From the sequence record MK268344.1: a stretch of DNA of 64,000 nt. The stretch is one strand, 5' to 3'. Shown piece by piece: positions 1 through 64,000 of the stretch. How positions within the stretch are numbered: position 1 is the stretch's first letter; the number at the start of each line of letters is the position of its first letter. The notes beneath the pieces were generated by a model, which searched no databases, was not told where the DNA came from, and was given only the letters and a program-made list of their open reading frames with translations. A program made the position numbers and the translations under genes.

Positions 1-2
1 AG

Positions 3-1829
3 TACACGATTGGTGCGTTAGGATATGGTTCAGATAGTCGTTTATTCGTTGATTCATTTGGACGTACTCGTATTTTTGATGATGAAATTGATATCAATGA
101 ATATCCTAATGATAGTTCGAATCGAGTATTTTATCCTACATATAAAATTGAAAGAATTTCAATGAATAGTATACCTACTGAACATATAACAGGTAGCGGT
201 ACTATTTTAGTTCCACAAACTTCAGATTTAATTGAAGAAACTGACATTGTTATTATGGATACATTGGGTAATTTTGTTAGTACTGGATTGAAGTTTAATG
301 CAAATGGTCAAATATTACAAACGATGATATATGAATCAGACCCAATTGATGCTTATTTCAGGGCGACGATTGTACCATTAACTTCCTACTATAAATCACC
401 ATCTGATGCATTTTATGTTGGTAAAAGATTCAAAGCATATCAAATGTGGGTTTGTCCAGATGATCACACATACATTAAGGGTAACGTACAACCGGGACAT
501 TTGTACCAATTAAAAGATAACGTTATCTATCCGTATGTTATTAAATCAGAATATATCAATGGTGTAGAATATGCATTATTTGAAGAAGAAATGTGGAATG
601 ATTTAGGTGTATATTCGGTTAAACTTGGTGGTGATATTATTAATCAAACACGCCTATTCCGTATATTAGTAAATGCTAGTACAGGTGGTGGTATCGATTT
701 TGAAACTGATGCCAACTTAGGTAGAATTCACGTTGGTGAGTACTTTGGTCATACAGTTTATCCTGTCATCAAAGCAAGTGGTACTTTTGTTACTTACCGA
801 GTAGACTATGATTCATCGCCTGATGACATTAGAAAGTACGGTATTGATTTAACGGCTGATGGATTTATGGTCGGTACTGCATATGCTAGAAGTAAGGATT
901 TCTCAGCTAACGATGATATTAAACTTGAATTTGATGTTATAGCAAACGAAAAGAGTGGTGCAACTGTTACTAAACGATTCAACATTACAATTATTCGTGG
1001 TTTTGGACAGAACTTCCTAACTGCACACATTGCACCAAGTAAGACTTTCGAACGTGCATGGTTTTCTAGCATTGCAACATCAAACTATTATTTAAACAAA
1101 ACTTACTACCGGGAAAGTGATGATAGATATGGTATACAAAAGATCCCACGTCTGCTATTGAAAGAAAACTTTGTCTCCCAGAACTTTAATTTTGTTTCCA
1201 TTAAAGAAACTAAAAAGTTGTTATCAAAGACTATTGTTGACCCAGATTTTGGTGCTCCAGTACCGAATGGTGTCTTCTCATTAGTAATGGGTAATTATAA
1301 GATAACATCTGCACTTGACAATCTCGGAAATGTGGTGTATGATTTACTCTACCGTGAACTTCATCCATCAGGTACACGTGTTGATGTGAGCATGAATCCT
1401 CATGTTTATACGACAACGAACAATGATGTGTTTGCTGAAATATTTGGTTTGCGTCAGAATGTATTCAAGGCGGTTGGGGAAGATGTAACAAACCTATACA
1501 CTGACCCTGATGACTTCCGTGATCGTGCATTGGTAGTTCCTCCAATAGCTGGATTATCAGATGAAATGACTGATACAGTCCCACGTTTCATGAATCACCC
1601 GTATGAAGAATATGGTTTAAAACCACAATTCATGCCTATACTACCTGTTGCGTATTTCAAACCCGGTCAAGCAGAAGCATTCTTTACTAAACTTGTGCAA
1701 AGTAATGAGCACAGTACTTTAGTAAATACCGAGTTCGAAGTACATGGTGTAGAATTTACTTTCCACACTTCTGAATATGAATTATATGTGAAAGATAAAT
1801 TTATTATTCCATTAGTAGGTAAGCAATAA
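3..1829 (+). CDS. Large virion structural (baseplate-like) protein, 5'-truncated
   Basis: Frame is open from position 3 with no stop before the ATG at 162, so the gene starts upstream of the window; beta-rich; function is inference. Confidence 0.55.
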   Translation, partial: YTIGALGYGSDSRLFVDSFGRTRIFDDEIDINEYPNDSSNRVFYPTYKIERISMNSIPTEHITGSGTILVPQTSDLIEETDIVIMDTLGNFVSTGLKFNANGQILQTMIYESDPIDAYFRATIVPLTSYYKSPSDAFYVGKRFKAYQMWVCPDDHTYIKGNVQPGHLYQLKDNVIYPYVIKSEYINGVEYALFEEEMWNDLGVYSVKLGGDIINQTRLFRILVNASTGGGIDFETDANLGRIHVGEYFGHTVYPVIKASGTFVTYRVDYDSSPDDIRKYGIDLTADGFMVGTAYARSKDFSANDDIKLEFDVIANEKSGATVTKRFNITIIRGFGQNFLTAHIAPSKTFERAWFSSIATSNYYLNKTYYRESDDRYGIQKIPRLLLKENFVSQNFNFVSIKETKKLLSKTIVDPDFGAPVPNGVFSLVMGNYKITSALDNLGNVVYDLLYRELHPSGTRVDVSMNPHVYTTTNNDVFAEIFGLRQNVFKAVGEDVTNLYTDPDDFRDRALVVPPIAGLSDEMTDTVPRFMNHPYEEYGLKPQFMPILPVAYFKPGQAEAFFTKLVQSNEHSTLVNTEFEVHGVEFTFHTSEYELYVKDKFIIPLVGKQ

Positions 1830-1838
1830 GGAGATTGT

Positions 1839-2147
1839 ATGTTTGATCCATTTTTTGACCCATCGGGTATGACTGATAAGGAATTACAACAAAAAATCTT
1901 TGATATGAGTAATCGTATAACACAAGCACGTAATGCTGGAATGCCATCAGACATGATAGTACGTATGTACCTTGTTATTGATGCATGTGATGAAGAAATG
2001 TTATTTCGTGCATCTAGAAAGGAATACGAACAACTCGAAGATGAAGATACATGTGTATTCGATACCGAGTCTTACTTGAATAAAGAAGAGGATAAGAATA
2101 AAAAACATGAAAGTCCAAGGAAACAGATATATAAATCAGGATGGTGA
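1839..2147 (+). CDS. Hypothetical protein
   Basis: GGAG RBS, 102 aa. Confidence 0.7.
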   Translation: MFDPFFDPSGMTDKELQQKIFDMSNRITQARNAGMPSDMIVRMYLVIDACDEEMLFRASRKEYEQLEDEDTCVFDTESYLNKEEDKNKKHESPRKQIYKSGW

Positions 2148-2625
2148 GGTATACTGCAATTTAAATGCAGTAGTCTACGCTATGAATTGTGGTTCAGATT
2201 TGCAATATCTCAAATTAATGGAGATGGATGAATTTGAACGTGAAAAATTCAATGATAACTGTAAGAAGTTTGGATTAGAATATCGTATGCTCGATTACAC
2301 AATCGAGCACGATAAGAATCATGAGCTATGGCGATATGACCCAGCTTATGATAATATAAATTTAGAAGAGTACTTTCTAAACTTGTGTGAAACTGATGCA
2401 CAAAAGCAGAGAGTACTGGAAGAACTTAGCTTATATGAACAATACAACATGACGAAACTACTACGCTGCATGATGTGGTTAGTTGATTACCTTGAAGAAC
2501 ATAATATCTTTTGGGGGTTAGGTCGTGGTAGTTCAGTGAGTAGTTATTGCTTATTTTTACTAGGATTGCATTTGGTTGACAGTCTTAAATATGAGCTTGA
2601 TGTAAATGAGTTCTTGAAATGGTAA
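2107..2625 (+). CDS. Stand-alone DNA polymerase III alpha (DnaE) palm-region fragment
   Basis: WGLGRGSSVSSYCLFLLGLHLVDSLKYELDVNEFL matches the DnaE motif GxGRGSxxGSxxxYxLGITxxDPxxxxLxFERFL; only 172 aa. Confidence 0.75.
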   Translation: MKVQGNRYINQDGEVYCNLNAVVYAMNCGSDLQYLKLMEMDEFEREKFNDNCKKFGLEYRMLDYTIEHDKNHELWRYDPAYDNINLEEYFLNLCETDAQKQRVLEELSLYEQYNMTKLLRCMMWLVDYLEEHNIFWGLGRGSSVSSYCLFLLGLHLVDSLKYELDVNEFLKW

Positions 2626-2655
2626 ACTAACTGTGCTAATATAAGGATATATTTT

Positions 2656-3048
2656 ATGGCAAAACACACCTCTTATCGTGGTCAGACCATTGATATGGAT
2701 ATGATGAAATATCAAAATCAGACTGCGACTGCTCTTGGCAATGCAAACATGAATGCACGTGGTGATAAAATCGGTCAAGGTGGCACTGTCATCAAGACTC
2801 GTGAAGAACTACTTGCTGAACGTGAACGTCAAATGCAACTACCAGATTTCATTCCAGAACATACTAGTCACTCAGTAGCAGTACAAACTGCTGATGAAGG
2901 ATTTGATGATTCTATGTTCGAACTACCAGAACAAGAACCGGTAGCTGCACCTGTACAGCCTGTACAGGAAGCTAAAGAAGAACCAGCTAAAGAAGCAGTG
3001 GAGAAAGTTTCCCCACGCAGAGTACGTACTAAGAAAGACGGAGAGTAA
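2656..3048 (+). CDS. Hypothetical protein, acidic/Pro-rich C-terminus
   Basis: AAGGA RBS, typical codon usage. Confidence 0.7.
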   Translation: MAKHTSYRGQTIDMDMMKYQNQTATALGNANMNARGDKIGQGGTVIKTREELLAERERQMQLPDFIPEHTSHSVAVQTADEGFDDSMFELPEQEPVAAPVQPVQEAKEEPAKEAVEKVSPRRVRTKKDGE

Positions 3049-3053
3049 TAATC

Positions 3054-3377
3054 ATGGAGTCAAAAGTTATTACAGCTTTTAAAGGTAAAGTTTTAGTTAC
3101 CAATTTAGACAGTGGTGAACAAAAAACTGCTGGTGGTATTATTCTATCAGATGATGATGGCAAACTACGTGGTATCCATAGCCGTTGGGCTAAAGTATAT
3201 AGCGTTGGTGAAGATATCACTGATATTAAAGAAGGTGAATGGATTCTAGTTGAACATGGTCGTTGGTCACGTACCATTACAGTAGATGGTATTCAAATGA
3301 ACCTAGTAGATTATCCAAAAGGTGTACTATGTTCATCCCCAGAACGTCCAGAAGGTTATGTTGGACTAGGAAAATAA
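3054..3377 (+). CDS. groES: GroES-like co-chaperonin
   Basis: KVLV...EQKTAGGIIL mobile loop, VYSVG...IKEGEWIL pattern. Confidence 0.9.
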   Translation: MESKVITAFKGKVLVTNLDSGEQKTAGGIILSDDDGKLRGIHSRWAKVYSVGEDITDIKEGEWILVEHGRWSRTITVDGIQMNLVDYPKGVLCSSPERPEGYVGLGK

Positions 3378-3384
3378 TTCAAAT

Positions 3385-3410
3385 GCCCGAAGTTTTTCGG
3401 GCTTTATTTT
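3385..3410 (+). terminator. Intrinsic terminator
   Basis: GCCCGAA/TTCGGGC stem plus U-rich tail. Confidence 0.7.
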
Positions 3411-3422
3411 TGAAGGTACTTT

Positions 3423-3698
3423 ATGATCACAGAAGACGGTAAAGTAGATTTTAATTTTGTTAAGTTAGAATCGAAAAACGGTAAGTTCTATTTTGAACAT
3501 CCAAAAAATAAAAAATTAGTTTATGAAGTTAATCACGATCAATTCCGAACGTTATTCGTGAAAATGGCACAAGATAATGCTCGTGGTATTGAGTTACCAA
3601 ATCGTTCTAATTCTTTTGAGTACTTAATGAGTCAATTAGAAATGAACGAAGATCTATTTCAAGCAATGTTATACCCAAATGAAGATTGGACAATTTAG
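3423..3698 (+). CDS. Hypothetical protein
   Basis: 91-aa ORF with RBS. Confidence 0.6.
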   Translation: MITEDGKVDFNFVKLESKNGKFYFEHPKNKKLVYEVNHDQFRTLFVKMAQDNARGIELPNRSNSFEYLMSQLEMNEDLFQAMLYPNEDWTI

Positions 3699-3707
3699 GA
3701 GTTAATT

Positions 3708-4664
3708 ATGAGTAATGCACTATGGACAGAAAAGTATCGCCCACAAGATATGGAAAACTACGTATTCAAAAACCCAGCTTTTAAAGAAAAGATGGATGAA
3801 TGGATTCGTACTGGTGATATTCCACATATTGGCTTTTTTGGGCCAGCAGGTACAGGTAAAACATCTGCAATCGGTGTTCTAATTAACGGCCTAGAAAAGA
3901 ATGGTCACATTGATCGTTTTGACGTTATGGTACTTAACATGTCCGATGAAGGTATCGACGCAGTTCGTGAAAAGATTGACCAAGCAGCACGTCTAGCACC
4001 TAATGGTAAGTACCGTATCTTTGTACTAGAAGAAATGGAACAGATGCACCAAAAAGCACAAGGTTCCCTAAAACGTACAATGGAAGACTATGCCGAAAAT
4101 GCTCGTTTCATTCTAACATCAAACGAACCTCACAAGATTCTAAAACCAATCCTATCGCGTGTTCAAACTATCATGATTGAGAAGCACGACCGTGAGGCGT
4201 ATATGACTCGTGTAATCAATATCCTACTAGCTGAAAACGTAGACTTGAGTACTGATGAATCTATCGAACTTGTTGAAAAATACATCAATGCAACCTATCC
4301 TGATTTCCGTAAAACACTAAACACGTTGCAAAGCAGTATCGTTGATGGTAAACTACTAAAACTTGAGGATAGCATTGATAGCACAGCGAACTACCGTTCA
4401 CTCATCATTGATGCACTAAAGAACAACAACATTCGTGAGATGCGTGAACTCATTGTTCAAAACATTCCAGAAGATGAAATGGATGGGTTCTTTACATATC
4501 TTTCACAGAATGTTAAAATGTTCTCAGATGACGAAATCACTCGTATGAAAATTATCGTTAAAATTCGTGATGCAATGGTGAAACAAGCGTCTGTATCAGA
4601 CCGTGAACTCAACCTAAGTGCATTGCTATGTGAAATCGACCTAATCTGCACAGGAAACTGGTAA
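3708..4664 (+). CDS. Clamp loader small subunit (RFC / T4 gp44-like AAA+)
   Basis: LWTEKYRP, Walker A GPAGTGKT, Walker B variant FVLEE, SRV sensor motif. Confidence 0.92.
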   Translation: MSNALWTEKYRPQDMENYVFKNPAFKEKMDEWIRTGDIPHIGFFGPAGTGKTSAIGVLINGLEKNGHIDRFDVMVLNMSDEGIDAVREKIDQAARLAPNGKYRIFVLEEMEQMHQKAQGSLKRTMEDYAENARFILTSNEPHKILKPILSRVQTIMIEKHDREAYMTRVINILLAENVDLSTDESIELVEKYINATYPDFRKTLNTLQSSIVDGKLLKLEDSIDSTANYRSLIIDALKNNNIREMRELIVQNIPEDEMDGFFTYLSQNVKMFSDDEITRMKIIVKIRDAMVKQASVSDRELNLSALLCEIDLICTGNW

Positions 4665-5284
4665 TGACTAAACAAAAAGTTGTCGTATTTGATTGTGATG
4701 AAATTTTACTAGACCACTTAGGTGGTCTTCGTGAATATGTTAAAGACCACTTTGATATTGTCACAAAAACGGAATACCCTACTGAATATTGCCTAGAAGA
4801 ATGGCTAGGACTTGACGCAGTACAAGTACAAGAAGTAATCAAACAATTCAATCAGACATCTTATGAGTTTGGATTGCTAAAACCTCTAGAGGGTGCACAA
4901 TCCCTTCTTTGTGCATTGCGTCATACATACCCAGATGTAGTATTCGCAGTACTAACAAAGTCTGGTACATTCGGTCATGGTGAAGTACTTCGCCATGTTA
5001 ATATTCACAATGTATACCCTAATATCTTCGATGAGATTCACATTGTAGAAATGTATGAATCAAAACGTGGTGTTCTATCTAAACTCAAACAACAATATGA
5101 TGTTGTATGTTTAGTAGACGATTACATTATGAATATCGAAACAGCATTGGCATTGGAAATTCCCGGTATCATGTTGAAACGTCCACACAATGAAAAGTAC
5201 AAAGTTCGTACAGATTTCACTTTTGTTGAAAATTGGGCTGGAATTATACATAGTGTAATTACTTTGATGAATAAAGGGGAGTAA
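4664..5284 (+). CDS. HAD-family 5'(3')-deoxyribonucleotidase-like protein
   Basis: Motif I FDCDEIL, motif IV LVDDY. Confidence 0.75.
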   Translation: MTKQKVVVFDCDEILLDHLGGLREYVKDHFDIVTKTEYPTEYCLEEWLGLDAVQVQEVIKQFNQTSYEFGLLKPLEGAQSLLCALRHTYPDVVFAVLTKSGTFGHGEVLRHVNIHNVYPNIFDEIHIVEMYESKRGVLSKLKQQYDVVCLVDDYIMNIETALALEIPGIMLKRPHNEKYKVRTDFTFVENWAGIIHSVITLMNKGE

Positions 5285-5310
5285 TCCCCTTTTGTTGTTT
5301 TCATATTCAG

Positions 5311-5316
5311 TAAATA
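5311..5316 (+). promoter_or_regulatory. Possible T4-like late promoter (TAAATA); similar sites at 42161, 46586, 50554
   Basis: TAAATA 20-40 nt upstream of starts; weak evidence in AT-rich DNA. Confidence 0.3.
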
Positions 5317-5350
5317 AGAATATAATTATGTAACATAAAGGAACATAAAC

Positions 5351-5923
5351 ATGGAAGAAAATTCAGCTATTCAAAACTTGTATGATCAAGATGGTCTTCT
5401 AGATATCCTTATTGGTGTTGAGAAGTACTTTGACGATATGGACTTGTTTGCTTATAAGAACTGGATTTACGGTGAACTAGTAGAGGGGCCATTCGTTAGT
5501 AAGTATTGGGTTGAAGTAACTTTCAAATACGACCACGACACATTCCCAGACCCAATGGGTACTAAGGTTCTAGAGCAGCAAGGTACTAAAATTTCTATTA
5601 AGCGTGATTTTGAAAATACTCCTATTGCTTTCCCACGTAACCGTAATGATATGGAAGCTGTAGGTACACAAAGTGGTTCGGTCTCTTTACCAAAAGATGA
5701 ACGAATTCCCATTATACTTTATAAATTTCAAATTCCTCGTCGCATTGTCAATCCAGAAAGTTTTGATGAGTACAAACTACTTGCGAGTACTTTTAATAAA
5801 AATGCAGAAATGGATGAAGGTGAAGAACAACCAGCACCAGATATGAGCATGGAAGATGATCAAGAAGTCCAGCAGATGGATGATCAATTCGGCTTAGACG
5901 ATGAAAACCAAGGAGGTATGTAA
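5351..5923 (+). CDS. Hypothetical protein with acidic tail
   Basis: AAGGA RBS, 190 aa. Confidence 0.75.
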   Translation: MEENSAIQNLYDQDGLLDILIGVEKYFDDMDLFAYKNWIYGELVEGPFVSKYWVEVTFKYDHDTFPDPMGTKVLEQQGTKISIKRDFENTPIAFPRNRNDMEAVGTQSGSVSLPKDERIPIILYKFQIPRRIVNPESFDEYKLLASTFNKNAEMDEGEEQPAPDMSMEDDQEVQQMDDQFGLDDENQGGM

Positions 5924-6603
5924 TGAAGCAACTTAATGAGAGAGCATTACGCCCCGACATTTTAAAAGATTTAATTCACCCAATCGTTAGTGTAGATGAA
6001 TATACTTCTAAGATTGGAGAGAACAATGTAGTAGTAGCTTTTCAAGTACTAGATAATTTTGATGCAGCTTATGACCTAAGCTCCTTTATCGAAAAATCAC
6101 CTATTGGAGTAATAGATACTGAAGCAAGTGAAACTCCAAACGTTGATGGTCGATATGTAGTTTTTTCTGAATTCGAACGTAACGGTGAGTTTCCAGAGAA
6201 GCTACTAAAGCTATTAAAAACCATTGAAAACATTTGTCCTAATCCGGGATGGAAAATTCAACTATACGGAATCAACGATCCAATTGATGTAGATTTTGAT
6301 ATTATTACTCAAAAAATGGAATTAGTTGAACCTGAAAAGGTACTAGAATTCTTCGATCCAGCAGGAGTTAGTGTCGATGTACTACCTGAAACCATTCGTC
6401 TAAACACCATTTATGGTGCATTACACTTCCAGCGTGGTAGTGGTATGGTTTCCGAAAGTTATGTAAAATCTTTACTTGGTGACAAGCCACAGCTTGACAA
6501 TACTCGTTTGAGTGCTATACTAGGTGAAGACTATGATGTGCTAAGATCTGGTCAACAGTATATCGTAGGAAATCGTACAGGACAATATATTGTACTTCGC
6601 TAA
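5923..6603 (+). CDS. Hypothetical protein
   Basis: TAATG coupling, GGAGG RBS. Confidence 0.75.
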   Translation: MKQLNERALRPDILKDLIHPIVSVDEYTSKIGENNVVVAFQVLDNFDAAYDLSSFIEKSPIGVIDTEASETPNVDGRYVVFSEFERNGEFPEKLLKLLKTIENICPNPGWKIQLYGINDPIDVDFDIITQKMELVEPEKVLEFFDPAGVSVDVLPETIRLNTIYGALHFQRGSGMVSESYVKSLLGDKPQLDNTRLSAILGEDYDVLRSGQQYIVGNRTGQYIVLR

Positions 6604-7400
6604 TGAGAGTACTAAACACTTTATTAGCACTACATGAAACAACAAAATGCAGTAATCAAAAATCTGGTAGAGTTGGACTTAGTAAACGTTTATACGTTCG
6701 AACCTATGAAATAAATCGTATAGGTAAAGGATATGATAATATTAAACGCTTAGATGTTGGTACTGAATTAATTCTCAAAGCCTATCTTGCACGTAAAGTC
6801 TATATAAATGAGAAAAACCTACGAAATGGATTCTTCTTCGAGATTGAGGATTATCATAACGAAGTAGAGTTCACAAAAGGTCTGTGGAAGATCTTTTGTA
6901 TTGAAGTGTTTGGAACATACATGCCAGAATTACCCGTTCCTGAAACCTATTCAGAGTTAGAGAAAATCTTTCGTAATGATGAATTGTACTTTTCATTTTC
7001 ATTGTACAAAACGGTGAAGGAAGCAGTAATACACAACCAGATAAAGAACTCAAAACATTTTCAGACCATTAAGGACTTTGATTTGTTTTGTTCATTACCG
7101 GGTATTCCCGGATGGACTGCACAGCAACATGGTGCTATGTTGGCTGATGGTAGAGTAGAGGCACCACAAAGACTAATGCAGGTTGCATTAGGTATGTTCA
7201 AACTTGAACACTTAGGATGCCCAGAACCGTACCAGTACTTTTGGAAAGAACGTGCAAACGCAGCAATGAATAAAGCGATTGCAGTACTACAAAAGTCATA
7301 TATAGTAAAATTTAGAAATGCCACAATGTATGATAAATCAGTCTTACCAGAAAGATTTGAACCAATCGAGACATTTGTATGGAACAAGAAAAGAGCGTAA
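6603..7400 (+). CDS. Hypothetical basic protein
   Basis: TAATG coupling, followed by terminator. Confidence 0.65.
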   Translation: MRVLNTLLALHETTKCSNQKSGRVGLSKRLYVRTYEINRIGKGYDNIKRLDVGTELILKAYLARKVYINEKNLRNGFFFEIEDYHNEVEFTKGLWKIFCIEVFGTYMPELPVPETYSELEKIFRNDELYFSFSLYKTVKEAVIHNQIKNSKHFQTIKDFDLFCSLPGIPGWTAQQHGAMLADGRVEAPQRLMQVALGMFKLEHLGCPEPYQYFWKERANAAMNKAIAVLQKSYIVKFRNATMYDKSVLPERFEPIETFVWNKKRA

Positions 7401-7417
7401 AAAATTACGCTCTTTTT
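7391..7417 (+). terminator. Intrinsic terminator
   Basis: AAGAGCGTAA/TTACGCTCTT plus T run. Confidence 0.7.
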
Positions 7418-7429
7418 GTTTTTAGGGGG

Positions 7430-7458
7430 TTGACAAGCCAACCAGATATAGATATAAT
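7430..7458 (+). promoter_or_regulatory. Sigma70 consensus (early-type) promoter
   Basis: TTGACA-N17-TATAAT. Confidence 0.85.
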
Positions 7459-7520
7459 TATCTCACTTTATTGAAGTACACACTTTTACTATCGAATAAC
7501 CAAAAAGAGGGAAATCTCAT

Positions 7521-7955
7521 ATGACAGCTAAAATCGAATTCTTCTATACCCACGGTCACCACTACACTGCATCTGGTGTTATTGATGACAGCATTGTAAC
7601 TGATGGTGACATTCTATCATATTCTTCTACTATTGAAAAAGAAAACCTTGACATTCGCACTATGGGCGTTACTGAAGTTAAAATGAAAGATCTTAAATTT
7701 GCCATTGTAACTTATAGTGCTGGTTCAATGTATGAAGGTTGTACTCAAATCATTCATGGTCTAGTTGAGAAGTTCGATATTATGGCAACTTTCACTGAAG
7801 CGGAAAAGATTCGTAAGCTAGAAGAATCCGAGCGTGAAGCTGAAGAACGTGCACAGTACCGTCGCCAGCGTGAAGCAGAGAAGTACGTAGAACGCCGCAA
7901 AAAACGTGCTGCCGAACGTAAAGCAGAACGTGCTAAAAATGGTGCATCTAACTAA
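7521..7955 (+). CDS. Hypothetical protein, charged helical C-terminus
   Basis: GAGG RBS, downstream of promoter. Confidence 0.75.
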   Translation: MTAKIEFFYTHGHHYTASGVIDDSIVTDGDILSYSSTIEKENLDIRTMGVTEVKMKDLKFAIVTYSAGSMYEGCTQIIHGLVEKFDIMATFTEAEKIRKLEESEREAEERAQYRRQREAEKYVERRKKRAAERKAERAKNGASN

Positions 7956-7961
7956 AAAGTA

Positions 7962-7990
7962 TTGACCCCGTTTTAGTACTGACATATAAT
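7962..7990 (+). promoter_or_regulatory. Sigma70-type promoter
   Basis: TTGACC-N17-TATAAT. Confidence 0.75.
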
Positions 7991-8043
7991 ACCGTCATCA
8001 AGGGGAGCATCATGCTCCCTTATTAATCAACAAAGGAATCGAA

Positions 8044-9177
8044 ATGAAAGGCAAATACTTTTTTATTGAAAACAGAAAAGAAATTGAAATTGCAGAATTT
8101 GATTACAAATATGTGCGGAACGCCTTTCTAAAAGAATATGATCGTTCTGCAAACCGCAAATACTGCTACACAGTTATTGTAAGTCGTACATACGATCCAA
8201 CTGGTGAACCAATTTTTGATGTTCGGGTTCTAGACCTCAATGACATTTACTTTGACAATACTCGCTTACGTATGTTGGAAGTGATGATTGACGAAATTGG
8301 TTTTGCTAATAAACCTGAAGATCGTCGTATTCAAAATCTTCCTATGCCTCCACTCCAGAAAGAATATCAGGAGTACTTGGAAGGTAAAAAACGCAAAGCT
8401 GTAGTAACTGAAGTTTCTAATCAGCTTATCGAGGTTCCACCTCCACCAGAACTTAAACGTGTTCCAGTGGCAGAAGATGATTCTCGCATCATGGCAGTGG
8501 AAGCTATGTTTTCTGATAATGATGTGGAAGTTAAACCATTAGTGGTGCTAGATTGGGTTGATAACTTCCCTATTGCTAATCATGAAGTTACGGTTAAAAT
8601 GCGTAACATGACTGAAAAGCAAATCAAAATGGCATCATCTATTAGTGCACATAGCGAGTACTTGCATGGCGTTATGAATAATATCGGTTCAGTACTTGAA
8701 GAGATTTTTCCTGTTAATCCGGGGTTCTTCAAGAAAGTGTTCGGGAATACCGATTTTAAAATCGAAAAAAAGAATGTTGATTCTGTAATCGAACGTTTGA
8801 CTAATGCTGTTAAAATCGACTCTCGTCGTTTTGCTGGTTTACAGACGAATTTTGATGAAATCAAAGAAATGGCATCTGAAATCAAAGAAAACCTTGAACA
8901 AGGTGTTATGGGCTGTAAGTATGCCGTTGCAAGCATTGAAGATGCATACGAATTTGACATTCGTGAAGAACGTCTCATGAAAATGGGTATCGTGGCAAAC
9001 CAGACACGTGCATCAATGATGGAAGCTGAAATGAAGTTCAACATGGATATGGAACGTTTTAACGAAATCCAAACTGTGTTGCTTCCAATCCTAGTGATTC
9101 GCATTCAGTCCAGTGCAAATTCCAAGTTGGATGATGATACGGTTAAGATTATTCGTAACATTGCAAAAAAAGATTAA
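8044..9177 (+). CDS. Coiled-coil protein; C-terminal half possibly a divergent TelA paralogue
   Basis: PGFFKKVFG segment parallels GIVGKFLGFF of the next gene, followed by long helices. Confidence 0.55.
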   Translation: MKGKYFFIENRKEIEIAEFDYKYVRNAFLKEYDRSANRKYCYTVIVSRTYDPTGEPIFDVRVLDLNDIYFDNTRLRMLEVMIDEIGFANKPEDRRIQNLPMPPLQKEYQEYLEGKKRKAVVTEVSNQLIEVPPPPELKRVPVAEDDSRIMAVEAMFSDNDVEVKPLVVLDWVDNFPIANHEVTVKMRNMTEKQIKMASSISAHSEYLHGVMNNIGSVLEEIFPVNPGFFKKVFGNTDFKIEKKNVDSVIERLTNAVKIDSRRFAGLQTNFDEIKEMASEIKENLEQGVMGCKYAVASIEDAYEFDIREERLMKMGIVANQTRASMMEAEMKFNMDMERFNEIQTVLLPILVIRIQSSANSKLDDDTVKIIRNIAKKD

Positions 9178-9185
9178 AATTGTAG

Positions 9186-9213
9186 TTGACACCATTTTGT
9201 AGTGCTGTATAAT
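9186..9213 (+). promoter_or_regulatory. Sigma70-type promoter
   Basis: TTGACA-N16-TATAAT. Confidence 0.7.
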
Positions 9214-9266
9214 GTTTACATTAAGACAAGCAGCACTACTTATTAACTAAACATGAGGAATACATA

Positions 9267-10409
9267 ATGTCCGAAAAAGATATCACTCCAGCAACTAAAA
9301 CTGTTCGCAAAACTGCTACTCGTAAAACTACTACCAAAGCGAAAGCGAAAGATAAAGTAGTTGTTCAGAGTGATGTTATCGAACAATCCGAAAAGCAGCT
9401 TCCAGCACTCGTCACTTCCAAAGGTGAGAAAATGGAACTAACTATCTCTAATATTCATCAGTTTGGTATGGATGCAGGTGCAAGCATTTCTACCCTAAAC
9501 GACCAAATCCTTAACCGTGTTAAAGTTGCGGATAGTGGTGAATTTGGTGAGAGCGTGAATAACATTCTTGCATTGACTCGTAGTGTTGATATCGAATCAC
9601 TTGGTACACCACGTAAAGGTATTGTTGGAAAATTCCTTGGTTTTTTCCGTGATGCAAAACGTCAAGTTACTGACCAGCTTAACACCAGCTACGATCAAAT
9701 TCAGGAAATTGTTAAAACCCTTGATGGTGGCGTAGCTCGTATGGAAGATGAATCACGTTGGCTTGAGCGTGTATACAATGCAAACATCGAAAACCTTCAT
9801 GAATTGAAAGCATCGCTTGCTAGCATTGAAGACGTAAAAGGCCCACAAGAAGAACTGCTCAATCAAATGCGTTTGAATGATGATATTGAAGTTGAGAAGT
9901 TTGAAGAACAAAAACTAATCGTTGAAGCACTAGATAAACAAGCTGATAAGGTACGTCGCTTGATTACTCTATCTCAACTCATGGCACCACAGATTATGTC
10001 CATGCGTAAAGTTAACACCAACACGCATGAGAAGTACCAGACTCTAATCACCACGACTATTCCAGCGTGGAAAACACAGATGAGCCTTGGTCTAATCAGT
10101 GATGCACAACGTAAAGATAACGAGCTTTCTGATAAGATTGACAACCAGACTAACCTACTACTATCTACTAACGCAGATACTGTAGCTAAGAACATGGTTG
10201 ATTCTGCGAAAGCTAACCAACGTGGGGTGGTTGATTTGGATACACTACGTAAAGTACAGAACACTATGCTCAAAGGTATTACAGATACCATTGCAGTTGA
10301 ACAAAGTGGTGCTGCTGAACGTGAAAAAGCAAAACTCGAAATGGAAGCAATGGATCGTGATTTGAAAAATGCTCTACTAGAGATTGCTGAAAAAACTCAC
10401 AAGAAATAA
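9267..10409 (+). CDS. TelA/KlaB-family toxic anion resistance protein
   Basis: 380-aa helical protein with FG..A, LITTTIPAWKTQM, GVVDLDTLRK patterns typical of TelA. Confidence 0.8.
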   Translation: MSEKDITPATKTVRKTATRKTTTKAKAKDKVVVQSDVIEQSEKQLPALVTSKGEKMELTISNIHQFGMDAGASISTLNDQILNRVKVADSGEFGESVNNILALTRSVDIESLGTPRKGIVGKFLGFFRDAKRQVTDQLNTSYDQIQEIVKTLDGGVARMEDESRWLERVYNANIENLHELKASLASIEDVKGPQEELLNQMRLNDDIEVEKFEEQKLIVEALDKQADKVRRLITLSQLMAPQIMSMRKVNTNTHEKYQTLITTTIPAWKTQMSLGLISDAQRKDNELSDKIDNQTNLLLSTNADTVAKNMVDSAKANQRGVVDLDTLRKVQNTMLKGITDTIAVEQSGAAEREKAKLEMEAMDRDLKNALLEIAEKTHKK

Positions 10410-10415
10410 TAAAAT

Positions 10416-10439
10416 AAAGGAGGCGAAAGCCTCCTTTTT
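10416..10439 (+). terminator. Intrinsic terminator
   Basis: AAAGGAGGC-GAAA-GCCTCCTTT-TT. Confidence 0.75.
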
Positions 10440-10452
10440 CGTAGGAGAAAAA

Positions 10453-11151
10453 ATGGAAAGACGTGATGTAACAATTGATATTGAAACATGGGGTACTCCA
10501 GAGAATAGTGGATATAACATTATTATCCCAAACTACGCATTAGTTGTAGTACCTGAAGAACCAAGAACATATGATCTAGAATGGATGTATGTTCAAATGC
10601 CAATTCAACCACAAATCAATAAAGGTTTATCTCTAGATGCAGATGCACTTTCTTTCTGGCACGATATGTGTGCAAAAGAATATTCACGTGCCTATGAGGA
10701 AATGAAAAAATCTCTTACATTGAATACGTGTGAGATTCGTACACGCAACTATGCACCAACTGCTAGTAAAGGTGATAGTCCGATGAAAGTGAATGACCCT
10801 ACTACTATGGTAGAGTTCTTTATTTCCAACTACAGTAGAAATACTGGCAAACTATGGGGTAATGGTTGTAACTTTGATTGCAGTATTCTTCAAGAGAATC
10901 ACCGTGTAATGTACAATAACGGTAAAATGTGGCGGTATGACGCACCACAGAACGCTAGGAGCCTTAAAGACCTTCTAAGTGATGAAGAACGTGCTGAAAT
11001 GGATAACATCGTACAGGACTATCTAGGACGTTTTGAGACCACTGTTCGTGTGGAATGTGGCTTGACAAATCTTCAATTGCACCATCCCCTTTATGATGCA
11101 GCACGGGAAGCCCTTCAAGTTTCATATTGTCGTATGAAGAAAAAAGGTTGA
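10453..11151 (+). CDS. DEDDh 3'-5' exonuclease (RNase AS-like)
   Basis: IDIET, WGNGCNFD, HHPLYDA motifs; start moved to the ATG after AGGAG. Confidence 0.8.
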   Translation: MERRDVTIDIETWGTPENSGYNIIIPNYALVVVPEEPRTYDLEWMYVQMPIQPQINKGLSLDADALSFWHDMCAKEYSRAYEEMKKSLTLNTCEIRTRNYAPTASKGDSPMKVNDPTTMVEFFISNYSRNTGKLWGNGCNFDCSILQENHRVMYNNGKMWRYDAPQNARSLKDLLSDEERAEMDNIVQDYLGRFETTVRVECGLTNLQLHHPLYDAAREALQVSYCRMKKKG

Positions 11152-11176
11152 CAGTACTAGCAGGGTGGGCTATAAT
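11148..11176 (+). promoter_or_regulatory. Sigma70 consensus promoter
   Basis: TTGACA-N17-TATAAT. Confidence 0.8.
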
Positions 11177-11206
11177 CTTAGCTCACCCAAATTAAGAGGA
11201 TAAATC

Positions 11207-12304
11207 ATGCTTGATTTCGCCATTCTCTTCATACCAGCATTTCTTGTTATGGTTGGTATGAAGATGCTGTACGATCATAAGATTACACCAAAAGAATTAG
11301 GTATTCATTTAGCTGCAATCATTGTTGGTGCTGCTGTTATATTAGGAATCAACTACTACTTCCTGTATAGTGATTTACAAGATATTGAAGTACTGAACGG
11401 TGAAGTAACAGGTAAGTACAAACATACTGAAATTTGTTCTGAATATAGTTCTTGTAAGAATTATCATTACAAAGAAAAATGCAGAACTACCTACGACAGC
11501 AAAGGACGTTCGCATCGTAGTTGTGTATCATATAAAGTTTTTGACTATCCAACTGAATACGATTGGTACGTTACTACTTCAGTAGGTGAAATTGAAATAA
11601 AGCGTGTTAACCGCCGTGGTGATGTAATGCCGGATCGCTATCGTATCGCAATGATTGGTGAACCTGCATCAGTACCACATCAATACACAAACTATCTTTG
11701 GGCTGATAAACATTCATTGTTTGCACCTGAAGACTTTGAAACAAAGTACCCAGATGATTACAAGAAAGGAATTCCAAGTTATCCATTAGTTTATGATTAT
11801 TATAGGACTAATCACGTTGTTAACTTGACCAATATTCCATCATTAGGATATAATGAATATATATCTGAAGTACTTAAAAAAGCCGGAAAAGACAAACAAT
11901 TGAATATGACTATTGTTATGTACGATAGTTCTGACCCTGAGTTTGTTGATGCCACGATGACCAAATGGCGTGGTGGTAAGAAAAATGATGTACTTATGTT
12001 CTTTGGTGTTGATAAAGAAGGTAATGTAAACAAATTCTTCAGCACATCTTTCGCTGGTGGTATGAAAAACGAAATGCTTCACGCAACTATGCGTATTGAT
12101 GCATTGAGCGAGAAAATGTCGCTTGACTTATTGAAGAAACAGGTATATACTGTACTTCAGAAATACGAAAGATTACCTAACGAGGAATTCAAGTACATGA
12201 AATATAAACTTGAACCTAAGAAGGAAATCATCGTGGCATGTAGCGTCGTGCTACTACTTATCTCACTGTTTATTGGTTTTTATATGAGGGACAACGATCT
12301 ATGA
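11207..12304 (+). CDS. Membrane protein with Cys-rich extracytoplasmic region and TPM-like domain
   Basis: Two N-terminal and one C-terminal TM helices; WRGGKKNDVLMFFGVD resembles TPM-domain proteins. Confidence 0.55.
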   Translation: MLDFAILFIPAFLVMVGMKMLYDHKITPKELGIHLAAIIVGAAVILGINYYFLYSDLQDIEVLNGEVTGKYKHTEICSEYSSCKNYHYKEKCRTTYDSKGRSHRSCVSYKVFDYPTEYDWYVTTSVGEIEIKRVNRRGDVMPDRYRIAMIGEPASVPHQYTNYLWADKHSLFAPEDFETKYPDDYKKGIPSYPLVYDYYRTNHVVNLTNIPSLGYNEYISEVLKKAGKDKQLNMTIVMYDSSDPEFVDATMTKWRGGKKNDVLMFFGVDKEGNVNKFFSTSFAGGMKNEMLHATMRIDALSEKMSLDLLKKQVYTVLQKYERLPNEEFKYMKYKLEPKKEIIVACSVVLLLISLFIGFYMRDNDL

Positions 12305-12861
12305 AAAACGCACTTATCGCCGTTATCGCACTATTCGTCGTGATTGTACTTGGCGTAGCAGGTGTAGTTGGTATGTACAGCAGCAAGCATGATCAGGCTG
12401 TTAGTTTCGAAAGTAACATTAAACGCTATTACGATGCTTCCGAAAATGATTTGAGTACTTACACACTAACCATCAAAGAGAAAACACAAATTTCCGATAT
12501 GTATGTTAGTGACCTACGTTCAGTAATTGGTGAGTACTTTAACGGTAAGCAAGGTGTTACTGAAAAACAAGTAATGTCCTTTATCCAACAACACATTCCA
12601 AACTTGGATAGCAAGATTTATCAAGAACTAATGGCAACCATTGAAGCAGGACGTAAACAGTTCAGCAATACACAAAAGATGAAAATTGATCAGTGTGCGT
12701 CATATGATAAATTCCTAAAAGGTTTCTGGAACAGTAAGATTGTTGACCGTACACAGTTTCCGTCTGCAAACATTGCTAAGTACTGTGTAGTAGTTTCAGA
12801 CCAACAGACTCGTACCGCAATGGAAACGGGTATTCAAGAACCAATTAGTTTGAAAAAGTAA
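12301..12861 (+). CDS. LemA-like membrane-anchored helical protein
   Basis: Single N-terminal TM helix, helical body, ATGA coupling to the preceding gene. Confidence 0.5.
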   Translation: MKNALIAVIALFVVIVLGVAGVVGMYSSKHDQAVSFESNIKRYYDASENDLSTYTLTIKEKTQISDMYVSDLRSVIGEYFNGKQGVTEKQVMSFIQQHIPNLDSKIYQELMATIEAGRKQFSNTQKMKIDQCASYDKFLKGFWNSKIVDRTQFPSANIAKYCVVVSDQQTRTAMETGIQEPISLKK

Positions 12862-12869
12862 TTTAATAC

Positions 12870-12895
12870 GCGAGTGCTTAGGCACTCGCTTTTTT
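12870..12895 (+). terminator. Intrinsic terminator
   Basis: GCGAGTGC-TTAG-GCACTCGC-T6. Confidence 0.85.
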
Positions 12896-12908
12896 GTATA
12901 GGTGAAAT

Positions 12909-13493
12909 ATGAAAATAAATTTTGAGACATGGATGGATTGTACTTATAAAGCTATTCAACTAGTTCAGGATATTGGGCGAGATGTTTTCTATCATAATCC
13001 ATTTTACAAATCTCCATACATATCGTTTGAAAGAATAGATGGTAGACGCTTTATTACAATTACTAGAGAACTTACACCTGAAGAAAAATTGAAAAGTGAA
13101 AATAATACACTTTTATCTGGATCTTCTGGATATAATATTGTTTCTATGTCATCAAGTAATGCAGTTACTTTACCCCCTCTAATTACTATAAAACTTGTTA
13201 TTGATTGCCAATGGAAAATACAATCCATTCAATGGATTCAAAAAACAGGACGTGGATTAGCAATCATCGGCACTTATTCCGGTGAATATGATTCATGGAA
13301 AATGTCAGATTCTGGGGGTGAAATTGTCAACTCTATTCTTTTTATTGAAAAAGGAATTGTTCTAGACGGGAAAGTATATACCGACGATAATCCAGAAGCG
13401 TTTATGAACGATATTAGTACTGATGAAGTACGATGCTTAGATTTACTTCATATGCGTGAAAAATATAAAGAACCATTATTTGGGACAGACTAA
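12909..13493 (+). CDS. Hypothetical protein (weak member of the EEEYFQ family)
   Basis: PEAFMNDISTDE near the C-terminus. Confidence 0.6.
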   Translation: MKINFETWMDCTYKAIQLVQDIGRDVFYHNPFYKSPYISFERIDGRRFITITRELTPEEKLKSENNTLLSGSSGYNIVSMSSSNAVTLPPLITIKLVIDCQWKIQSIQWIQKTGRGLAIIGTYSGEYDSWKMSDSGGEIVNSILFIEKGIVLDGKVYTDDNPEAFMNDISTDEVRCLDLLHMREKYKEPLFGTD

Positions 13494-13494
13494 T

Positions 13495-14049
13495 ATGAAT
13501 TTTTTACCAACTCTTAATAGCATTATGAGAAAATCGCTATATGATAAATTAGATGCAACTTTATCAATTATCGAAGCATTTGATTTTAGTGTTTTTGAAA
13601 ATCTTGATGAAGAACAATTATCTATTCATGATATTAATATAACAATATCAAAAGAAAATAGATTTATATTTAGTAAGACTTATCGTATTGAAATTGTTTC
13701 TGATGGTAGTGATCATTATTATCTATATGAAAACCCACATAATCTTTACATAAATGGTAGATATGAACCAATGTTTGTTGATGTGTCATTTAAAGCCCTA
13801 ATCAATGATTGTAAATTAAAACGTATTGAAATGCGAATACAAGGCCAGTCATACAACAATGACAGATTGTTGAATATTTTGGTTGGGAAAGAAAAAATCT
13901 TGATTAACAGCGAATGGTTTGATATAATGGGTCTCGAAGAGAAGATTTTTCAAATGAGTACTGTTAAGTCACCTGAACCATTTGACTTACCATCCATTGG
14001 GGAAATGTTCAGAAAACTCCACTTATTCAACGACAGAGGCGAAAAATGA
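13495..14049 (+). CDS. EEEYFQxST-motif paralogue
   Basis: LEEKIFQMSTVK. Confidence 0.7.
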   Translation: MNFLPTLNSIMRKSLYDKLDATLSIIEAFDFSVFENLDEEQLSIHDINITISKENRFIFSKTYRIEIVSDGSDHYYLYENPHNLYINGRYEPMFVDVSFKALINDCKLKRIEMRIQGQSYNNDRLLNILVGKEKILINSEWFDIMGLEEKIFQMSTVKSPEPFDLPSIGEMFRKLHLFNDRGEK

Positions 14050-14423
14050 TTTGGATTGCATTGATAGTTGTAGTATCTCTATATTTTCTATATTTTGTAC
14101 TACGCAGTTGTGCAGTACTACAAGGTCTTTATTTCAAAACTGGCACTAAATCAGTTGTAGGTTTAATTGGTGACTATCCAAAAACCTGTATTGGTGTCGT
14201 AATCTTCTTTGTACTAATCAACATCTATGATTACAAGAAACACGTAGTCAGTATGTATGATTGTTCAGTACAGAAGACTATTCACAAAGCAGCAAATAGT
14301 GAATACTCATGGTATAATGGAGAGTGCAACTTCCAAGATAAGAATGGTGTATTCATTAACATGAAGCGTGTACGTGGTCTACCCGAAGGTACTGCTGACC
14401 ACGCAGATGATGATTTACAATAA
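14046..14423 (+). CDS. Membrane protein
   Basis: Two hydrophobic helices, ATGA coupling. Confidence 0.7.
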   Translation: MIWIALIVVVSLYFLYFVLRSCAVLQGLYFKTGTKSVVGLIGDYPKTCIGVVIFFVLINIYDYKKHVVSMYDCSVQKTIHKAANSEYSWYNGECNFQDKNGVFINMKRVRGLPEGTADHADDDLQ

Positions 14424-14432
14424 GGTAAAAAT

Positions 14433-14927
14433 ATGTTTGAATGGGATCAAGAGAAGTACTTTGATCCTACCGAGGACGGTTTAACTCACATCAACACATA
14501 TAGTAAAGGAAGAACCGTATTGGGGAGGATGCTATCAAATTTTGCATACTCCCCTTTTGTGTATGAACCATACGGGAAATTTGATTCCGTTGAGGGCTTC
14601 TGGTACTGGTACTTAACTGGACAGAAGCATGAAGACTTGAGAACAGTAAGTGGTTCATATGCTAAAGTACTTGGTAGGAAATATGAAAGTGATAGAGTAG
14701 AACATTCTCTCACTGAAGAAACAATTGAAGTCATGCAAGGTGCAATAATTAGTAAGATTGCACAGAATAAAGAACTACAGAAAATGTTAATTAGTAGTAC
14801 TTTACCTCTATGTCATTATTATTTCATGTATGGACGTGTCATAAATCCCTTTGATGGTCATGATTGGTTCTCCGAGACATTGGAGGATATTCGGACGGTA
14901 TTGAAACTTGGGACAAATGGTGTTTAA
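14433..14927 (+). CDS. NADAR-family protein (T4 gp30.3-like)
   Basis: LSNFAYSPF...FDSVEGFW resembles T4 30.3 LSNFAQWPF...FGGLEGF as I recall it. Confidence 0.65.
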   Translation: MFEWDQEKYFDPTEDGLTHINTYSKGRTVLGRMLSNFAYSPFVYEPYGKFDSVEGFWYWYLTGQKHEDLRTVSGSYAKVLGRKYESDRVEHSLTEETIEVMQGAIISKIAQNKELQKMLISSTLPLCHYYFMYGRVINPFDGHDWFSETLEDIRTVLKLGTNGV

Positions 14928-14938
14928 TGTGATATAAT
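14907..14938 (+). promoter_or_regulatory. CTTGGGACAAA-class promoter (copy 1)
   Basis: CTTGGGACAAA-N10-TGTGATATAAT. Confidence 0.8.
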
Positions 14939-14943
14939 ATGTG

Positions 14944-15294
14944 TAGATATAACAATTGTGGCTGCTTTATGCAGACGTACTGAAACCGAAACCCTTGAAA
15001 ACGTAAAGGGACGATGAGCATGACCACACATGCGAAGTGCAGATGAAACCCGCTCGGCGGCAATGCGGCACTATAAAAGGACACGTAAGGCACGTTAAGT
15101 CCTCTTGATAGACATATGAGGTCACTCACCAAAATGCTAAGGGAGACGTTTATACGTCGCATATAGAGCTTGATCGAATAGGCTTTGTATGATGTGGGCT
15201 AAGACCCCGACCGTTGCATATGACTGTGATAGAGAGAAACAGAGCAACCCGCTTTCGTTCTTTGACCAGTTTTAGTACGCTATAGTTGTATCTA
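14944..15294 (+). ncRNA. Candidate 351-nt structured ncRNA
   Basis: Begins at the predicted TSS; ends pair (10 bp); second 11-bp long-range helix; many internal hairpins; no credible ORF. Confidence 0.7.
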
Positions 15295-15542
15295 AAATTC
15301 AGAGAAATTCACAATTCGATAATTCCGAGGCTACCAGCGTCAGAATCAATAATCAGTACTTTAATTAGTACTTTTTTATTGTCTTCATTCCCCAATGGGG
15401 GGATGAAATTGCCTCTACAAACCTCGTCAGGAATAAAAGTACAATATGAATTGAGTTACGATAATACGAACGTAGTGAGTATTAAGAGTAACGAAAATTC
15501 TTAGACAATCGTAGATTGGCTAATTAGACAATAGGAACAATA

Positions 15543-16508
15543 ATGAATAAATTAAACAGATCACAAGGTTGTTTAATGGGACTAGCTGTAGGTGATGCAG
15601 TAGGAACTACCTTAGAATTTAAACAAAGAGATTCAGAGAATATCACTGATATGGTAGGTGGTGGCCCATTCCAATTAGAAGTAGGTCAATGGACTGATGA
15701 TACCAGTATGGCATTATGTTTAGGCTATGCATTGCTAGAAGATCATAAAGTAGAAACTTCTGATTGGTCTAGATTGCAATTAGTTAATTACGTTGATTGG
15801 TACAAAAATGGTTATTGTAGTTCTAATGGATACTGCTTTGATATTGGCGGTACTACTCGTAATGCATTACTAAATTTCATCCGTAATGGTACACTTGTTA
15901 ACAACGATCATTTCCTTGATTCTGGCAATGGTAGTTTAATGCGTTTAGCTCCAATCCCAATCTATTATAATACTGGTGCTGATGTTGATAAGTTCACCTA
16001 CTTGTGCTATGCAGCCGATATGAGCAGTTCAACAACACATGCAAGTACTTTATGTCGTCAGTCATGTGTTGCGTTTTCTATACTACTTAATCGTGCTTTA
16101 AATGGCCCGATTGAATTAGAAAATGTTGAACATGATGTATTACAATCAAAGCGTTCATTACTTTCTTTCCCAGAAAAAGTTTGGGAAGGTCTTGTGAGTG
16201 AACCTTTAGTACTAGAAATCATGAATGGTTCTTATAAGAATAAGTCGCGTGATGAAATTAGTTCTAGTGGGTATGTTATTGATAGCTTAGAAGCCGCTCT
16301 ATGGTGCTTCTGGAACACCGAAAACTTCCGTGACGCAATCCTATTAGCTGCTAACTTAGGTGACGATGCAGACACCGTAGCGGCAATTACAGGGCAGATT
16401 GCAGGTGCTTTCTATGGTCTTGATGGTATACCAGATGAATGGGTACAGAAGATTACCAAGAAAGATGAAATTTTACAATTAGCAGAGGACTTGACAGATG
16501 GGAATTAA
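15543..16508 (+). CDS. ADP-ribosylglycohydrolase (DraG/ARH family)
   Basis: GLAVGDAVG, WTDDTSM, GNGSLMRLAP, GDDADTVAAITG. Confidence 0.93.
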   Translation: MNKLNRSQGCLMGLAVGDAVGTTLEFKQRDSENITDMVGGGPFQLEVGQWTDDTSMALCLGYALLEDHKVETSDWSRLQLVNYVDWYKNGYCSSNGYCFDIGGTTRNALLNFIRNGTLVNNDHFLDSGNGSLMRLAPIPIYYNTGADVDKFTYLCYAADMSSSTTHASTLCRQSCVAFSILLNRALNGPIELENVEHDVLQSKRSLLSFPEKVWEGLVSEPLVLEIMNGSYKNKSRDEISSSGYVIDSLEAALWCFWNTENFRDAILLAANLGDDADTVAAITGQIAGAFYGLDGIPDEWVQKITKKDEILQLAEDLTDGN

Positions 16509-16509
16509 T

Positions 16510-16722
16510 ATGTCATATTGCATGTTCGAGAATACATCGGCTGCAATGCAAGAAATTATTGACAAAATGTATGAAGATGACTTTGATCCAAACGAACTAT
16601 CTCCATACGAAAAACGTGCTTTCGATGCTCTATACGATCAAGTACAAACAATTAAAGACCGCCTAGATGAACTAGAAGAAAGGGAATGGGTAGATGACGA
16701 GGATGAAGATTATGAAAAATGA
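16510..16722 (+). CDS. Small acidic hypothetical protein
   Basis: MSYCMFENT start. Confidence 0.7.
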   Translation: MSYCMFENTSAAMQEIIDKMYEDDFDPNELSPYEKRAFDALYDQVQTIKDRLDELEEREWVDDEDEDYEK

Positions 16723-16912
16723 TGAACTACCATATATAGTGACTGAACGAATCGTCATTGATTTGGCATATAACCCAAATTATGGCGATAATCGCTTATG
16801 TACTTGTGGTCATCCATATCATCGCCATTTCGATTCATATGAAGATATGGAACCAGTAGGTTGCAAGTACTGTGGCTGTTTTGAATTCGTAGAAAAACTT
16901 GACAAAGACTAA
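16712..16912 (+). CDS. Small Zn-finger-like protein
   Basis: CTCGH...H...CKYCGC. Confidence 0.65.
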   Translation: MKNDELPYIVTERIVIDLAYNPNYGDNRLCTCGHPYHRHFDSYEDMEPVGCKYCGCFEFVEKLDKD

Positions 16913-16927
16913 TAAAGAGGATATGAT

Positions 16928-17119
16928 ATGCATCCAATACTGAAAATTATTTTTGGGATAGTTATTTTTAATACTATCATGGGTGCTATTAATGTATTTT
17001 TCATTGATAACATTGAAATCAAAACAACGTTGAACGTTATCATGTTTGTACTCATAGGCATTGAACTCATCCTATGTAGTATTTGCTGGCATTCACCACT
17101 TGGAGAGAAAATAAAATGA
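16928..17119 (+). CDS. Small membrane protein
   Basis: Two TM helices, GAGG RBS. Confidence 0.65.
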   Translation: MHPILKIIFGIVIFNTIMGAINVFFIDNIEIKTTLNVIMFVLIGIELILCSICWHSPLGEKIK

Positions 17120-17610
17120 AATATTACATGGTAAATGAAACTGATGCTAGTGGTGTTGGTCGCATGGACTTCACCTACTATGAACTTTCAGATTCAAGTA
17201 CAGTAGAAGATGCAATTGAAATCTATACTGACGAAAATCCTTGGGTACGTTATCAAGAAGTTCGCCGCACTAAAGCGTTTGAAATCGATGAAAGTACTTA
17301 CAAAGCTGGTCTAGCGTTTAATCGTTACAATGAAGTATGTAACGAATCATACAATCGTGAGTGGAAAGAAGGTAATAAGCAATATCACAATGGTTATCTA
17401 GCAGAACATGATAACTTCTTTGCTACTCGCAAATGGGCTGAAATGTTTGCTAATCCAAATAAGATTGTGCGTATTGGTTATCCTAAATTACACAATGTTT
17501 ATAAAATGGATGAAAACCGTAATTTACATTTCGTCTATCATTACAGTAATGATATAGATTTTCGTGATGATACACGTGGTCGTGAAGTAATAAGCTGGTA
17601 TAAAAAATGA
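17116..17610 (+). CDS. Hypothetical protein
   Basis: ATG after GGAG RBS. Confidence 0.7.
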   Translation: MKYYMVNETDASGVGRMDFTYYELSDSSTVEDAIEIYTDENPWVRYQEVRRTKAFEIDESTYKAGLAFNRYNEVCNESYNREWKEGNKQYHNGYLAEHDNFFATRKWAEMFANPNKIVRIGYPKLHNVYKMDENRNLHFVYHYSNDIDFRDDTRGREVISWYKK

Positions 17611-17807
17611 AAAAAGAACCTGTTTACGAACAGAAACTTTATTGTCCTCAATGTAAGAATGTTTACCAGTACAGAACGAATGAATGCGAAGTCTGTGGCT
17701 TCGCTATTCACAATCATTTTTGGGTCGATGAACGGTTTAAGGAATTACGCTCTTTCCGTGCTATCCGCTCAATGGAAAAATACATGGAAAATATGAGGAA
17801 CGAATGA
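17607..17807 (+). CDS. Small Zn-ribbon protein
   Basis: CPQC...CEVC. Confidence 0.65.
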   Translation: MKKEPVYEQKLYCPQCKNVYQYRTNECEVCGFAIHNHFWVDERFKELRSFRAIRSMEKYMENMRNE

Positions 17808-18184
17808 ATATTACAGAACAAATGAAAATCATCCCATTCTTAAGTACTCGTATCTTTATTGAGGATGGTTATGAAAAAACTGTGAGTATTATCGCTTACC
17901 GTGATAGTGAAGATTCACCATATAGTAATATTATTGCATGTCCACCATGCAATGGTATTGGTGCAATGGTAACTCTATTCACTAATGGTTGCATGGTTAA
18001 GTTAGATATGAATAAACTAATAATCACTGTTAACATTCCCGGTGATGAACCATCTATTGCAACCTTTCCTCTTAATGTTGATGAGGGTGGTTTTTTCCAA
18101 GAAACAGTACTTCATGATTTCAAGGATATTACTTTCGAGCATCTAAAGGCTGTTCGTGATGTAGTGGAACTATATAATGACTAA
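17804..18184 (+). CDS. EEEYFQxST-motif paralogue
   Basis: DEGGFFQETVLHDF. Confidence 0.7.
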   Translation: MNITEQMKIIPFLSTRIFIEDGYEKTVSIIAYRDSEDSPYSNIIACPPCNGIGAMVTLFTNGCMVKLDMNKLIITVNIPGDEPSIATFPLNVDEGGFFQETVLHDFKDITFEHLKAVRDVVELYND

Positions 18185-18611
18185 TTCTGAAAAGTTAAAC
18201 AAGATGTTGTATACATTCTTTTTAGCTGATGATGGGATTTACAATGAAGAACGTATCTTTTCTTACATGTCTTGTAATGCAACGCAATCAAAAGAATCAT
18301 TTGACACATTCTATTATATGGATGCAAGATGTTCATTGAATTTTGATTGTATTGAGGGTGTATTCAATAAGTTAATACTTTATCCTGATAGTTATAATTC
18401 AGACGTACCATTTTTAAGTATTGATAGGGATGGTATGATTATGGGTGGTTATGCAGGTAATGATAAAGATCTTTTCTTTTATAAAGATTGCATTCCTACC
18501 AGTACTGAATTAAAGAAAATTGGTATGAATCGCGAAACATTGGATTTACTTAATTTCATATTGATTAAATTCAAACCAATCATGGATAGGATACAGAAGA
18601 AATTTAAATAA
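18177..18611 (+). CDS. Hypothetical protein (weak family member)
   Basis: DKDLFFYKDCI. Confidence 0.6.
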   Translation: MTNSEKLNKMLYTFFLADDGIYNEERIFSYMSCNATQSKESFDTFYYMDARCSLNFDCIEGVFNKLILYPDSYNSDVPFLSIDRDGMIMGGYAGNDKDLFFYKDCIPTSTELKKIGMNRETLDLLNFILIKFKPIMDRIQKKFK

Positions 18612-18613
18612 AT

Positions 18614-18645
18614 CTTGGGACAAACTAGGATTTATGTGATATAAT
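18614..18645 (+). promoter_or_regulatory. CTTGGGACAAA-class promoter (copy 2)
   Basis: Exact motif, directly before tRNA-Ser. Confidence 0.8.
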
Positions 18646-18653
18646 ATAATTAC

Positions 18654-18744
<91 letters not shown>

Positions 18745-18762
18745 TTTTAAAACGAGGTTTAT

Positions 18763-20034
18763 ATGGGTAGCTTTAATGCATCATGTGCAGTAAGTAAGTG
18801 TAGTATTAACCCCGGAGATCGTGTAAAATTGATCCCAATTGTAAGTACCACATCATTGAATACCGAATATAGCTCCCAAATGCATTTAGGTTTTGGATGC
18901 TATTGTTATGATTATTTCAAATTCTTAGGTTTACCTATGGATGCGACATATGAAGATTATGGTAATTTTGATGTATTACCGGGATTTGCATCGGATTACA
19001 ATTTGAGTATTATTAAACAAAATTATACTCAAACTCCATTACCAACAGATGTAGAAGAACGTAGATATCTCGATCGTGAACCATATGAAACCACGGCTGA
19101 TGATTTGGATTGGGAAACTATTGGTAAGATGATCCATTACGGAACTATCTTCCTTGATAGCAATCAAGATTTTTCCCGTCGCAAACATCTAGGTTTTTTC
19201 CCTATTCTAGAATGCGTATACAACGTTATGATGGAACGCACACACGAGATGTACTTTGACAACCATTATTCTCGCGTAACACTAGATCAGTACTACGAAA
19301 GTCAAGTACAAGAACTTTCTGGATTCTCAAAAGAACTTGAAGCTAAGATTTCTGAATATATGGAACTTTTTGGTGATAGTATTGGTGAGATTGGTAAATC
19401 TGGTAAGGTAATCACTGCTGAAGAGATTTATGAAAAAGCTGTACGCATGGCAGAGTTTAGTATTGGTAGTCATACCAATCGTGATGAGTACTCATATAAG
19501 AATACGTCAAGTATGACAACTATTCGTGAATCATATCAAGATTTGTACTCAAAACCATTGACTGATAATGAAGAACTTACTATCATTAGACTTAAGGTTG
19601 AATTGCTTTTTGTGGTATGTGCACTAAATGCATTCCAGATTCCAATTCTACCTCCTATGACAGCAGGACAGCAGTACGATAAAACTGAACATGCATCTTT
19701 CTTGATTCGTATTGGTCAAGAGATTATGAACATGCAAAATAAAGACAATGATGAATCCGAGTTCAATGAATGGGAATTCAACACCACTGTTTCAGCGGTA
19801 GTTCAGGTTTCTTTACAGAAATTGAGATCACGTGCTGATAATGATTATCAGAATGAACGTGGTAAAAAAGCACTTGAACTAATTGATGATTTTGTGTTAG
19901 AATACCCTAATGGTATGGAAATGAATACTTCTGAACTTATGAACAGTAAGTATGCATTATTCACTGAGTACTTTGAAAGTAATCTACTTAACTTCAAATT
20001 CATTGTTGACTTAACTGATGAAGATGGGGTATAA
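18763..20034 (+). CDS. Hypothetical protein
   Basis: 423-aa ORF with GAGG RBS. Confidence 0.8.
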   Translation: MGSFNASCAVSKCSINPGDRVKLIPIVSTTSLNTEYSSQMHLGFGCYCYDYFKFLGLPMDATYEDYGNFDVLPGFASDYNLSIIKQNYTQTPLPTDVEERRYLDREPYETTADDLDWETIGKMIHYGTIFLDSNQDFSRRKHLGFFPILECVYNVMMERTHEMYFDNHYSRVTLDQYYESQVQELSGFSKELEAKISEYMELFGDSIGEIGKSGKVITAEEIYEKAVRMAEFSIGSHTNRDEYSYKNTSSMTTIRESYQDLYSKPLTDNEELTIIRLKVELLFVVCALNAFQIPILPPMTAGQQYDKTEHASFLIRIGQEIMNMQNKDNDESEFNEWEFNTTVSAVVQVSLQKLRSRADNDYQNERGKKALELIDDFVLEYPNGMEMNTSELMNSKYALFTEYFESNLLNFKFIVDLTDEDGV

Positions 20035-20039
20035 TAAAT

Positions 20040-20393
20040 ATGAAAGTCGGTGAACTTTTAGAGATTTTGAAACAATTACCACCACAAGCTGAGGTTGTAA
20101 TTCCAGTAAAATCCACATTAGATACTATTGGGCCAACCCCAAGCACTAAAATACATGCTGTATATAATGGTTTTGATTGGGATTCTGGGACTGTTCAAAT
20201 TTGGACTGATGACGTTTTAGTACGTTTCACACCAGAGCAGCTTGAAGCATTCAAAGTAATGCAAAATGAAGCTCGTATGGTACGCCGTTCTGCATGGGCT
20301 GAGGCTCGTAATAACGGTACAGACTATAATGCGGCAATGCATGACACAGAAAAAGATGTACACCCGTTGTTCAGGGTAACAAAGGATAAGTAA
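20040..20393 (+). CDS. Hypothetical protein
   Basis: MKVGELLEILKQLP phage-type N-terminus. Confidence 0.7.
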   Translation: MKVGELLEILKQLPPQAEVVIPVKSTLDTIGPTPSTKIHAVYNGFDWDSGTVQIWTDDVLVRFTPEQLEAFKVMQNEARMVRRSAWAEARNNGTDYNAAMHDTEKDVHPLFRVTKDK

Positions 20394-20935
20394 TGGTAAA
20401 AGATATTCAACAACTAATTTCTCAGATTGAAGAATTCCTTAGTGATAAAGAAGGATTCAGTACTGAAGTAACAAATAATAAATGTGTAATTAAGATTACC
20501 AATCCCGGTGATCGTGAAGTTCAATATGACGGTTATGAACTACTACTTTACACACTAGGTACACGTAAACTTGGAAGTGATATTGAACTAAATATTCATG
20601 ACACTGAAGATGGTAAGGTATTTGCAATTAATACTGAAGCTAAACTTGACCTACGTCAATATATGGCTGATGTGAATGCTGAACTATGCACAATTGATGA
20701 TGAAGACGTACAAAGTATTGTTGTATGTGATCAAACTGCGGAAGTTCCCCATCCTTATTGTGTACTAACGATTTTCAAAAACGGAAACTGGCTACGTCAA
20801 GATTTGACTATGGCAGAACTACTTTATGCAGCAACTCATGAACTAGTCATTGAGAAAGTTGATGGTGCGTATGTTTATCCTAAACTACGTGAGCTAGCAA
20901 ATCGTGTGATTTCCGAAGTCCAAGAAAATAAATAA
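20393..20935 (+). CDS. Hypothetical protein
   Basis: TAATG coupling. Confidence 0.7.
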   Translation: MVKDIQQLISQIEEFLSDKEGFSTEVTNNKCVIKITNPGDREVQYDGYELLLYTLGTRKLGSDIELNIHDTEDGKVFAINTEAKLDLRQYMADVNAELCTIDDEDVQSIVVCDQTAEVPHPYCVLTIFKNGNWLRQDLTMAELLYAATHELVIEKVDGAYVYPKLRELANRVISEVQENK

Positions 20936-20941
20936 AAAAAA

Positions 20942-20973
20942 CTTGGGACAAATCACTTATAATGTGATATAAT
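20942..20973 (+). promoter_or_regulatory. CTTGGGACAAA-class promoter (copy 3)
   Basis: Exact motif before tRNA-Thr. Confidence 0.8.
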
Positions 20974-21019
20974 ATAAGTATGATAAGGAATGTGTTTGTA
21001 TAATTATCCTTATCATTTT

Positions 21020-21092
21020 GCATCTGTAGCTCAGTTGGTAGAGCAAACGCCTTGTAAGCGTTAGGCCGCTGGATCGTACCCAGTCAGGTGCA
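21020..21092 (+). tRNA. tRNA-Thr(UGU), atypical T-loop, CCA not encoded
   Basis: AACGC-CTTGTAA-GCGTT; T-loop ATCGTAC; followed by CAA. Confidence 0.8.
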
Positions 21093-21110
21093 CAACATCA
21101 TAATTCAAAT

Positions 21111-21229
21111 ATTATTCTCAGCACCACAAATAAAGATATCAAAAGAAAGTATTTGCTTTATACAAATCTGATATTGATAAATGTGAGGCTTTGTCATCGT
21201 ATAATACGATGTGTAGAAGATATAATCCA
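21111..21229 (+). ncRNA. CAGC-motif tRNA-like element ending in CCA
   Basis: Terminal pairing, CAGCAC after the 5' strand, ATTTG-CTTTATA-CAAAT apical hairpin. Confidence 0.5.
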
Positions 21230-21342
21230 GCGTTGTTTAGTTTTTTCTCCTTTTTAGGCTAAACAACATTCCCTTTAATTTTGTTATTGACTTTTGCCCG
21301 AACATGTGTTACAATATGAACGGGCTTTCTTTTGGAGAAAAA

Positions 21343-21528
21343 ATGTCAAATATGATGAAGAAGTGGTTTGTAGGATTCTGTATTGCTCTTTACGTCCTAC
21401 TAGTAATGTTTAATGTAGTACCCGGAATGATATCGGCTCCCGATACTTTCCAAAACGTGCTCGGAATTGTAATCTTTGTATTCAGTTTTCCAGCAATCTA
21501 TGTAATTATCAAGAAGGTATTCAAATAA
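21343..21528 (+). CDS. Small 2-TM membrane protein (SPFH partner)
   Basis: ATG after GGAG; TAATG coupling to the SPFH gene. Confidence 0.7.
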   Translation: MSNMMKKWFVGFCIALYVLLVMFNVVPGMISAPDTFQNVLGIVIFVFSFPAIYVIIKKVFK

Positions 21529-22367
21529 TGTTCAAGAAAATTCTACTAGCAGTTGGTCTTATGGTTGGTGCACTAACCCTATCAGGTTGTGACCGTGTTG
21601 AACCGGGTTTTGTTGGTATTAAAGTCAACAAACTAGGTGATGATAAAGGTGTTGGTGAAGTTGTTGGTGTAGGTCGTGTATGGACTGGTATTAATACTGA
21701 CCTATACGTTTTCCCAATGTTCAAGCAAATGAAATCATATGATGATGTGTTTACATTCCAAATGCGTGACGGTACTACAATCGGTTATCATATTGGCGTT
21801 TCTTATAAAGTTGACCCAACTAAAGTTAAAACTGTTTTCCAAACGTATCGTAAAGGTGTAGATGATATTACTGATACTGACCTACGTATGAAAATCAGTG
21901 ATTCACTAACTAGCCTAGCTAGTAAAATGACTACTGACCAATTCATCGATGGTGGTAAAGCATCACTACTAGACAATGCACTAAAAGATCTACAAGCTGA
22001 AATGAATCCAATTGGTATTCAAATCATGAGTCTATCTTGGATTGGTAAACCAGAGTATCCACCAAGTGTTATTGATTCTATCAATGCTAAAGTAACGGCT
22101 AACCAAAAAACTCTACAACGTCAGCAAGAAGTACAGCAACGTGAAGCGGAAGCTAACATGAAACGTGCCGAAGCAGCAGGTGAAGCAGATGCTAAACTAC
22201 GTCTAGCACAAGCGGAAGCTAAGAGTATCGAAATTCTAGGTGAAGCACTACGCCGCAACCCAGATGTTAAAGAACTTAAAGCTATTGAGAAGTGGGATGG
22301 TAAACTACCCGGTATGATGGGTTCCCAAGCTGTACCATTTGTACAAATTCCAAATAATGCTAATTAA
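21528..22367 (+). CDS. SPFH/band-7 family lipoprotein
   Basis: Lipobox LTLSGC, VEPGFVGIKV, AEA-rich coiled coil, IEKWDGKLP. Confidence 0.9.
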   Translation: MFKKILLAVGLMVGALTLSGCDRVEPGFVGIKVNKLGDDKGVGEVVGVGRVWTGINTDLYVFPMFKQMKSYDDVFTFQMRDGTTIGYHIGVSYKVDPTKVKTVFQTYRKGVDDITDTDLRMKISDSLTSLASKMTTDQFIDGGKASLLDNALKDLQAEMNPIGIQIMSLSWIGKPEYPPSVIDSINAKVTANQKTLQRQQEVQQREAEANMKRAEAAGEADAKLRLAQAEAKSIEILGEALRRNPDVKELKAIEKWDGKLPGMMGSQAVPFVQIPNNAN

Positions 22368-22433
22368 CAATTTGTGAATTCCTAAGCTCCTTCAGATGAA
22401 GGGGCTTTTATTTTACCCATAGGAAATAACCTT

Positions 22434-22826
22434 ATGTTTGATGTGGAAAATTTTATTAGTTCTCTTGAAGTTTTTGCTAGTCAAGAATCAATCAATTATA
22501 CTATGATGAAAAAGAGTGTTGGTTGTACTAAACATCTAGAAATTGATTCTTTCTCATCTAAAATGAAAATACGAATTAAAAAAAATGATCCAGAACTAGA
22601 GTATGAGTTGATCTATGACCCAGATATGGATTGGATTATATATGGATGTAGAAAAACACGATATGTTTCCATTTATGGGGATTCAAGAAATATAGTATGT
22701 AGAAAATATTTTAAACAGATTAGTACTAAACATTATGAATATGTTACACCTGCGATCATAGAACTAATCAAACAACTTCATGAGCATATTATTATTTCAA
22801 TTAAACTTAGGGAAAGAAATGGATAA
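22434..22826 (+). CDS. Hypothetical protein
   Basis: 130-aa AT-rich ORF. Confidence 0.6.
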   Translation: MFDVENFISSLEVFASQESINYTMMKKSVGCTKHLEIDSFSSKMKIRIKKNDPELEYELIYDPDMDWIIYGCRKTRYVSIYGDSRNIVCRKYFKQISTKHYEYVTPAIIELIKQLHEHIIISIKLRERNG

Positions 22827-23244
22827 ATTTAAACAATATACAATACAACTATATAATAACTGTACAGAATTAATAGCCGATGTTCATCGCGGTCGTCGTA
22901 AATTTAGAAATATTTACGAATCAACACAAAAAGTGATCTTTGAAGACTTAGCTATGCGTACAGTGCAATTATCATCTAACGAGTTAGTACTTAAGTTTGA
23001 AAATATCTCAATATATTTCAGGGATAATATCATTCAGTTTTGTCTTAATCAGATTTCTTATGTTCATGATGTAATATACATACCGAACAACAAAGATTTT
23101 TCTTTTTATGAAATTTATAGCGAATGTGATCTATTTCAGTTAAGTACAGTAGTGGATACTAAATTAATCCGTTTCGAAGATATTGATTTATTGAATCGCA
23201 TCAAATCATATTTTGAATACCGCCATTTGGAAAATAATATTTGA
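22819..23244 (+). CDS. EEEYFQxST-motif paralogue
   Basis: SECDLFQLSTVVD. Confidence 0.7.
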   Translation: MDKFKQYTIQLYNNCTELIADVHRGRRKFRNIYESTQKVIFEDLAMRTVQLSSNELVLKFENISIYFRDNIIQFCLNQISYVHDVIYIPNNKDFSFYEIYSECDLFQLSTVVDTKLIRFEDIDLLNRIKSYFEYRHLENNI

Positions 23245-23289
23245 TTATACCCGGCACATATGCTATAGTGTATAAAAAAGGAGATATGT

Positions 23290-23748
23290 ATGAATATGCA
23301 AGAATACATGAAGTTGTTCACTGACGTTGATTTTTCAACGTGGACAATATTGAGAAATCGCAATAATAATATCATTTGGCTAAATCAGAATATTGATGGT
23401 TTAAAAATTCATATCAACCTCGCTAATGAACCGAGTGTCCGTTTTTATCAATTTAAAAAAGATGAAAAGAATGTCAGTACTGAACGTATGACAATAACAA
23501 ACAACTATATCAGATTTGAGGAAATGGTTGTTCACTATAATGAAGAAACTAAAAAACACACTAGTGAAGAAAACATTATTGCATACGTACCTAAGTACAA
23601 AGAAATATTTTCAGAAGAACAATTCTTCCAAGAAAGTCTAGTTAATGATTATGGTGATTTGGGATATAACGATATTCTAGTATTATCAGAACTAAGAGAC
23701 CGTGCGATTGATATTGCTAAGAAGGAATTAGAAAATGTCGGAGCATGA
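23290..23748 (+). CDS. EEEYFQxST-motif paralogue
   Basis: SEEQFFQESLVND. Confidence 0.7.
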   Translation: MNMQEYMKLFTDVDFSTWTILRNRNNNIIWLNQNIDGLKIHINLANEPSVRFYQFKKDEKNVSTERMTITNNYIRFEEMVVHYNEETKKHTSEENIIAYVPKYKEIFSEEQFFQESLVNDYGDLGYNDILVLSELRDRAIDIAKKELENVGA

Positions 23749-24283
23749 TATTATCAAAATGATTCCTAGTACTGCTAAAACTCTTCTCCGTAATATTTCA
23801 TTCAAGAAGATGAAACGTACTACCCGTCAAAAAGGTCGCTATTATTATCGTGGGAAACTATATGATTGTTTACGTGTAATTATTGATGTAAATGAACACA
23901 CGATTAAGTTTGCTCGTGAGTTGAAAGTTGGTTATGGTATGCGTAATGAATCATTGACATATGATTATAAGAATGGTACAGTACTAAAATACTTTCATGA
24001 ACCATCAGCCTATGATGCTGATTATAATAAAGTACAATACCCTTTTATTGATGATGAAGCCATGCATTTTATGGAAAGCACAATGCAAGATAAGTACTTT
24101 CCAACGGTAGAAGACTTTGCTAAAATAAAAGAACTTAAAGAACATTTTTATGAGGATGCAAAAGCATGGGAGAACGAACTTTACCAGAAAGAACAGGAAC
24201 GACGAAAGAAGAGTTGGAACGAATGGCAAGCCAAATTAAAAGTAATCCAGAAGAAATCATCGGGAAAGCATACATCCTTCTAA
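23735..24283 (+). CDS. EEEYFQxST-motif paralogue with charged tail
   Basis: DDEAMHFMESTMQD. Confidence 0.65.
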   Translation: MSEHDIIKMIPSTAKTLLRNISFKKMKRTTRQKGRYYYRGKLYDCLRVIIDVNEHTIKFARELKVGYGMRNESLTYDYKNGTVLKYFHEPSAYDADYNKVQYPFIDDEAMHFMESTMQDKYFPTVEDFAKIKELKEHFYEDAKAWENELYQKEQERRKKSWNEWQAKLKVIQKKSSGKHTSF

Positions 24284-24612
24284 GGAAAGATTTGGAGATG
24301 CCTGAAGGTAAACTTGCTGCTCAAGCTGGACACGCTATGGATCTGCTATGGGATTATATGCGTACTGACGCCAGTGATGAAGAAATTGAAGAGTTTGATA
24401 AGTGGCATGATTCAGGTCGTCGTAAAATTATCTTGCGTTTAAAAGACGAAAGTGATATGATTAAGATTAATAATAAACTCATCGAAGAAGGGTTTAAACC
24501 GCATCTAATCTACGACTACGGAATTAACTTCTTTGATGGTTTGACATTCACTGGTTTAGTACTACTCAGTACTAAAGAAGTTAAAACATTAAAACGTGTG
24601 AGGGTTTACTAA
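24223..24612 (+). CDS. Peptidyl-tRNA hydrolase, PTH2 family
   Basis: ILLRKDLEMPEGKLAAQAGHA, W...GRRKIILR, IYDYG. Confidence 0.85.
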   Translation: MASQIKSNPEEIIGKAYILLRKDLEMPEGKLAAQAGHAMDLLWDYMRTDASDEEIEEFDKWHDSGRRKIILRLKDESDMIKINNKLIEEGFKPHLIYDYGINFFDGLTFTGLVLLSTKEVKTLKRVRVY

Positions 24613-24986
24613 TGAGACTTGAACGTCATGGCGGATTTTTTATTGGGTTTCTTTTAGCAATTTGGGTAGTTGGTAACATTACACATTATGCAATTGATGT
24701 ATTAGCACCAAATGAGGAATTGTTTAAAAAAGCTAAACGTGAAAACAAACAGTTTGAAACATTACGTAATGATAGTGGTTTGTACGCTGAAGTACTAGAG
24801 CTAATCAAAACATGTAATGTTAATGTTGAAGAAAAGACTGGTAATAAATTTTATATTTGTCCTAATGGTGAAAAGATTACCCAAATTAATTGGGAACGCG
24901 ATCAAAAGACACGTGTCGGTGTAGTAACACGCTATTATGATAACAAAGGTAATTTACGTTTAATATACGGTCATCCAGACGATTAA
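24612..24986 (+). CDS. Membrane-anchored hypothetical protein
   Basis: N-terminal TM helix, TAATG coupling. Confidence 0.65.
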   Translation: MRLERHGGFFIGFLLAIWVVGNITHYAIDVLAPNEELFKKAKRENKQFETLRNDSGLYAEVLELIKTCNVNVEEKTGNKFYICPNGEKITQINWERDQKTRVGVVTRYYDNKGNLRLIYGHPDD

Positions 24987-24995
24987 GGATAAAAT

Positions 24996-25289
24996 ATGTT
25001 TAAAGAAATTAAACACAACACAAAAGAACACATTAGTGAAAATTTACTATATCATCCAGCAGAAGTTATGGTCAAAACCACATCTGGTTATAAAGTACTA
25101 CCACTATATGTACGGGAAAGCAATGGACATGTTTACGCAAAGAATGGTCAATTTTACATTGCACTTATGAAGCAAAGCATCACAAGCAACTCAAAAATTA
25201 CATGGGTTGAGCTAGATGGGCTTGACGAAGTGTATGAAAAATGTTATCTTGTATATAAATCTGACAAAGGCGAAGCCGTTAAGGAGTGA
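24996..25289 (+). CDS. Hypothetical protein
   Basis: AAGGA RBS. Confidence 0.7.
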   Translation: MFKEIKHNTKEHISENLLYHPAEVMVKTTSGYKVLPLYVRESNGHVYAKNGQFYIALMKQSITSNSKITWVELDGLDEVYEKCYLVYKSDKGEAVKE

Positions 25290-25480
25290 GTATGAAAAAG
25301 ATTCAAAGTACTGAAAAGTACACACTAAATTGCAATGAGCTTGATGAATTACTTCGTGAAAAACACTTTACAGACCTAGCACCAAATGCTAAAATAACCA
25401 TCGAACCTGAATATGATTCGTATTATGATGCTAATGTTTTCCGTGGACTTAAAATCACAGTAGTAACCGAAGGAGAGTAA
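25286..25480 (+). CDS. Hypothetical protein
   Basis: AAGGAG RBS. Confidence 0.65.
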   Translation: MSMKKIQSTEKYTLNCNELDELLREKHFTDLAPNAKITIEPEYDSYYDANVFRGLKITVVTEGE

Positions 25481-25482
25481 TA

Positions 25483-25734
25483 GTGGCTAATGTTGTTCGT
25501 GCTCGTAAAATGATAAGTGGTGATGATCTTCGTATTCTTAACAATTATCGTGCCATCTTTCAGAAACTTTGTGCTGGTGTTCATATGACAATTGTTACTG
25601 ATACGGTACAAGAACCTGAAGCAGTGTTTGGTAACTATGCTAAAGTGTTCAATATGTATATCAAGCGTGGACAACTTGACCTTATTACAATTGCTGAAGC
25701 ACCAGACGATTTAGAAAACTTTTTCTTCCTGTGA
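25483..25734 (+). CDS. Hypothetical protein
   Basis: GTG start after GGAG. Confidence 0.65.
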   Translation: MANVVRARKMISGDDLRILNNYRAIFQKLCAGVHMTIVTDTVQEPEAVFGNYAKVFNMYIKRGQLDLITIAEAPDDLENFFFL

Positions 25735-25796
25735 GGATGTTATGAAAGAACCGTTAGACCGTGATGACGATTTCCTTGATGAACGTTATGGAGAAG

Positions 25797-26288
25797 ATGA
25801 TGAGTAAATTACTAACCTTACCGGAAGTTCTGAAAGAATTTAATAATTACTTAGATTCTAATCCACCATTTGAAAACCATTCAAATGGTAACATTTCTGC
25901 TTTTTTGAAAAATAGTTCCATTTTTAAAGGGTATGATGATATAGTTGAAGTGTTTGGATGTGACAGATATATGCGTATTAAATTACGTAATCCAGAAATT
26001 CTAGTAGAATATCAATTAGATATGATGCCTTGGAGTAATGGATTTAATTTTAAATGTTGGCACGATGGGTCTGATAGTGAATGTCCGTGGACACCAAAAA
26101 CCAATCCAAATCGTTCGTCCTTCTATATTGAAACGGAAGAAGAATACTTTCAATTGAGTACCGTAAAAAATCTCAAAGATTTAACATTGGAAACCATTAC
26201 TTCAGTTAAAAAGTTACAAGATCGTTTATTTGAATATTACAACATTGTACCTGATACCACAATTTATGGAGACAGTAATGGAAAATAA
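25797..26288 (+). CDS. EEEYFQxST-motif paralogue
   Basis: TEEEYFQLSTVKNL. Confidence 0.75.
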   Translation: MMSKLLTLPEVLKEFNNYLDSNPPFENHSNGNISAFLKNSSIFKGYDDIVEVFGCDRYMRIKLRNPEILVEYQLDMMPWSNGFNFKCWHDGSDSECPWTPKTNPNRSSFYIETEEEYFQLSTVKNLKDLTLETITSVKKLQDRLFEYYNIVPDTTIYGDSNGK

Positions 26289-26661
26289 ACCGGAGTGGTT
26301 AAAAAAGGCACTGGAATATATTGATAGTTTAAGTCCAGAAGAACTTTATGAAAGTGTATATGGATTTAAAAAAGATGACTTTGAACAGTACTGTACGGAT
26401 AAAACCTATGAGTTTGAAGCACAGTACGTGATAGATGCCATGAATAAACTTGGTGTTAAAGAAATTAATATTTATAATGGTGATATTCAGCCACCAAGTA
26501 ACATGTTTTTCCATTACCTACGTGAGTTTGCTGAAAGTGGAACTGATTTGGAGTTCTGGAATGGATGGGGTGCTGATACGCTAGATGTTCCCGGCTTCAA
26601 CCTACGTTATCTTTGGGTCAATGGACAGGGTACAGAGCATTTCTTTCAGATAATTGAATAG
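26278..26661 (+). CDS. Hypothetical protein
   Basis: ATG after GGAG; WVNGQGT motif. Confidence 0.7.
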   Translation: MENKPEWLKKALEYIDSLSPEELYESVYGFKKDDFEQYCTDKTYEFEAQYVIDAMNKLGVKEINIYNGDIQPPSNMFFHYLREFAESGTDLEFWNGWGADTLDVPGFNLRYLWVNGQGTEHFFQIIE

Positions 26662-26669
26662 GGGTTGAT

Positions 26670-27029
26670 ATGGAACTACACGATGAACATGTTATCGCTT
26701 ATAGTATTGAAAAATTAAAACAAATGTTTGGTGGTAAAACCCCATATGAACACAAACAGGATTCACTCTTTCGTCAATCTAAAGCAGAGAAAGAATTTTG
26801 GGATACCGAACCGTCTGTAGGTGATCGTGTTCATTTCCGTAGCAAAAGTGTAGTGAACGATAGTGTATTTGAGGGATATGGCGAAGTACTAAGTATTATT
26901 GTAAAAGACTATTTCACTCATTATGCACTTTATAGAATTAAAGCCGATCATGGTATGAACTATGAAGCGTACTTAAATGATCCAAATGACGTAGAACCAA
27001 AGGAGTTTATTAAACATGCCGAAAAATAA
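26670..27029 (+). CDS. Hypothetical protein (SH3-like C-terminal half)
   Basis: VGDRVHF pattern. Confidence 0.65.
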   Translation: MELHDEHVIAYSIEKLKQMFGGKTPYEHKQDSLFRQSKAEKEFWDTEPSVGDRVHFRSKSVVNDSVFEGYGEVLSIIVKDYFTHYALYRIKADHGMNYEAYLNDPNDVEPKEFIKHAEK

Positions 27030-27225
27030 TGTATATTTTGTAGGGTACAACACTCTTAATAAAGAAGTGTTTAAAGAAACCATGAATACATATCGTGCAG
27101 ATACCGAAGATGCCATGCAAAAAGAATTTGGTTCAGATTGGAAAGAAGTACGTCCGTATCTAATTATTACAAAATGCAAGGTGGTAGTTGATGAGCAAAG
27201 TGAAGATCAAGGGAACAGTAACTGA
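27016..27225 (+). CDS. Hypothetical protein
   Basis: AAGGAG RBS. Confidence 0.65.
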   Translation: MPKNNVYFVGYNTLNKEVFKETMNTYRADTEDAMQKEFGSDWKEVRPYLIITKCKVVVDEQSEDQGNSN

Positions 27226-27523
27226 AGTTAAACCAGTAGAAATTGATATTCATATTGGAGAATTAGTTAAATCTGCTATTCCTCATATGACAATTGAAGA
27301 TGTAGAAAAAGTATTACGCATCTTAGTTGAACAAAAATTTCGTGAAAATGATCCTACAATCCCAAAAGATGCAGAAATGAATCTTTATTTTAAATTGTGG
27401 GAAAAATATAGCTTCACCGATTATCATAAGAATGAAGATGTATATTCTACTGTTCGTAAATTTAACGAAGAAGAATTGCAGTACTTGATTGCGATTGAAG
27501 CTATAATGTCTGTATTCAAATAA
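27188..27523 (+). CDS. Hypothetical protein
   Basis: Coupled ORF. Confidence 0.65.
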   Translation: MMSKVKIKGTVTEVKPVEIDIHIGELVKSAIPHMTIEDVEKVLRILVEQKFRENDPTIPKDAEMNLYFKLWEKYSFTDYHKNEDVYSTVRKFNEEELQYLIAIEAIMSVFK

Positions 27524-27543
27524 TGCCGCCATGCGGCATTTTT

Positions 27544-27575
27544 CTTGGGACAAAATCAGGTTCATGTGATATAAT
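27544..27575 (+). promoter_or_regulatory. CTTGGGACAAA-class promoter (copy 4)
   Basis: Exact motif before tRNA-Arg. Confidence 0.8.
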
Positions 27576-27583
27576 ATAATTAT

Positions 27584-27660
<77 letters not shown>

Positions 27661-27674
27661 CATAAGGAATAACA

Positions 27675-28163
27675 ATGAGCAATATGTTACCTAAAACACA
27701 GATGAAACAATTTCGAGCATTGAAAGATCATCTCGTGACAAAGTTGTTTAATAATTATCTTCAAGAATTAGAAGATGCAAGTACATATGAATATACTGAT
27801 GTACGACCACGTAAAGCCAATCAATTCTACGCAAAATACAGCGGAGATGACAGTACTTATTATATGGAAATGGAATATAGAAAAGTACTAATGTGTGTAT
27901 TTTACGATTTTACTGAACCAGACCATATTGAATTTCAATTCTCAACTAAATGGACGGATGACGAATTGGAGGAAGCTGAACCAGAGTTTTATCTACCACT
28001 TGACATTGATGATGAGGGTGAATTTTTTCAACAGTCATTGATTGATAATTTTTATTTCTTAACTCATGATACCTATAAAGATGTATTATCTTTTATAATG
28101 GAAATCCACCACGAGGTAACTGATCTTGTCGAAGAACATAATAAACTTTATTCGATGTGCTAA
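27675..28163 (+). CDS. EEEYFQxST-motif paralogue
   Basis: DEGEFFQQSLIDN. Confidence 0.75.
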   Translation: MSNMLPKTQMKQFRALKDHLVTKLFNNYLQELEDASTYEYTDVRPRKANQFYAKYSGDDSTYYMEMEYRKVLMCVFYDFTEPDHIEFQFSTKWTDDELEEAEPEFYLPLDIDDEGEFFQQSLIDNFYFLTHDTYKDVLSFIMEIHHEVTDLVEEHNKLYSMC

Positions 28164-28536
28164 GGTTTTATTAGATAAAGAAACTAAAGACGAGCTATAT
28201 CGCATGATTAATGACGAATTTATTCCTCTTGTTGATTTGGATGATAATTCGTATGTGTATTGTGATAATTCAGTTATTACGTATACCTATACCTTTAATG
28301 ATGGAAGTGGTGGTCGTTGTTACTTAACAATTACAAGTGATAGAAAAATTCGTGTTGGTATTAATTTGGATGGATCTGTAAATTTTCCTCTTATAACAGC
28401 TAACTTCCATTTAGATGATCACAAAACAGAAGAAGATTTATTCATGCTCAGTACTGTCCAAGATAATCTTGGAGTAGAGATAAGTGATTTGTCTCTATTC
28501 CATTCAATATGGGAATCATATTATGAGACTAAGTGA
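28126..28536 (+). CDS. EEEYFQxST-motif paralogue (start uncertain)
   Basis: TEEDLFMLSTVQD. Confidence 0.65.
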   Translation: MSKNIINFIRCAKVLLDKETKDELYRMINDEFIPLVDLDDNSYVYCDNSVITYTYTFNDGSGGRCYLTITSDRKIRVGINLDGSVNFPLITANFHLDDHKTEEDLFMLSTVQDNLGVEISDLSLFHSIWESYYETK

Positions 28537-29026
28537 TAAGGTAGCTATTCTTTATGGTGATTTGAATAATCCTGAAACTACCAGTAGATATCATCCTATG
28601 GAATATGCAGGTAATTATAATAAAATAAACAATTTCTCTTACGTCGATTGCGATGATAATTTACTATACATCCATATTTCTCCGTGTGCATCAATTACAC
28701 CAACACACATTGTTGTATTTGATAAAGAAACCGGTGAAGATTTATATGTATATGAATATCTAAGTATGACAGAAGAAGAGTACTTTCAGTTAAGTACTAT
28801 TCATGATTTTGAAGATAATACGTTCGAGGATATTGAATTCGTAAAACGTCATATATCTAATTTAGTTAAATTGTCAAATAGATTTCATGCGATTATGCGT
28901 GAGAAAAGATTAAAATCTGTTGATGTATTACATGAAATTATGGCTAATCAAATGGCACGTATAACGAATGAAAGTTTAACAAACACTCTTGTTGGATTAT
29001 TTGACTCAATGCAACCAAAGAAATAG
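28523..29026 (+). CDS. EEEYFQxST-motif paralogue
   Basis: TEEEYFQLSTIHDF. Confidence 0.75.
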   Translation: MRLSDKVAILYGDLNNPETTSRYHPMEYAGNYNKINNFSYVDCDDNLLYIHISPCASITPTHIVVFDKETGEDLYVYEYLSMTEEEYFQLSTIHDFEDNTFEDIEFVKRHISNLVKLSNRFHAIMREKRLKSVDVLHEIMANQMARITNESLTNTLVGLFDSMQPKK

Positions 29027-29035
29027 AGGAATTCT

Positions 29036-29425
29036 ATGTATCAATTAGAAGTATTATATAGTACTGGTAACACGTTCGGTACTCATGATGAAGAACGTGT
29101 AATCGATGATGTTGTATTCGCTGATATTGAAAGTGCCAAAGAAGCATTACAGTTCATCAGTCAGCATAAGAAAATGAATGATGAACTAAAATATGAACGT
29201 GATGACACCAAGCGTAAGTTGATGAAGTTGGATATTGAATCTAAACCGTGGGCGGTTAAATCACGTTTTAGTAGTGATTATGAGTTTGCCTTAAAGGTTC
29301 GAACATCAAAGGATTCAACAGAATGGACTGAAATCTATGCATTCTGGATGGGATATTTCGAAACTTTATATGAAGTTCGTATTATTGATGCTGGACGTGA
29401 CGAATTATCCATCAGTTTCCGTTGA
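29036..29425 (+). CDS. Hypothetical protein
   Basis: GAGG RBS; YSTGNTF and FWMGYFE motifs. Confidence 0.7.
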   Translation: MYQLEVLYSTGNTFGTHDEERVIDDVVFADIESAKEALQFISQHKKMNDELKYERDDTKRKLMKLDIESKPWAVKSRFSSDYEFALKVRTSKDSTEWTEIYAFWMGYFETLYEVRIIDAGRDELSISFR

Positions 29426-29488
29426 CAGTTACAAAAATCTTTAGTATAATGGCCTCCTTGATTGGGGGCTTTTTCATTTGGAGATGAA

Positions 29489-29944
29489 ATGAACACAGTA
29501 TTAACTTACTTACGAACGATGAATCATCCTACCACGTTAGATGCAATACGTAAGTATCGTGGTGATCCCAAGTGGAGGACGCACACTTATTGGACACGTG
29601 CCAGTACTGAATTACTGTTCCGCATGTTTACCCATGCAAACATTGAAGGTATGGATGTGCAGTTATCCTTCCATCAAGGACAGGAAAAATATATGTTTCA
29701 TTTGTTTGAAGATGAATTTATAATGAAACGCTATAGAGTGGATGGAAAATATGCAGAGATTGTTACACCTAAAACTTTAGGTGAAGTAAATCAAGTTGCA
29801 ATAATCACCCATGCATATACGGATTTTGAAGAACTAATTTTTCAGGAGTCACTATTAAATGACTTGGGGATGTTCGGTACACAAGAAGCTGAACAACTTT
29901 TAAAACTTCGTAATAATATTTTTGGAGAAAATCTTGATTCCTAA
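29489..29944 (+). CDS. EEEYFQxST-motif paralogue
   Basis: FEELIFQESLLND. Confidence 0.7.
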   Translation: MNTVLTYLRTMNHPTTLDAIRKYRGDPKWRTHTYWTRASTELLFRMFTHANIEGMDVQLSFHQGQEKYMFHLFEDEFIMKRYRVDGKYAEIVTPKTLGEVNQVAIITHAYTDFEELIFQESLLNDLGMFGTQEAEQLLKLRNNIFGENLDS

Positions 29945-29963
29945 ACCCAACAGTGGTATCATT

Positions 29964-30047
29964 ATGTCAGATGAACAAAAGGCACGTTTACTAGCAATGC
30001 TGGACAAAAAGAGTAACGTGGTATTCGTTGACTTTAAGAGGAAATAA
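29964..30047 (+). CDS. 27-aa peptide MSDEQKARLLAMLDKKSNVVFVDFKRK
   Basis: Follows TTGATT-N17-TATCAT promoter; TAATG coupling to the next gene; below the ORF-track cut-off. Confidence 0.4.
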   Translation: MSDEQKARLLAMLDKKSNVVFVDFKRK

Positions 30048-30247
30048 TGATGAAATCTGAATCAGTCTTTAATCATCCGGGCGGTTTCGGTCGTAGTACT
30101 GAAGAAACACGTTTAGTAGGATTTCGTGTAGCTATCTCGGAAATTGAGAAGCATAAAGAGTCATGGCAGATCACTAATCCAAATTTGGTAGTTGATCTTG
30201 CTATTGAATATCTACGTAACAACGGTTATGAGGTAACGAAACTATGA
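30047..30247 (+). CDS. Hypothetical protein
   Basis: GAGG RBS. Confidence 0.65.
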   Translation: MMKSESVFNHPGGFGRSTEETRLVGFRVAISEIEKHKESWQITNPNLVVDLAIEYLRNNGYEVTKL

Positions 30248-30645
30248 GTATGAAGAAAGATGAAATGATTACAAGTCTCTTTGAAATCGAATTTAAGAAA
30301 GATGGTGCTAACCGTAAGTACCAAATTCCTGCTAAGTCTGAAATGGATGCATTGGTGCGTTTAGGTCAGATTTATGGCGATGGTCGTGATTATCGTGAAG
30401 ATGTTAAAATTGAAGTACTGAAGATTAAAAACACACAACGTTCTGTACACTTTACTGAAGTGGTGTTGAGTCCGATGGCTGGTTCTCATATTTTATCGGC
30501 ATTCCATGATGCACAGTTTGTTGCACGTTCAATTGGTGCTGATGTTATGTTGAAATTCAACGGTTCTTTTATGAAAGTTTCGGTTGACAGTGAATACGAA
30601 GATGTATATAATTCATATATGAATTCGGATGAAGAAACGGAATGA
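30244..30645 (+). CDS. Hypothetical protein
   Basis: ATGA coupling. Confidence 0.65.
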   Translation: MSMKKDEMITSLFEIEFKKDGANRKYQIPAKSEMDALVRLGQIYGDGRDYREDVKIEVLKIKNTQRSVHFTEVVLSPMAGSHILSAFHDAQFVARSIGADVMLKFNGSFMKVSVDSEYEDVYNSYMNSDEETE

Positions 30646-30980
30646 TGACACCAAAAACACTAATTAACTTAAAAGGTTCTTCACTCAACACTGCTACTAA
30701 TATTAGTAGTACTCCAAGTGTATTCGAAGACAAAACTCATCACAGATCTAAGTTGACGAGGGAAGATGTTATTATGATCAAACTATATTATCACGTTGAT
30801 CATATGCACAAAGATGTAATTGCGGAAAAGTTCAATGTTGGATGGTTAACAATTCATAAAATTGTTTCCGGGAAATCACATAAAAACATTCCGCTGAATT
30901 TTATGACGAAAATACCGGAACGGTTTCATGCCGAAACTAATTACAAGTACTTGGATTATAAAATCAAAGGTCAAAAATAG
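30642..30980 (+). CDS. HTH DNA-binding protein (like homing-endonuclease C-terminal HTH)
   Basis: SKLTREDVIMIK...IAEKFNVGWLTIHKIVSGK. Confidence 0.65.
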   Translation: MMTPKTLINLKGSSLNTATNISSTPSVFEDKTHHRSKLTREDVIMIKLYYHVDHMHKDVIAEKFNVGWLTIHKIVSGKSHKNIPLNFMTKIPERFHAETNYKYLDYKIKGQK

Positions 30981-30982
30981 TG

Positions 30983-31011
30983 TTGACAGGGGATTATTCA
31001 TCCCCTATAAT
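30983..31011 (+). promoter_or_regulatory. Sigma70 promoter with inverted repeat in the spacer
   Basis: TTGACA-GGGGATTATTCATCCCC-TATAAT. Confidence 0.8.
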
Positions 31012-31043
31012 AATCCCATCGACAATGACATTAAGGAAACAAA

Positions 31044-31490
31044 ATGAAAACCAAGATTCAGATGCAAGTAGCTAAACACATGCTGGCTGTTTGGACTAAC
31101 GTGAATGATCCTGATTCCTTGAATGATGCATACGCTATTATTAATAGCTGCTGGCCCTATCTTTCCCGGCGTGTACTTCGTACATGGGTAAAAGCGTTGC
31201 ACCAGAATCCAGAACGTTATGAATACACTGGATATGCATTCAAATCATTGAAACTGGTTGACCATTTCACAGATGAAGAAATCATTGGTATTCTGGCTAC
31301 AGTTCAAAATATGGAACATGGTTCAGCGTTTGATGATATTATTCGTAGTATTATCCATCATAAGTATGTTTATGGTATGGATACACAAACCGCGTTAGAG
31401 CATGGTATTGCTGTTTATTTGGGAAGTGATGAACCACGCTTCCACCGCCGCTATCGTCCAGCCAAACCGGTACTGAAGCCATGCAAATAA
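31044..31490 (+). CDS. Hypothetical protein
   Basis: AAGGA RBS. Confidence 0.7.
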   Translation: MKTKIQMQVAKHMLAVWTNVNDPDSLNDAYAIINSCWPYLSRRVLRTWVKALHQNPERYEYTGYAFKSLKLVDHFTDEEIIGILATVQNMEHGSAFDDIIRSIIHHKYVYGMDTQTALEHGIAVYLGSDEPRFHRRYRPAKPVLKPCK

Positions 31491-31723
31491 AACGTGAACA
31501 AACGAATTTTGATGATGATAAGTTCAAGCTCGTGAAAATATCATTATCTCATGATAATGATGTACTTGACAGGTGTGGTATGTGTGCTACAATGTACCCA
31601 CTTTACGAGAAGTGTATTACATTAAAACTAAACTCAGCAGGTCTTGGATTTACACTTAATGTTGATGAAGCCAATGACTTATTGACATTATTAACTACTG
31701 CCCTTAACGAATTCAAGGAGTAA
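31481..31723 (+). CDS. Hypothetical protein
   Basis: Coupled ORF. Confidence 0.6.
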   Translation: MQIKREQTNFDDDKFKLVKISLSHDNDVLDRCGMCATMYPLYEKCITLKLNSAGLGFTLNVDEANDLLTLLTTALNEFKE

Positions 31724-31726
31724 CCT

Positions 31727-31888
31727 ATGTTTAAACGTGTCCTAAAATCTTTTATCACCCCATTCGAAGAAGCACTGAAAGCATGGGATGTTCGTACTGA
31801 ACAGTCCATCAAAGCTGGTGGTACTACTCCGGTATATGATCGTTATGACCCTGCTCGCGGTCTTCATTCGGAGCCTAATCGTGACTAA
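31727..31888 (+). CDS. 53-aa hypothetical protein
   Basis: AAGGAG RBS; not in the ORF track. Confidence 0.6.
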   Translation: MFKRVLKSFITPFEEALKAWDVRTEQSIKAGGTTPVYDRYDPARGLHSEPNRD

Positions 31889-32078
31889 GGCTGAACTTAT
31901 TGCACAACTAGAAGGCTATCCCGATGATGCAATAATGGAAGTGGTTCAATGTGGGGAACATTATGACATTACATGTGTTGTACCATATGATGATCATGGT
32001 GTTCCAATTCTTGAATTGGGTATCTATAAACCCAAAACAGTACCGGAATCGACAAAGAGGACAAATAATGTCAATTAA
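31881..32078 (+). CDS. Hypothetical protein
   Basis: GTG start (TKAELIAQLEGYP) after GGAG. Confidence 0.6.
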   Translation: MTKAELIAQLEGYPDDAIMEVVQCGEHYDITCVVPYDDHGVPILELGIYKPKTVPESTKRTNNVN

Positions 32079-32208
32079 GATTGATCCAGAAACTGATAAA
32101 GCAGTAGACCCGCAAAGCATCGGGAAGGATATGCCTAAACGTGCTATTCTTGCAGTAATTGCGGTATGTGTTTTTGTGGCTGTTTGGAAATTTATGAAAT
32201 ATATGTAA
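32068..32208 (+). CDS. Small membrane protein
   Basis: GAGG RBS, one TM helix. Confidence 0.6.
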   Translation: MSIKIDPETDKAVDPQSIGKDMPKRAILAVIAVCVFVAVWKFMKYM

Positions 32209-32272
32209 TTATGCTTGACAAGCATCCTTATTTCTAGTATTATACTCACATACACACAAATGAGGTAATCAT

Positions 32273-32485
32273 ATGAAAGCTCAGATTCTATTTTCCATCA
32301 ATGATGTTACTGGACAAAACAATAACGTTAATAAAAATATAATCAATCATTTTTACAAAAATTCTGCTGGTATCGAAATGCGTACAAAAGTTGTAGTAAA
32401 GGACAATGTTATTAAACGTCTTCGTCCACGTGGAAAAGCATATTTCAATATGTGGATTACTCAGGTTGACAAACACGGTCTTTAA
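32273..32485 (+). CDS. Hypothetical protein
   Basis: GAGG RBS, upstream TTGACA/TATTAT promoter. Confidence 0.65.
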   Translation: MKAQILFSINDVTGQNNNVNKNIINHFYKNSAGIEMRTKVVVKDNVIKRLRPRGKAYFNMWITQVDKHGL

Positions 32486-32533
32486 TGGTATTATACTCTC
32501 ATCTTGTGATGAGAGTTTTTAAGAGGAAATATA

Positions 32534-32716
32534 ATGAAACGTTACACTCCATGTTTGGAACTTTGTGATTATACTGGTGAACCTGATGCTAGTATGAAAG
32601 AACATCCTTTTGGGGATTGGGTGCGTTATGAGGGTCATCAACAGACAGTACTGGATCTTCAAAAAGCACAAGAGCGTATCAGAGAGTTAGAAGCTAAATT
32701 ACAGGAGCATAAATAA
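32534..32716 (+). CDS. Hypothetical protein
   Basis: GAGG RBS. Confidence 0.65.
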   Translation: MKRYTPCLELCDYTGEPDASMKEHPFGDWVRYEGHQQTVLDLQKAQERIRELEAKLQEHK

Positions 32717-32871
32717 TGGGTCTGGTATATTTCAGAGTACAATATTCGGTTGACGGCGAAATGCGTGATGAACGTATTGCTGGTATGAATAAATATGATG
32801 TAGCTGCAAATCTAGGATCTAAGTACTACAAAGGTAGTGAACTGGTAATTTTCAATATCCAGCTAGCATAA
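32716..32871 (+). CDS. 51-aa hypothetical protein
   Basis: TAATG coupling, AGGAG RBS. Confidence 0.55.
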   Translation: MGLVYFRVQYSVDGEMRDERIAGMNKYDVAANLGSKYYKGSELVIFNIQLA

Positions 32872-32881
32872 ATAACAAATA

Positions 32882-32957
32882 GGGCCAGTAGCTCACGTGC
32901 GGTTAGAGCAGACCCCTCATAAGGGTAAGGTACGGTGTTCGACTCACCGCTGGCTCA
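32882..32957 (+). tRNA. tRNA with CAU anticodon (Met or Ile2), CCA not encoded
   Basis: GGGCCAG/CTGGCTC acceptor, ACCC-CTCATAA-GGGT, followed by CTA. Confidence 0.85.
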
Positions 32958-33037
32958 CTACATAACATTATATACAATTTGAAGAATCAATAAGGAAAGC
33001 AATTGCTTTCCTTTTCTTTTAACTATGGAAAACTACA

Positions 33038-33439
33038 ATGCGAAAGAATGCACTAATCAAAATGCTACAAGAGATTGAAGGTAATCCAGAGATTGTTATC
33101 TGGAATGGTTATGTAGATGATTACATGAACATCGATAAAGAAACCTTCAAAATCACTTTAGTGAAAGAAACGGAAGAATTTATATTCAATGCTCTCAAAT
33201 ATGAATGGTGTCAAATGAATAATACATTTGATGTACCAGAAGAACAGTTAGCGAAGATTGCTGAACGTGCTAAAGAAGTTCACAAAAAACGGGAGTATGA
33301 TTTCGCCAATCCACATGTAACACCTGAAGAGTACGAACAATGGTACGATAAAAAGACCTTGACAAAATATGTTATTTCCCCTAAACTACGTGGTAAAACA
33401 TCATTAGGTGTATTCAACGCCGCTGACTTAGAATACTAA
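33038..33439 (+). CDS. Hypothetical protein
   Basis: 133-aa ORF. Confidence 0.7.
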   Translation: MRKNALIKMLQEIEGNPEIVIWNGYVDDYMNIDKETFKITLVKETEEFIFNALKYEWCQMNNTFDVPEEQLAKIAERAKEVHKKREYDFANPHVTPEEYEQWYDKKTLTKYVISPKLRGKTSLGVFNAADLEY

Positions 33440-33448
33440 GAGGTTAGA

Positions 33449-33856
33449 ATGAACGAACTGATTGACAATTGGATGAAAAATGTTAAAACTTACCCGCCTT
33501 CTGAAATTTTCTATGCTAAGTATGGAAAAGAAGCAAAGGCTGAAACACGCATTCAGAACATCTGTGAAGACCTTTATCGTTTTTGCTATCCAGAGGGTGA
33601 AGTTAACGTTTTATCTGAACTAGGAGCTTCCTATCGCGAATTTGAGGTGCTATGCATCATGGGTTTGTCTGAGATTAAGCCTGAACGTGTATTAGAAGTA
33701 AGTACTAAATTCTTAAATTGTGCAAAAGTTGCATGTGCTGCACTAGAAAAAATGCACAAGAAAGACCAACTACTAAACGAGTACTACAAGTCTTGGAAGG
33801 TTAAGTATCAAGATATTAGTACTGAAGTTTATAAACTAACTAAGGAGTTCCGCTAA
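33449..33856 (+). CDS. Hypothetical protein
   Basis: GAGG RBS. Confidence 0.7.
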   Translation: MNELIDNWMKNVKTYPPSEIFYAKYGKEAKAETRIQNICEDLYRFCYPEGEVNVLSELGASYREFEVLCIMGLSEIKPERVLEVSTKFLNCAKVACAALEKMHKKDQLLNEYYKSWKVKYQDISTEVYKLTKEFR

Positions 33857-34401
33857 TGCCTGAACTATTCCGTCCGGGAGCACATATTCCAAAAGGTTAT
33901 ACAGTTTGTATTACATCATGGGAAAATGATGGTGATGATTACGACAATAATTTTATTCGTGGTATTCAAACAAAAGAAGAAGTAAATCAATTGCTTCATA
34001 TCATGACTTGGTTTAGTCATCGCGAAGAAGATATGGGTAATGAAGATATTCAACATGAAGAAATCCTAGAACGCTTGCATCAAGGTCACATTGATGGTAT
34101 CTTTACACCAGAATTTGTTAACAAACACTTTGATCTAGAACTTCCCGCAGTTGATTGTACTGATGAAGAATTCGATGATTGGTTAGATTCTGTTGTGTTG
34201 AATAACGGATACAATGATGTTGAAGATTTCATTCATCAAACACTTGGTTATCCAGTACAATACGATTCTGACTTTGCACGTATGGTAGAACGTGTTCACG
34301 TTTATTTCTTTGAAGAAGATTTGCATATTCCTGATGCACCAAAACCTATCACCACATTTGATGGTGCATATCGTGCTGATAAAGTAGACTGGAAAATGTA
34401 A
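33856..34401 (+). CDS. Hypothetical acidic protein
   Basis: TSWENDGDDY motif, TAATG coupling. Confidence 0.7.
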   Translation: MPELFRPGAHIPKGYTVCITSWENDGDDYDNNFIRGIQTKEEVNQLLHIMTWFSHREEDMGNEDIQHEEILERLHQGHIDGIFTPEFVNKHFDLELPAVDCTDEEFDDWLDSVVLNNGYNDVEDFIHQTLGYPVQYDSDFARMVERVHVYFFEEDLHIPDAPKPITTFDGAYRADKVDWKM

Positions 34402-34416
34402 TATAGGAGAGCACTC

Positions 34417-35112
34417 ATGATAAAATATATTAAAGAAAATTTGTATATTCCCGTGGGTGCTCTTTTAGTACTAATGTTATTAACTATAATAATTAATGGG
34501 ATTTATGCTGGATATGTTCAGTATAGTGAAAATGAGGATACTACTATGTATGGCTTAATGTATGTTGGTTCGGATGGAGAACGACTATATGTAACGAATA
34601 CCGGGCGTGGTTCAACATCAGATGATATTAGCAACATTGCTGAACTAGCACAGCATAAAACTGCGGTATTGGCTGCAAAAGCATTACTGAAGAATGGTTG
34701 GCTTGATGACGATGATGGTGAACTTTATGTGGTTGAAATTGCTAAGGTGGCAGTGAATATTGAGAAGATGGATAAACCTAAACAGAAAGAAGGTTTCTTT
34801 ATTTGTTATGATGTTTACGATAAGAATGGGAAACTAGTAACTGAATATTATCGTGGCCCACAATCACGCGAATATTATTCTAGTAACGAGTTCACTGATT
34901 CAATTACCCCAAGTACTGCTTTCAAAACTGAAAAGAAAGCATTAGCTGCATGGGAAAGTATTTTTAAATCCATGAGAGAATCAGAAGGTTATTACAACGA
35001 TAATATGAAACGTTGGGGTCGTCCATACAGCAATAACTACAAAGATTACACCGAACGTAACGATCACATAGAAAGAACAGCTAGGATTTTAAATTATGCG
35101 TCGTGTAATTAA
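34417..35112 (+). CDS. Hypothetical protein with N-terminal TM helix; internal RBS+ATG at MYGLMY may be a second start
   Basis: AGGAG RBS. Confidence 0.6.
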   Translation: MIKYIKENLYIPVGALLVLMLLTIIINGIYAGYVQYSENEDTTMYGLMYVGSDGERLYVTNTGRGSTSDDISNIAELAQHKTAVLAAKALLKNGWLDDDDGELYVVEIAKVAVNIEKMDKPKQKEGFFICYDVYDKNGKLVTEYYRGPQSREYYSSNEFTDSITPSTAFKTEKKALAAWESIFKSMRESEGYYNDNMKRWGRPYSNNYKDYTERNDHIERTARILNYASCN

Positions 35113-35311
35113 TTTCTTGATATTCTGTACTGTATCAATTATAATGATTGCATTAACATTGATGGTTGGTTTTATTCCACTAGCACTATCTTCCTTCTTC
35201 GGGTATTCTGAAATAGAGATGGTTGCTAGATTGCTGGGATGTGTTTTAGTAATCCCAATGCTCCGATTAACATTTAAAGCAATCGACTATACATTTGATA
35301 AAACTCATTAG
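35096..35311 (+). CDS. Small membrane protein
   Basis: Two TM helices. Confidence 0.6.
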   Translation: MRRVINFLIFCTVSIIMIALTLMVGFIPLALSSFFGYSEIEMVARLLGCVLVIPMLRLTFKAIDYTFDKTH

Positions 35312-35319
35312 GAGAACGT

Positions 35320-35763
35320 ATGCAAAAGGGTGTGTCTATTTTTTACGAATTTCACGATCAAGGCTGTCCACATGTGATAGCTGGTATCTATTCCCCGTAC
35401 ATGAAAACAGAAGAAGAAATGCGTACTCAATTGTTGAGTCTCATTGGTCATGACTCTTTTCATGAACGTGATGAACCAATCTTCGTTAATCACACTCATG
35501 TATATGCTAAATCTCTATTGGGTGAAGAAATGGATAAGGAACTAACTAACTTATTCAATAAGTTCTTCCCACAAGCACTAAATCCTAACGAACTACCAGT
35601 ATCCCCAATGAAATTCTATCATACTGAAGTGGGTGCATATGAGTTCATTTGGAATAATCGTTACAGTACTGAACTACATGAGCACCGTGTTGAATTACAA
35701 AGAAAAGCAGCGGAAGAATATCGCCGGAAACGGGCAGAACGTAAACGCCAAGAAGGTGAATAA
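35320..35763 (+). CDS. Hypothetical protein
   Basis: AGGAG RBS. Confidence 0.7.
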   Translation: MQKGVSIFYEFHDQGCPHVIAGIYSPYMKTEEEMRTQLLSLIGHDSFHERDEPIFVNHTHVYAKSLLGEEMDKELTNLFNKFFPQALNPNELPVSPMKFYHTEVGAYEFIWNNRYSTELHEHRVELQRKAAEEYRRKRAERKRQEGE

Positions 35764-36581
35764 TGTTAGAAGAACATATTATCAAACGAATACAAATCAG
35801 TATCAATAATTCTGAACGTGAAGTACAACGCATGATTAATCATGCGTTGGAACGGTCTAAGTACATTTTAGTATTTCCGGTATCTTCGAATGAAGAGGAA
35901 GATGATCCGGTATACGATAGTGTCTATGTGAGTTTCGATATTGATAATGAGAAAGTACCTAAATTTGTTCCTAAACATAGACCAAATGATATTTGGCATT
36001 ATGAACTAAACGATAACTGTACTTTTGATATGGATTGGTGTGATATTGCAGTACACATGCAAGGTTCAGTATGGATTGAAACTTCTCGTATTAAAAAACC
36101 AGAACTGGAACATGTTCCATTCACTGTACTTGATGATATGCCAGTGCTCAAACGTGGAGCTAATTCCCTATTTGCATCAACTATTATGACATACTTACGG
36201 ATGTATGATAATGAATCTTATGAGATGGAAGAAACTATTTGTAATTATCTAGATTCACTACCTCCAGAAGATATGAGTATTGATAATGTGTACATTGATG
36301 TTACTGATGATGATATTCCATATGGTCGCATTAGCAGTGTAATTCGCGTAAATGGAGAAACAATAGGGTATATGTCTCAGAGAGGTCGTGAATTACTTGA
36401 TGTAAGAATTTATGCTTACGACAACAAAAAATGCGTAAAATTCATTGAAGATGTTATTGACAAACTCAAGTTACGTGATAAAATGATATTCGATTCAATC
36501 AATGATATTGATCCGAATTCTGATGCTGATGAATTTTTACCAGTACCGGGATATACTACAAAAAGACATGAAGGTAATTGA
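35763..36581 (+). CDS. Hypothetical acidic protein
   Basis: 272 aa, TAATG coupling. Confidence 0.7.
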   Translation: MLEEHIIKRIQISINNSEREVQRMINHALERSKYILVFPVSSNEEEDDPVYDSVYVSFDIDNEKVPKFVPKHRPNDIWHYELNDNCTFDMDWCDIAVHMQGSVWIETSRIKKPELEHVPFTVLDDMPVLKRGANSLFASTIMTYLRMYDNESYEMEETICNYLDSLPPEDMSIDNVYIDVTDDDIPYGRISSVIRVNGETIGYMSQRGRELLDVRIYAYDNKKCVKFIEDVIDKLKLRDKMIFDSINDIDPNSDADEFLPVPGYTTKRHEGN

Positions 36582-36582
36582 C

Positions 36583-36843
36583 ATGAGTAAAATTATTGTG
36601 TTACAATGTTTTTCAGATAGCGGATTCAGTACTGATCATATTTTTGAGGGAAATGAATTTTCACGCGATCCAGCAGATATGATTCAGTTAATAAGTGAGC
36701 AATTTACTTGTACAGAAAGTAATGGACACCTCCATGTTCTTCATGATACAATAAATTGGTCACCAAAAGTATCTGAAGATGTTATTCATGTACTCCGTAA
36801 AAACGGGTATGTACTTCTTAATCCTAAGAGGATCATAGTATGA
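36583..36843 (+). CDS. Hypothetical protein
   Basis: Start moved to MSKII. Confidence 0.6.
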   Translation: MSKIIVLQCFSDSGFSTDHIFEGNEFSRDPADMIQLISEQFTCTESNGHLHVLHDTINWSPKVSEDVIHVLRKNGYVLLNPKRIIV

Positions 36844-37070
36844 AACTATATTCCATTAATGGGAATGTATATGCTAGTACTGATGAACGTTTAACGGATT
36901 ATAAAATAATTCAACATATGATGAACCATACAGGTTCATCAGTTAGTACATCACATGAGAGTGTTGAAATTTTAAGTCCATACGTTAGTTTGTATGATGT
37001 AGAAAAAGCATTGAAGGAACTTGGTTTAGAACAAGTTTCTATCATCACTATCAACAAGAAAGGGGTTTAA
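36840..37070 (+). CDS. Hypothetical protein
   Basis: GAGG RBS, ATGA coupling. Confidence 0.6.
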   Translation: MKLYSINGNVYASTDERLTDYKIIQHMMNHTGSSVSTSHESVEILSPYVSLYDVEKALKELGLEQVSIITINKKGV

Positions 37071-37071
37071 T

Positions 37072-37236
37072 ATGATTCAGGCAATTCTAGTAATCGCGGT
37101 TCTTGGTATTCTTGCAGCCATCGGACAAATTGGTTTTGCGATTTGGATGGGTATGGCAGTCGCAGTTGTTCTTGTAATTAAGCGTGGTGTGGCTTCGTAT
37201 GAAGCATCAAAATCACAAGAAGAAATCGTAGAATAA
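37072..37236 (+). CDS. 54-aa membrane protein
   Basis: Hydrophobic hairpin; not in the ORF track. Confidence 0.55.
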   Translation: MIQAILVIAVLGILAAIGQIGFAIWMGMAVAVVLVIKRGVASYEASKSQEEIVE

Positions 37237-37249
37237 ATTTAAAATGGGG

Positions 37250-37278
37250 TTGACAGCATTATAACAATCCCATATAAT
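37250..37278 (+). promoter_or_regulatory. Sigma70 consensus promoter
   Basis: TTGACA-N17-TATAAT before the adhesin gene. Confidence 0.8.
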
Positions 37279-37314
37279 AAACGTCTGGTTAATTATAAAA
37301 GGTATATTTAAATA

Positions 37315-38640
37315 ATGAAAAAAGCTATTCTGGGAATTACAATTGGTATCGTACTATCATCCACTAACGTTTATGCAAATGACAATAATAACACATATAA
37401 TTATGGGGATTTAACAGGTTCAGCAGTTTTCAACAATAAAAATAATACTGAAATTAATGTGAATGGAAATGTATCTGGTTCTGTTGCAATTTATGGCGAT
37501 AAAGTAACTGTCATTGAGCGTGGAGAGAAAGGCGAAACCGGGGCTAATGGTAAAGACGGTAAAGATGGTCTTAATGGCAAAGATGGTAAAGATGGTCTTA
37601 ATGGCAAAGATGGTAAAGACGGTCTTAATGGCAAAGATGGTAAAGATGGTCTTAATGGCAAAGATGGTAAAGACGGTCTTGATGGCAAAGATGGTAAAGA
37701 CGGTAAAGATGCAGACATGACGATCGTCAATAATAAAGTTGATAAAAGTGATTACGATGTAGATCAAAAACGCCATGAAGAAAATTTAAATACATTAAAA
37801 GACGGAATTGAAACATGGAATAATTGGGCTTCTCATGATTCTAAAGAACAATGGGATTCTATTATTGATTTAGAAGATAATAAAGCTAATAAAAAAGATC
37901 TTGAGTCAGAAACACAAACACGTGTAAATGAAAATAAAAAATTACATGAAAAGATTGATAATTCTATTGAAAATCAATCATCGCGGGACAATGAACAAGA
38001 TATTCTAATTAGTAATAAAGTGGATAAATCAACTTTTGAAAATGAATCAACACTCATGAAGGATGTAATTGACACTAAAGTAGATAAATCATCATTTGAA
38101 GGTGAAATTACGGATATCAAAAAGAGAAATAATGAAATTCAAAACAACATTGATAAAAATAAAAATGAACAAGATTTGATTAATAAAAATCAAAATGTAA
38201 GTATTAAAAATAATACAAATGCAATTGAGGTTGAACGTGAAGAACGCAAGCAATCTATTTCTTCTGTAAATACAAAATTGAATAATCATGAATCACGTAT
38301 TGAATCAAATACGCAAAGAATCAATACAGTGGAAAAAAGAACCAATGAATTTATGCATTCCACAAATAAACGTTTTTCTGAAATGAATAAAAAAATCGAC
38401 GAAAATCGTAAAATTTCCAGTGCTGGTATCGCTAGTTCCGGTGCAATGGCAAACATTCCACAATTATCTAAATATGGTGATTTTTCAATTGGGGCAGGTG
38501 TTGGTGGATATGATGGTCAAGAAGCAATTGCAGTAGGTTTTAGTGCACGGATTTCTGAAAATGTATCAACTAAAGCATCAGTAAGTACTAATACTCAATC
38601 TGAAGTATTGTGGGGTGCTGGTGTAGGAATTGAATGGTAA
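37315..38640 (+). CDS. Trimeric autotransporter (YadA-like anchor) with collagen-like repeat
   Basis: Signal peptide; G-X-Y run; coiled stalk; anchor GIASSGAMANIP...GAGVGGYDGQEAIAVGFS...GAGVGIEW ending in Trp. Confidence 0.9.
   Translation: MKKAILGITIGIVLSSTNVYANDNNNTYNYGDLTGSAVFNNKNNTEINVNGNVSGSVAIYGDKVTVIERGEKGETGANGKDGKDGLNGKDGKDGLNGKDGKDGLNGKDGKDGLNGKDGKDGLDGKDGKDGKDADMTIVNNKVDKSDYDVDQKRHEENLNTLKDGIETWNNWASHDSKEQWDSIIDLEDNKANKKDLESETQTRVNENKKLHEKIDNSIENQSSRDNEQDILISNKVDKSTFENESTLMKDVIDTKVDKSSFEGEITDIKKRNNEIQNNIDKNKNEQDLINKNQNVSIKNNTNAIEVEREERKQSISSVNTKLNNHESRIESNTQRINTVEKRTNEFMHSTNKRFSEMNKKIDENRKISSAGIASSGAMANIPQLSKYGDFSIGAGVGGYDGQEAIAVGFSARISENVSTKASVSTNTQSEVLWGAGVGIEW
37522..37710 (+). 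repeat. Coding tandem repeat, 27-bp unit x about 5 (GKDGLNGKD)
   Basis: GGTAAAGAYGGTCTTRATGGCAAAGAT repeated. Confidence 0.95.
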
Positions 38641-38684
38641 TATAATAAATGGGGGTTGACATTGCCCCCAAAATTAAGTAAAAT

Positions 38685-38772
38685 GGGTACAGTCTTGGGC
38701 GTCTAGTAAACTGGTGTTCATAACCAAGAACTTTAATGGAAAGATGTGGTTCGATTCCACGATGTACTCCCA
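38685..38772 (+). tRNA. Atypical tRNA-like RNA with UCA anticodon (opal/Sec-like, possibly pseudo)
   Basis: GGGTACA/TGTACTC acceptor, TGGT-GTTCATA-ACCA, variable arm CTTT/AAAG, GTGG-TTCGATT-CCAC; weak D-arm. Confidence 0.55.
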
Positions 38773-38787
38773 AATTTATTGCAAAAT

Positions 38788-38819
38788 CTTGGGACAAACG
38801 ATTGATTTTGTGATATAAT
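38788..38819 (+). promoter_or_regulatory. CTTGGGACAAA-class promoter (copy 5)
   Basis: Exact motif. Confidence 0.8.
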
Positions 38820-38904
38820 AAAAGCATCGACGGATGTAAAACGTGATAACCGCTCTCAATGATTGAGAGTATTCGATAAAAGTAAAAGAAGGGTTTTACA
38901 AATT

Positions 38905-39123
38905 ATGGCTAAAAATACTAACACCGAACACGTCATCGCAGATATCACCGACCTAGATCGTACTGTGAACTATATCAAGTTCCAGCTAGCACAAGTCGAA
39001 GAAATGCTAGATCAGCATTCAGGGGCTGACGTGAAGAAGATTGTATACGTACATCTTCTTGAGTGGAAGAATGAGCTAAAAAACGAGCTACATGATCTAA
39101 CACGCAAGAACAAGCGTAAGTAA
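38905..39123 (+). CDS. Small helical protein
   Basis: Start at MAKNT; host-like codon usage; followed by terminator. Confidence 0.7.
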   Translation: MAKNTNTEHVIADITDLDRTVNYIKFQLAQVEEMLDQHSGADVKKIVYVHLLEWKNELKNELHDLTRKNKRK

Positions 39124-39130
39124 TTTGCCA

Positions 39131-39155
39131 GCCACCACTTCGGTGGTGGCATTTT
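39131..39155 (+). terminator. Intrinsic terminator
   Basis: GCCACCAC-TTCG-GTGGTGGC-ATTTT. Confidence 0.8.
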
Positions 39156-39178
39156 AATTTAATACAAAGGATATCAAT

Positions 39179-39421
39179 ATGATTACTGAAGAGAAATTAA
39201 GAAGTACTTACCATCGTATCGAAGACCTCAAAATTGTCCGGGCTGAAAAGTGGAAGCGTTGGCATGTATTAAATGATCTTGAACAACGTACCAAAGATGA
39301 AGGTAAAGAGATGCAACAAGTATCTAGTACTATTACATCTTTGACTTACGAAATCCGTGGACTTCAAATTGCTTTTAAAGAAATGTCCGAACAATTCATT
39401 CTACAAGTTGTGGGAGGATAA
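39179..39421 (+). CDS. Coiled-coil hypothetical protein
   Basis: AAGGA RBS. Confidence 0.65.
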   Translation: MITEEKLRSTYHRIEDLKIVRAEKWKRWHVLNDLEQRTKDEGKEMQQVSSTITSLTYEIRGLQIAFKEMSEQFILQVVGG

Positions 39422-39913
39422 ATGGAATTCTTTTTCCTTTTATGTATGTCGATTGTGGCACTATTTGGTATATCATTACTGATTAGTACCGTAACAATGG
39501 GGTCTGAATCTTTTGTCTCCTTGCAAGTACTAACAGGTTCCCTAAAGTACAGCAAAGAAGTAAATGATAAGATTGATATCCTATTAGGTAAAGTAGAAGC
39601 TGATTTATATTATATTAAAGTCGGTGAACATACTATTCAGTTCTTTGATAAAAGTAAATATGATTCATACGAAAACGCAGTTAATAACTGGCGTAACGAA
39701 GCTGACATTGAACTTTGGATTAGTAATAAATTTTATTCGTATGGTAATATATACCGCATTAATGGTGGACAAGCACCAATACAATTACGCGACAAACGTC
39801 CTAGCATTAAATTAATCAAACAAATTTTAGAGATAGAGAAATCTGGTGGAGTAGCTAAAAAGCCTAAATCCAAAGATAAATCATCTAAAAAAGACCCTGT
39901 GATTCTAGGGTAA
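39422..39913 (+). CDS. Membrane-anchored hypothetical protein
   Basis: N-terminal TM helix, WISNKFYSYG motif, GGAGG RBS. Confidence 0.7.
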   Translation: MEFFFLLCMSIVALFGISLLISTVTMGSESFVSLQVLTGSLKYSKEVNDKIDILLGKVEADLYYIKVGEHTIQFFDKSKYDSYENAVNNWRNEADIELWISNKFYSYGNIYRINGGQAPIQLRDKRPSIKLIKQILEIEKSGGVAKKPKSKDKSSKKDPVILG

Positions 39914-39964
39914 CTAACGGGGCTGATGCCCCGTTACTTTTAAGTTAATATTCGGAGTACTATA

Positions 39965-40471
39965 ATGACTAATCAAGATTATATGGATATGTTAGAGAAG
40001 TACGCTTTAAGTACAGATGAAAATAACAAGTTAGTACTTACAATAGATGAAAATTGTTCTATTACTATTCAGGTATTCACTAAGGATTTTTATTTGGATA
40101 CCGGAAATCCATTTGATGGTGGTATGCAAGAGTATCCTATTATTACTATTTTAGATGGTGAATTACTAATGCCATTACCTAATATTATGGATGCATTGAT
40201 TAAAAAAACATCTCGCAGAAATATCACATTTATAATGCGTGGAAATGCTGAAATAATGAGTGCACAAGGTAAAGAAAAAAACCAAACGAGTTCATCTGAA
40301 TTACGTATACCTTATTATGAAAATGAAGATGAACGCTTCCAAGCAGAATTGCTAGGTGAAATTGTTTTGTACGAAACGCATTTGAAGTATATTGATAGTC
40401 TTGTTCAAAAAGCTCATGATAATTATAAACAAATGATGCAAAAAACTTGGGACAACCGCATAATTTTGTGA
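39965..40471 (+). CDS. EEEYFQxST-motif paralogue (divergent)
   Basis: NEDERFQAELLGE. Confidence 0.6.
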   Translation: MTNQDYMDMLEKYALSTDENNKLVLTIDENCSITIQVFTKDFYLDTGNPFDGGMQEYPIITILDGELLMPLPNIMDALIKKTSRRNITFIMRGNAEIMSAQGKEKNQTSSSELRIPYYENEDERFQAELLGEIVLYETHLKYIDSLVQKAHDNYKQMMQKTWDNRIIL

Positions 40472-40477
40472 TATAAT
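40446..40477 (+). promoter_or_regulatory. CTTGGGACAAA-class promoter (copy 6)
   Basis: CTTGGGACAAC-N10-TGTGATATAAT. Confidence 0.8.
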
Positions 40478-40506
40478 AATAGAGTCAATGACATGGAGAA
40501 CAAAAA

Positions 40507-40821
40507 ATGGAATATTTAAACGAAGACAATTTTAAAGACCTTGATAAATTCATCAAGGATTGCACAGATACCTCAGCAGCAATTGGTAATCTAGATGAAG
40601 TAACTGCATCGATTGATGGTATGTTTATGATCCCAATTCGCCCTAGTACTGTTTATGTTGGGGAATTACATACTAATCCTGAAACTACTCTTGAGGATTA
40701 TGAAGAGTATTTGTCTCAGGGTGTAGAGTTAACGGAAGAAGAATATGCACATTACCAAGTACTTTTAAATGAATGTGAAAATAATTTAAAAGAAATTAAA
40801 AAAACTTGGGACAAACAGTAA
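40507..40821 (+). CDS. Hypothetical acidic protein
   Basis: GGAG RBS. Confidence 0.7.
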   Translation: MEYLNEDNFKDLDKFIKDCTDTSAAIGNLDEVTASIDGMFMIPIRPSTVYVGELHTNPETTLEDYEEYLSQGVELTEEEYAHYQVLLNECENNLKEIKKTWDKQ

Positions 40822-40836
40822 AAAATGTGATATAAT
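40805..40836 (+). promoter_or_regulatory. CTTGGGACAAA-class promoter (copy 7)
   Basis: Exact motif before the ncRNA/tRNA-Ser unit. Confidence 0.8.
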
Positions 40837-40868
40837 ATAATTATCGAAAGATAAAAAACGCTGGCAAG

Positions 40869-41011
40869 TGGATTCATACAGCAAACATTATTCAAATATA
40901 TGATGTATGTTATACCTTCGGGTATATAACGCTGGTAACGTGCGGAAAATTACGTTAACCTTATAGGTGAAAGATGCAGAGGCGGCCTATATTGTATTCA
41001 TAATGAATCCA
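40869..41011 (+). ncRNA. CAGCAA-motif RNA, long form (143 nt)
   Basis: TGGATTCAT/ATGAATCCA 9-bp closing stem, ACAGCAA, internal hairpins including a UUCG tetraloop. Confidence 0.65.
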
Positions 41012-41021
41012 GTTTTAGGTA

Positions 41022-41113
41022 GGTAGGTTGGTCGAGTTGGTTTATGGCTCTAGTCTTGAAAACTAGCGACGGTTAATAGCCGTCCGTGGGTTCGAATCCC
41101 ACACCTACCTCCA
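41022..41113 (+). tRNA. tRNA-Ser(UGA), type II, U73
   Basis: CTAGT-CTTGAAA-ACTAG, long variable arm, CCA. Confidence 0.92.
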
Positions 41114-41114
41114 C

Positions 41115-41164
41115 GGTATCCAACAGCAATTAAAATTTCATGCTTAGAAAACCAAAAGGATTCC
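41115..41164 (+). ncRNA. CAGCAA-motif RNA, short form
   Basis: GGTATCC/GGATTCC stem, CAGCAA, TTTC-ATGCTTA-GAAA. Confidence 0.6.
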
Positions 41165-41168
41165 CGTT

Positions 41169-41564
41169 ATGTCATTTGATGATTTTGAAGTACACGCAAG
41201 ACGTGAAATCCAAAATTATCTGGATGGAACGAATAGAGATTCTCGGTATTATGAAGTTCAATATAACCAAGTACTTAAACTTGAATGGACTTCTAAGCCA
41301 GATACTTCAGATGAAAAACTAATTATGTTTAATATTACATTGGAAAAGAACTTAAGTACGGTTCATTTCTCATTGCAAATAGATTATACATATGGTGAAG
41401 ACGAAGATAATTTTTACACCGCAGGAAGAACAGATCTTCCACATAGTGAAGAAGAATATTTTCAAATGAGTACAGTACACGATTTAGGTTTCCGGTGGGA
41501 ATTCTATCAGTACTTACTAAGTGTCTTCGAGCAGTTAAGAAAGAGAAATGGAAAAGAAACGTGA
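41169..41564 (+). CDS. EEEYFQxST-motif paralogue
   Basis: SEEEYFQMSTVHDL. Confidence 0.75.
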   Translation: MSFDDFEVHARREIQNYLDGTNRDSRYYEVQYNQVLKLEWTSKPDTSDEKLIMFNITLEKNLSTVHFSLQIDYTYGEDEDNFYTAGRTDLPHSEEEYFQMSTVHDLGFRWEFYQYLLSVFEQLRKRNGKET

Positions 41565-42159
41565 TAGGAGGGCATATCAGAAAGAATGGTATGCCAAGAA
41601 TAAAGAAAAGCATAGTGCAAATACACGAAAGAATCACAAAAATCAAAAGATTGAGGTTCTTGAACATTATGGTGGAAAATGTGCGTGTTGTGGTGAGAGT
41701 CAAATTGATTTTTTAGCAATTGACCATATAGACGGTGGTGGCAATGAACACCGCCGGGAATTAGGAATTTCAAACGGGACTAGCTTTTACTCATGGTTGA
41801 AGCGTGAAAACTTCCCACCCGGATTCCAAGTTCTATGTCATAATTGCAATTTTTCCAAACATATAAATGATGGAGAATGTATCCATCAAATTTTAAGTAA
41901 AAGGTTGACAATGAATACAAACTTAGAAACAATTGCAGTACATGCACAAGGTATTATTGACGCAACTGTTAATATGCCAGAGCAGTATGCTCAAAAGATC
42001 GAAGAACTAGCAGCAACCATTCTTTCAGTTGCAGCAATGGCAGAAGGTGTACATACACAAACTGTTAGTACAGCAGACTTTGTAGAAGGTCGTAATGAAT
42101 TAGGCAATGGGATCATTGCTCATAAAGAGAATGGTACTATTAGACTAGAACGCGAATAA
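41548..42159 (+). CDS. HNH endonuclease in frame with a helical C-terminal domain (own ATG at 41911)
   Basis: CACCG...IDHIDGG...LCHNCNFSK. Confidence 0.8.
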   Translation: MEKKRDRRAYQKEWYAKNKEKHSANTRKNHKNQKIEVLEHYGGKCACCGESQIDFLAIDHIDGGGNEHRRELGISNGTSFYSWLKRENFPPGFQVLCHNCNFSKHINDGECIHQILSKRLTMNTNLETIAVHAQGIIDATVNMPEQYAQKIEELAATILSVAAMAEGVHTQTVSTADFVEGRNELGNGIIAHKENGTIRLERE

Positions 42160-42179
42160 CTAAATATTTGTGAGGAAAT

Positions 42180-42476
42180 ATGTCAGTACACAAAGAGTTA
42201 GTAAAGAAACTTGAAGAAGTACTTGAAGTAGTTAAACCGCTTCCTCAAGGTTATCAATATAAGGTACGTGAATTATGTGCTTGTATTGAAACTGTAGTAT
42301 CCATGTATGATGATGTACAGAAGGGTATTATTCCTGAAGTACTGATTAAAATGCGTGAAGGTACTTTAGAAGATGAAGTACCACAAGAAGAACAAAAAGT
42401 AGTTGATACTGCTCCTGAAGAATCTCCCGCAATAGAGTCGAAAAAGAAACTTCAGATTGGTGATATCAAACTATAA
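42180..42476 (+). CDS. Hypothetical protein, paralogue of the 41911-42159 domain
   Basis: Shared P-x-x-Y-x-x-K-(V/I)-x-EL-x-A-x-I-x-x-V-x-x-M pattern. Confidence 0.7.
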   Translation: MSVHKELVKKLEEVLEVVKPLPQGYQYKVRELCACIETVVSMYDDVQKGIIPEVLIKMREGTLEDEVPQEEQKVVDTAPEESPAIESKKKLQIGDIKL

Positions 42477-42483
42477 ATAAATT

Positions 42484-42541
42484 TAGAATCTTACAGCAAA
42501 TCTTATAAAATACATTTGGCGTAATTAAAAAATAGATTCTA
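42484..42541 (+). ncRNA. CAGCAA-motif RNA, short form
   Basis: TAGAATCT/AGATTCTA, TACAGCAA, TAC-ATTTGGC-GTA. Confidence 0.6.
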
Positions 42542-42549
42542 GTAAAAAC

Positions 42550-42600
42550 GAAATCCAACAGCAATTCATTTTTTTCGGTATAAAAACAACAATGGATTTC
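42550..42600 (+). ncRNA. CAGCAA-motif RNA, short form
   Basis: GAAATCCA/TGGATTTC, ACAGCAA, loop containing TTCGGTA. Confidence 0.6.
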
Positions 42601-42605
42601 AGTAT

Positions 42606-42683
42606 CGGTGTGTAGCTCAGTTTGGTAGAGTGTATCGTTCGGGGCGATAAAGTCGGCGGGTTCGAATCCTCCCACACCGACCA
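42606..42683 (+). tRNA. tRNA-Pro(CGG)
   Basis: TATCG-TTCGGGG-CGATA, CCA. Confidence 0.9.
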
Positions 42684-42780
42684 CTATATCATAATACTCC
42701 TTTAATGTAGTATTTTATGAAAAAATAATTTAAAAACAAGTTGACGATTATGTGAAAACATGGTCTAATACATAAATCGG

Positions 42781-42865
42781 GGGTCGTTGGCTGAGAGGGT
42801 AAGCGACGGACTGTTAATCCGTGTCATAAATGACTAGGCAGGTTCGATACCTGCACGACCCGCCA
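42781..42865 (+). tRNA. tRNA-Asn(GUU) with long variable arm
   Basis: ACGGA-CTGTTAA-TCCGT, variable arm GTCA-TAAA-TGAC, G73, CCA. Confidence 0.88.
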
Positions 42866-42870
42866 CCTTT

Positions 42871-42946
42871 AGTCCTATAGTTTCAGCGGTAAAAATACTC
42901 CCCTGTCACGGGAGAGTCACGGGTTCGAATCCCGTTAGGACTGCCA
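42871..42946 (+). tRNA. tRNA-Asp(GUC)
   Basis: CTCCC-CTGTCAC-GGGAG, G73, CCA. Confidence 0.95.
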
Positions 42947-42948
42947 AT

Positions 42949-43026
42949 GCGTCGTTAGCTCAGTTGGTAGAGCACCGGACTTTTAATCCGGGTGTCGCTT
43001 AGGTTCGAATCCTGCACGGCGTACCA
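42949..43026 (+). tRNA. tRNA-Lys(UUU) with bulged T-stem
   Basis: CCGGA-CTTTTAA-TCCGG; T-stem GC(TT)AGG/CCTGC; CCA. Confidence 0.85.
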
Positions 43027-43027
43027 T

Positions 43028-43102
43028 ACTCCATTCGTCTATCGGTTAGGACGTTGGGTTTTCAACCCAAAAAGATCAGTTCAATTCTGTTATGGAGTAC
43101 CA
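43028..43102 (+). tRNA. tRNA-Glu(UUC)
   Basis: TTGGG-TTTTCAA-CCCAA, CCA. Confidence 0.9.
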
Positions 43103-43106
43103 CAAT

Positions 43107-43237
43107 GTATAGAATCAGCAATCTATATATAACGATATTAGAGCGTCTAGGAGCATAATATCTGCATATATAGTGAGTGGGATTGATAAGAGGTTGATCG
43201 CTCTTTGATGTGGGTTCGATTCCTACTCTATATACCA
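43107..43237 (+). ncRNA. 131-nt tRNA-like RNA (CAGCAA motif, long insert, intact T-arm and CCA)
   Basis: GTATAGA/TCTATAT acceptor, GTGGG-TTCGATT-CCTAC, nested inserted hairpin. Confidence 0.7.
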
Positions 43238-43256
43238 CACCTTATACGAGGTACTT

Positions 43257-43754
43257 ATGAAAGAACTAATTAAACAAAAATGTATGTTCGAGTTATTAAG
43301 TACTGAAATCAATTCGGGTATAGTACTTGATGAACCAGAATGTTGGCTTCGAGATTACTATGACGAACCATTTACCGTTCCCATCGATTCATATATGGAT
43401 GATTATTGTACTACAATATTTCCAGATGAAGTCCATTTATTCACAAATAATTTTCATTTTATACATTACCCAAGTACTAAAGAAATCCGCATATATCTTA
43501 TGTTCCATTTCAATACTAGTGAATATGGTGTTCCACCTGAATATTATAGAGACGAATTACATGACAACATGGAATCATGTATTGCAATTAACTCGAACGG
43601 GTTTTGGTTCAGCGATGAGAATTACACATACAGTACTGAAGAAGAGATATTCCAGTTGTCCTGTACTGAATTGGGGTTTTACATTGATATAGTAGAACGT
43701 GCTAAAGAATTCATTTATGCGGAGATACAAAACCGTGAATGTAGAGAAGTATAG
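43257..43754 (+). CDS. EEEYFQxST-motif paralogue
   Basis: TEEEIFQLSCTEL. Confidence 0.7.
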   Translation: MKELIKQKCMFELLSTEINSGIVLDEPECWLRDYYDEPFTVPIDSYMDDYCTTIFPDEVHLFTNNFHFIHYPSTKEIRIYLMFHFNTSEYGVPPEYYRDELHDNMESCIAINSNGFWFSDENYTYSTEEEIFQLSCTELGFYIDIVERAKEFIYAEIQNRECREV

Positions 43755-44142
43755 AGATTTTTTAAAATACATGATTCATGCAGAAGATTTGAAGATTTCA
43801 GTACTAGATGGTATTATGCACATTAACGTAGGAACACTACGTACTAATAGTATTGAAATAAACAACAATTATAATACAATTTCTATGTATGATTTAGAAT
43901 GGGTAAGGGAAGAATCAAAAGAATTTACTAACAGTTCCACATCGATGTTAAGGGCTGTATTAAAAAATGCATCACCTCCTAAATTGGAATTCTATATTCC
44001 AATATCACAGGAAGATGAGTTTCAACAAAGTACTGCACGATTGGGATATATCCTACCGTATTCATTAGTACCATATGTTGATGAACTAATAAAACGTGTT
44101 CATGATATAGTTGATGATTTTTATATTAAAGGAAGAGATTAA
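43699..44142 (+). CDS. EEEYFQxST-motif paralogue (start uncertain)
   Basis: SQEDEFQQSTARL. Confidence 0.65.
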   Translation: MLKNSFMRRYKTVNVEKYRDFLKYMIHAEDLKISVLDGIMHINVGTLRTNSIEINNNYNTISMYDLEWVREESKEFTNSSTSMLRAVLKNASPPKLEFYIPISQEDEFQQSTARLGYILPYSLVPYVDELIKRVHDIVDDFYIKGRD

Positions 44143-44143
44143 T

Positions 44144-44404
44144 ATGAAAGATATAAACGGTATTGAAATTACAGTTGGATGTACTTTAATGTTTGCTGAA
44201 CGTGAACCAGACAGGTGGAATCCACGTGATATGGTTTTCCATAAAGTTTCTAAAATAGATCCTGCTTTTGGTGGTCGTATTATTTTTGAAGATCAAAATC
44301 AAAATAGTATCGCATACAAGCAAAATATCACAACTCTACGTGTTGTTTCAGACGGATTTGTTGAGGCTTGGAAAAGTGGTGAATTGTTTACGAGGGAATT
44401 CTAA
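44144..44404 (+). CDS. YopX-like/SH3-like small protein
   Basis: MKDINGIEITVGC pattern. Confidence 0.6.
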   Translation: MKDINGIEITVGCTLMFAEREPDRWNPRDMVFHKVSKIDPAFGGRIIFEDQNQNSIAYKQNITTLRVVSDGFVEAWKSGELFTREF

Positions 44405-44643
44405 TGAGTAAGTACTTTGTACGTTATAGCTACGATGTAACTAATAAGGTTCAACGTGGCGATGGTCTAGGTTGGGATTATGAAACCGATAAAGTAACAG
44501 ACTGTTGTGTTTGTGAAATCTCAGAAGAACGTATTGACATTTCTGAAGTACGTGATTACATTCTTTCATACGAAGTAAATTATTTGGGCGATCGAAAGCC
44601 TGATGCTTATGATATTGACATATTGGTACTAAACAAACTATGA
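44404..44643 (+). CDS. Hypothetical protein
   Basis: TAATG coupling. Confidence 0.65.
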   Translation: MSKYFVRYSYDVTNKVQRGDGLGWDYETDKVTDCCVCEISEERIDISEVRDYILSYEVNYLGDRKPDAYDIDILVLNKL

Positions 44644-44813
44644 TTAACTATATTTTTCGTGTAAATGGTGAAGGTATCGTTCCCGGTTTAACTGTTGTTC
44701 GTGCATATACCGTAACTGATGCTCTTGAAATGTTACGTGACGAATTCACTAATCCTGATAACATTTCAATCAAACTTGTTGAATGTACTCAAGAGTTATC
44801 ATTTTTAAACTAG
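44640..44813 (+). CDS. 57-aa hypothetical protein
   Basis: ATGA coupling; not in the ORF track. Confidence 0.55.
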   Translation: MINYIFRVNGEGIVPGLTVVRAYTVTDALEMLRDEFTNPDNISIKLVECTQELSFLN

Positions 44814-44819
44814 GACATA

Positions 44820-45080
44820 TTGATGATTAAAGGTAACTTCTATAATGATCTACGCATTCGCTACTTGGAAATATTAGATACTAGAGCAGAGAATGATACA
44901 GACCATCCGACATCAAGGCATCATTTATCATGGATGCTTAATGAATTATCATCTGATACAATGTCAGAAACCAAGAAACATCGGTGGCTTGGGTATGTTC
45001 AAGGTTGTATGGTGTCACAAAACCTTATTAATGTTGAAGATGAGCGTAATGCAACTCGAAATATTTTTAACGGAAAATGA
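44820..45080 (+). CDS. Hypothetical protein
   Basis: HLSWML...KKHRWLGYVQG motif typical of a small phage family. Confidence 0.7.
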   Translation: MMIKGNFYNDLRIRYLEILDTRAENDTDHPTSRHHLSWMLNELSSDTMSETKKHRWLGYVQGCMVSQNLINVEDERNATRNIFNGK

Positions 45081-45099
45081 TAAAATCTTGGGATAAAAT

Positions 45100-45131
45100 C
45101 TTGGGACAAAATCACATTTATGTGATATAAT
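45100..45131 (+). promoter_or_regulatory. CTTGGGACAAA-class promoter (copy 8), preceded by a 13-bp partial duplication
   Basis: AAAATCTTGGGAT-AAAATCTTGGGACAAA...TGTGATATAAT. Confidence 0.8.
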
Positions 45132-45151
45132 ATAGATACAAGAGGAACGAT

Positions 45152-45367
45152 ATGAAGATTAAAGATTTACGGTCTATTCTTGAACAGCATCCTGATGCAG
45201 AAATTGTCATTCAGACCACACCTTATGATGATTATTCATTAGGAGATTGTGGTACAGCACATTTTTATAAAGCTGGGGATTTAGTCTTTGAACGTGGTGA
45301 AAGCCTAACGGAATTCATTGATGTTGAATTGAGTACAGCCCTTGTCGATATAATCGTTCTATCATAA
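45152..45367 (+). CDS. Hypothetical protein
   Basis: GAGG RBS; MKIKDLRSILEQHPDA. Confidence 0.65.
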   Translation: MKIKDLRSILEQHPDAEIVIQTTPYDDYSLGDCGTAHFYKAGDLVFERGESLTEFIDVELSTALVDIIVLS

Positions 45368-45400
45368 TTGTAAAATTGCTAATTGGAGAAACCAAAGAAT

Positions 45401-45982
45401 ATGAAGCTAAGTCTACGTAAAGCACATCGTCTAGTTAAAGATCTACAGAACCACCTAAGCGTTCGTGATCAACCTCAAACCATCCACCACAGTGCTGATG
45501 AGCAAGAGATTCTAGACACTATCGATCTTGTTGAATCACGTAATGCAGAAGCAGTATACACTGCACTACACGTGGTTGAAGCTATCAGTGCAATTCGTGC
45601 TGGCGTTCAAGCGTTGAATGCGAAAGAAGTAGACGGTGATAGCGTTGATTCTTTGTTGAATAAAAAAGTTCAAATTGAATCCAAAATGCGTGTACTAGCA
45701 GCATTTGCTGTTGCACCAAAAGATACTCAGGAGAAGCGTGTACTTTCTATTAAACGTCAAGTACAAGACGCAGCATCTAACGCAGGTCAGATGTACTCCA
45801 ATAGTGATGTTGTTGTTCGTGGTCAGAGTATCAGTACTCAACAACATCTAAATGATCTTTATGTTGCACTAAAACAGGAACAAGAAGTAGTTAGTGATAA
45901 ACTAGCTTATATCAACAATCTACTACAAGTAGAGATTGATGATAGCTACGCTGACTTGTTCAAGAAACTACAAGTTCTATAA
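45401..45982 (+). CDS. Coiled-coil protein (MKLSLRKA..., DIP1984/DUF6847-like pattern)
   Basis: All-helical; N-terminal LRKA..L...LQ and C-terminal KLAYINN..VEID; family call is inference. Confidence 0.6.
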   Translation: MKLSLRKAHRLVKDLQNHLSVRDQPQTIHHSADEQEILDTIDLVESRNAEAVYTALHVVEAISAIRAGVQALNAKEVDGDSVDSLLNKKVQIESKMRVLAAFAVAPKDTQEKRVLSIKRQVQDAASNAGQMYSNSDVVVRGQSISTQQHLNDLYVALKQEQEVVSDKLAYINNLLQVEIDDSYADLFKKLQVL

Positions 45983-46243
45983 GGTCGCTTAACGGCTGAC
46001 CACCTTACCGATAGAGCAATCGAAAAGCTATTTTTCGATACTACATGGTATGAAATGTTACTTTGAAAAAAGACATTTTATAAACAAAAGAGTTTGCTCC
46101 GTAAGAGATGACAGATAATTAATCTTGCTTGGTTGTGGAAACGGTATAACTCGATTGCTCAGTTGAATGGTTGAAGTGTTGCATTGTTGCTTCGCTCTAT
46201 CGGTACGTATTTTGGCTACGCTTTGATGTAAATAAAGTGTAGC
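45983..46243 (+). ncRNA. Candidate structured RNA directly 3' of the coiled-coil gene
   Basis: 12-bp and 10-bp long-range helices, TTG-rich loop, terminal hairpin plus T run. Confidence 0.6.
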
Positions 46244-46271
46244 ACTTTTTAAGTAAAATAAAATATTAAAT

Positions 46272-46449
46272 CTGTGCGGTTGTAACCAGTACTGGAATTA
46301 TACTTAGGGAAGTAGTGATCCAATAGTACCAGTAGTATTAGGACTTTCACGAGGCCAGCACGAATAGGATCACAACCTATTCGTACACGTAGAGTTGGCA
46401 TAAAACGGGTAAGTAGTCATTTACTGGTTAAGGTGGCCTTACATTCAGG
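46272..46449 (+). ncRNA. Candidate ~180-nt structured RNA upstream of tRNA-Gly
   Basis: TAACCAGTA/TACTGGTTA, GCCAGC/GTTGGC, ACGAATAGG/CCTATTCGT nested helices. Confidence 0.55.
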
Positions 46450-46459
46450 AACTAAAACT

Positions 46460-46535
46460 GCGTCTATCGTATAGTGGCCTAATATCACTGGTTTCCACCC
46501 AGTAGACCGGGATTCGAATTCCCGTAGACGCTCCA
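46460..46535 (+). tRNA. tRNA-Gly(UCC)
   Basis: ACTGG-TTTCCAC-CCAGT, U73, CCA. Confidence 0.95.
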
Positions 46536-46615
46536 CTTTATAAAAGGAGACAAACATGAAGTTTTCCTTACAGGTTGGGAAGTACTAAATACTCATAGAA
46601 TCCTAAGAGGACAAT

Positions 46616-47308
46616 ATGATGAATTTAAAAGAATTACAAGAATCAATCTCTTCCATAATGGAAGGGAAAATCGGAACCTTCTATCATGGAAGTACTTCAA
46701 ACATTAAAAGTTTTGTTGATGACTTCGTAGGTAAAGGAAACGATGAATATGGCCCCGGAATATACTTCTCGAATAGAGAATGGATTGCGAGGGGTTATGC
46801 CGAACCTAACGGCTATATATATCGCTGTGATTTAGATTTTAGGAATGAATTAAGTGCTAACACTAAGTTCAATTTAGATCACATTAAAACATTAATTGCT
46901 AAATCACCGGATGAATACGCAGCTACTAATTGGGATGAGGACGAAGCGAAAGCACATCGTATCGCATTGCAAAATTATCTAGATTCGTATGATCATAATA
47001 TGCTGGAGATTTTTATGCAAATTTGGGCAGATTGGTACATGGACTATCCGGTTGATTTTGTTCGCAATATAGTTGCTATGGGGTATGATGGTTCGGTACA
47101 CAATCTAGGTAATCCAGATGTGGATGGTATTACGGATGACACGTTGTATATTGTTGTCTATAATCCAAAATCAATTAAATTAATTGAATCATATCCTTAC
47201 CAACAAACGGTAGAAAAACCTAAAGAACCCGAAAAGGTTCAACCACATACATTTGTGACAAACTCACATGGTAGTGATGATATCCCTCTCCAAACTACCA
47301 AATCTTAA
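46616..47308 (+). CDS. ADP-ribosyltransferase-fold protein (ART-PolyVal-like)
   Basis: FYHGS...YGPGIYFS...ARGYA...GYDG...IVVYNPKSIK. Confidence 0.7.
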   Translation: MMNLKELQESISSIMEGKIGTFYHGSTSNIKSFVDDFVGKGNDEYGPGIYFSNREWIARGYAEPNGYIYRCDLDFRNELSANTKFNLDHIKTLIAKSPDEYAATNWDEDEAKAHRIALQNYLDSYDHNMLEIFMQIWADWYMDYPVDFVRNIVAMGYDGSVHNLGNPDVDGITDDTLYIVVYNPKSIKLIESYPYQQTVEKPKEPEKVQPHTFVTNSHGSDDIPLQTTKS

Positions 47309-47330
47309 TGCATACGCATTATGTCTTTTT

Positions 47331-47365
47331 GCCGATAGTATTATCATCTACTATCGGCTTTTTTT
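47331..47365 (+). terminator. Intrinsic terminator
   Basis: GCCGATAGT/ACTATCGGC plus T7. Confidence 0.85.
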
Positions 47366-47392
47366 CATCCTAATTAATAGGAGTACAAAAAA

Positions 47393-47884
47393 ATGACAAC
47401 TGAAAAATTTGTTCAGTACTTTTTGAATATCATCAATGTAAATAAAACATTTGATTTAGATACTTGGTTAGATACTTCTGGCTATCCAAAACTGTATGAA
47501 GGTGGTGTAATCAAAAGTACTTTACCCTTGAAAAAAGGAGTATTACCACAATCCCTGTTCATTGCTGGCAAAAGAAATTTATTCATGGGTATTATGGATT
47601 ATGATGATGCACATGATCATGATGTTGATTTAAATTATGATTTCCAAACCCAAGTACTAACAATTAATTTCACTGATATTACAACTCATAATGATGCATA
47701 TGCAGAAGATGAGAACATGAATGACTATACTCTTAATGTGAAACTATTCGATGATGACGGTGAATTCTTTCAAGAGAATACAGTAACTGATTTACCATTT
47801 GAATTTGAAGTACAAAAGAAAATGAAAGTATTCTTTGATGCTATGTATGATGGTTTCTGCAATAAGAAGGTATTAATAAAATGA
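47393..47884 (+). CDS. EEEYFQxST-motif paralogue
   Basis: DDGEFFQENTVTDL. Confidence 0.7.
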   Translation: MTTEKFVQYFLNIINVNKTFDLDTWLDTSGYPKLYEGGVIKSTLPLKKGVLPQSLFIAGKRNLFMGIMDYDDAHDHDVDLNYDFQTQVLTINFTDITTHNDAYAEDENMNDYTLNVKLFDDDGEFFQENTVTDLPFEFEVQKKMKVFFDAMYDGFCNKKVLIK

Positions 47885-48363
47885 ATAATAAAATATATGT
47901 CATGCCTGATAAAGTTCTTGAATTAATTTGGGAAAAGGTTGAGTACTATAAGGCATTGGAAATACTTTCATATGACCAAGTTGTTTTTAACAATCGTGGT
48001 GTGAATAATGAGATTTATACCAGTAAGAAGTTTCAAGACTTAGAATGTTTCCAGAATCCAAAAACAGGTGAATATAGCATTACAATACTAAGTAATGCAC
48101 TAATGGAACTGTACTTCTTTGCAAATCAACTAACAGAAGAACCTGATAATGGTTATTATCTAGAAATAGAGTATAGATATAATACAAATTGGGCACGAAT
48201 GGCTACACACATTTATGAGTCAGAAGAAGAGTACTTTATGCAAAGTACTGTAGAAAATTTACAACTAAGTATCGACCGTAATTTTAAAGTTGCTAGCTTT
48301 ATGGCACAACTTAAAGAGTTGATCAGATTGAGGGCTATTGAACATGGAAAATCAACATCGTAA
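47881..48363 (+). CDS. EEEYFQxST-motif paralogue
   Basis: SEEEYFMQSTVENL. Confidence 0.75.
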   Translation: MNNKIYVMPDKVLELIWEKVEYYKALEILSYDQVVFNNRGVNNEIYTSKKFQDLECFQNPKTGEYSITILSNALMELYFFANQLTEEPDNGYYLEIEYRYNTNWARMATHIYESEEEYFMQSTVENLQLSIDRNFKVASFMAQLKELIRLRAIEHGKSTS

Positions 48364-48568
48364 AATCAAAGGTTATCGAGAGCTAACCGAAGATGAAATT
48401 AAAAACATGAATGATGTTAAAGAGCTTGCTGCACAAGTTGGTGAACTAATTGAACGGCTAGGGGATTCCCCTGATATCGACCGGCGTTGGTTGAATATCG
48501 CTAAGACCGATTTACAAAAAGGTTTTATGAGTGCTGTACGCAGCATTGCAAAACCAGATTCATTCTAA
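48344..48568 (+). CDS. acb2: Anti-CBASS protein Acb2 (cyclic-oligonucleotide sponge)
   Basis: MENQHRKIKGYRELT...RWLNIAKTDLQKGFMSAVRSIAKPDSF closely matches Acb2 (MDNQHKKIKGYRDLS...[27 protein letters not shown], as I recall it). Confidence 0.9.
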   Translation: MENQHRKIKGYRELTEDEIKNMNDVKELAAQVGELIERLGDSPDIDRRWLNIAKTDLQKGFMSAVRSIAKPDSF

Positions 48569-48580
48569 GGAGCATAATAT

Positions 48581-49222
48581 ATGCAAATGGACGACAACTT
48601 ACCCGAAATGTTTGGGAATACTGAACTATCAGACGCTGATAAAAAACTACTAGCTGAACTAGATGCTATTGATATTAACAGTACTGATATGGTAGAATTT
48701 ACGGATGATGATCTCGTTAAAAACGCATATCTACTAGGAACCATGTCTAAGATTCATGGACATGCGAACAATGTAAACTGTGCATCATATACTTACGTAA
48801 TTAATGTATACATTAAAGATGCAGTTTGTAGTACTTATAACTGTACACGTGTTTATGAGTTTGGGGAACCCGTAGAACATACACTATTGAAACTTTTTGC
48901 AAAACAAAAATTCTATCTACGTAGTTCTACATCATCTTTTGGTGCAAAAGAATTCACACATCCACATCTTGAACTTGAACAACGTGCCGTGTTTGTGTAT
49001 GATCTAATCACAGATGAAAACTTTGATATAGATAAACCTTTCTATTTCTATCCACGCGAACTACAACTAGAACCGTGGAGTGTTAAAGAAGAAGAATGGT
49101 CAACCGTTGCAAAGCCTGGATATCATGAACTATTACCGGGTAATAAAATGCTACCACTAAAACCAACCTCACCACATAGCATAGTTGGTTCTTATATGGT
49201 TCCAGACGAAATCTTAAAATAA
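48581..49222 (+). CDS. Hypothetical protein
   Basis: AAGGAG RBS, 213 aa. Confidence 0.7.
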   Translation: MQMDDNLPEMFGNTELSDADKKLLAELDAIDINSTDMVEFTDDDLVKNAYLLGTMSKIHGHANNVNCASYTYVINVYIKDAVCSTYNCTRVYEFGEPVEHTLLKLFAKQKFYLRSSTSSFGAKEFTHPHLELEQRAVFVYDLITDENFDIDKPFYFYPRELQLEPWSVKEEEWSTVAKPGYHELLPGNKMLPLKPTSPHSIVGSYMVPDEILK

Positions 49223-49292
49223 GACTTGACCACCGACCTTCACTGATGTATCATTAGTGAAGGTTTTTAATTGAGAATTTGATGGAGGGGAA

Positions 49293-49778
49293 ATGAAATT
49301 TGATCCAGAAAGGTTATTACTGTTATTGCAAGTTCTATCTATCCCAACAAATACAGGTATGGTTAGTTTCAATCCAGTAAAGCCAATGAATCTTAAAAAT
49401 GGAGATTCAGTTAAATACCCTTGTATGTTATTTGGTATCAACAAATCTCATAATTTTACTTGTACTGACATGTATTGCATGTTGATTGTAAAAAATGATT
49501 CAACATCAGATTATTGTTGTACTTGGTGGTTTACTAACGATAAGTTCATGTTATCCATTATTGATAATGATGATAACGAAGATCCAGAAATGACAAGAAA
49601 TATTTCTGATACTGTGGCTATGGGTAATTTCCATAAATCAGAAGAAGAACATTTTCAAAAAGATTGTTTATCAGGAACTCCTATTACTTGGGAACTTGAG
49701 GTGGCAGTGAAAGAATGTCTTTCTAATCTAAAATCTTTTTATAATGCAGCATTAGCCGAATGGAATGGTGTACTATGA
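49293..49778 (+). CDS. EEEYFQxST-motif paralogue
   Basis: SEEEHFQKDCLSG. Confidence 0.65.
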   Translation: MKFDPERLLLLLQVLSIPTNTGMVSFNPVKPMNLKNGDSVKYPCMLFGINKSHNFTCTDMYCMLIVKNDSTSDYCCTWWFTNDKFMLSIIDNDDNEDPEMTRNISDTVAMGNFHKSEEEHFQKDCLSGTPITWELEVAVKECLSNLKSFYNAALAEWNGVL

Positions 49779-50221
49779 ACACAACATTAATAAGACCTGA
49801 AGTACTGAAACATGTAAAGGGAAGATATAAGGGAATTTCCAAAAATGATTTAAATTCATTTCCAGAAACCGAATTACTTGATAGTGAACAATTACTTTCT
49901 TACGGGGATCAAAATCACGGTTATTACTTTGACTTAGGTATTGATATGGGTAGTAACGAGGAAATTGGTTTTGAAGGTTCAATCACTCAATTTGAATTCA
50001 AACTGGTTGAGTACACGCAAATTGACACTAAACCAAATTCGTTTAAGATTGATTTAACTTTATTTGATGGGGCATTAACCGAAGAAGTCTTTTTTCAATT
50101 CAGTACTATAGAAGATTTTTATGGCTTGACATTCGAACAGCTTCGGGTTATCATAGAAATACGGGATGAAATTAAAAATCGCATTCCTCATTGGGGTATT
50201 AATCCTAAAGAAAAACTTTAA
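49775..50221 (+). CDS. EEEYFQxST-motif paralogue
   Basis: TEEVFFQFSTIEDF. Confidence 0.75.
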   Translation: MNTTLIRPEVLKHVKGRYKGISKNDLNSFPETELLDSEQLLSYGDQNHGYYFDLGIDMGSNEEIGFEGSITQFEFKLVEYTQIDTKPNSFKIDLTLFDGALTEEVFFQFSTIEDFYGLTFEQLRVIIEIRDEIKNRIPHWGINPKEKL

Positions 50222-50224
50222 AAA

Positions 50225-50256
50225 GTTGGGACAAACTTAGAAAAATGTGATATGAT
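50225..50256 (+). promoter_or_regulatory. CTTGGGACAAA-class promoter (copy 9, variant)
   Basis: GTTGGGACAAA-N10-TGTGATATGAT. Confidence 0.75.
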
Positions 50257-50294
50257 ATTATTATCAGGACAGTAAGATATTCTGGTAAAATTTC

Positions 50295-50372
50295 GTTGAG
50301 TAGCTTAAGAGAGAGCAGCAGGTAATAACGATAAGATCACCTGTCAGCGTGGATTTAAACACCACCTCAACA
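50295..50372 (+). pseudogene. Degenerate tRNA-like element with 15-nt anticodon loop
   Basis: GTTGAG/CTCAAC acceptor, D-like arm, GCAGGT/ACCTGT stem, decayed T-arm, no CCA. Confidence 0.5.
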
Positions 50373-50380
50373 ATTCAATT

Positions 50381-50435
50381 TAGAATCCAACAGCAATTTT
50401 ATTCAATCGCTTATATGAAAACAAAATGGATTCTA
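50381..50435 (+). ncRNA. CAGCAA-motif RNA, short form
   Basis: TAGAATCCA/TGGATTCTA, ACAGCAA, TTCA...GCTTA...TGAA. Confidence 0.6.
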
Positions 50436-50440
50436 GCTTT

Positions 50441-50523
50441 GCGGGTATGGGGGAACTGGTAGACCCGACGTGCTTAAAACACGTTTCGCAAGAGTGAGGA
50501 TTCGAATTCCTCTACCCGCACCA
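50441..50523 (+). tRNA. tRNA-Leu(UAA)
   Basis: ACGTG-CTTAAAA-CACGT, variable arm, A73, CCA. Confidence 0.9.
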
Positions 50524-50588
50524 CATTTTAATAGTATAATTGATTCGAACTCATAAATAATGGTATATACCATAACTAAGGTTCGAAA

Positions 50589-51401
50589 ATGAGAAAAGAC
50601 ATATTACAACAAAAAGAATTAATTCTTCAATTAATAGAAAAGAAAGCCCCTAAAAATGAGATTTGTAGAATTTTAAATTGTAAAACTACTACATTGGATT
50701 CATATCTAAAGAAAATGAATATTGAATATTCTGGTAACAAATCCAGAAAAGGGTTACAGAGAACTGAAAATTATAAAAATGTTGAAGAGTACCTATTCAA
50801 TGGTAGTTCGATTCAATCTCATAAATTGAAATTGAAATTAATACGAGAAAATATATTTGAACATAAATGTCATAGATGTGGATTGCGTGAATGGGAAGGT
50901 GTAGAAATTCCATTAGAATTAGATCATATCGATGGTCAACATTTTAATAATGAACTATCAAACCTTAGATTATTATGTCCAAATTGTCATGCGTTAACTG
51001 ATACATACAGGTCAAAAAACCGAAGAACTGTTAGAACTAAAAAAGAAATAGAATCATTGGCAGAAGAAGTGTTTACGCGATTTGCTGATGATATAGAGAA
51101 CAATTCTATTGAGAAAGAATCAAAAGAAAAGAAACGAAAGATTACTAATATATGTAAAACATGTAATAAATCATATGAAAAATGTGGTAACATGAAAGGT
51201 AAGTATTTTTGCAGTGATGAATGTTATCGAAAATCATTACAAAAATTTGATATTACGTCAGAAGAATTAAGTAAATTAGTTTGGGAAATGCCTACTACTA
51301 AAATAGCAGAAATATATAATGTTAGTGATGTTGCAATTTCTAAACGTTGTAAAAAATACGGTATTAAGAAACCACCACGTGGTTATTGGATGAAAAAATG
51401 A
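50589..51401 (+). CDS. Free-standing HNH homing endonuclease with HTH domains
   Basis: CHRCG...LELDHIDG...NNELSNLRLLCPNCH; C-terminal CKTC/CSDEC and HTH. Confidence 0.9.
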   Translation: MRKDILQQKELILQLIEKKAPKNEICRILNCKTTTLDSYLKKMNIEYSGNKSRKGLQRTENYKNVEEYLFNGSSIQSHKLKLKLIRENIFEHKCHRCGLREWEGVEIPLELDHIDGQHFNNELSNLRLLCPNCHALTDTYRSKNRRTVRTKKEIESLAEEVFTRFADDIENNSIEKESKEKKRKITNICKTCNKSYEKCGNMKGKYFCSDECYRKSLQKFDITSEELSKLVWEMPTTKIAEIYNVSDVAISKRCKKYGIKKPPRGYWMKK

Positions 51402-51448
51402 TATGTTTTAGGGAAGCATTTGCTTCCCTTTTCTTTTGAGGATGAAGT

Positions 51449-51871
51449 ATGAAATTCAGTGAAAAAGAAATTGAATTCGTGCGGAAGTTGATTAAAACTA
51501 TAGATAGTAAACCAAACTATGAAATATCACGAAGTGGTCATCGTTATAGTTTTTGGACATGTACTGGTGATCAAACAAATAGAAAAAATTGTCATAATAT
51601 AACATTATACAGCGAAGATGATTTATGGGGAGCTAATTTCGATATATTCACAGATCGGATAGAAATAATTGTAGACTATGAAGATCATAGATGGGATCAC
51701 ACATTATATACATCTGAATTCAGTACTGTATCAGAAGAAGAATTATTCCAACAAAGCATTATTCAAGATTTTTCTATGTTTGATGAATATCCTGATGTAT
51801 TAGAACGCTTATTAAAATACTCGATTGAAGTGAGGTCTAATCTTGAAAAAGCCAATACAATACTCCAATGA
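51449..51871 (+). CDS. EEEYFQxST-motif paralogue
   Basis: SEEELFQQSIIQDF. Confidence 0.75.
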   Translation: MKFSEKEIEFVRKLIKTIDSKPNYEISRSGHRYSFWTCTGDQTNRKNCHNITLYSEDDLWGANFDIFTDRIEIIVDYEDHRWDHTLYTSEFSTVSEEELFQQSIIQDFSMFDEYPDVLERLLKYSIEVRSNLEKANTILQ

Positions 51872-52358
51872 ATTAGATAAAAAGCAACGCGAGGTAATAC
51901 TTCGGCAGTACTTTGATAATGCAATAAAAACTGCTGAGTACATGATTAGTACTGGAACTGATGTAATGAATAATAATGAACAAACAACTTTAGAAGAAGC
52001 AAAGTTGTGGTGTTTATTACATAAGAATCATTATGCGATAACATTTTATGATAATGACATTGGAAGTCAAGATATAAGAAAAGCTACTAACTTTGCTATT
52101 GAGTTCCCAGAAGATGAAGTATTTGAACGTAGTGCTGCTGTTATTGATGTATTTCCTGACCGTATTCTTTTATGTAACGAACTATGTGATGATGCACCAT
52201 TGTCAGAAATTGACATTTCGTTCAATGAACTTGATGAAGGGTATCATTTTCAGATGGAAGCAACGCTTGAAATATTTCCATTTACATTTGAACAATTCAA
52301 GACGTTATTTGGTATAGCAAAAAAACTAAAACAGCCATTGACAAAATTGGAATCCTAG
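51843..52358 (+). CDS. EEEYFQxST-motif paralogue (start uncertain)
   Basis: DEGYHFQMEATLEI. Confidence 0.65.
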   Translation: MKKPIQYSNELDKKQREVILRQYFDNAIKTAEYMISTGTDVMNNNEQTTLEEAKLWCLLHKNHYAITFYDNDIGSQDIRKATNFAIEFPEDEVFERSAAVIDVFPDRILLCNELCDDAPLSEIDISFNELDEGYHFQMEATLEIFPFTFEQFKTLFGIAKKLKQPLTKLES

Positions 52359-52400
52359 TGTATCATGGTATAAAATGATAAACATCAATAAGGAAAACGA

Positions 52401-52730
52401 ATGTCTAAACATATTGAACCACATGAATTAGCAATGCGTCTTGTAAAATCCATTGTCAAACGTGATTTCGGTGATCCAATTCTGGATGAGTACTACGAAC
52501 ATGGAATTGATAAATTCACGGAAATATTAAGCCGGATGCATAATAATAAAGAAGAAGATATTCGTGCGACTTTATATGATATGGTTAAATTCAATAAATT
52601 ATTTGACATGCAAGAAGAATACGAAAAAGAAAATGTAATATATTGGATGTTAGTAATTACTTTTGGTAATGGATTTGATTTGGAATATTTCGATGAAGGT
52701 ATTCTATGCAATTCTCGTGCCGAGGTATAA
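52401..52730 (+). CDS. Hypothetical protein
   Basis: AAGGA RBS, upstream TTGACA/TATCAT. Confidence 0.65.
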   Translation: MSKHIEPHELAMRLVKSIVKRDFGDPILDEYYEHGIDKFTEILSRMHNNKEEDIRATLYDMVKFNKLFDMQEEYEKENVIYWMLVITFGNGFDLEYFDEGILCNSRAEV

Positions 52731-52731
52731 T

Positions 52732-53664
52732 ATGATTTCTAAAGATGATTTTTATGAATTTCTGAAAGCGTTTTATAATAAGTTCAAGTCAGCGGGTGAA
52801 TATTTCAATGTTCATCCATATAATGAATTTCAAAGAAAAGAAAAGGAATATCATAACTTATGTGATGAATTGGGATTTTATGCTCGTGTTAGTTCTAACA
52901 CCTCCCCTCATGCACACAACATATATGGAATGTACGGAATTGATTTTCGTGATTTAATAACATTAGGGTATATTCAAAATAAAGAATATTATTTAGAAAT
53001 TCGCAATGATGAAGAAAATCCAACTTACTTAACACCAGACGATAGTACTTTTGAAAAAATAGCTAAAGCATTTATTTATGGTCAAGGAAAATTCACTATT
53101 CTTCCAGATGATGTTATTACAATTGGTGATGTGTCTTTAACAGTTTTTGAAATCCATGAAGCAATTGAAGAATATTCAGTACCACATCGTCTTAAAAAAA
53201 TAGCAATCGATGATTTGTATGTTTTCCCATCAAAGGGTGACGATTACTCCTTTGGGGTTGGGGAACGTTACACGGAAGAATATTGTGATATGATAGAAGA
53301 TATTGATACACGTTTATCACCTTATTTCTTTTCTGCTGATGGAATAGTGAATGCTGATATTTCTCCTGAACATCAACGGTACTCATGGGATACATTCAAA
53401 GATAAAATAGTTGAAGATATTACTGATATGGATGCCGTTTGGATTTGTAAAACAAAACCAGATGTTCAAATTAATGTTAACATTGATACTTTAAAAAACT
53501 TGATTTCTTCTTTAGTGAAATCTAAAAATCCAGTAGCAGGATTATTAATGATACGTGTATTGACACAAAACAAAATCACTATAAATTACACTGATGTTCC
53601 AGAATTCAAAGTATTTGTGGAACAACATGGTAAAATAATGCGTGAATTGAGAACAATGCACTAA
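52732..53664 (+). CDS. Hypothetical acidic protein
   Basis: GAGG RBS; start moved to MISKDD. Confidence 0.7.
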   Translation: MISKDDFYEFLKAFYNKFKSAGEYFNVHPYNEFQRKEKEYHNLCDELGFYARVSSNTSPHAHNIYGMYGIDFRDLITLGYIQNKEYYLEIRNDEENPTYLTPDDSTFEKIAKAFIYGQGKFTILPDDVITIGDVSLTVFEIHEAIEEYSVPHRLKKIAIDDLYVFPSKGDDYSFGVGERYTEEYCDMIEDIDTRLSPYFFSADGIVNADISPEHQRYSWDTFKDKIVEDITDMDAVWICKTKPDVQINVNIDTLKNLISSLVKSKNPVAGLLMIRVLTQNKITINYTDVPEFKVFVEQHGKIMRELRTMH

Positions 53665-53706
53665 TATATGGGAAGCAATGCTTCCCATTTTCTTTAAGAG
53701 AATCTT

Positions 53707-54123
53707 ATGAACTTAGAAAAAACATTAAAATACATTGATGTTAATTTTGAAAAACTGTATTCAGAAAAAAGTAAATCAAACACTAGAATTGATATTGAAA
53801 ACAGTTTTATGGGTGTTATTTTTGATTGGGATTTTTCTACTAAAGATACAGTACTGAAACTTGAATGGTTTCCGCATCAATATAAGTATTCTATTATCAT
53901 TGAACTTTATAGTGAGACCGAATTTATATTAAACACATGGAATTCTAGAAGTTATTTGTGGTATGAAGATTTTATTATAGATTTTGATATTGAACGTGGT
54001 TATTTTGATTGTTTAGATACTGTATATCCTATGGCATCTAACTTCAAATTTAAGTACTTAAAAATACTGAAAAGTATTTCTGCGAAATACATGATGAAGA
54101 AGGGCATAAAACAAATGAGGTGA
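53707..54123 (+). CDS. Hypothetical protein (weak family member)
   Basis: IERGYFDCLDTVYP. Confidence 0.6.
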   Translation: MNLEKTLKYIDVNFEKLYSEKSKSNTRIDIENSFMGVIFDWDFSTKDTVLKLEWFPHQYKYSIIIELYSETEFILNTWNSRSYLWYEDFIIDFDIERGYFDCLDTVYPMASNFKFKYLKILKSISAKYMMKKGIKQMR

Positions 54124-54125
54124 AT

Positions 54126-54368
54126 ATGAAAACCGATAAAGCTATTGAAAAGATGCGTCGTAATAAGCGTAATTGGACTATCCCTAAACTGAAAGTAATC
54201 GCCGCACGTTGTGGTATTTCGTGCGTGTCGAATGGTAGTACTCATCACGTTTTCAGGTTAGAGGGTGTTGTAGAACATTTGTCAATTCCATTCAATGGTA
54301 AGGACATTCACCCTGATTATATAACTAAATTTCTACGCCTAATAGATAAGGCAACAGGAGAGAAGTAA
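54126..54368 (+). CDS. HicA-family RNase (orphan)
   Basis: 80 aa basic; NGSTHHVFR...LSIPF.GKDIHPDYI dsRBD-type HicA pattern. Confidence 0.75.
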   Translation: MKTDKAIEKMRRNKRNWTIPKLKVIAARCGISCVSNGSTHHVFRLEGVVEHLSIPFNGKDIHPDYITKFLRLIDKATGEK

Positions 54369-55603
54369 TGATTTCTGAATACATGGCAATGTTTTCAAAA
54401 ATGATGAATGACTATCCGTGGATGATGGGTCTTTATTCATTATATGGAATGGCAGTAATAACGTATCTAACAAAATTCATTCCTAAGATTTGGAACTTTA
54501 TCTACAGTCAAAGCATTACAACATTAGAATTGAATAATGCTGGTTGGTCTGGAAATGAAGCTCACTTTTTGGCATTTATGGAATGGTACTTAAAAAGTCC
54601 ATATGCTAAGTGGTCACGCTATCTTTCACTAGATGGTAAATTTCACAGATGGGAAGATGATGAACCTACGAATAAAACTTATGTAATTGGTGCTGGTTAT
54701 GGCACACACTTCTTCTTTTACAAGAAGCGTCTATTTTGGTTCTCTAAAGGAACATTACAAAGTTCGGGTTCGGAGAAAGAAAAACAAAATATTGTAATTA
54801 AAACACTAGGTCGCACACAGAAACCATTAGTAGATTTAGTCGCTGATTTTGCAGTTAAACCTAAAGAAACTGATATTAGTATCTTTAACTATAAAGATGA
54901 TTGGGAACAGATTTCATCAGTAACTAAACGTCCACTATCATCAGTAATTCTACGTAAAGATATTAAAGATGAATTGGTTGGGAATCTTGAGTACTTCTAT
55001 GCTAATCGTGAATGGTACGTGTCACGTGGTCTAGCATATAAACAAACTTATATCCTACACGGTTTGCCCGGTACAGGTAAAAGTAGTACTATCAAAGCAC
55101 TAGCATCACACTTCAAAAAGAATATCTGTATCATTGATATTACTACAATGAGTAACATGGCATTCGAAAAAGCAATGGCATCCGTTCCTCGTGGTTCAAT
55201 CGTTCTAATCGAAGACTTTGATTCGTGTCGTGCATTACATTCACGTGAAGATAGTGAAGATAATACAAATGGTATGGCTGAATTGGTAGAAGTACTATCA
55301 CTATCTAAAGTACTAAATGTTCTTGATGGTGTAGTTAGTCTAGATGATACTGTGGTATTTTTAACTACCAACCACCTAGATAAGATTGACGCTGCAATGA
55401 CACGTAAAGGAAGGGTTGATTATTGCATCGAGATTCCACACCTAGAAGATGCAGAAGTGAAAGAATATATTCATCTTATGTATCCAGATGAAGAAATTCC
55501 ACAAAAAACATTTGACACCATCGCAGGTTGTGATATACAATCTCTTTACCTCGAACATAAAGAAGATTTCAACAGCTTCATTGGAAGTCTAAAGGAGAAA
55601 TAA
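54368..55603 (+). CDS. BCS1-like AAA+ ATPase
   Basis: N-terminal TM helix, GAGYGTHFF BCS1_N pattern, Walker A GLPGTGKS, IEDFD, LNVLDG, TTNH, RKGRVD. Confidence 0.85.
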   Translation: MISEYMAMFSKMMNDYPWMMGLYSLYGMAVITYLTKFIPKIWNFIYSQSITTLELNNAGWSGNEAHFLAFMEWYLKSPYAKWSRYLSLDGKFHRWEDDEPTNKTYVIGAGYGTHFFFYKKRLFWFSKGTLQSSGSEKEKQNIVIKTLGRTQKPLVDLVADFAVKPKETDISIFNYKDDWEQISSVTKRPLSSVILRKDIKDELVGNLEYFYANREWYVSRGLAYKQTYILHGLPGTGKSSTIKALASHFKKNICIIDITTMSNMAFEKAMASVPRGSIVLIEDFDSCRALHSREDSEDNTNGMAELVEVLSLSKVLNVLDGVVSLDDTVVFLTTNHLDKIDAAMTRKGRVDYCIEIPHLEDAEVKEYIHLMYPDEEIPQKTFDTIAGCDIQSLYLEHKEDFNSFIGSLKEK

Positions 55604-56013
55604 TGGCTGAACTTAAACTCAAGTTGCGTGAGCGTTGGGTTAATGTTAGCGATAATACGGTAATTCAAAGTCTCATCACTGAGGAAACTATTCACATTGA
55701 TGATGATTTAGATTTTGAAGAAATGGCACATTATTATATGTGCCTCCGTGTTGGGTCGAGTATTGTAGATGGTGTCCGTCATGAAGTTTCGGTTTATGAC
55801 GGTTCATTGACAAAAGAAGAAATGTTTGATTTCATTCTAAACAATACAGTAACATTATATCCTGATGGATCTACGTGGACGAAACATAATGAAGACGGTA
55901 CTGAAGAAAAAGTAGTACTGAAATATAATGTATCCATTAATGGCTGTAGTATGAGTGGTTATGATTTAGAAGATGCTATTAATCACTACGTTAAGGAGAT
56001 TCAAAATAAATGA
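55603..56013 (+). CDS. Hypothetical protein
   Basis: AAGGAG RBS. Confidence 0.7.
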   Translation: MAELKLKLRERWVNVSDNTVIQSLITEETIHIDDDLDFEEMAHYYMCLRVGSSIVDGVRHEVSVYDGSLTKEEMFDFILNNTVTLYPDGSTWTKHNEDGTEEKVVLKYNVSINGCSMSGYDLEDAINHYVKEIQNK

Positions 56014-56333
56014 TTTCAGTAATGTGTGTAATTTGTGCTACTATCGTAATTTGTACTTTTATTAAGTACCGCTGCATTTGGAAATGTCAGCAACAAGAAT
56101 ACAGATTATATCGTGAGAAAAACAAGAAATCACCGTTTGTTATTCGTCCACATTTATATAAGCATCCACATGATGCATCTAAACATTATTGGGGTTATGT
56201 AGTATTCAATACTGACACTGACCACCCATATACTGGCATTGATAAAAACAATACATCTTTTACTGTATATCGCGAAAAGGCCGATGCAGATAAGCGTCGT
56301 AAAGAATTGGATGAATTGTATGAATACAATTGA
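56010..56333 (+). CDS. Membrane-anchored hypothetical protein
   Basis: N-terminal hydrophobic helix. Confidence 0.65.
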   Translation: MISVMCVICATIVICTFIKYRCIWKCQQQEYRLYREKNKKSPFVIRPHLYKHPHDASKHYWGYVVFNTDTDHPYTGIDKNNTSFTVYREKADADKRRKELDELYEYN

Positions 56334-56685
56334 TTATAATGATGCCATAAAATTGATGGAGAAATTCATCAATACTTACAAAGTAAAAGGAAAATTAAAA
56401 GGGTATTCTTATTCATTCAGTTCACGTAAGATAGAATTACGAGACAATAGTACTTCTGAATCTGTTATTATATGCAACGATCGTCTGATATATGTCCAAT
56501 CAGTATCAAGATTCAGAACTACATCCTTTAAACGTTACTTATGTGAAGAAGAATGTTTTCAGGATTCTTGTATTGGTGAAGTCGGTTGTGATGAAAAGAT
56601 GGAGTTGCTTATCAAAGAATGTGTTGACGTGTACTACCAAAGTGTGATAAACTCGCTTAACATAGGTGGTTGGGTTGATGAGTGA
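56320..56685 (+). CDS. EEEYFQxST-motif paralogue
   Basis: CEEECFQDSCIGE. Confidence 0.65.
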   Translation: MNTIDYNDAIKLMEKFINTYKVKGKLKGYSYSFSSRKIELRDNSTSESVIICNDRLIYVQSVSRFRTTSFKRYLCEEECFQDSCIGEVGCDEKMELLIKECVDVYYQSVINSLNIGGWVDE

Positions 56686-57076
56686 AAATGTTGTTAATCG
56701 TAATAAACTATTAGAACGAGGTTTAATGTTGATAGTTGGTGCTACTATGTCATTAGAAGATACTGGTAGTACTGGTCAATACCTCGTGAAAATGGGTACA
56801 ATGAAGTTAGTACTATCTAGAAACTTTACAGAGGTTGCTATTTCAAAACACTATGTAACTATTAGATGGATGAGTGAAAGTATTGTATTAAGTCGGGCAA
56901 CATCAGAAGAAGATTATTTTCAGAAGATGTGTCTTGATGATTCGTATTGTGATGAAGAGTACGAAAAAGGTATTAAAGAATTTTTTGATTTATATATGAA
57001 ATCCTTGTATCGCAATTTTGCAATAGGGGGTTTCCTAGAAGGTGCTTATGCAGAAGATATCGAAAACGATCAGTAA
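56678..57076 (+). CDS. EEEYFQxST-motif paralogue
   Basis: SEEDYFQKMCLDD. Confidence 0.65.
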   Translation: MSENVVNRNKLLERGLMLIVGATMSLEDTGSTGQYLVKMGTMKLVLSRNFTEVAISKHYVTIRWMSESIVLSRATSEEDYFQKMCLDDSYCDEEYEKGIKEFFDLYMKSLYRNFAIGGFLEGAYAEDIENDQ

Positions 57077-57377
57077 GTATCTCGCTGGTTTGAGTAAGTT
57101 TAAACAAGGCGAAGAATACGAAAGTAACAACATAAAATATAGGATTATGTTTGATCCACAATCCTATGATCAAGTACTATTATTTTTCAGTAAAGAGAAT
57201 GGGCGAGAATCAATCCAATTTGCTTGTACTGAATTTGGTATTTACATTCGTGAAGAAGATAGTGATTCACCATCTCACTATTACTATCACACCCTTATGT
57301 ACACACGTGATTTTGGATTTACCCTTTACGATCTAGCCAATGTGTATCACATTTTCAAAGAAATGAAAAAATCTTGA
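57042..57377 (+). CDS. Hypothetical protein
   Basis: Overlapping ORF, start uncertain. Confidence 0.55.
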   Translation: MLMQKISKTISKYLAGLSKFKQGEEYESNNIKYRIMFDPQSYDQVLLFFSKENGRESIQFACTEFGIYIREEDSDSPSHYYYHTLMYTRDFGFTLYDLANVYHIFKEMKKS

Positions 57378-57404
57378 GACAAATCTTGGCTTTTGTGATA
57401 TAAT
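57373..57404 (+). promoter_or_regulatory. CTTGGGACAAA-class promoter (copy 10, variant)
   Basis: CTTGAGACAAA-N10-TGTGATATAAT. Confidence 0.75.
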
Positions 57405-57432
57405 AACGAGAGTCAATCAATGGAGATAAAAT

Positions 57433-58293
57433 ATGTTTACTAAATTTCACAATGTAAGTTTCATCACTTCAACTGTCACTGGTCTAGAGGTCGAAGGCAA
57501 TCATCTAGTGATTCACACAACTGGTAGTTCTTACGAAGTTCCTTTCAAGAGTGGGGCTGAAGCAAAATCTGGTCTAGATGAACTAACTGATATTCTAAAC
57601 AATAATAATATTAATACCAATAAAAAAGAAGAAACCGCATCCAAGACCGATGATATTCTAAATCTTGCACAGGAAGCCGTAGAATCGCTTCAAGGCGTTC
57701 TAGGAACCCTACGTAGTGCTGCTACTTCTAAAGTGGCTGACGTAGCGGTACAAAAGGTTTTAGACCGTATTGATGGTCGTCTATCTTCTGTACTAGATGC
57801 AAAAGATGATCTTATTGCCAAAGCTAAGAGCATCTTTGAACATGCGGAACCAGAAAATAAACCAAAAGCACAACCAAAAACTAAAGAAAAGTCAGTGGTA
57901 AAAGAACCTAAAAACAGCGATGTGCCAGTAGGTGATAACATTTTTGGTGATATTCTAAATGATATCTTCACTGGTACTTCTTGTGTGGATGTTTCACATG
58001 AGCATGGTGCTAAGAAAATCACAGTGGACGAATTCAAACAAGTATTTGGTACTGAGTCTGAACCACTAATCGGTGATCTAACTGATAAACAATTACGTGA
58101 GTTCATTTCTGAGTTTGTTGATGGTGCACTAGAGAATGAGCGTGTACAAGTGCTATTCAATAATATCAAAGAACAATTTGGCGTTGAAGAAGCAGAAAAA
58201 GCAATTGAAGGATATAAGAAACTAATTCATACATTCTGTAACCAAAATGTTGAGATGACACTATCTCAAGTAATTGCTCGTTACTTCTCCTAA
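57433..58293 (+). CDS. Hypothetical multi-domain protein
   Basis: GGAG RBS, host-like codon usage. Confidence 0.75.
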   Translation: MFTKFHNVSFITSTVTGLEVEGNHLVIHTTGSSYEVPFKSGAEAKSGLDELTDILNNNNINTNKKEETASKTDDILNLAQEAVESLQGVLGTLRSAATSKVADVAVQKVLDRIDGRLSSVLDAKDDLIAKAKSIFEHAEPENKPKAQPKTKEKSVVKEPKNSDVPVGDNIFGDILNDIFTGTSCVDVSHEHGAKKITVDEFKQVFGTESEPLIGDLTDKQLREFISEFVDGALENERVQVLFNNIKEQFGVEEAEKAIEGYKKLIHTFCNQNVEMTLSQVIARYFS

Positions 58294-58294
58294 T

Positions 58295-58326
58295 AAAAAA
58301 AGGCGGCCTTTCGGTCGCCTTTTTTT
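58295..58326. terminator. Bidirectional terminator between convergent genes
   Basis: A7-GGCGGCC-TTTC-GGTCGCC-T7. Confidence 0.85.
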
Positions 58327-58329
58327 GTT

Positions 58330-59457
58330 TTAGTCTTTACCAACTATTACAATTTTACCAGTTAATTCAATATTGCTATGTAGAATTATTTCTTCATCAC
58401 TTTCTAAATCTACTTCAAGCATAACTACTTTATTACCTTCGTACACAGTAAAGGAAATATTCTTCTTACCGTGTTCAGACGCTGCGATGTTCATCAAGAA
58501 TTTTTCACCTGATGCAGTCCACGCTAGAGGTGCTACGTATGGAGTTGTTTTGAGAGTTTTGCCAATAATTACAGCACGATATGGAGTATCATCGTATTTG
58601 GTTACTGTAATATTCCCATTCACTACTGATACGTCTGCATCATAAAGTACAAAATCAGTTTGATCTAATGATTGAAGTTGGATTACAATATCATTACCAC
58701 GTCCATGAACAGAAGCAGGTATGGTTGATACGAATACATTACCAGATTGTTGTTGTTCTGAACTTGGAATTGAAATTGACGTAACATAATCTGAGTCTTG
58801 GTCATCCATGATAATTGGAACTGTTACTGACTTGTCATTATAGTTTGGCGATGTTACTTTAATAGTAACAGTACCCGGCCCTACTATTGGGGTAACAGTG
58901 TCGATAACGAATGAACCATCTGGATTTACAATACCGGTTACTTCCCTACCATCTGGTAGTGTTGCTGTTATTACCATACCATTAGTGTTTACTGTTCCAC
59001 TAGGAACTGTTATCACACCGGTAATACTGGTATCACCATTTTTAATTGGATTTGCTATGATATTAGAAATATCAATGGGTGGAATTCCACATTCAGGAAT
59101 GTACATATCATAAAGTACTTTCCCGTTACTTAGAATCTTTTTATTAGTTAAGAATCTGATTACAAAACCTTCAATGGTATGTTGCGGGTTATAGCCACGC
59201 ACAAAGAAAGTATTTCTTGGAATCATATTAACTAATTGTGAATCGGATAACGAATAATCTAAAAATACGCCTGTTAGTAATAGCTTTTGGTATACAATTT
59301 CAGTACTTGGATCAATTAAGTCAAACATTACATCTGAACGTTGTTTGTAGATGCGAAGGTTTGTAGTCTTAGTGTGATCGTGGAAGTGTACACCGTTAGC
59401 AATATACCCACAGACACCGTAAGGATATTCATTAATTCCAGCTATCGGTCTTGCCAT
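58330..59457 (-). CDS. Ig-like domain protein, probably virion-associated
   Basis: Only credible minus-strand gene; AAGGGGG RBS; ITGVITVP...ATLPDG..TGIVNPDGSFVI Ig-like pattern. Confidence 0.7.
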   Translation of the reverse strand: MARPIAGINEYPYGVCGYIANGVHFHDHTKTTNLRIYKQRSDVMFDLIDPSTEIVYQKLLLTGVFLDYSLSDSQLVNMIPRNTFFVRGYNPQHTIEGFVIRFLTNKKILSNGKVLYDMYIPECGIPPIDISNIIANPIKNGDTSITGVITVPSGTVNTNGMVITATLPDGREVTGIVNPDGSFVIDTVTPIVGPGTVTIKVTSPNYNDKSVTVPIIMDDQDSDYVTSISIPSSEQQQSGNVFVSTIPASVHGRGNDIVIQLQSLDQTDFVLYDADVSVVNGNITVTKYDDTPYRAVIIGKTLKTTPYVAPLAWTASGEKFLMNIAASEHGKKNISFTVYEGNKVVMLEVDLESDEEIILHSNIELTGKIVIVGKD

Positions 59458-59511
59458 TTTTCCCCCTTAAACATGAGTGTTATATCAATATTTACCTCAA
59501 AGAATAAAAAA

Positions 59512-59540
59512 TTGACACCATACATGATTTACAGTATAAT
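59512..59540 (+). promoter_or_regulatory. Sigma70 consensus promoter
   Basis: TTGACA-N17-TATAAT. Confidence 0.8.
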
Positions 59541-59596
59541 ATGTTTTGTTGATTGGGAGACCGATTGATCTCAAATTTATAAATTCAGGAGTTGTT

Positions 59597-60169
59597 ATGA
59601 GTCGTTTAATTATTAAGAATAACAAGATGACAGTTCGCTTGCACAATGATGAGGCTGATTCGTTCATGGCTAAAGCTATTGCGAAATCAGAAAAATTCGA
59701 ACGCATTGCATCAGCAGCGAAATCACCTTATGGTTTCAATCATCCACACGCTCATTTCGTTGGGATGGTTGCAGAACACGCTTCATGGATTCTGTTTAAT
59801 AGTATTGAAGAACTAACCGGGAATGACCTGAAAATTGATCCTGCATATCGCGATGAGAACCGTGAGGCTGAATGTGACCTGTACGTTAACGGATTACGTA
59901 TTGAAGTTAAAGGTATTAAGTATGGGTCGTGGCTAAACTTCGGGCCGTGTATTAGCTCTCGTCAATTGAAAAAAATTGAGAAAAAAGCTGACATTGTTTT
60001 GTGGGCGTTGTATAATGAACGTCGTCAGGAATTTTCATTCGAAGGATTTAACTACGTTAAAGATATTCGTTCGATTCCTACTGTAGTTACTGGTGCTGTG
60101 GGACGCCCACAAATCGAAAACCATCCAGTACTGGATATTCTTAAACCACTTCAGGAGCTTGCACTATGA
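59597..60169 (+). CDS. PD-(D/E)XK nuclease-like protein
   Basis: VGMVAE, ECDL...IEVKG; start moved to the ATG after AGGAG. Confidence 0.65.
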   Translation: MSRLIIKNNKMTVRLHNDEADSFMAKAIAKSEKFERIASAAKSPYGFNHPHAHFVGMVAEHASWILFNSIEELTGNDLKIDPAYRDENREAECDLYVNGLRIEVKGIKYGSWLNFGPCISSRQLKKIEKKADIVLWALYNERRQEFSFEGFNYVKDIRSIPTVVTGAVGRPQIENHPVLDILKPLQELAL

Positions 60170-60375
60170 AAGCATGGGTATATGTTGATGGATATGCAAA
60201 AGTAGAAGCTGATTTCCCAGAACTCCCACGTATGGGAGATGAAATCTCTATTAAAAGCATGCCCGACTCATTTGGAACTAAGTACATTGTTGATTATGTA
60301 CAGCATGAAATTCGCCACGGCGATCTAACAACTAAAGTAACTATTAATATCTACACAAAGGAGGTTCCACTATGA
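60166..60375 (+). CDS. Hypothetical protein
   Basis: AGGAG RBS; LPRMGDEI. Confidence 0.65.
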   Translation: MKAWVYVDGYAKVEADFPELPRMGDEISIKSMPDSFGTKYIVDYVQHEIRHGDLTTKVTINIYTKEVPL

Positions 60376-60845
60376 TTCTCTCGTGTATTGCAATTTTAAT
60401 TCTATTCTGTGTGATTCTTTCTTGGACTGATTTACACTCACATGTAGGGTATGCTTTCTATGTAGCAAAGAATGAAGGATGGCATCTATTTCCAATTGTT
60501 TGGTTTCAATCATTCTTTCTACCTACAGCATTTTTACGTAGTGGTAAGTCTGCTTTTGATTATACTGAATTGTCCAAATTGGAACGTACACTAAGGGCGT
60601 ACTTTAGTAACGAGGAAGGAATCGAAGCAGAATGGGAATCACGGCGTGGACGGTATTTTGAAATCAGTCGTAAGGGATTTAAAGGAATTCGTTTCCATAT
60701 ACCAAAAGATGATAGTGTTTCAATCAATGGTTATGATCGCTTAGTTCCACCACGCCTAGCATTTTTGATGCTAGCATGTGCTAAACAGATTGTAAACGAA
60801 CATAAAAAGAAAAAAAATACGAGTGAAAAACCACTTTTCTGTTGA
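60372..60845 (+). CDS. Membrane protein
   Basis: N-terminal TM helices. Confidence 0.65.
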   Translation: MILSCIAILILFCVILSWTDLHSHVGYAFYVAKNEGWHLFPIVWFQSFFLPTAFLRSGKSAFDYTELSKLERTLRAYFSNEEGIEAEWESRRGRYFEISRKGFKGIRFHIPKDDSVSINGYDRLVPPRLAFLMLACAKQIVNEHKKKKNTSEKPLFC

Positions 60846-60870
60846 CAGATTGGTAATACCTAGATATAAT
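60842..60870 (+). promoter_or_regulatory. Sigma70 consensus promoter
   Basis: TTGACA-N17-TATAAT. Confidence 0.8.
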
Positions 60871-60898
60871 ACTTTCACTAACTAAGGAGATAATTTGT

Positions 60899-61381
60899 AT
60901 GAATATCGTAGCAACTAAACTCTCAAGTTCAATGAGTAAACGTCAAGGTTATCTTTCAATCTCTGATGCAATGGAACCAAATCTAAAAAGCTATACATTC
61001 AGCCATTGCCTTAAACTCAAAAAAGATGCACTCGGATTTACAAAATGGGTTCTATATTGGGATGATACCGATTTCGTAGTAGTATTCACTGTTATTACCA
61101 CTGTTCTCAGTACTGGTTATATCAAAGCAACTATCATTGATCGTGAATTGACTGATGTGCAAACTGTTGGTGCTTACACTGGTAAAAACTCATTCACTGA
61201 AGTTCATCTTGTACAAGGAAAATATCTAAGTACAAAAGATCGTGCTAACGCCATAAGTACTGCTCTCAGTACCCATGATTTTCGTGAGCATAACACTTCA
61301 ACCAAAGAAGATCCTAAAAAACTACAAGCACAAATTGACGCTATTGCTGAATCTTGGGGAATTAAACCCAAAAAATCATAA
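60899..61381 (+). CDS. Hypothetical protein
   Basis: AAGGAG RBS. Confidence 0.7.
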   Translation: MNIVATKLSSSMSKRQGYLSISDAMEPNLKSYTFSHCLKLKKDALGFTKWVLYWDDTDFVVVFTVITTVLSTGYIKATIIDRELTDVQTVGAYTGKNSFTEVHLVQGKYLSTKDRANAISTALSTHDFREHNTSTKEDPKKLQAQIDAIAESWGIKPKKS

Positions 61382-61425
61382 CCAGTTCAGGCCACTCAGT
61401 GGCCTTCTTTAAGGAGTTGATAAAA

Positions 61426-61869
61426 ATGATTACTTCAAAATTTTTCAAATATTATGTAGCATTTTATTTTTGTCTTGCATATTTGTTTGTAGGGTATTAT
61501 ACTAATATCATTACATGGGAAACTCCGTCGCATTTACGGTTTCTTATGAATATTATTCTAGCTCTTGGATCATGTTTCTTTGGTGCAATGATTTTATCTT
61601 ACATGGCAGAAGATATGATGGCTGCTAAAGATTCATTCAGTATTTTTGGAAAGAAAAAACTATTTCGTATTTGGCAATATTTAGCAGCACCAATTTTAAT
61701 TTGGGGAATTTATAAATGGGAATATTTCGGAATTGTTATTCCATCATTCTTGATGTACATGGGTATGAAAGCACTAATCACTAATCATAATAAACACGTT
61801 GAAGTATTCAACGAAGAAGAACTTAAACGTAGAGCACGTCAAGAACAAGCGGAGAAGGTGACATTATGA
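61426..61869 (+). CDS. Polytopic membrane protein
   Basis: About 4 TM helices; AAGGAG RBS. Confidence 0.7.
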   Translation: MITSKFFKYYVAFYFCLAYLFVGYYTNIITWETPSHLRFLMNIILALGSCFFGAMILSYMAEDMMAAKDSFSIFGKKKLFRIWQYLAAPILIWGIYKWEYFGIVIPSFLMYMGMKALITNHNKHVEVFNEEELKRRARQEQAEKVTL

Positions 61870-62279
61870 TCAAAGGTCTTTATATTTTCTTTTCTGTACT
61901 GATCGGTATTAAAGTACTAGAAGGTATTCCATTTTTAGATGTATTATCAGGTTCGTGGCATACGCTAAGTACTGTTGCATTACGTTCTTTTATGTTTTTA
62001 GCACTTTTTCTGGTTGCTTTTAACACTGCTGCGTTTATGGAAGAAAAAGATAATCATGACAGTTCTTTTGTGCAATTTTACCTACGTCAGTTCATTGGTC
62101 TTAAATTATTACCATTGTGGCCTTTGTACTTTTGGTTTGGGGCAGCAGCATTTCAAGTACAAGTGAATAATATCATCGATGCAGTAGCAATTTTCATTAT
62201 TACTTTACTAGCAACAAGCGTTGTTCTTGTCCAGAATGGCTTGTATAAGCGGTTCCTAATGGAAGAAGTAAAAAAGTAA
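61866..62279 (+). CDS. Polytopic membrane protein
   Basis: About 4 TM helices; ATGA coupling. Confidence 0.7.
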   Translation: MIKGLYIFFSVLIGIKVLEGIPFLDVLSGSWHTLSTVALRSFMFLALFLVAFNTAAFMEEKDNHDSSFVQFYLRQFIGLKLLPLWPLYFWFGAAAFQVQVNNIIDAVAIFIITLLATSVVLVQNGLYKRFLMEEVKK

Positions 62280-62288
62280 ACATAATCA

Positions 62289-62317
62289 TTGACCGCCTAG
62301 GCGGTCATTGTTATAAT
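62289..62317 (+). promoter_or_regulatory. Sigma70-type promoter overlapping an 18-bp palindrome
   Basis: TTGACC-N17-TATAAT; TGACCGCCTAGGCGGTCA. Confidence 0.7.
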
Positions 62318-62347
62318 ATATGCATACAAACAAACGAGGAAATAAGA

Positions 62348-62770
62348 ATGTCTTGGAAACATGTTGACCGTGCTGAACTGAACCAATTTGATATCTTTGC
62401 TTTTGTAAATCTCAAACAAAATGTAGTGATGAAAGGTCGTGTTTTCACAGGTTCCGATTTAGTTACTAAAGTGCTAGTAATGGATAGTGAAGGTGAAATT
62501 CAAGGCGTACTCGATCTCCCTGATTGGGCATATTACAGTACTGAAGATGCCATGCTTAAAGCATTCTATGAAGAAGTCGGAGCACTTCCGGGGGGTGACT
62601 TCAAGAATAAAGTATGGAACATGACGCATAATAATTATCGCATGGAACAACTTTCGGCAATGATTCAGCGTCTTACTGACATTGCATTTGAAACGCCAGA
62701 AGCAATCATTTTAAAATACGTTCCCGATTTGACCATTACTGATTCAATGCTTGAGCAATTCAAGTTCTAA
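62348..62770 (+). CDS. Hypothetical protein
   Basis: GAGG RBS. Confidence 0.7.
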   Translation: MSWKHVDRAELNQFDIFAFVNLKQNVVMKGRVFTGSDLVTKVLVMDSEGEIQGVLDLPDWAYYSTEDAMLKAFYEEVGALPGGDFKNKVWNMTHNNYRMEQLSAMIQRLTDIAFETPEAIILKYVPDLTITDSMLEQFKF

Positions 62771-62783
62771 TAGAAAAAAGCAG

Positions 62784-62812
62784 TTGACGTTTAATACGTT
62801 GGCTGCTATAAT
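62784..62812 (+). promoter_or_regulatory. Sigma70-type promoter
   Basis: TTGACG-N17-TATAAT. Confidence 0.75.
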
Positions 62813-62839
62813 TTCTGTACTTAATCAAAGGAGAATATC

Positions 62840-63196
62840 ATGAGACATCGTTTCGCATTCATTCGCAACCGTACTGAATATCTAATGAATAAAGGTATGG
62901 ATGAAGATACTGCTTCCAAGCAAGCAAATCTTGATTTCCGTAGTATGACTTCGTTGGCGGCTGAATGTGTAATGACTTGTGCTGATGAAGAACTTCCCGG
63001 TAAAGGTAATACTCGTTGTAATCGTACAGCTTGTCAAAGTGATAAGCATGTGTTATTTTATAATTTCGTTATGGGAAAGAATTATTGCGTCAATTGTGCA
63101 ACTGATATTCGTTTCTGTAACAATCTTAAAGAATTAGATTTATACCCTGAGTACAATAAATCTTTGGATAAACTGTTAGAGGACAATGCAAAATGA
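62840..63196 (+). CDS. Hypothetical Zn-binding protein
   Basis: CNRTACQ...YCVNCA motif. Confidence 0.7.
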   Translation: MRHRFAFIRNRTEYLMNKGMDEDTASKQANLDFRSMTSLAAECVMTCADEELPGKGNTRCNRTACQSDKHVLFYNFVMGKNYCVNCATDIRFCNNLKELDLYPEYNKSLDKLLEDNAK

Positions 63197-63441
63197 GTCA
63201 AGCTGAAATCACCGCAAACATTATCATCACTGAACAGCAACACATTGAAGAACTCCGTATGCACATCAAAGACCTGTACCAGCAAGTTTCTGATGGTCTA
63301 ATGGCAAGTGGTAATGTAGTTACTAAGGATATTGAAAATCTTTACAAAGAGATCGATGCATCCTTTAATAAAAAAAGTAAGTACGAACAGAACGTACTAG
63401 CACTTAAACGTCAAATCTTTAAAGAATTGGGAGTACTGTAA
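63193..63441 (+). CDS. Coiled-coil hypothetical protein
   Basis: GAGG RBS, ATGA coupling. Confidence 0.65.
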   Translation: MSQAEITANIIITEQQHIEELRMHIKDLYQQVSDGLMASGNVVTKDIENLYKEIDASFNKKSKYEQNVLALKRQIFKELGVL

Positions 63442-63732
63442 ATGTTCAAGAGCTTTGCCCCTTGGGATAAAAAACCAGAAGAAAATGGTGCGTACATAGT
63501 CGTGGTCTATTCTCGTGATGGTGTACCAGTGATGCGTATTGCATTTTATGATGTTGAGTCAAATACGTGGACACAACAGCATATTGAAGAATATGGATAT
63601 GCCACTACTTCCAAACTTAACGACAACATTATTTCTTATTATAAGAAAATTGATGGTGTTTCTTTTGAGGTAATCCCTGAATCCTATAATATCAAAATGG
63701 ATGGGGTTAAACTTAACGAAGATGACGAATGA
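63442..63732 (+). CDS. DUF551-like small protein
   Basis: KKPEENGAYIVVV...IAFYD...W. Confidence 0.55.
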   Translation: MFKSFAPWDKKPEENGAYIVVVYSRDGVPVMRIAFYDVESNTWTQQHIEEYGYATTSKLNDNIISYYKKIDGVSFEVIPESYNIKMDGVKLNEDDE

Positions 63733-64000
63733 CAACAATCTACGTTAACCACAAATTGGGTGTCGTGATGACCGACACCCGTACTACAACTACATTACAA
63801 GAAACATTTCTCGGTATCCCAATAGCAACGTATGATACATTCAATGATGATGGTGTAAAAGCTATTAATGTACATGATCGTATCTTTGTTGAAAGTGGTT
63901 CATGTGAAGAGAGTACAAAAATTCTTCAGTACTTAGCACATGGAACGCCTATTAAACCTGCACCAAAAAAGTATAAACTTCTAAGTAATTGTTTCCTCGT
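63729..64000 (+). CDS. Ntn-hydrolase (HslV/proteasome beta-like) protein, 3'-truncated
   Basis: MTTIYV...VMTDTRTT with N-terminal Thr nucleophile; runs off the window end. Confidence 0.6.
   Translation, partial: MTTIYVNHKLGVVMTDTRTTTTLQETFLGIPIATYDTFNDDGVKAINVHDRIFVESGSCEESTKILQYLAHGTPIKPAPKKYKLLSNCFL

Follow-up and report, generated by a model that had tools for sequence, protein, structure and literature searches.

Background

Among eukaryotes and poxviruses, the F-box and PRANC-type adaptor families are large paralogous sets in which one short module is conserved and the remainder is divergent. An F-box module comes attached to one of several recognisable interaction domains, and its partner is known. 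The internal-protein (IP) locus of phage T4 is plastic and encodes small, unrelated-looking proteins that carry a short constant capsid targeting sequence, and at least one of them has a counter-defence role. The p32/gC1qR/MAM33 proteins are acidic, and in them an N-terminal helix precedes a seven-stranded antiparallel sheet and two C-terminal helices. One small domain is present in many tandem and dispersed copies in a giant phage genome (PMC7824862, PMC3622015), and in the CBB genome there are just 22 paralogous ORFs, all kinds together (PMC5259590).

We analysed a window of 64,000 nucleotides from the Salmonella jumbo phage Munch (genome of ~350 kb), corresponding to positions 248001-312000 of record MK268344.1. 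It holds a gene family that likewise combines a conserved short module with a divergent remainder in a large paralogous set. Unlike the F-box proteins, its members consist of one domain, without fusions in 313 database clusters, and their partner is only a candidate. Where the T4 IP proteins have a cleaved N-terminal leader, the constant segment is here predicted to be a helix that belongs to the fold and lies close to the C-terminal end. Acidity and the predicted N-terminal helix, antiparallel sheet and two C-terminal helices are shared with p32, whereas the Munch family has five or six predicted strands rather than seven and no sequence or Pfam link to it. As in that giant phage genome there are many tandem and dispersed copies, but the fold differs from that of the domain repeated there (PMC7824862, PMC3622015).

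The family is previously undescribed and greatly expanded. We found no Pfam entry (10, then 138 members searched), no described PHROG and no published description, and the family is not singled out in PMC3622015, PMC7824862 or PMC5259590. Its divergence is such that its members are spread over at least 34 PHROGs families. Overall, and with a probability of roughly 0.55, we read the locus as an undescribed single-fold family expanded in tandem, whose members would be early cytoplasmic binders with a conserved helix as keystone.

Members of the family in the window

In a six-frame translation the strict pattern EE.[YFWLIM]F..[ST].[VILM] matched ten + strand ORFs of ~140-200 aa, at sites 35-84 aa from their C-termini, and, in an ORF of 273 aa, a single site that is unrelated; the - strand of the window gave zero matches. 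An HMM iterated from these seeds converged at 19 + strand ORFs, mostly with E values of 1e-11 to 1e-16, with 43257-43754 as a weak match among them. As a control we searched 50 shuffled copies of all 242 ORFs and obtained almost nothing, with one match at E<0.01. A broader family profile gained three divergent members, and the total of 22 agrees with the preliminary description of this DNA, whose example strings and gene starts are also correct. In these 19 robust and three weak members, proteins of ~120-185 aa, the motif lies ~35-50 aa before the C-terminus. Its consensus, derived from 230 sequences, is [TS]-E-E-E-[FY]-F-Q-x-S-[TL]-[VI]-x-D. The member genes are as follows:

13495..14049, +, CPT_Munch_369, 184 aa; divergent motif LEEKIFQMSTVKS; seed HMM E 9e-14, family profile 1.9e-6; annotated hypothetical
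17804..18184, +, CPT_Munch_377, 126 aa; motif DEGGFFQETVLHD; HMM and family profile
22819..23244, +, CPT_Munch_387, 141 aa; opens a triplet; HMM
23290..23748, +, CPT_Munch_388, 152 aa; SEEQFFQESLVND; strict pattern and HMM
23735..24283, +, CPT_Munch_389, 182 aa; pI 9.3; 14-nt overlap with CPT_Munch_388; HMM
25800..26288, +, CPT_Munch_395, 162 aa; TEEEYFQLSTVKN; AlphaFold2 model 2
27675..28163, +, CPT_Munch_401, 162 aa; net charge -20; in block missing from fENko-Kae01; HMM
28126..28536, +, CPT_Munch_402, 136 aa; in block missing from fENko-Kae01; HMM
28523..29026, +, CPT_Munch_403, 167 aa; TEEEYFQLSTIHD; long C-terminal tail; in block missing from fENko-Kae01; strict pattern and HMM
29489..29944, +, CPT_Munch_405, 151 aa; perfect TTGACA-17-TATAAT upstream (29422-29450); in block missing from fENko-Kae01; HMM
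39965..40471, +, CPT_Munch_432, 168 aa, probable divergent member; EDERFQAELLGE; family profile E ~5e-3 (4.8e-3), full-length alignment
41169..41564, +, CPT_Munch_435, 131 aa; SEEEYFQMSTVHD; AlphaFold2 model 1; in fENko-Kae01 a 32%-identical allele takes its place
43257..43754, +, CPT_Munch_443, 165 aa; STEEEIFQLSC, weaker match; net charge -22
43735..44142, +, CPT_Munch_444, 135 aa, probable divergent member; QEDEFQQSTARL; family profile E ~5e-3 (4.6e-3)
47393..47884, +, CPT_Munch_454, 163 aa; HMM
47881..48363, +, CPT_Munch_455, 160 aa; SEEEYFMQSTVEN; 4-nt overlap with CPT_Munch_454; strict pattern and HMM
49293..49778, +, CPT_Munch_458, 161 aa; SEEEHFQKDCLS; HMM
49775..50221, +, CPT_Munch_459, 148 aa; TEEVFFQFSTIED; strict pattern and HMM
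51449..51871, +, CPT_Munch_462, 140 aa; fENko-Kae01 orthologue just 88% identical (genomes ~98%); HMM
51843..52358, +, CPT_Munch_463, 171 aa, probable divergent member; DEGYHFQMEATLE; family profile E 8e-4
56320..56685, +, CPT_Munch_471, 121 aa; CEEECFQDSCIGE; annotated gene at the same place in fENko-Kae01 (ENKO_451) has 63 aa; HMM
56678..57076, +, CPT_Munch_472, 132 aa; SEEDYFQKMCLDD; closest paralogue of CPT_Munch_471; HMM

The overlapping pairs and triplets noticed earlier are present (22819/23290/23735, 27675/28126/28523, 43257/43735, 47393/47881, 49293/49775, 51449/51843 and 56320/56678). The AT-rich codon style is there as well, though nothing special, as it merely reflects the genome's 35% GC. 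The proteins are acidic, with a median pI of 4.7 and net charges of -7 to -22; the sole basic member is CPT_Munch_389 (pI 9.3). No hydrophobic or membrane segments were found in family members.

The 98%-identical sister phage fENko-Kae01 shows 38 family matches genome-wide, including a second array of family genes which Munch also carries. Judged from this relative, Munch probably has about 40 copies in its whole genome, for which the figure of 22 is too low.

Constraint on the motif

Synonymous codons in the motif vary freely and therefore the constraint acts on the protein. Between Munch and fENko-Kae01 we detected a pN/pS of 0.03 for the motif, 0.19 for the N-terminal part and 0.24 for the C-terminal part. 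The value for the whole family was 0.18, compared to 0.14 for 74 neighbouring genes. Every part of the family proteins is under purifying selection, and the short-term pN/pS between these two phages carries no arms-race signature, which speaks against our preferred reading. Across the 230 sequences the polar motif residues are near-invariant (E 88%, E 82%, Q 84%, S 85% and D 71%). A helix with a purely structural role seldom needs this much conservation, and the excess, which also counts against our preferred reading, hints at a functional site common to the members. Positions 11 and 15 of the motif, which vary, would lie on one helical stripe, with the conserved polar residues E5, Y/F8, S12 and D16 on a second one; the helical periodicity of the variable positions suggests that the motif is buried.

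Predicted fold and N-terminal divergence

The N-terminal parts had been described as lacking mutual similarity, and at the sequence level this stands. Pairwise comparison gave a best E value of 0.005 among 171 pairs, and profile-profile comparison of the N-terminal parts of 17 subfamilies gave probabilities of ~1%, equal to reversed controls. It does not extend to the predicted architecture, which is common to two subfamilies. We compared AlphaFold2 models of CPT_Munch_435 (model 1, 41169; pLDDT 81.4, pTM 0.75) and CPT_Munch_395 (model 2, 25800; pLDDT 87.8, pTM 0.83). Both display the same order of elements, starting with a helix, continuing through five or six strands and ending with the motif helix and one more, C-terminal helix, although both alignments contain mixed paralogues, which could pull the subfamilies towards one topology. 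For model 2 the elements are H7-19, six strands, the motif helix at 113-122 and H130-146. The helix that had been proposed to follow the motif is thus predicted in both models. BFVD's independent model of 41169 agrees with model 1 at a TM of 0.93. Searched against BFVD, the two models retrieve common paralogues from GAP32, RaK2, CBB and the Munch group over their full length (probability up to 1.00, TM ~0.3-0.65, identity 9-20%), and model 2 matches the BFVD entry of 41169 with a modest TM of 0.35/0.41.

The same element order and the common BFVD paralogues argue for a single fold to which the motif contributes an integral helix. Because the profile-profile comparison finds nothing, the argument for homology of the N-terminal parts comes entirely from predicted structure. 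Going by these models, the 22 genes are paralogues of one single-domain fold, in which the motif is an N-capped helix and not a detachable tag. Every one of the 313 database clusters is single-domain and 81-249 aa long, and the distance between motif and C-terminus is constant among them. The motif helix of 14 residues is the sole constant, strongly constrained segment, and the sheet and the other two helices have drifted past sequence recognition.

The preliminary description had proposed a constant docking motif joined to variable domains. What holds of this is a short near-invariant segment in many copies whose remaining sequence has diverged past detection; the portable tag on unrelated domains does not, given one predicted architecture for two subfamilies and no fusion of a motif protein to another domain in the 313 clusters. 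A shared full-length fold had been named beforehand as the finding that speaks against an adaptor design, and such a fold is what the AlphaFold2 models and BFVD cross-matches predict. An F-box-like constant module on structurally different domains is not supported, on the same grounds.

Fold searches found no solved or cellular structural relative. Among solved anti-defence and anti-CRISPR inhibitor folds the best match was AcrIF13 with Z 4.0, which is within noise. For both models the weak matches repeatedly include relatives of p32 (7te3_A with Z 4.6 and 5.9, 1yqf, 3jv1 and 3qv0). They have the same order of N-terminal helix, antiparallel sheet and two C-terminal helices, and strong acidity is found in p32 as well as in known DNA mimics. 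The family could on this basis be a p32/gC1qR/MAM33-like acidic protein, possibly oligomeric, that mimics DNA or RNA and so acts as a polyanionic decoy for those host or defence proteins that bind nucleic acids. However, the VIA-align Z scores of 4.3-5.9 are all below 8, the level that the tool's notes call meaningful, Foldseek gave TM values of 0.16-0.28 with E values of 0.15 or higher, there were zero Pfam MAM33 matches in 10 or 138 members, and one member is basic. We regard such a decoy as improbable.

Expansion and gene turnover

Gain, loss and replacement of members occur between near-identical phages: fENko-Kae01 lacks the block holding four members (27675, 28126, 28523 and 29489). One metagenomic phage contig contains 14 members in 17.6 kb and another contains 8 in tandem, and in phage 121Q four neighbouring members are similar to one another. 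The family would have grown as its genes were duplicated again and again, mostly in tandem, in jumbo phages of the RaK2/GAP32/121Q-like kind and in phages related to them.

Dispersed copies and presence/absence differences would also be explained by mobility if the proteins were degenerate LAGLIDADG homing-endonuclease domains. Close relatives do differ by gained and lost copies, and a profile of 80 sequences weakly matches the C-terminal LAGLIDADG domain of I-OnuI (E 0.008-0.02) via '..IIPVFQENTLIGVKLEDFEDW..'. With a profile of 138 sequences, however, the I-OnuI match is lost and there is no PDB match at E up to 1. The 138 members have zero LAGLIDADG Pfam matches, no LAGLIDADG structure is found among the fold matches, and the glycine-rich LAGLIDADG-type helix with its catalytic acid is missing. 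The proteins are acidic and lack a basic DNA-binding sheet, and neither model has a helix between strands 2 and 3 as in the alpha-beta-beta-alpha-beta-beta-alpha core. The larger profile, Pfam, the fold matches and the acidity bring this candidate close to refutation, and we consider it very improbable.

Promoters and proteome

Near-consensus sigma-70 promoters accumulate on the strand of the family genes:

1315..62812, +, span with 30 near-consensus sigma-70 promoters, each matching at least 11 of the 12 bases; nine match perfectly

Only one such promoter lies on the - strand, and Markov simulations gave an expectation of 2.8 +/- 1.5. Examples of perfect promoters are found at 29422-29450, 30584-30612, 30983-31011 and 37250-37278. 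The syntenic region of CBB was proposed to be an early, host-takeover region (PMC5259590).

By analogy with T4, the proteins might instead be packaged in the virion by a common packaging or targeting signal and injected with the DNA; a constant short segment, a variable remainder and a hyperplastic locus do resemble the T4 IP genes. Against this, the LC-MS/MS proteome of fENko-Kae01, for which an ultrafiltered lysate and not pure virions was used, flags 1 of 38 members compared to 220 of 578 proteins overall. The family is essentially absent from it, unlike packaged IP proteins. Furthermore, the motif is a helix within the protein, close to the C-terminal end, instead of a cleaved N-terminal leader, and the genes are located behind sigma-70-type promoters and not among late genes. 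We consider packaging very improbable.

Phage Clp genes and a possible common partner

The near-invariance of the polar motif residues while all else drifts, together with the putative conserved stripe distinct from that of variable positions 11 and 15, would also suit a helix that docks all paralogues on one partner, with the variable sheet capturing host proteins. The phage encodes ClpS (Munch 238454-239005), ClpP (ENKO_123) and ClpA (Munch 153403-155670), and therefore this protease is a candidate partner. Host factors or defence proteins would then be sent to a phage-owned protease. ClpA is ~70% identical in 121Q, PBECO4 and Hallingskeid, which are among the phages of the clade where the family occurs; this co-occurrence, however, stems from shared ancestry and is no independent evidence. 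The motif belongs to the fold and is neither a linear tag nor fused to another domain, and the fold searches revealed no resemblance to ClpS, SspB or any further adaptor that is known. We think docking on one partner unlikely. The specific form in which the helix docks on phage ClpA/ClpS-ClpP, and the ~40 paralogues, serving as adaptors for substrates or as decoys, deliver different host or defence proteins for degradation, is less likely still.

Discussion

Our preferred reading remains a single-fold family in which the conserved helix would be the structural keystone of a common scaffold. The genes would be transcribed early by the host RNA polymerase, and the proteins would form a cytoplasmic panel that binds or inhibits host factors or defence proteins, with individual paralogues each showing their own surface. 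The helix may also bear the polar stripe (E5, Y/F8, S12, D16) as a site used by all members. If the Clp-docking library were true, it would be the bacterial-virus counterpart of the F-box or PRANC families. Most likely, the locus represents a lineage-specific expansion of proteins that would act as early host-takeover or counter-defence binders.

Identification of the family

Stretch 22000-30000 of the window matches positions 270000-278000 of Salmonella phage Munch (MK268344.1, 350,103 bp) with 100% identity, which places the window at 248001-312000 on the plus strand of that record. We searched the six-frame translation of the window with a strict pattern for the motif, whose core consensus is [TS]EEE[FY]FQxS[TL][VI]xD. 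It matched 10 plus-strand open reading frames (ORFs), in which it lies 35-84 residues from the C-terminus, and one unrelated site. A hidden Markov model (HMM) iterated from these seeds converged on 19 ORFs, most of them with E values of 1e-11 to 1e-16. As a control we used 50 shuffled copies of all 242 ORFs, which gave a single match at E <0.01. The family-wide profile added three divergent genes (51843-52358, 43735-44142 and 39965-40471), in each of which a helix-like segment comes after an ..E..FQ.. core. We thus arrived at the same count of 22 as the preliminary description, whose observation of a motif family is borne out by pattern, HMM and control alike and whose quoted examples, overlapping pairs and triplets, and helix after the motif were all correct. 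Every family gene in the window is annotated as 'hypothetical protein'. Two genes flanking the family clusters, 22434-22826 and 57042-57377, lack the motif and match weakly (E 0.06) to the N-terminal part of the profile alone; these could be relatives that have decayed or been truncated.

The consensus drawn from 230 sequences is h-x-x-[TS]-E-E-E-[FY]-F-Q-x-S-[TL]-[VI]-x-D-[LF]. F occurs in 95% of them, S in 85% and Q in 84%; for the first two E the figures are 88% and 82%. The codons for Ser, Thr, Val, Phe, Gln and Glu within the motif vary synonymously between paralogues. It is therefore the protein that is constrained, rather than an element of DNA or RNA, and we ruled out a DNA-level element within the motif.

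Constraint is also uneven along the protein. Within 17 orthologous subfamilies the mean identity was 35% for the N-terminal part, 66% for the 14-residue motif and 40% for the C-terminal part. Between Munch and its sister phage fENko-Kae01 we obtained pN/pS values of 0.19, 0.03 and 0.24 for the same three parts. The overall value was 0.18 for the family compared to 0.14 for 74 neighbouring genes; we saw no positive or diversifying selection in this comparison, and the low ratio indicates that every copy is a maintained gene. Placed on a helical wheel, the consensus would form a hydrophobic stripe (F9, T/L13 and L/F17), a conserved and largely polar stripe (E5, Y/F8, S12 and D16) and a third stripe that holds the free positions 11 and 15. 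This pattern fits a motif helix packed on a sheet, which may still expose a conserved patch.

Predicted fold

In the modular picture of the preliminary description, the motif would be a constant docking tag joined to variable N-terminal parts with no obvious mutual similarity. At the sequence level the N-terminal parts do appear unrelated. The best pairwise E value among 171 pairs was 0.005, and single-linkage clustering of 224 N-terminal parts at E <0.001 gave 92 clusters, none of which contained more than one window paralogue. Comparing the 17 subfamily alignments with hhalign gave probabilities of ∼1% and the same scores as reversed controls. A held-out N-terminal HMM also found nothing, but it was uninformative because one giant cluster fell into a single fold of this test.

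The predicted structures point the other way. We modelled two paralogues with AlphaFold2, and both models show the same order of elements.

Secondary structure elements of the two AlphaFold2 models (residue numbers)
41169-41564 (CPT_Munch_435; pLDDT 81.4, pTM 0.75): helix 3-19; strands 26-30, 33-42, 50-59, 64-73, 81-83 and 87-89; motif helix 94-103; helix 110-128
25800-26288 (CPT_Munch_395; pLDDT 87.8, pTM 0.83): helix 7-19; strands 32-37, 47-53, 58-64, 69-76, 81-88 and 105-108; motif helix 113-122; helix 130-146

The first model agrees with BFVD's own model of the same protein (TM 0.93), and the second model matches that BFVD entry. Both find, over the full length, the same BFVD proteins from GAP32, RaK2, CBB, the Munch group and Yersinia phage fHe-Yen9-03, at 9-20% identity and with TM mostly between 0.3 and 0.65. 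Both AlphaFold2 alignments mix paralogues, which may bias the models towards a common topology. Given the shared element order and the shared structural matches, the motif is predicted to be a helix inside one compact domain. We also examined the longest relatives for domain fusions and found none. The interpretation given in the preliminary description is partly supported, but its modular tag joined to unrelated domains is not.

A conserved docking surface within the common fold is possible, with the phage's own complete ClpA/ClpP/ClpS machinery as a concrete candidate partner.

Clp genes
Munch 153403-155670: ClpA
Munch 238454-239005: ClpS
fENko-Kae01 59417-60094: ClpP

Across 121Q, PBECO4 and Hallingskeid, ClpA shares ∼70% identity; in fENko-Kae01 the protein was found by LC-MS/MS.

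Comparison of the single predicted domain with known folds gave no assignment. Foldseek searches against PDB and the AFDB clusters and a shape search of the ESM Atlas returned nothing significant, and an ESM Atlas feature and structure look-up gave a low-confidence model (pLDDT 0.45) and no lead. The best VIA-align Z scores for the two models were 5.2 and 6.6, which is under the meaningful level of the tool. The p32/gC1qR/MAM33 proteins recurred for both models at Z 4.3-5.9, also under that level. They have the acidity and the predicted element order in common with the family, and we regard this as resemblance, not membership. We rejected a LAGLIDADG origin: a weak match to the I-OnuI C-terminal domain (E 0.008, one profile) vanished with a larger profile and had neither Pfam nor structural support.

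Distribution and size of the family

Close relatives of Munch, at 98-99% identity, are the Salmonella phages 7t3, SE_PL and PHA46 and the Klebsiella phage fENko-Kae01. With a cut-off of E <0.01, we scanned fENko-Kae01 in five stretches that together span 1-200 kb and 262-311 kb. Since 38 ORFs passed, the preliminary description had even understated the family.

Family members in fENko-Kae01
Region syntenic with the window: 16 members
81.5, 93.3, 114.1 and 114.4 kb: 4 dispersed canonical members
19.8-47.4 kb: left-end array of 18 genes of 160-212 aa, with motifs such as TEELYFQYSLLYS

The left-end array adjoins the terminal repeat on its inner side and is larger than the array in the window. 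Its 18 genes carry TEE.[YFL]FQ.S[TL], and 11 neighbours of similar size in the 19.7-35.3 kb stretch fail the profile. In a profile-profile comparison the left array matched the canonical family with 92% probability, across the motif only, so that a shared fold is likely. In Munch the 19.7-35.3 kb stretch is found at 21259-36859, with 98.4% identity over its full length; the member at 114 kb corresponds to Munch 115182-115589. Munch 198-248 kb and 305-346 kb contain no family members. By these counts, the family would account for roughly 8% of the genes in this clade of 350-kb phages. A further large paralogous array lies on the minus strand of the Munch record (331600-346239) and comprises ∼12 genes of ∼380 aa, each annotated 'DNA condensation protein'.

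Beyond these close relatives, tblastn found orthologues of 25800-26288 in EJP2, CBB and GAP32 at 32-40% identity. An exact DNA pattern for EEE[YF]FQxST[VI] matched 16 stretches on eight contigs in IMG/VR (seven of 346-366 kb, one of 174 kb), and the retrieved loci contained 61 further members. Two metagenomic phage contigs carry 14 members in 17.6 kb and eight in tandem, respectively. When we compared an 80-member profile with 1.84 billion representative proteins, 313 clusters were found at E <=0.001, all of 81-249 aa; most of the matches listed cover most of the protein length, and none of 10 sampled clusters had an informative name. A word-based homologue search matched only the query protein's own cluster.

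Members had no match in Pfam or NCBIfam and are scattered over at least 34 PHROGs, none of them described. Searching the literature on RaK2-like phages for motif strings and paralogue descriptions, we found no mention of the motif or the family.

For the window stretch 22800-29000, a fraction of 0.96-1.00 of the sampled words was present in ∼10 public runs with assemblies of 5-6 Mb, the size of a bacterial isolate. This suggests that the jumbo phage often travels along in isolate cultures. None of the public RNA runs contained the phage, and the contigs showed only a flat assembler depth.

Protein properties and turnover

The family members have a median pI of 4.7 and a net charge of −7 to −22, with one basic member, and show no hydrophobic segments. 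Gene content differs between Munch, which infects Salmonella, and fENko-Kae01, which infects Klebsiella aerogenes. A Munch block of ∼4 kb (about 27600-31500) is missing from fENko-Kae01; it holds tRNA-Arg, four family members (27675, 28126, 28523 and 29489), several small genes and three perfect sigma-70 promoters. In fENko-Kae01 a 32%-identical allele replaces 41169-41564, the orthologue of 51449-51871 is 88% identical, and only a 63-aa gene is annotated at the position of 56320-56685. An HNH nuclease gene (50589-51401) adjoins tRNA-Leu in Munch, where fENko-Kae01 has ∼400 bp, which fits a homing-endonuclease insertion.

In an ultrafiltered fENko-Kae01 lysate, 220 of the 578 proteins of the phage were picked up by LC-MS/MS (PMC11218385). 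Among the 38 family ORFs only ENKO_077 carries the 'identified' note.

Genomic context

The GC content is ∼35% across the window and the plus strand carries nearly all genes. We found 30 plus-strand sites (1315-62812) with at least 11 of the 12 bases of TTGACA-N16-18-TATAAT, nine of them perfect (N16 or N17), compared to one on the minus strand. Markov simulations expect 2.8 ± 1.5 sites, so the plus strand carries ∼10 times the expectation. The whole window looks like an early region driven by host RNA polymerase. In CBB, RpoD-like promoters concentrate upstream of CBB_390-546, mostly short hypothetical proteins, which the authors proposed as an early, host-takeover region (PMC5259590). In CBB the orthologue of 25800-26288 is located near 282 kb and would fall inside this region, judging by synteny with CBB_392, a peptidyl-tRNA hydrolase gene.

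A second promoter-like element, GGGACA-N17-TATAAT with an upstream TG, is repeated at 14910-14938, 18617-18645, 20945-20973 and 27547-27575, and three of the four copies directly precede tRNA genes (Ser 18654, Thr 21020 and Arg 27584). Between 18654 and 50523, 12 annotated tRNA genes (Ser, Thr, Arg, Met, Ser, Pro, Asn, Asp, Lys, Glu, Gly and Leu) lie among the family genes. The fENko-Kae01 set has an extra Tyr, and Asn, Asp, Arg, Gly and Leu are not annotated there. Two genes annotated as peptidyl-tRNA hydrolase are also interspersed (21528-22367 and 24166-24612). The latter, CPT_Munch_390, overlaps the preceding family gene 23735-24283 by 118 nt; as a shorter gene (ENKO_393) is annotated there in fENko-Kae01, the Munch annotation probably begins this gene too early. 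About 0.7 kb before the last two family members is a gene (54368-55603) for a BCS1-like AAA-type ATPase, annotated 'mitochondrial chaperone'; LC-MS/MS found its orthologue in fENko-Kae01.

Interpretation

The reading with most support is that one small, acidic, presumably cytoplasmic domain has expanded within this phage lineage, mostly in tandem, and is encoded where promoters of host type are dense. The motif helix would serve as the conserved keystone while the remaining surfaces vary between paralogues. Going by this context and by what other accessory early genes do, the paralogues most likely act early, as a panel of proteins that bind or inhibit host or defence proteins. Expanded families of small proteins are known from giant phages, and this one is a new, unusually large and diverged example.

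Current resources do not recognise the family. With a single profile, hundreds of 'hypothetical proteins' could be annotated in RaK2/121Q/GAP32-like phages, a group under consideration for phage therapy. The near-frozen 14-residue helix in an otherwise unrecognisable sequence also makes a useful case for how far a fold can drift. Host-type promoter density, acidity, purifying selection on each copy, and gain, loss and allele replacement between phages of different hosts are traits like those of host-takeover and counter-defence genes, and they make the family a defined and testable candidate set for such roles.

Follow-up and report, generated by a model that had tools for sequence, protein, structure and literature searches.

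What is encoded at positions 14944 to 15294 of the window, a 64,000-nt stretch of sequence record MK268344.1? In phages 7t3, Munch, SE_PL, and PHA46, the RNA gene discussed here lies in a 615-nt gap that is unannotated or holds only small hypothetical ORFs. A preliminary description of the sequence had proposed a highly structured noncoding RNA of 351 nt with its own promoter, possibly related to RNase P RNA, and all the sequence features that it listed were found where it had placed them. Our analysis indicates that this stretch is part of a structured noncoding RNA gene on the plus strand, ~400 nt in length and spanning ~14944 to ~15377 of Salmonella phage 7t3/Munch. Covariation among 42 nonredundant homologues, a tRNA-type promoter, and a covarying terminator strongly support its reading as a stable structured RNA under a promoter of its own; that the gene is transcribed is what we infer.

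Promoter, boundaries, and the conserved 3' module

The elements of the locus outside the folded region are as follows.
14433-14927, plus strand: upstream neighbour, outside the RNA, encoding a protein of 164 aa that weakly matches the NADAR domain (PF08719, E 0.0054, under the family cut-off)
14909-14938, plus strand: sigma-70-type promoter with an extended -10 (TGGGACA, 14 nt, TGATATAAT); -10 at 14933-14938, predicted start ~14944-14946
15355-15377, plus strand: intrinsic terminator (AGUACU, 6-nt loop, AGUACU, six U) with a covarying stem
15384-15430, plus strand: conserved 3' module, a hairpin UUCAUUCCCC/GGGGGGAUGAA (15384-93/15397-15407) followed by CCUC..CAAAYCUCGUCAR
15543-16508, plus strand: downstream neighbour, outside the RNA, encoding an ADP-ribosylglycohydrolase

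The RNA does have its own promoter directly before it, as had been proposed. The element TGATATAAT lies at 14930-14938 with GGGACA 17 nt 5' of it, matching the sigma-70-type pattern TGGGACA-N14-TGnTATAAT, and this arrangement (TGGGACA-N14-TGNTATAAT) occurs 10 times in the window, always on the plus strand, where 0.24 copies are expected and none of 100 shuffles reached this number. Three of these copies precede mature tRNA genes, at distances of 9 nt (tRNA-Ser), 9 nt (tRNA-Arg), and 47 nt (tRNA-Thr), and the same promoter is carried by every orthologue and paralogue of the RNA gene. This makes a start near 14944-46 plausible. The proposed 3' end at 15294, by contrast, falls short of the true extent: pairs that covary reach 15320, invariant sequence continues to 15343, the terminator occupies 15355-15377, and the conserved 3' module continues to 15430. 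The terminator had been missed by a simple scan because its stem has fewer than three G-C pairs; each stem pair shows three to four pair types in the family, with at least 91% of cells compatible. It is kept in two of the four paralogue types, while the other two run directly into the 3' module.

The 3' module is unique in the window (zero expected), follows every paralogue, and is conserved across all paralogue types and genera in sequence, with little covariation. It is not simply the promoter of a downstream gene, since it occurs before convergent genes as well. This kind of conservation could reflect a role at the DNA level or in protein binding.

The composition of the region also agrees with the preliminary description: its GC content (0.42-0.475) exceeds that of the flanks (~0.35). 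The minimum free energy of the RNA region is -106.6 kcal/mol (z = -3.86).

Covariation and the fold of the RNA

The fold was derived from sequence-only MAFFT alignments of the 42 nonredundant homologues, by domain-wise alignment and a helix-by-helix scan; a global RNAalifold run, with the MAFFT alignment at full length, produced a poor, in part spurious fold and was not used. As shown by covariation, the transcript would fold into two domains that together have 13 or more helices and include a three-way junction and a pseudoknot of 7 bp. All of its features lie on the plus strand.
14944-14986: 5' leader, with the 5' strands of H1 (14944-53) and H2 (14976-86), which clamp onto the arm 15263-15301
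14962-65/14971-74: small hairpin Pa in the 5' leader
14987-15160: 5' domain, with helices Pc, Pd, Pe, Pf, Pg, Ph, and Pi
14992-96/15006-10: Pc, with a nearly invariant 9-nt loop, GAAAAYGUA
15018-22/15029-33: Pd
15036-40/15068-72: Pe, 99.5% paired
15050-53/15057-60: Pf, place of a ~45-nt insertion in other family members
15078-82/15099-15103: Pg, 95.5% paired
15117-20/15125-28: Ph, in the 5' domain
15145-48/15155-58: Pi, a variable arm
15015-18, 15048-52, 15074-77, 15107-11, and 15138-44: invariant unpaired blocks UGAG, ACCCG, UAAA, GAUAG, and UAAGGGA of the 5' domain
15161-15343: 3' domain, with Pj, the pseudoknot, Pk, Pl, Pm, Pn, and the 3' tail
15161-71/15180-90: Pj, covariation by RNAalifold counts
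15173-79/15314-20: 7-bp pseudoknot formed by the Pj loop
15195-98/15206-09: Pk, in the 3' domain
15209-18: invariant GACCGUUGCA
15225-29/15309-13: Pl, 99.5% paired, closing a three-way junction with Pm and Pn
15232-36/15252-56: Pm, loop AAACAGAGCAACCCG, 99.5% paired, covariation by RNAalifold counts
15258-62/15302-06: Pn, 91% paired, bearing the arm 15263-15301, the pairing partner of the 5' leader
15327-41 and 15338-42: weak hairpin and invariant CGUCA of the 3' tail

In shuffle tests (200-300 shuffles), which overstate independence because the aligned sequences are phylogenetically related, no shuffle matched the covariation of Pc, Pd, Pe, or Pg (0/200 each) or of the pseudoknot (0/300), and that of Pl and Pm was likewise unmatched. 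All 294 cells of the pseudoknot are paired, 293 of them as Watson-Crick pairs, and double changes occur at all seven pairs. Its 11 complementary haplotypes, found in the sequence-only alignments of the 42 members, are paralogue-specific, a pattern that fits intramolecular and intermolecular pairing alike. G-U combinations outnumber A-C combinations 203 to 32, and the plus strand is therefore the folded strand. Of 102 positions conserved in at least 95% of members, 77 lie outside helices. The GUUGC of GACCGUUGCA is complementary to GCAAC at 15244-48, a possible pairing for which covariation is uninformative because both strands are invariant. A reading of GCUAAG/UAUG as an 11-nt tetraloop receptor was rejected on strand polarity and absence of covariation.

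The pairings named in the preliminary description are borne out, with differences in their spread. The outer helix H1 (14944-53/15285-94) pairs at 10 of 10 positions and has compensatory variants in relatives (TAGATGTAAC/GTTACGTCTA and AAGATACAAC/GTTGTATCTT); H2 (14976-86/15269-79) pairs at 11 of 11 and was observed in close relatives only. In the orthologue group of the window copy, the 5' end would be clamped onto the arm of the 3' domain. The internal hairpins GCATG/CATGC, AGGAC/GTCCT, and GACGT/ACGTC are present and covary, and CTGC/GCAG is present with a matching change in one paralogue, as judged by eye.

A multicopy family in jumbo phages

Conserved structure in related phages, on which the preliminary description had made its proposal depend, was found across the 42 homologues. 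By homology, the family is shown to be conserved throughout the RaK2/121Q/GAP32/BF-like jumbo phages and to match no curated RNA family. Homologous gaps were found in 70 phage records, ~30 metagenome contigs, and six bacterial-assembly contigs, and the family extends over Asterius-, Mimas-, Eneladus-, and Alcyoneusvirus phages and metagenomes. The RNA gene is 100% identical in phages 7t3, Munch, SE_PL, and PHA46. The window copy matches the family profile with an nhmmer E value of 2.7e-149 and has the promoter, helices Pc to Pn, the Pj-loop pseudoknot, and the invariant blocks, which for the family are the GAAAAYGUA loop, UGAG, ACCCG, UAAGGGA, GACCGUUGCA, GCAACCCGCUU, and CGUCA. In one distant relative, the RNA is nearly the sole DNA-level match to known phages within 8 kb.

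Each genome carries at least four diverged paralogues, all with the same promoter. In the Munch genome, copies lie at 40.5, 182, 263, and 316 kb (nhmmer E 1e-106 to 1e-147) and are 58-74% identical; orthologues of each type are present in 57-59 records. Because the copies occupy orthologous positions across genera at this level of identity, they go back to ancient duplications and not to a recent spread.

Rfam 15 and those parts of the literature that our search reached hold no description of the family, the 8,495 anonymous candidates of a 2023 viral structured-RNA screen (PMC10690425) lying outside the comparison; the family is apparently undescribed so far. Some 70 deposited genomes contain gaps of 560-690 nt that were left unannotated or filled with spurious small ORFs. 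A second scan, of IMG/VR, relied on the 5' motif GAAAAYGTA-N6-9-GATGAG and lacked specificity (117 loci, no true members). In the sequence archives, the only runs with the RNA-gene sequence are wastewater libraries, seemingly DNA of relatives, and the reads of four wastewater "RNA" runs are only fragments of relatives, probably DNA.

Relation to known RNAs and possible function

The lead toward RNase P RNA did not hold. A divergent phage-encoded RNase P RNA that processes the many pre-tRNAs of the phage would suit the length of the transcript, which is similar to that of bacterial RNase P RNA, the tRNA-rich genome, and the promoter common to the RNA and tRNAs, and short words identical to E. 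coli M1 RNA do occur (ATGACTGT, AGAGCAA(C/A)CCGC, and TGACCAG). Yet Rfam searches of ~22 copies (the window copy, 17 orthologous loci, and three paralogues among them) at gathering score and at E<=10 gave no match to RF00010, RF00011, or any other family, while the positive control, E. coli rnpB, scored 318.6 bits (E 4e-104). The 5' strand of P4 is absent, as had already been noticed; GAGGAAAGTCC and the M1 forms of three further conserved blocks are missing, and of the long-range P4 helix neither GAGGAAAGUCC (CR-I) nor ACAGAAxCCGGCUUA (CR-V) is present. The supposed 3' strand of P4, CCCGCUUUC ("CCCGCUU"), pairs locally instead with GAGAG 15 nt upstream (15232-36; GAGAG/CUUUC), with 99.5% of cells paired, nine extra pair types, and 0/300 shuffles, a test that overstates independence as above. 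Alignment to M1 RNA is at the level of shuffles (z = -0.17 global, 1.3 local), and at least four diverged copies per genome are unlike any RNase P RNA. We therefore hold this identity to be extremely improbable. Bacterial RNase P RNA type A (RF00010) resembles the phage RNA in length, in having two domains and pseudoknots, in its association with tRNA genes, and in a few words of 7-12 nt that are identical in both, but the phage RNA lacks the conserved P4 strands and regions and a covariance-model match, and is multicopy. Two further candidates were rejected: a P4-like helix ACGA[U]GAGC/GCUUUCGU, whose 5' strand changes among the aligned sequences with no compensating changes, and a hammerhead-like core (GAUGAG-hairpin-GAA), which, measured against the general requirements of that core, lacks the U that should precede GA and is variable at the two residues following G12.

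The same Rfam searches returned no tmRNA, intron, or large-RNA match at E<=10. Phage-encoded tmRNAs exist, and a tmRNA would likewise have ~350-400 nt, several pseudoknots, and paired 5' and 3' parts; however, ARAGORN found 12 tRNAs and no tmRNA, Rfam gave none, and the phage RNA is multicopy with neither a tRNA-like acceptor/T-arm nor a tag reading frame. For group I and group II introns, there was no Rfam match, and against an intron the RNA gene is intergenic, with its own promoter and different neighbours at each copy. 6S, T-box, GOLLD, ROOL, OLE, and HEARO RNAs were ruled out by the scans of ~22 copies with the rnpB control, and the covariance models of GOLLD, ROOL, OLE, raiA, and HEARO gave no match at gathering score or E<=10. 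GOLLD and ROOL are large ornate noncoding RNAs, often borne by phages or prophages near tRNA genes, and work of 2025 showed that they assemble into RNA-only homo-oligomeric cages (PMC12286853). Like them, the present RNA is large, highly structured, pseudoknotted, rich in conserved unpaired nucleotides, and phage-borne in a tRNA-rich region. It differs in size (~400 nt against ~580-800), in its carriers, which are jumbo phages of Gram-negative Enterobacterales and Xanthomonas, and in its multiplicity, with four or more diverged paralogues in a genome and a promoter before each. The distantly related jumbo phage PA5oct also has unannotated transcripts, ncRNA001-004, defined by RNA-seq at 236-619 nt, two of them highly expressed throughout infection (PMC7318152); these show no homology to the family (nhmmer --max) and none of its invariant blocks.

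Could the structure instead serve the sequences next to it? In a cis-acting leader, which might be an attenuator of the riboswitch or T-box kind or an RNA for processive antitermination, the fold would determine whether transcription passes the terminator at 15355-77 and enters the 3' module and the downstream genes. The order of structured RNA, intrinsic terminator, and plus-strand genes in three of the four Munch copies fits such a leader, as does conservation of the 3' module beyond the terminator. But the 182-kb copy is not a leader, because its next genes are convergent; moreover, the downstream genes are not the same from one paralogue or genus to the next, the terminator is missing from two paralogue types, the covariation scan shows no alternative terminator/antiterminator pairing, and no T-box or riboswitch family matches in Rfam, so we consider a leader unlikely. 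We give still less credence to the loci being replication origins or DNA-level landmarks, in which the transcript would be a primer precursor and the G-run/C-run module a hybrid site. Primer transcripts and R-loops act at the origins of ColE1 (RNA II) and T4 (oriF/oriG), where a promoter-driven structured transcript of several hundred nucleotides is likewise followed by a G-rich/C-rich element, in T4 at several dispersed loci per genome. Here, the set of promoter, RNA, and an invariant G6/C4 hairpin before AT-rich sequence recurs at four or more scattered places in a 350-kb genome, and the 3' module is conserved by sequence rather than covariation. However, the locus shows no skew inflection, nothing links the loci to replication genes, an efficient-looking terminator separates RNA and module in two paralogue types, and the invariant unpaired nucleotides and tertiary pairing far exceed what a primer needs. 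Compared with ColE1 RNA II and the T4 primers, the tertiary structure of the phage RNA is far more elaborate and conserved, with a terminator before the G/C element.

A degenerate mobile element, either the end of an IS200/605-type element together with an omega-RNA-like guide RNA or a derivative of an intron that had spread to several sites, would account for a multicopy RNA gene and for the repeated short motif CGTCAR; the subterminal hairpin followed ~22 nt on by CGTCAA/G is, we presume, loosely like an IS200/605 right end. No transposase, TnpB/IscB, reverse transcriptase, or homing endonuclease adjoins any copy, though, and there is no match to HEARO, IS605-orfB, or intron models; each copy has its own promoter, and copies 58-74% identical sit at orthologous positions across genera, which makes this origin very improbable. 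As for a coding region, some depositors annotated hypothetical proteins here (small ORFs in 7t3, PHA46, Hallingskeid, and fHe-Yen9-04), and at the locus the window has ORFs of 107 aa on the minus strand and 72 aa on the plus strand. Neither has a Pfam match, the minus-strand ORF included, which the preliminary description had named as the kind of ORF that might account for the sequence. In agreement with its finding of no credible ORF, none is conserved across the 42 homologues, whose longest ORFs differ in strand, frame, and position (median 72 aa); substitutions are compensatory for base pairing rather than codon-like, and the ATG of the 3' module meets a stop after two codons in 121Q-like phages. 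We regard a coding function as practically dismissed.

Taken together, we judge it probable that the locus is a ~400-nt RNA gene, one of at least four paralogues, read by the host polymerase and terminated, whose trans-acting fold serves as a scaffold or ribozyme. Host RNA polymerase would read the gene, probably early, from the sigma-70-like promoter class of the phage tRNA genes, and the transcript would end at the intrinsic terminator. Action in trans by way of its three-dimensional fold is the most likely mode for the RNA, with the ~77 near-invariant nonhelical nucleotides probably forming a binding or catalytic core; its size, complexity, and conservation suggest either a ribozyme or a scaffold that binds proteins. 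Apparently, it functions neither as an antisense RNA or mRNA nor as RNase P RNA. To our knowledge, large bacterial or phage RNAs this complex and conserved are rare, such features so far mostly mark ribozymes, ribonucleoprotein cores, and, recently, RNA-only cages, and nearly all the solved cases that we know of are a ribozyme, the core of a ribonucleoprotein machine, or a self-assembling RNA cage. Having at least four ancient paralogues conserved across genera is unusual for such RNAs and suggests a division of labour or a dosage or assembly requirement. Tentatively, these RNAs may make up a class of large, complex-folded RNA that had gone unrecognised until now (~400 nt, 13 or more helices, a pseudoknot or two, ~77 near-invariant unpaired nucleotides), kept as an ancient set of four or five diverged paralogues. 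In such a class, the pseudoknot could join separate molecules and so direct each paralogue into a homo-oligomer of its own, or the core could provide a catalytic or ligand-binding site of a new kind for takeover of the host RNA or translation machinery. The family is tractable for knock-outs, pull-downs, probing, and cryo-EM because it is carried by cultured lytic jumbo phages of E. coli, Salmonella, Klebsiella, Erwinia, and Serratia.

Locus, promoter and distribution

The RNA lies in a 615-nt gap (14928-15542) that carries no annotation in Munch (262400 in Munch is window position 14400), SE_PL, or Kae01. In the 1.2 kb tested, Salmonella phages 7t3, Munch, SE_PL, and PHA46 match the window without a difference (100% identity) and Klebsiella phage fENko-Kae01 matches it at 98.4%; all five are RaK2/121Q-like jumbo phages with genomes of ~350 kb.

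Features at the locus
14433-14927, upstream flank, 164-aa hypothetical protein; matches the NADAR domain weakly (E 0.0054, short of the family's cut-off)
~14944 to ~15377, + strand, structured RNA
15355-77, + strand, intrinsic terminator, AGUACU-loop-AGUACU followed by six U; the stem covaries
15384-15430, + strand, 3' module, a G/C-rich hairpin followed by CCUC..CAAAYCUCGUCAR; in all paralogue types
15543-16508, downstream flank, ADP-ribosylglycohydrolase

Both flanking proteins are putative ADP-ribose-removing enzymes. ADP-ribosylglycohydrolase again adjoins the RNA in Kae01, Hallingskeid, EJP2, BF, pEa47, and XbC2, and the neighbours of the other paralogues are unrelated to this pair.

The sequence features quoted in the preliminary description were all found, and the GC enrichment that it reported was confirmed (0.42-0.475 at the locus, ~0.35 in the flanks). 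The 351-nt segment that it delimited, 14944-15294, has a folding energy of -106.6 kcal/mol (z = -3.86). The promoter assigned to the RNA was likewise borne out: TGATATAAT is present at 14930-38 with GGGACA 17 nt 5' of it, and the promoter is immediately upstream in all homologues. The window has 10 copies of the pattern TGGGACA-N14-TGNTATAAT, all of them on the + strand (expected 0.24; 0 of 100 shuffles).

Promoter family
14909, 18616, 20944, 27546, 38790, 40448, 40807, 45102, 50227, 57375, + strand, 30-nt TGGGACA-N14-TGnTATAAT

Three of the 10 copies precede tRNA genes; the end of the -10 is 9 nt from both tRNA-Ser (18654) and tRNA-Arg (27584), and a third copy ends 47 nt from tRNA-Thr. Four further copies have ORFs 21-44 nt downstream. 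Judged by these positions, the family is a general promoter class serving tRNA genes, mRNAs, and the structured RNA, presumably the early class of the phage, and an RNA start at about 14944-46 is credible. Two ORF-free stretches of ~185 nt (40837-41021 and 50257-50440), each between a promoter copy and a tRNA (tRNA-Ser(tga) or tRNA-Leu(taa)), are candidates for long tRNA leaders or additional small RNAs; neither matched Rfam at the gathering score.

By BLAST, 70 phage records have this unannotated gap, and outside the RaK2-like group there was nothing beyond chance-level short matches. Many of the substitutions visible among the homologues are compensatory.

Homologue records
Asteriusvirus: 121Q, PBECO4
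Mimasvirus: GAP32, CBB, XbC2
Eneladusvirus: BF, fHe-Yen9-04, pEa phages
Alcyoneusvirus: RaK2, K64-1
Xanthomonas phage XaC1

A wider pattern scan with two invariant blocks, followed by an nhmmer profile filter, added IMG/VR members, ~30 metagenome contigs, and six bacterial-assembly contigs (a Buttiauxella MAG, an Enterobacteriaceae MAG, a Silvania isolate, and three others). The members on large contigs filed as bacterial genomes or MAGs of Silvania, Buttiauxella, and Enterobacteriaceae (loci L262, L195, L225, L272, L285, and L289) probably represent co-assembled or persisting jumbo phages. On the 184,944-bp contig of the Silvania hatchlandensis isolate (L262), the RNA is almost the sole nucleotide-level match to known phages in 8 kb. 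Sequencing runs with related sequence came from wastewater only, and their content looks like DNA of relatives.

Secondary structure and 3' end

We aligned 42 members sharing <80% of 12-mers with MAFFT on sequence alone, so that the alignments were unbiased towards any structure; the 3' domain formed alignment A1 (204 columns).

Helices of the RNA (+ strand; "no shuffle", observed covariation reached by no shuffle, phylogeny ignored)
14992-96/15006-10, Pc, 5' domain; no shuffle
15018-22/15029-33, Pd, 5' domain; no shuffle
15036-40/15068-72, Pe, 99.5% paired; no shuffle
15050-53/15057-60, Pf, 100% paired, nearly invariant
15078-82/15099-15103, Pg, 95.5% paired, double changes at 5/5 pairs; no shuffle
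15117-20/15125-28, Ph, partly supported; variable-length arm, poor alignment
15145-48/15155-58, Pi, partly supported; variable-length arm, poor alignment
15161-71/15180-90, Pj, 94% paired, 15-21 double changes at most pairs (official RNAalifold counts)
15173-79/15314-20, pseudoknot, 294/294 cells paired, double changes at 7/7 pairs; 0/300 shuffles (phylogeny ignored) reach the observed covariation
15195-98/15206-09, Pk, 83% paired
15225-29/15309-13, Pl, 99.5% paired; closes a three-way junction with Pm and Pn
15232-36/15252-56, Pm, GAGAG/CUUUC, 99.5% paired
15258-62/15302-06, Pn, 91% paired; bears the arm 15263-15301

Comparative analysis thus shows that a + strand RNA structure of many helices, with a pseudoknot and a very large invariant core, is conserved and exists as at least four ancient paralogues, and the covarying helices in the 42 members uphold the stable structured RNA proposed at the outset. 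Although the shuffles ignore phylogeny, the main helices are secure because they combine distinct complementary haplotypes with near-100% pairing in sequence-only alignments. The pseudoknot, whose 3' strand directly continues that of Pl, has 11 distinct complementary haplotypes and is only 24-43% paired in slid registers. Summed over the helices, there are 203 G-U cells and 32 A-C cells, an excess that identifies the + strand as the folded one and speaks against both a minus-strand RNA and a DNA cruciform. At least 95% conservation was found at 102 positions, 77 of them outside supported helices; conserved unpaired stretches include a GAAAAYGUA loop, UGAG, ACCCG, UAAGGGA, GACCGUUGCA, and GCAACCCGCUU. 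GUUGC (15213-17) is complementary to GCAAC (15244-48) in a possible second pseudoknot, both strands being invariant and hence without a covariation signal.

Within A1, the pseudoknot is Watson-Crick in 293 of 294 cells, with one G-U, and the helices together have ~8% G-U. Its 7-mer is different in each of the four paralogues in a single genome (AUCGAAU, AUUGUAU, UUCAUGU, and ACUGUAU); an intermolecular, paralogue-specific contact and an intramolecular one would both fit these data.

Of the two outer long-range helices described initially, H1 (14944-53/15285-94) is paired at 10/10 positions in the window, its close relatives, and Mimas- and Eneladusvirus orthologues, with compensatory variants, while H2 (14976-86/15269-79), paired 11/11 in the window, is limited to the closest relatives. 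The 3' strands of both lie in the arm inserted in the Pn loop. Since a plain hairpin occupies this place in the other paralogue types, the 5'-3' clamp is a trait of the window's orthologue group rather than of the family at large. The 3' boundary at 15294 had to be extended, as Pn, Pl, and the pseudoknot each have their 3' strand beyond it.

The terminator, missing from two of four paralogue types, was overlooked by a simple terminator scan owing to the low number of G-C pairs in the stem. The 3' module follows every paralogue (L176, L177, L178, and all other members) and lies 3' of the terminator in those that have one. The module occurs once in the window and is nearly invariant, with little covariation; its CGUCAR motif also ends the structured core (15338-43). 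It could belong to the RNA as its 3' part, serve for processing or protein binding, or function at the DNA level. A sub-motif, AUAG-helix strand-AAAAUUYRAG, is found twice in many members (121Q copy L046; window 15280-15305), one copy closing the Pn arm and one the variable arm that comes after UAAGGGAG; this points to either a duplication within the RNA or a structural module that recurs.

Paralogues

The pattern scan gave 2-4 loci per jumbo-phage contig, and BLAST up to five places per record. The window holds a single copy. With the pattern-scan paralogues as queries, we located four copies in Munch, each in a 560-690-nt unannotated gap and confirmed by nhmmer (E 1e-106 to 1e-147).

Copies in Munch
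40,512-41,051, + strand
182,023-182,530, + strand; convergent minus-strand genes follow
~262,944-263,430, + strand; the RNA of the window
316,377-316,828, + strand

These copies share the promoter type but have unrelated neighbours, measure 384-473 nt from predicted start to first CGUCAR, and are 58-74% identical pairwise. Full-length orthologues of every paralogue type exist in 57-59 records, so the duplications are older than the split of these genera. In RaK2, one copy (in L018, 190448-192897) is directly 3' of the putative RNA polymerase sigma factor gene RaK2_00244, and a second (L050) is identical to it in the 3' half and 3' module.

Nature of the RNA

The RNA is a member of a multi-copy family of large structured RNAs, apparently undescribed, in RaK2-like jumbo phages. 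No account of the family turned up in literature searches, though pieces of it might be among the 8,495 anonymous candidate structured RNAs of a 2023 IMG/VR screen (PMC10690425). Closest in kind are GOLLD and ROOL, large ornate, tRNA-adjacent phage-associated RNAs of unknown function for which RNA-only cages were recently shown (PMC12286853). Our RNA did not match their models, hence is in neither family, and differs in size, host range, multi-copy state, and possession of its own promoter. The four RNA-seq-defined ncRNAs of jumbo phage PA5oct (PMC7318152) are not homologous to it.

We propose that host RNA polymerase would transcribe the RNA from the tRNA-type promoter, probably early, and stop at 15377. 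With moderate confidence, the product would work in trans by virtue of its fold, either as a ribozyme or as a scaffold that binds protein or RNA. Three points favour this: downstream of one copy there is no gene that it could regulate, conservation falls mainly on unpaired residues of junctions and loops and not on a stretch suited to antisense pairing, and RNAs of comparable size and conservation have generally turned out to be scaffolds or ribozymes. A cis-acting attenuator is unlikely; the 182-kb copy, at least, cannot be a simple leader, given the convergent minus-strand genes after it. We consider an origin or primer RNA less likely again, and a mobile-element remnant improbable.

The resemblance to RNase P RNA suggested earlier did not hold, and we regard this identity as very improbable. 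At E<=10, cmscan returned no RNase P, tmRNA, intron, 6S, T-box, or large-ncRNA family for the window copy, 17 orthologous loci, and three paralogues, whereas the E. coli rnpB control scored 318.6 bits; ARAGORN found no tmRNA. The conserved RNase P blocks are absent, alignment to M1 RNA was no better than that of shuffled sequence, the segment resembling the P4 3' strand belongs to the local hairpin Pm (its loop and 3' strand), and four diverged copies per genome are a poor fit. That the region encodes a protein is the least probable reading of all: in agreement with the initial finding of no credible ORF, the longest ORFs in the 42 homologues differ by strand, frame, and position, and the 107-aa and 72-aa ORFs of the window had no Pfam match. 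Two to five small "hypothetical proteins" are annotated over the RNA genes in MK773491 (7t3), PP191103 (PHA46), PQ464590 (Hallingskeid), and LT960551 (fHe-Yen9-04 g347/g348) and are probably artefacts.
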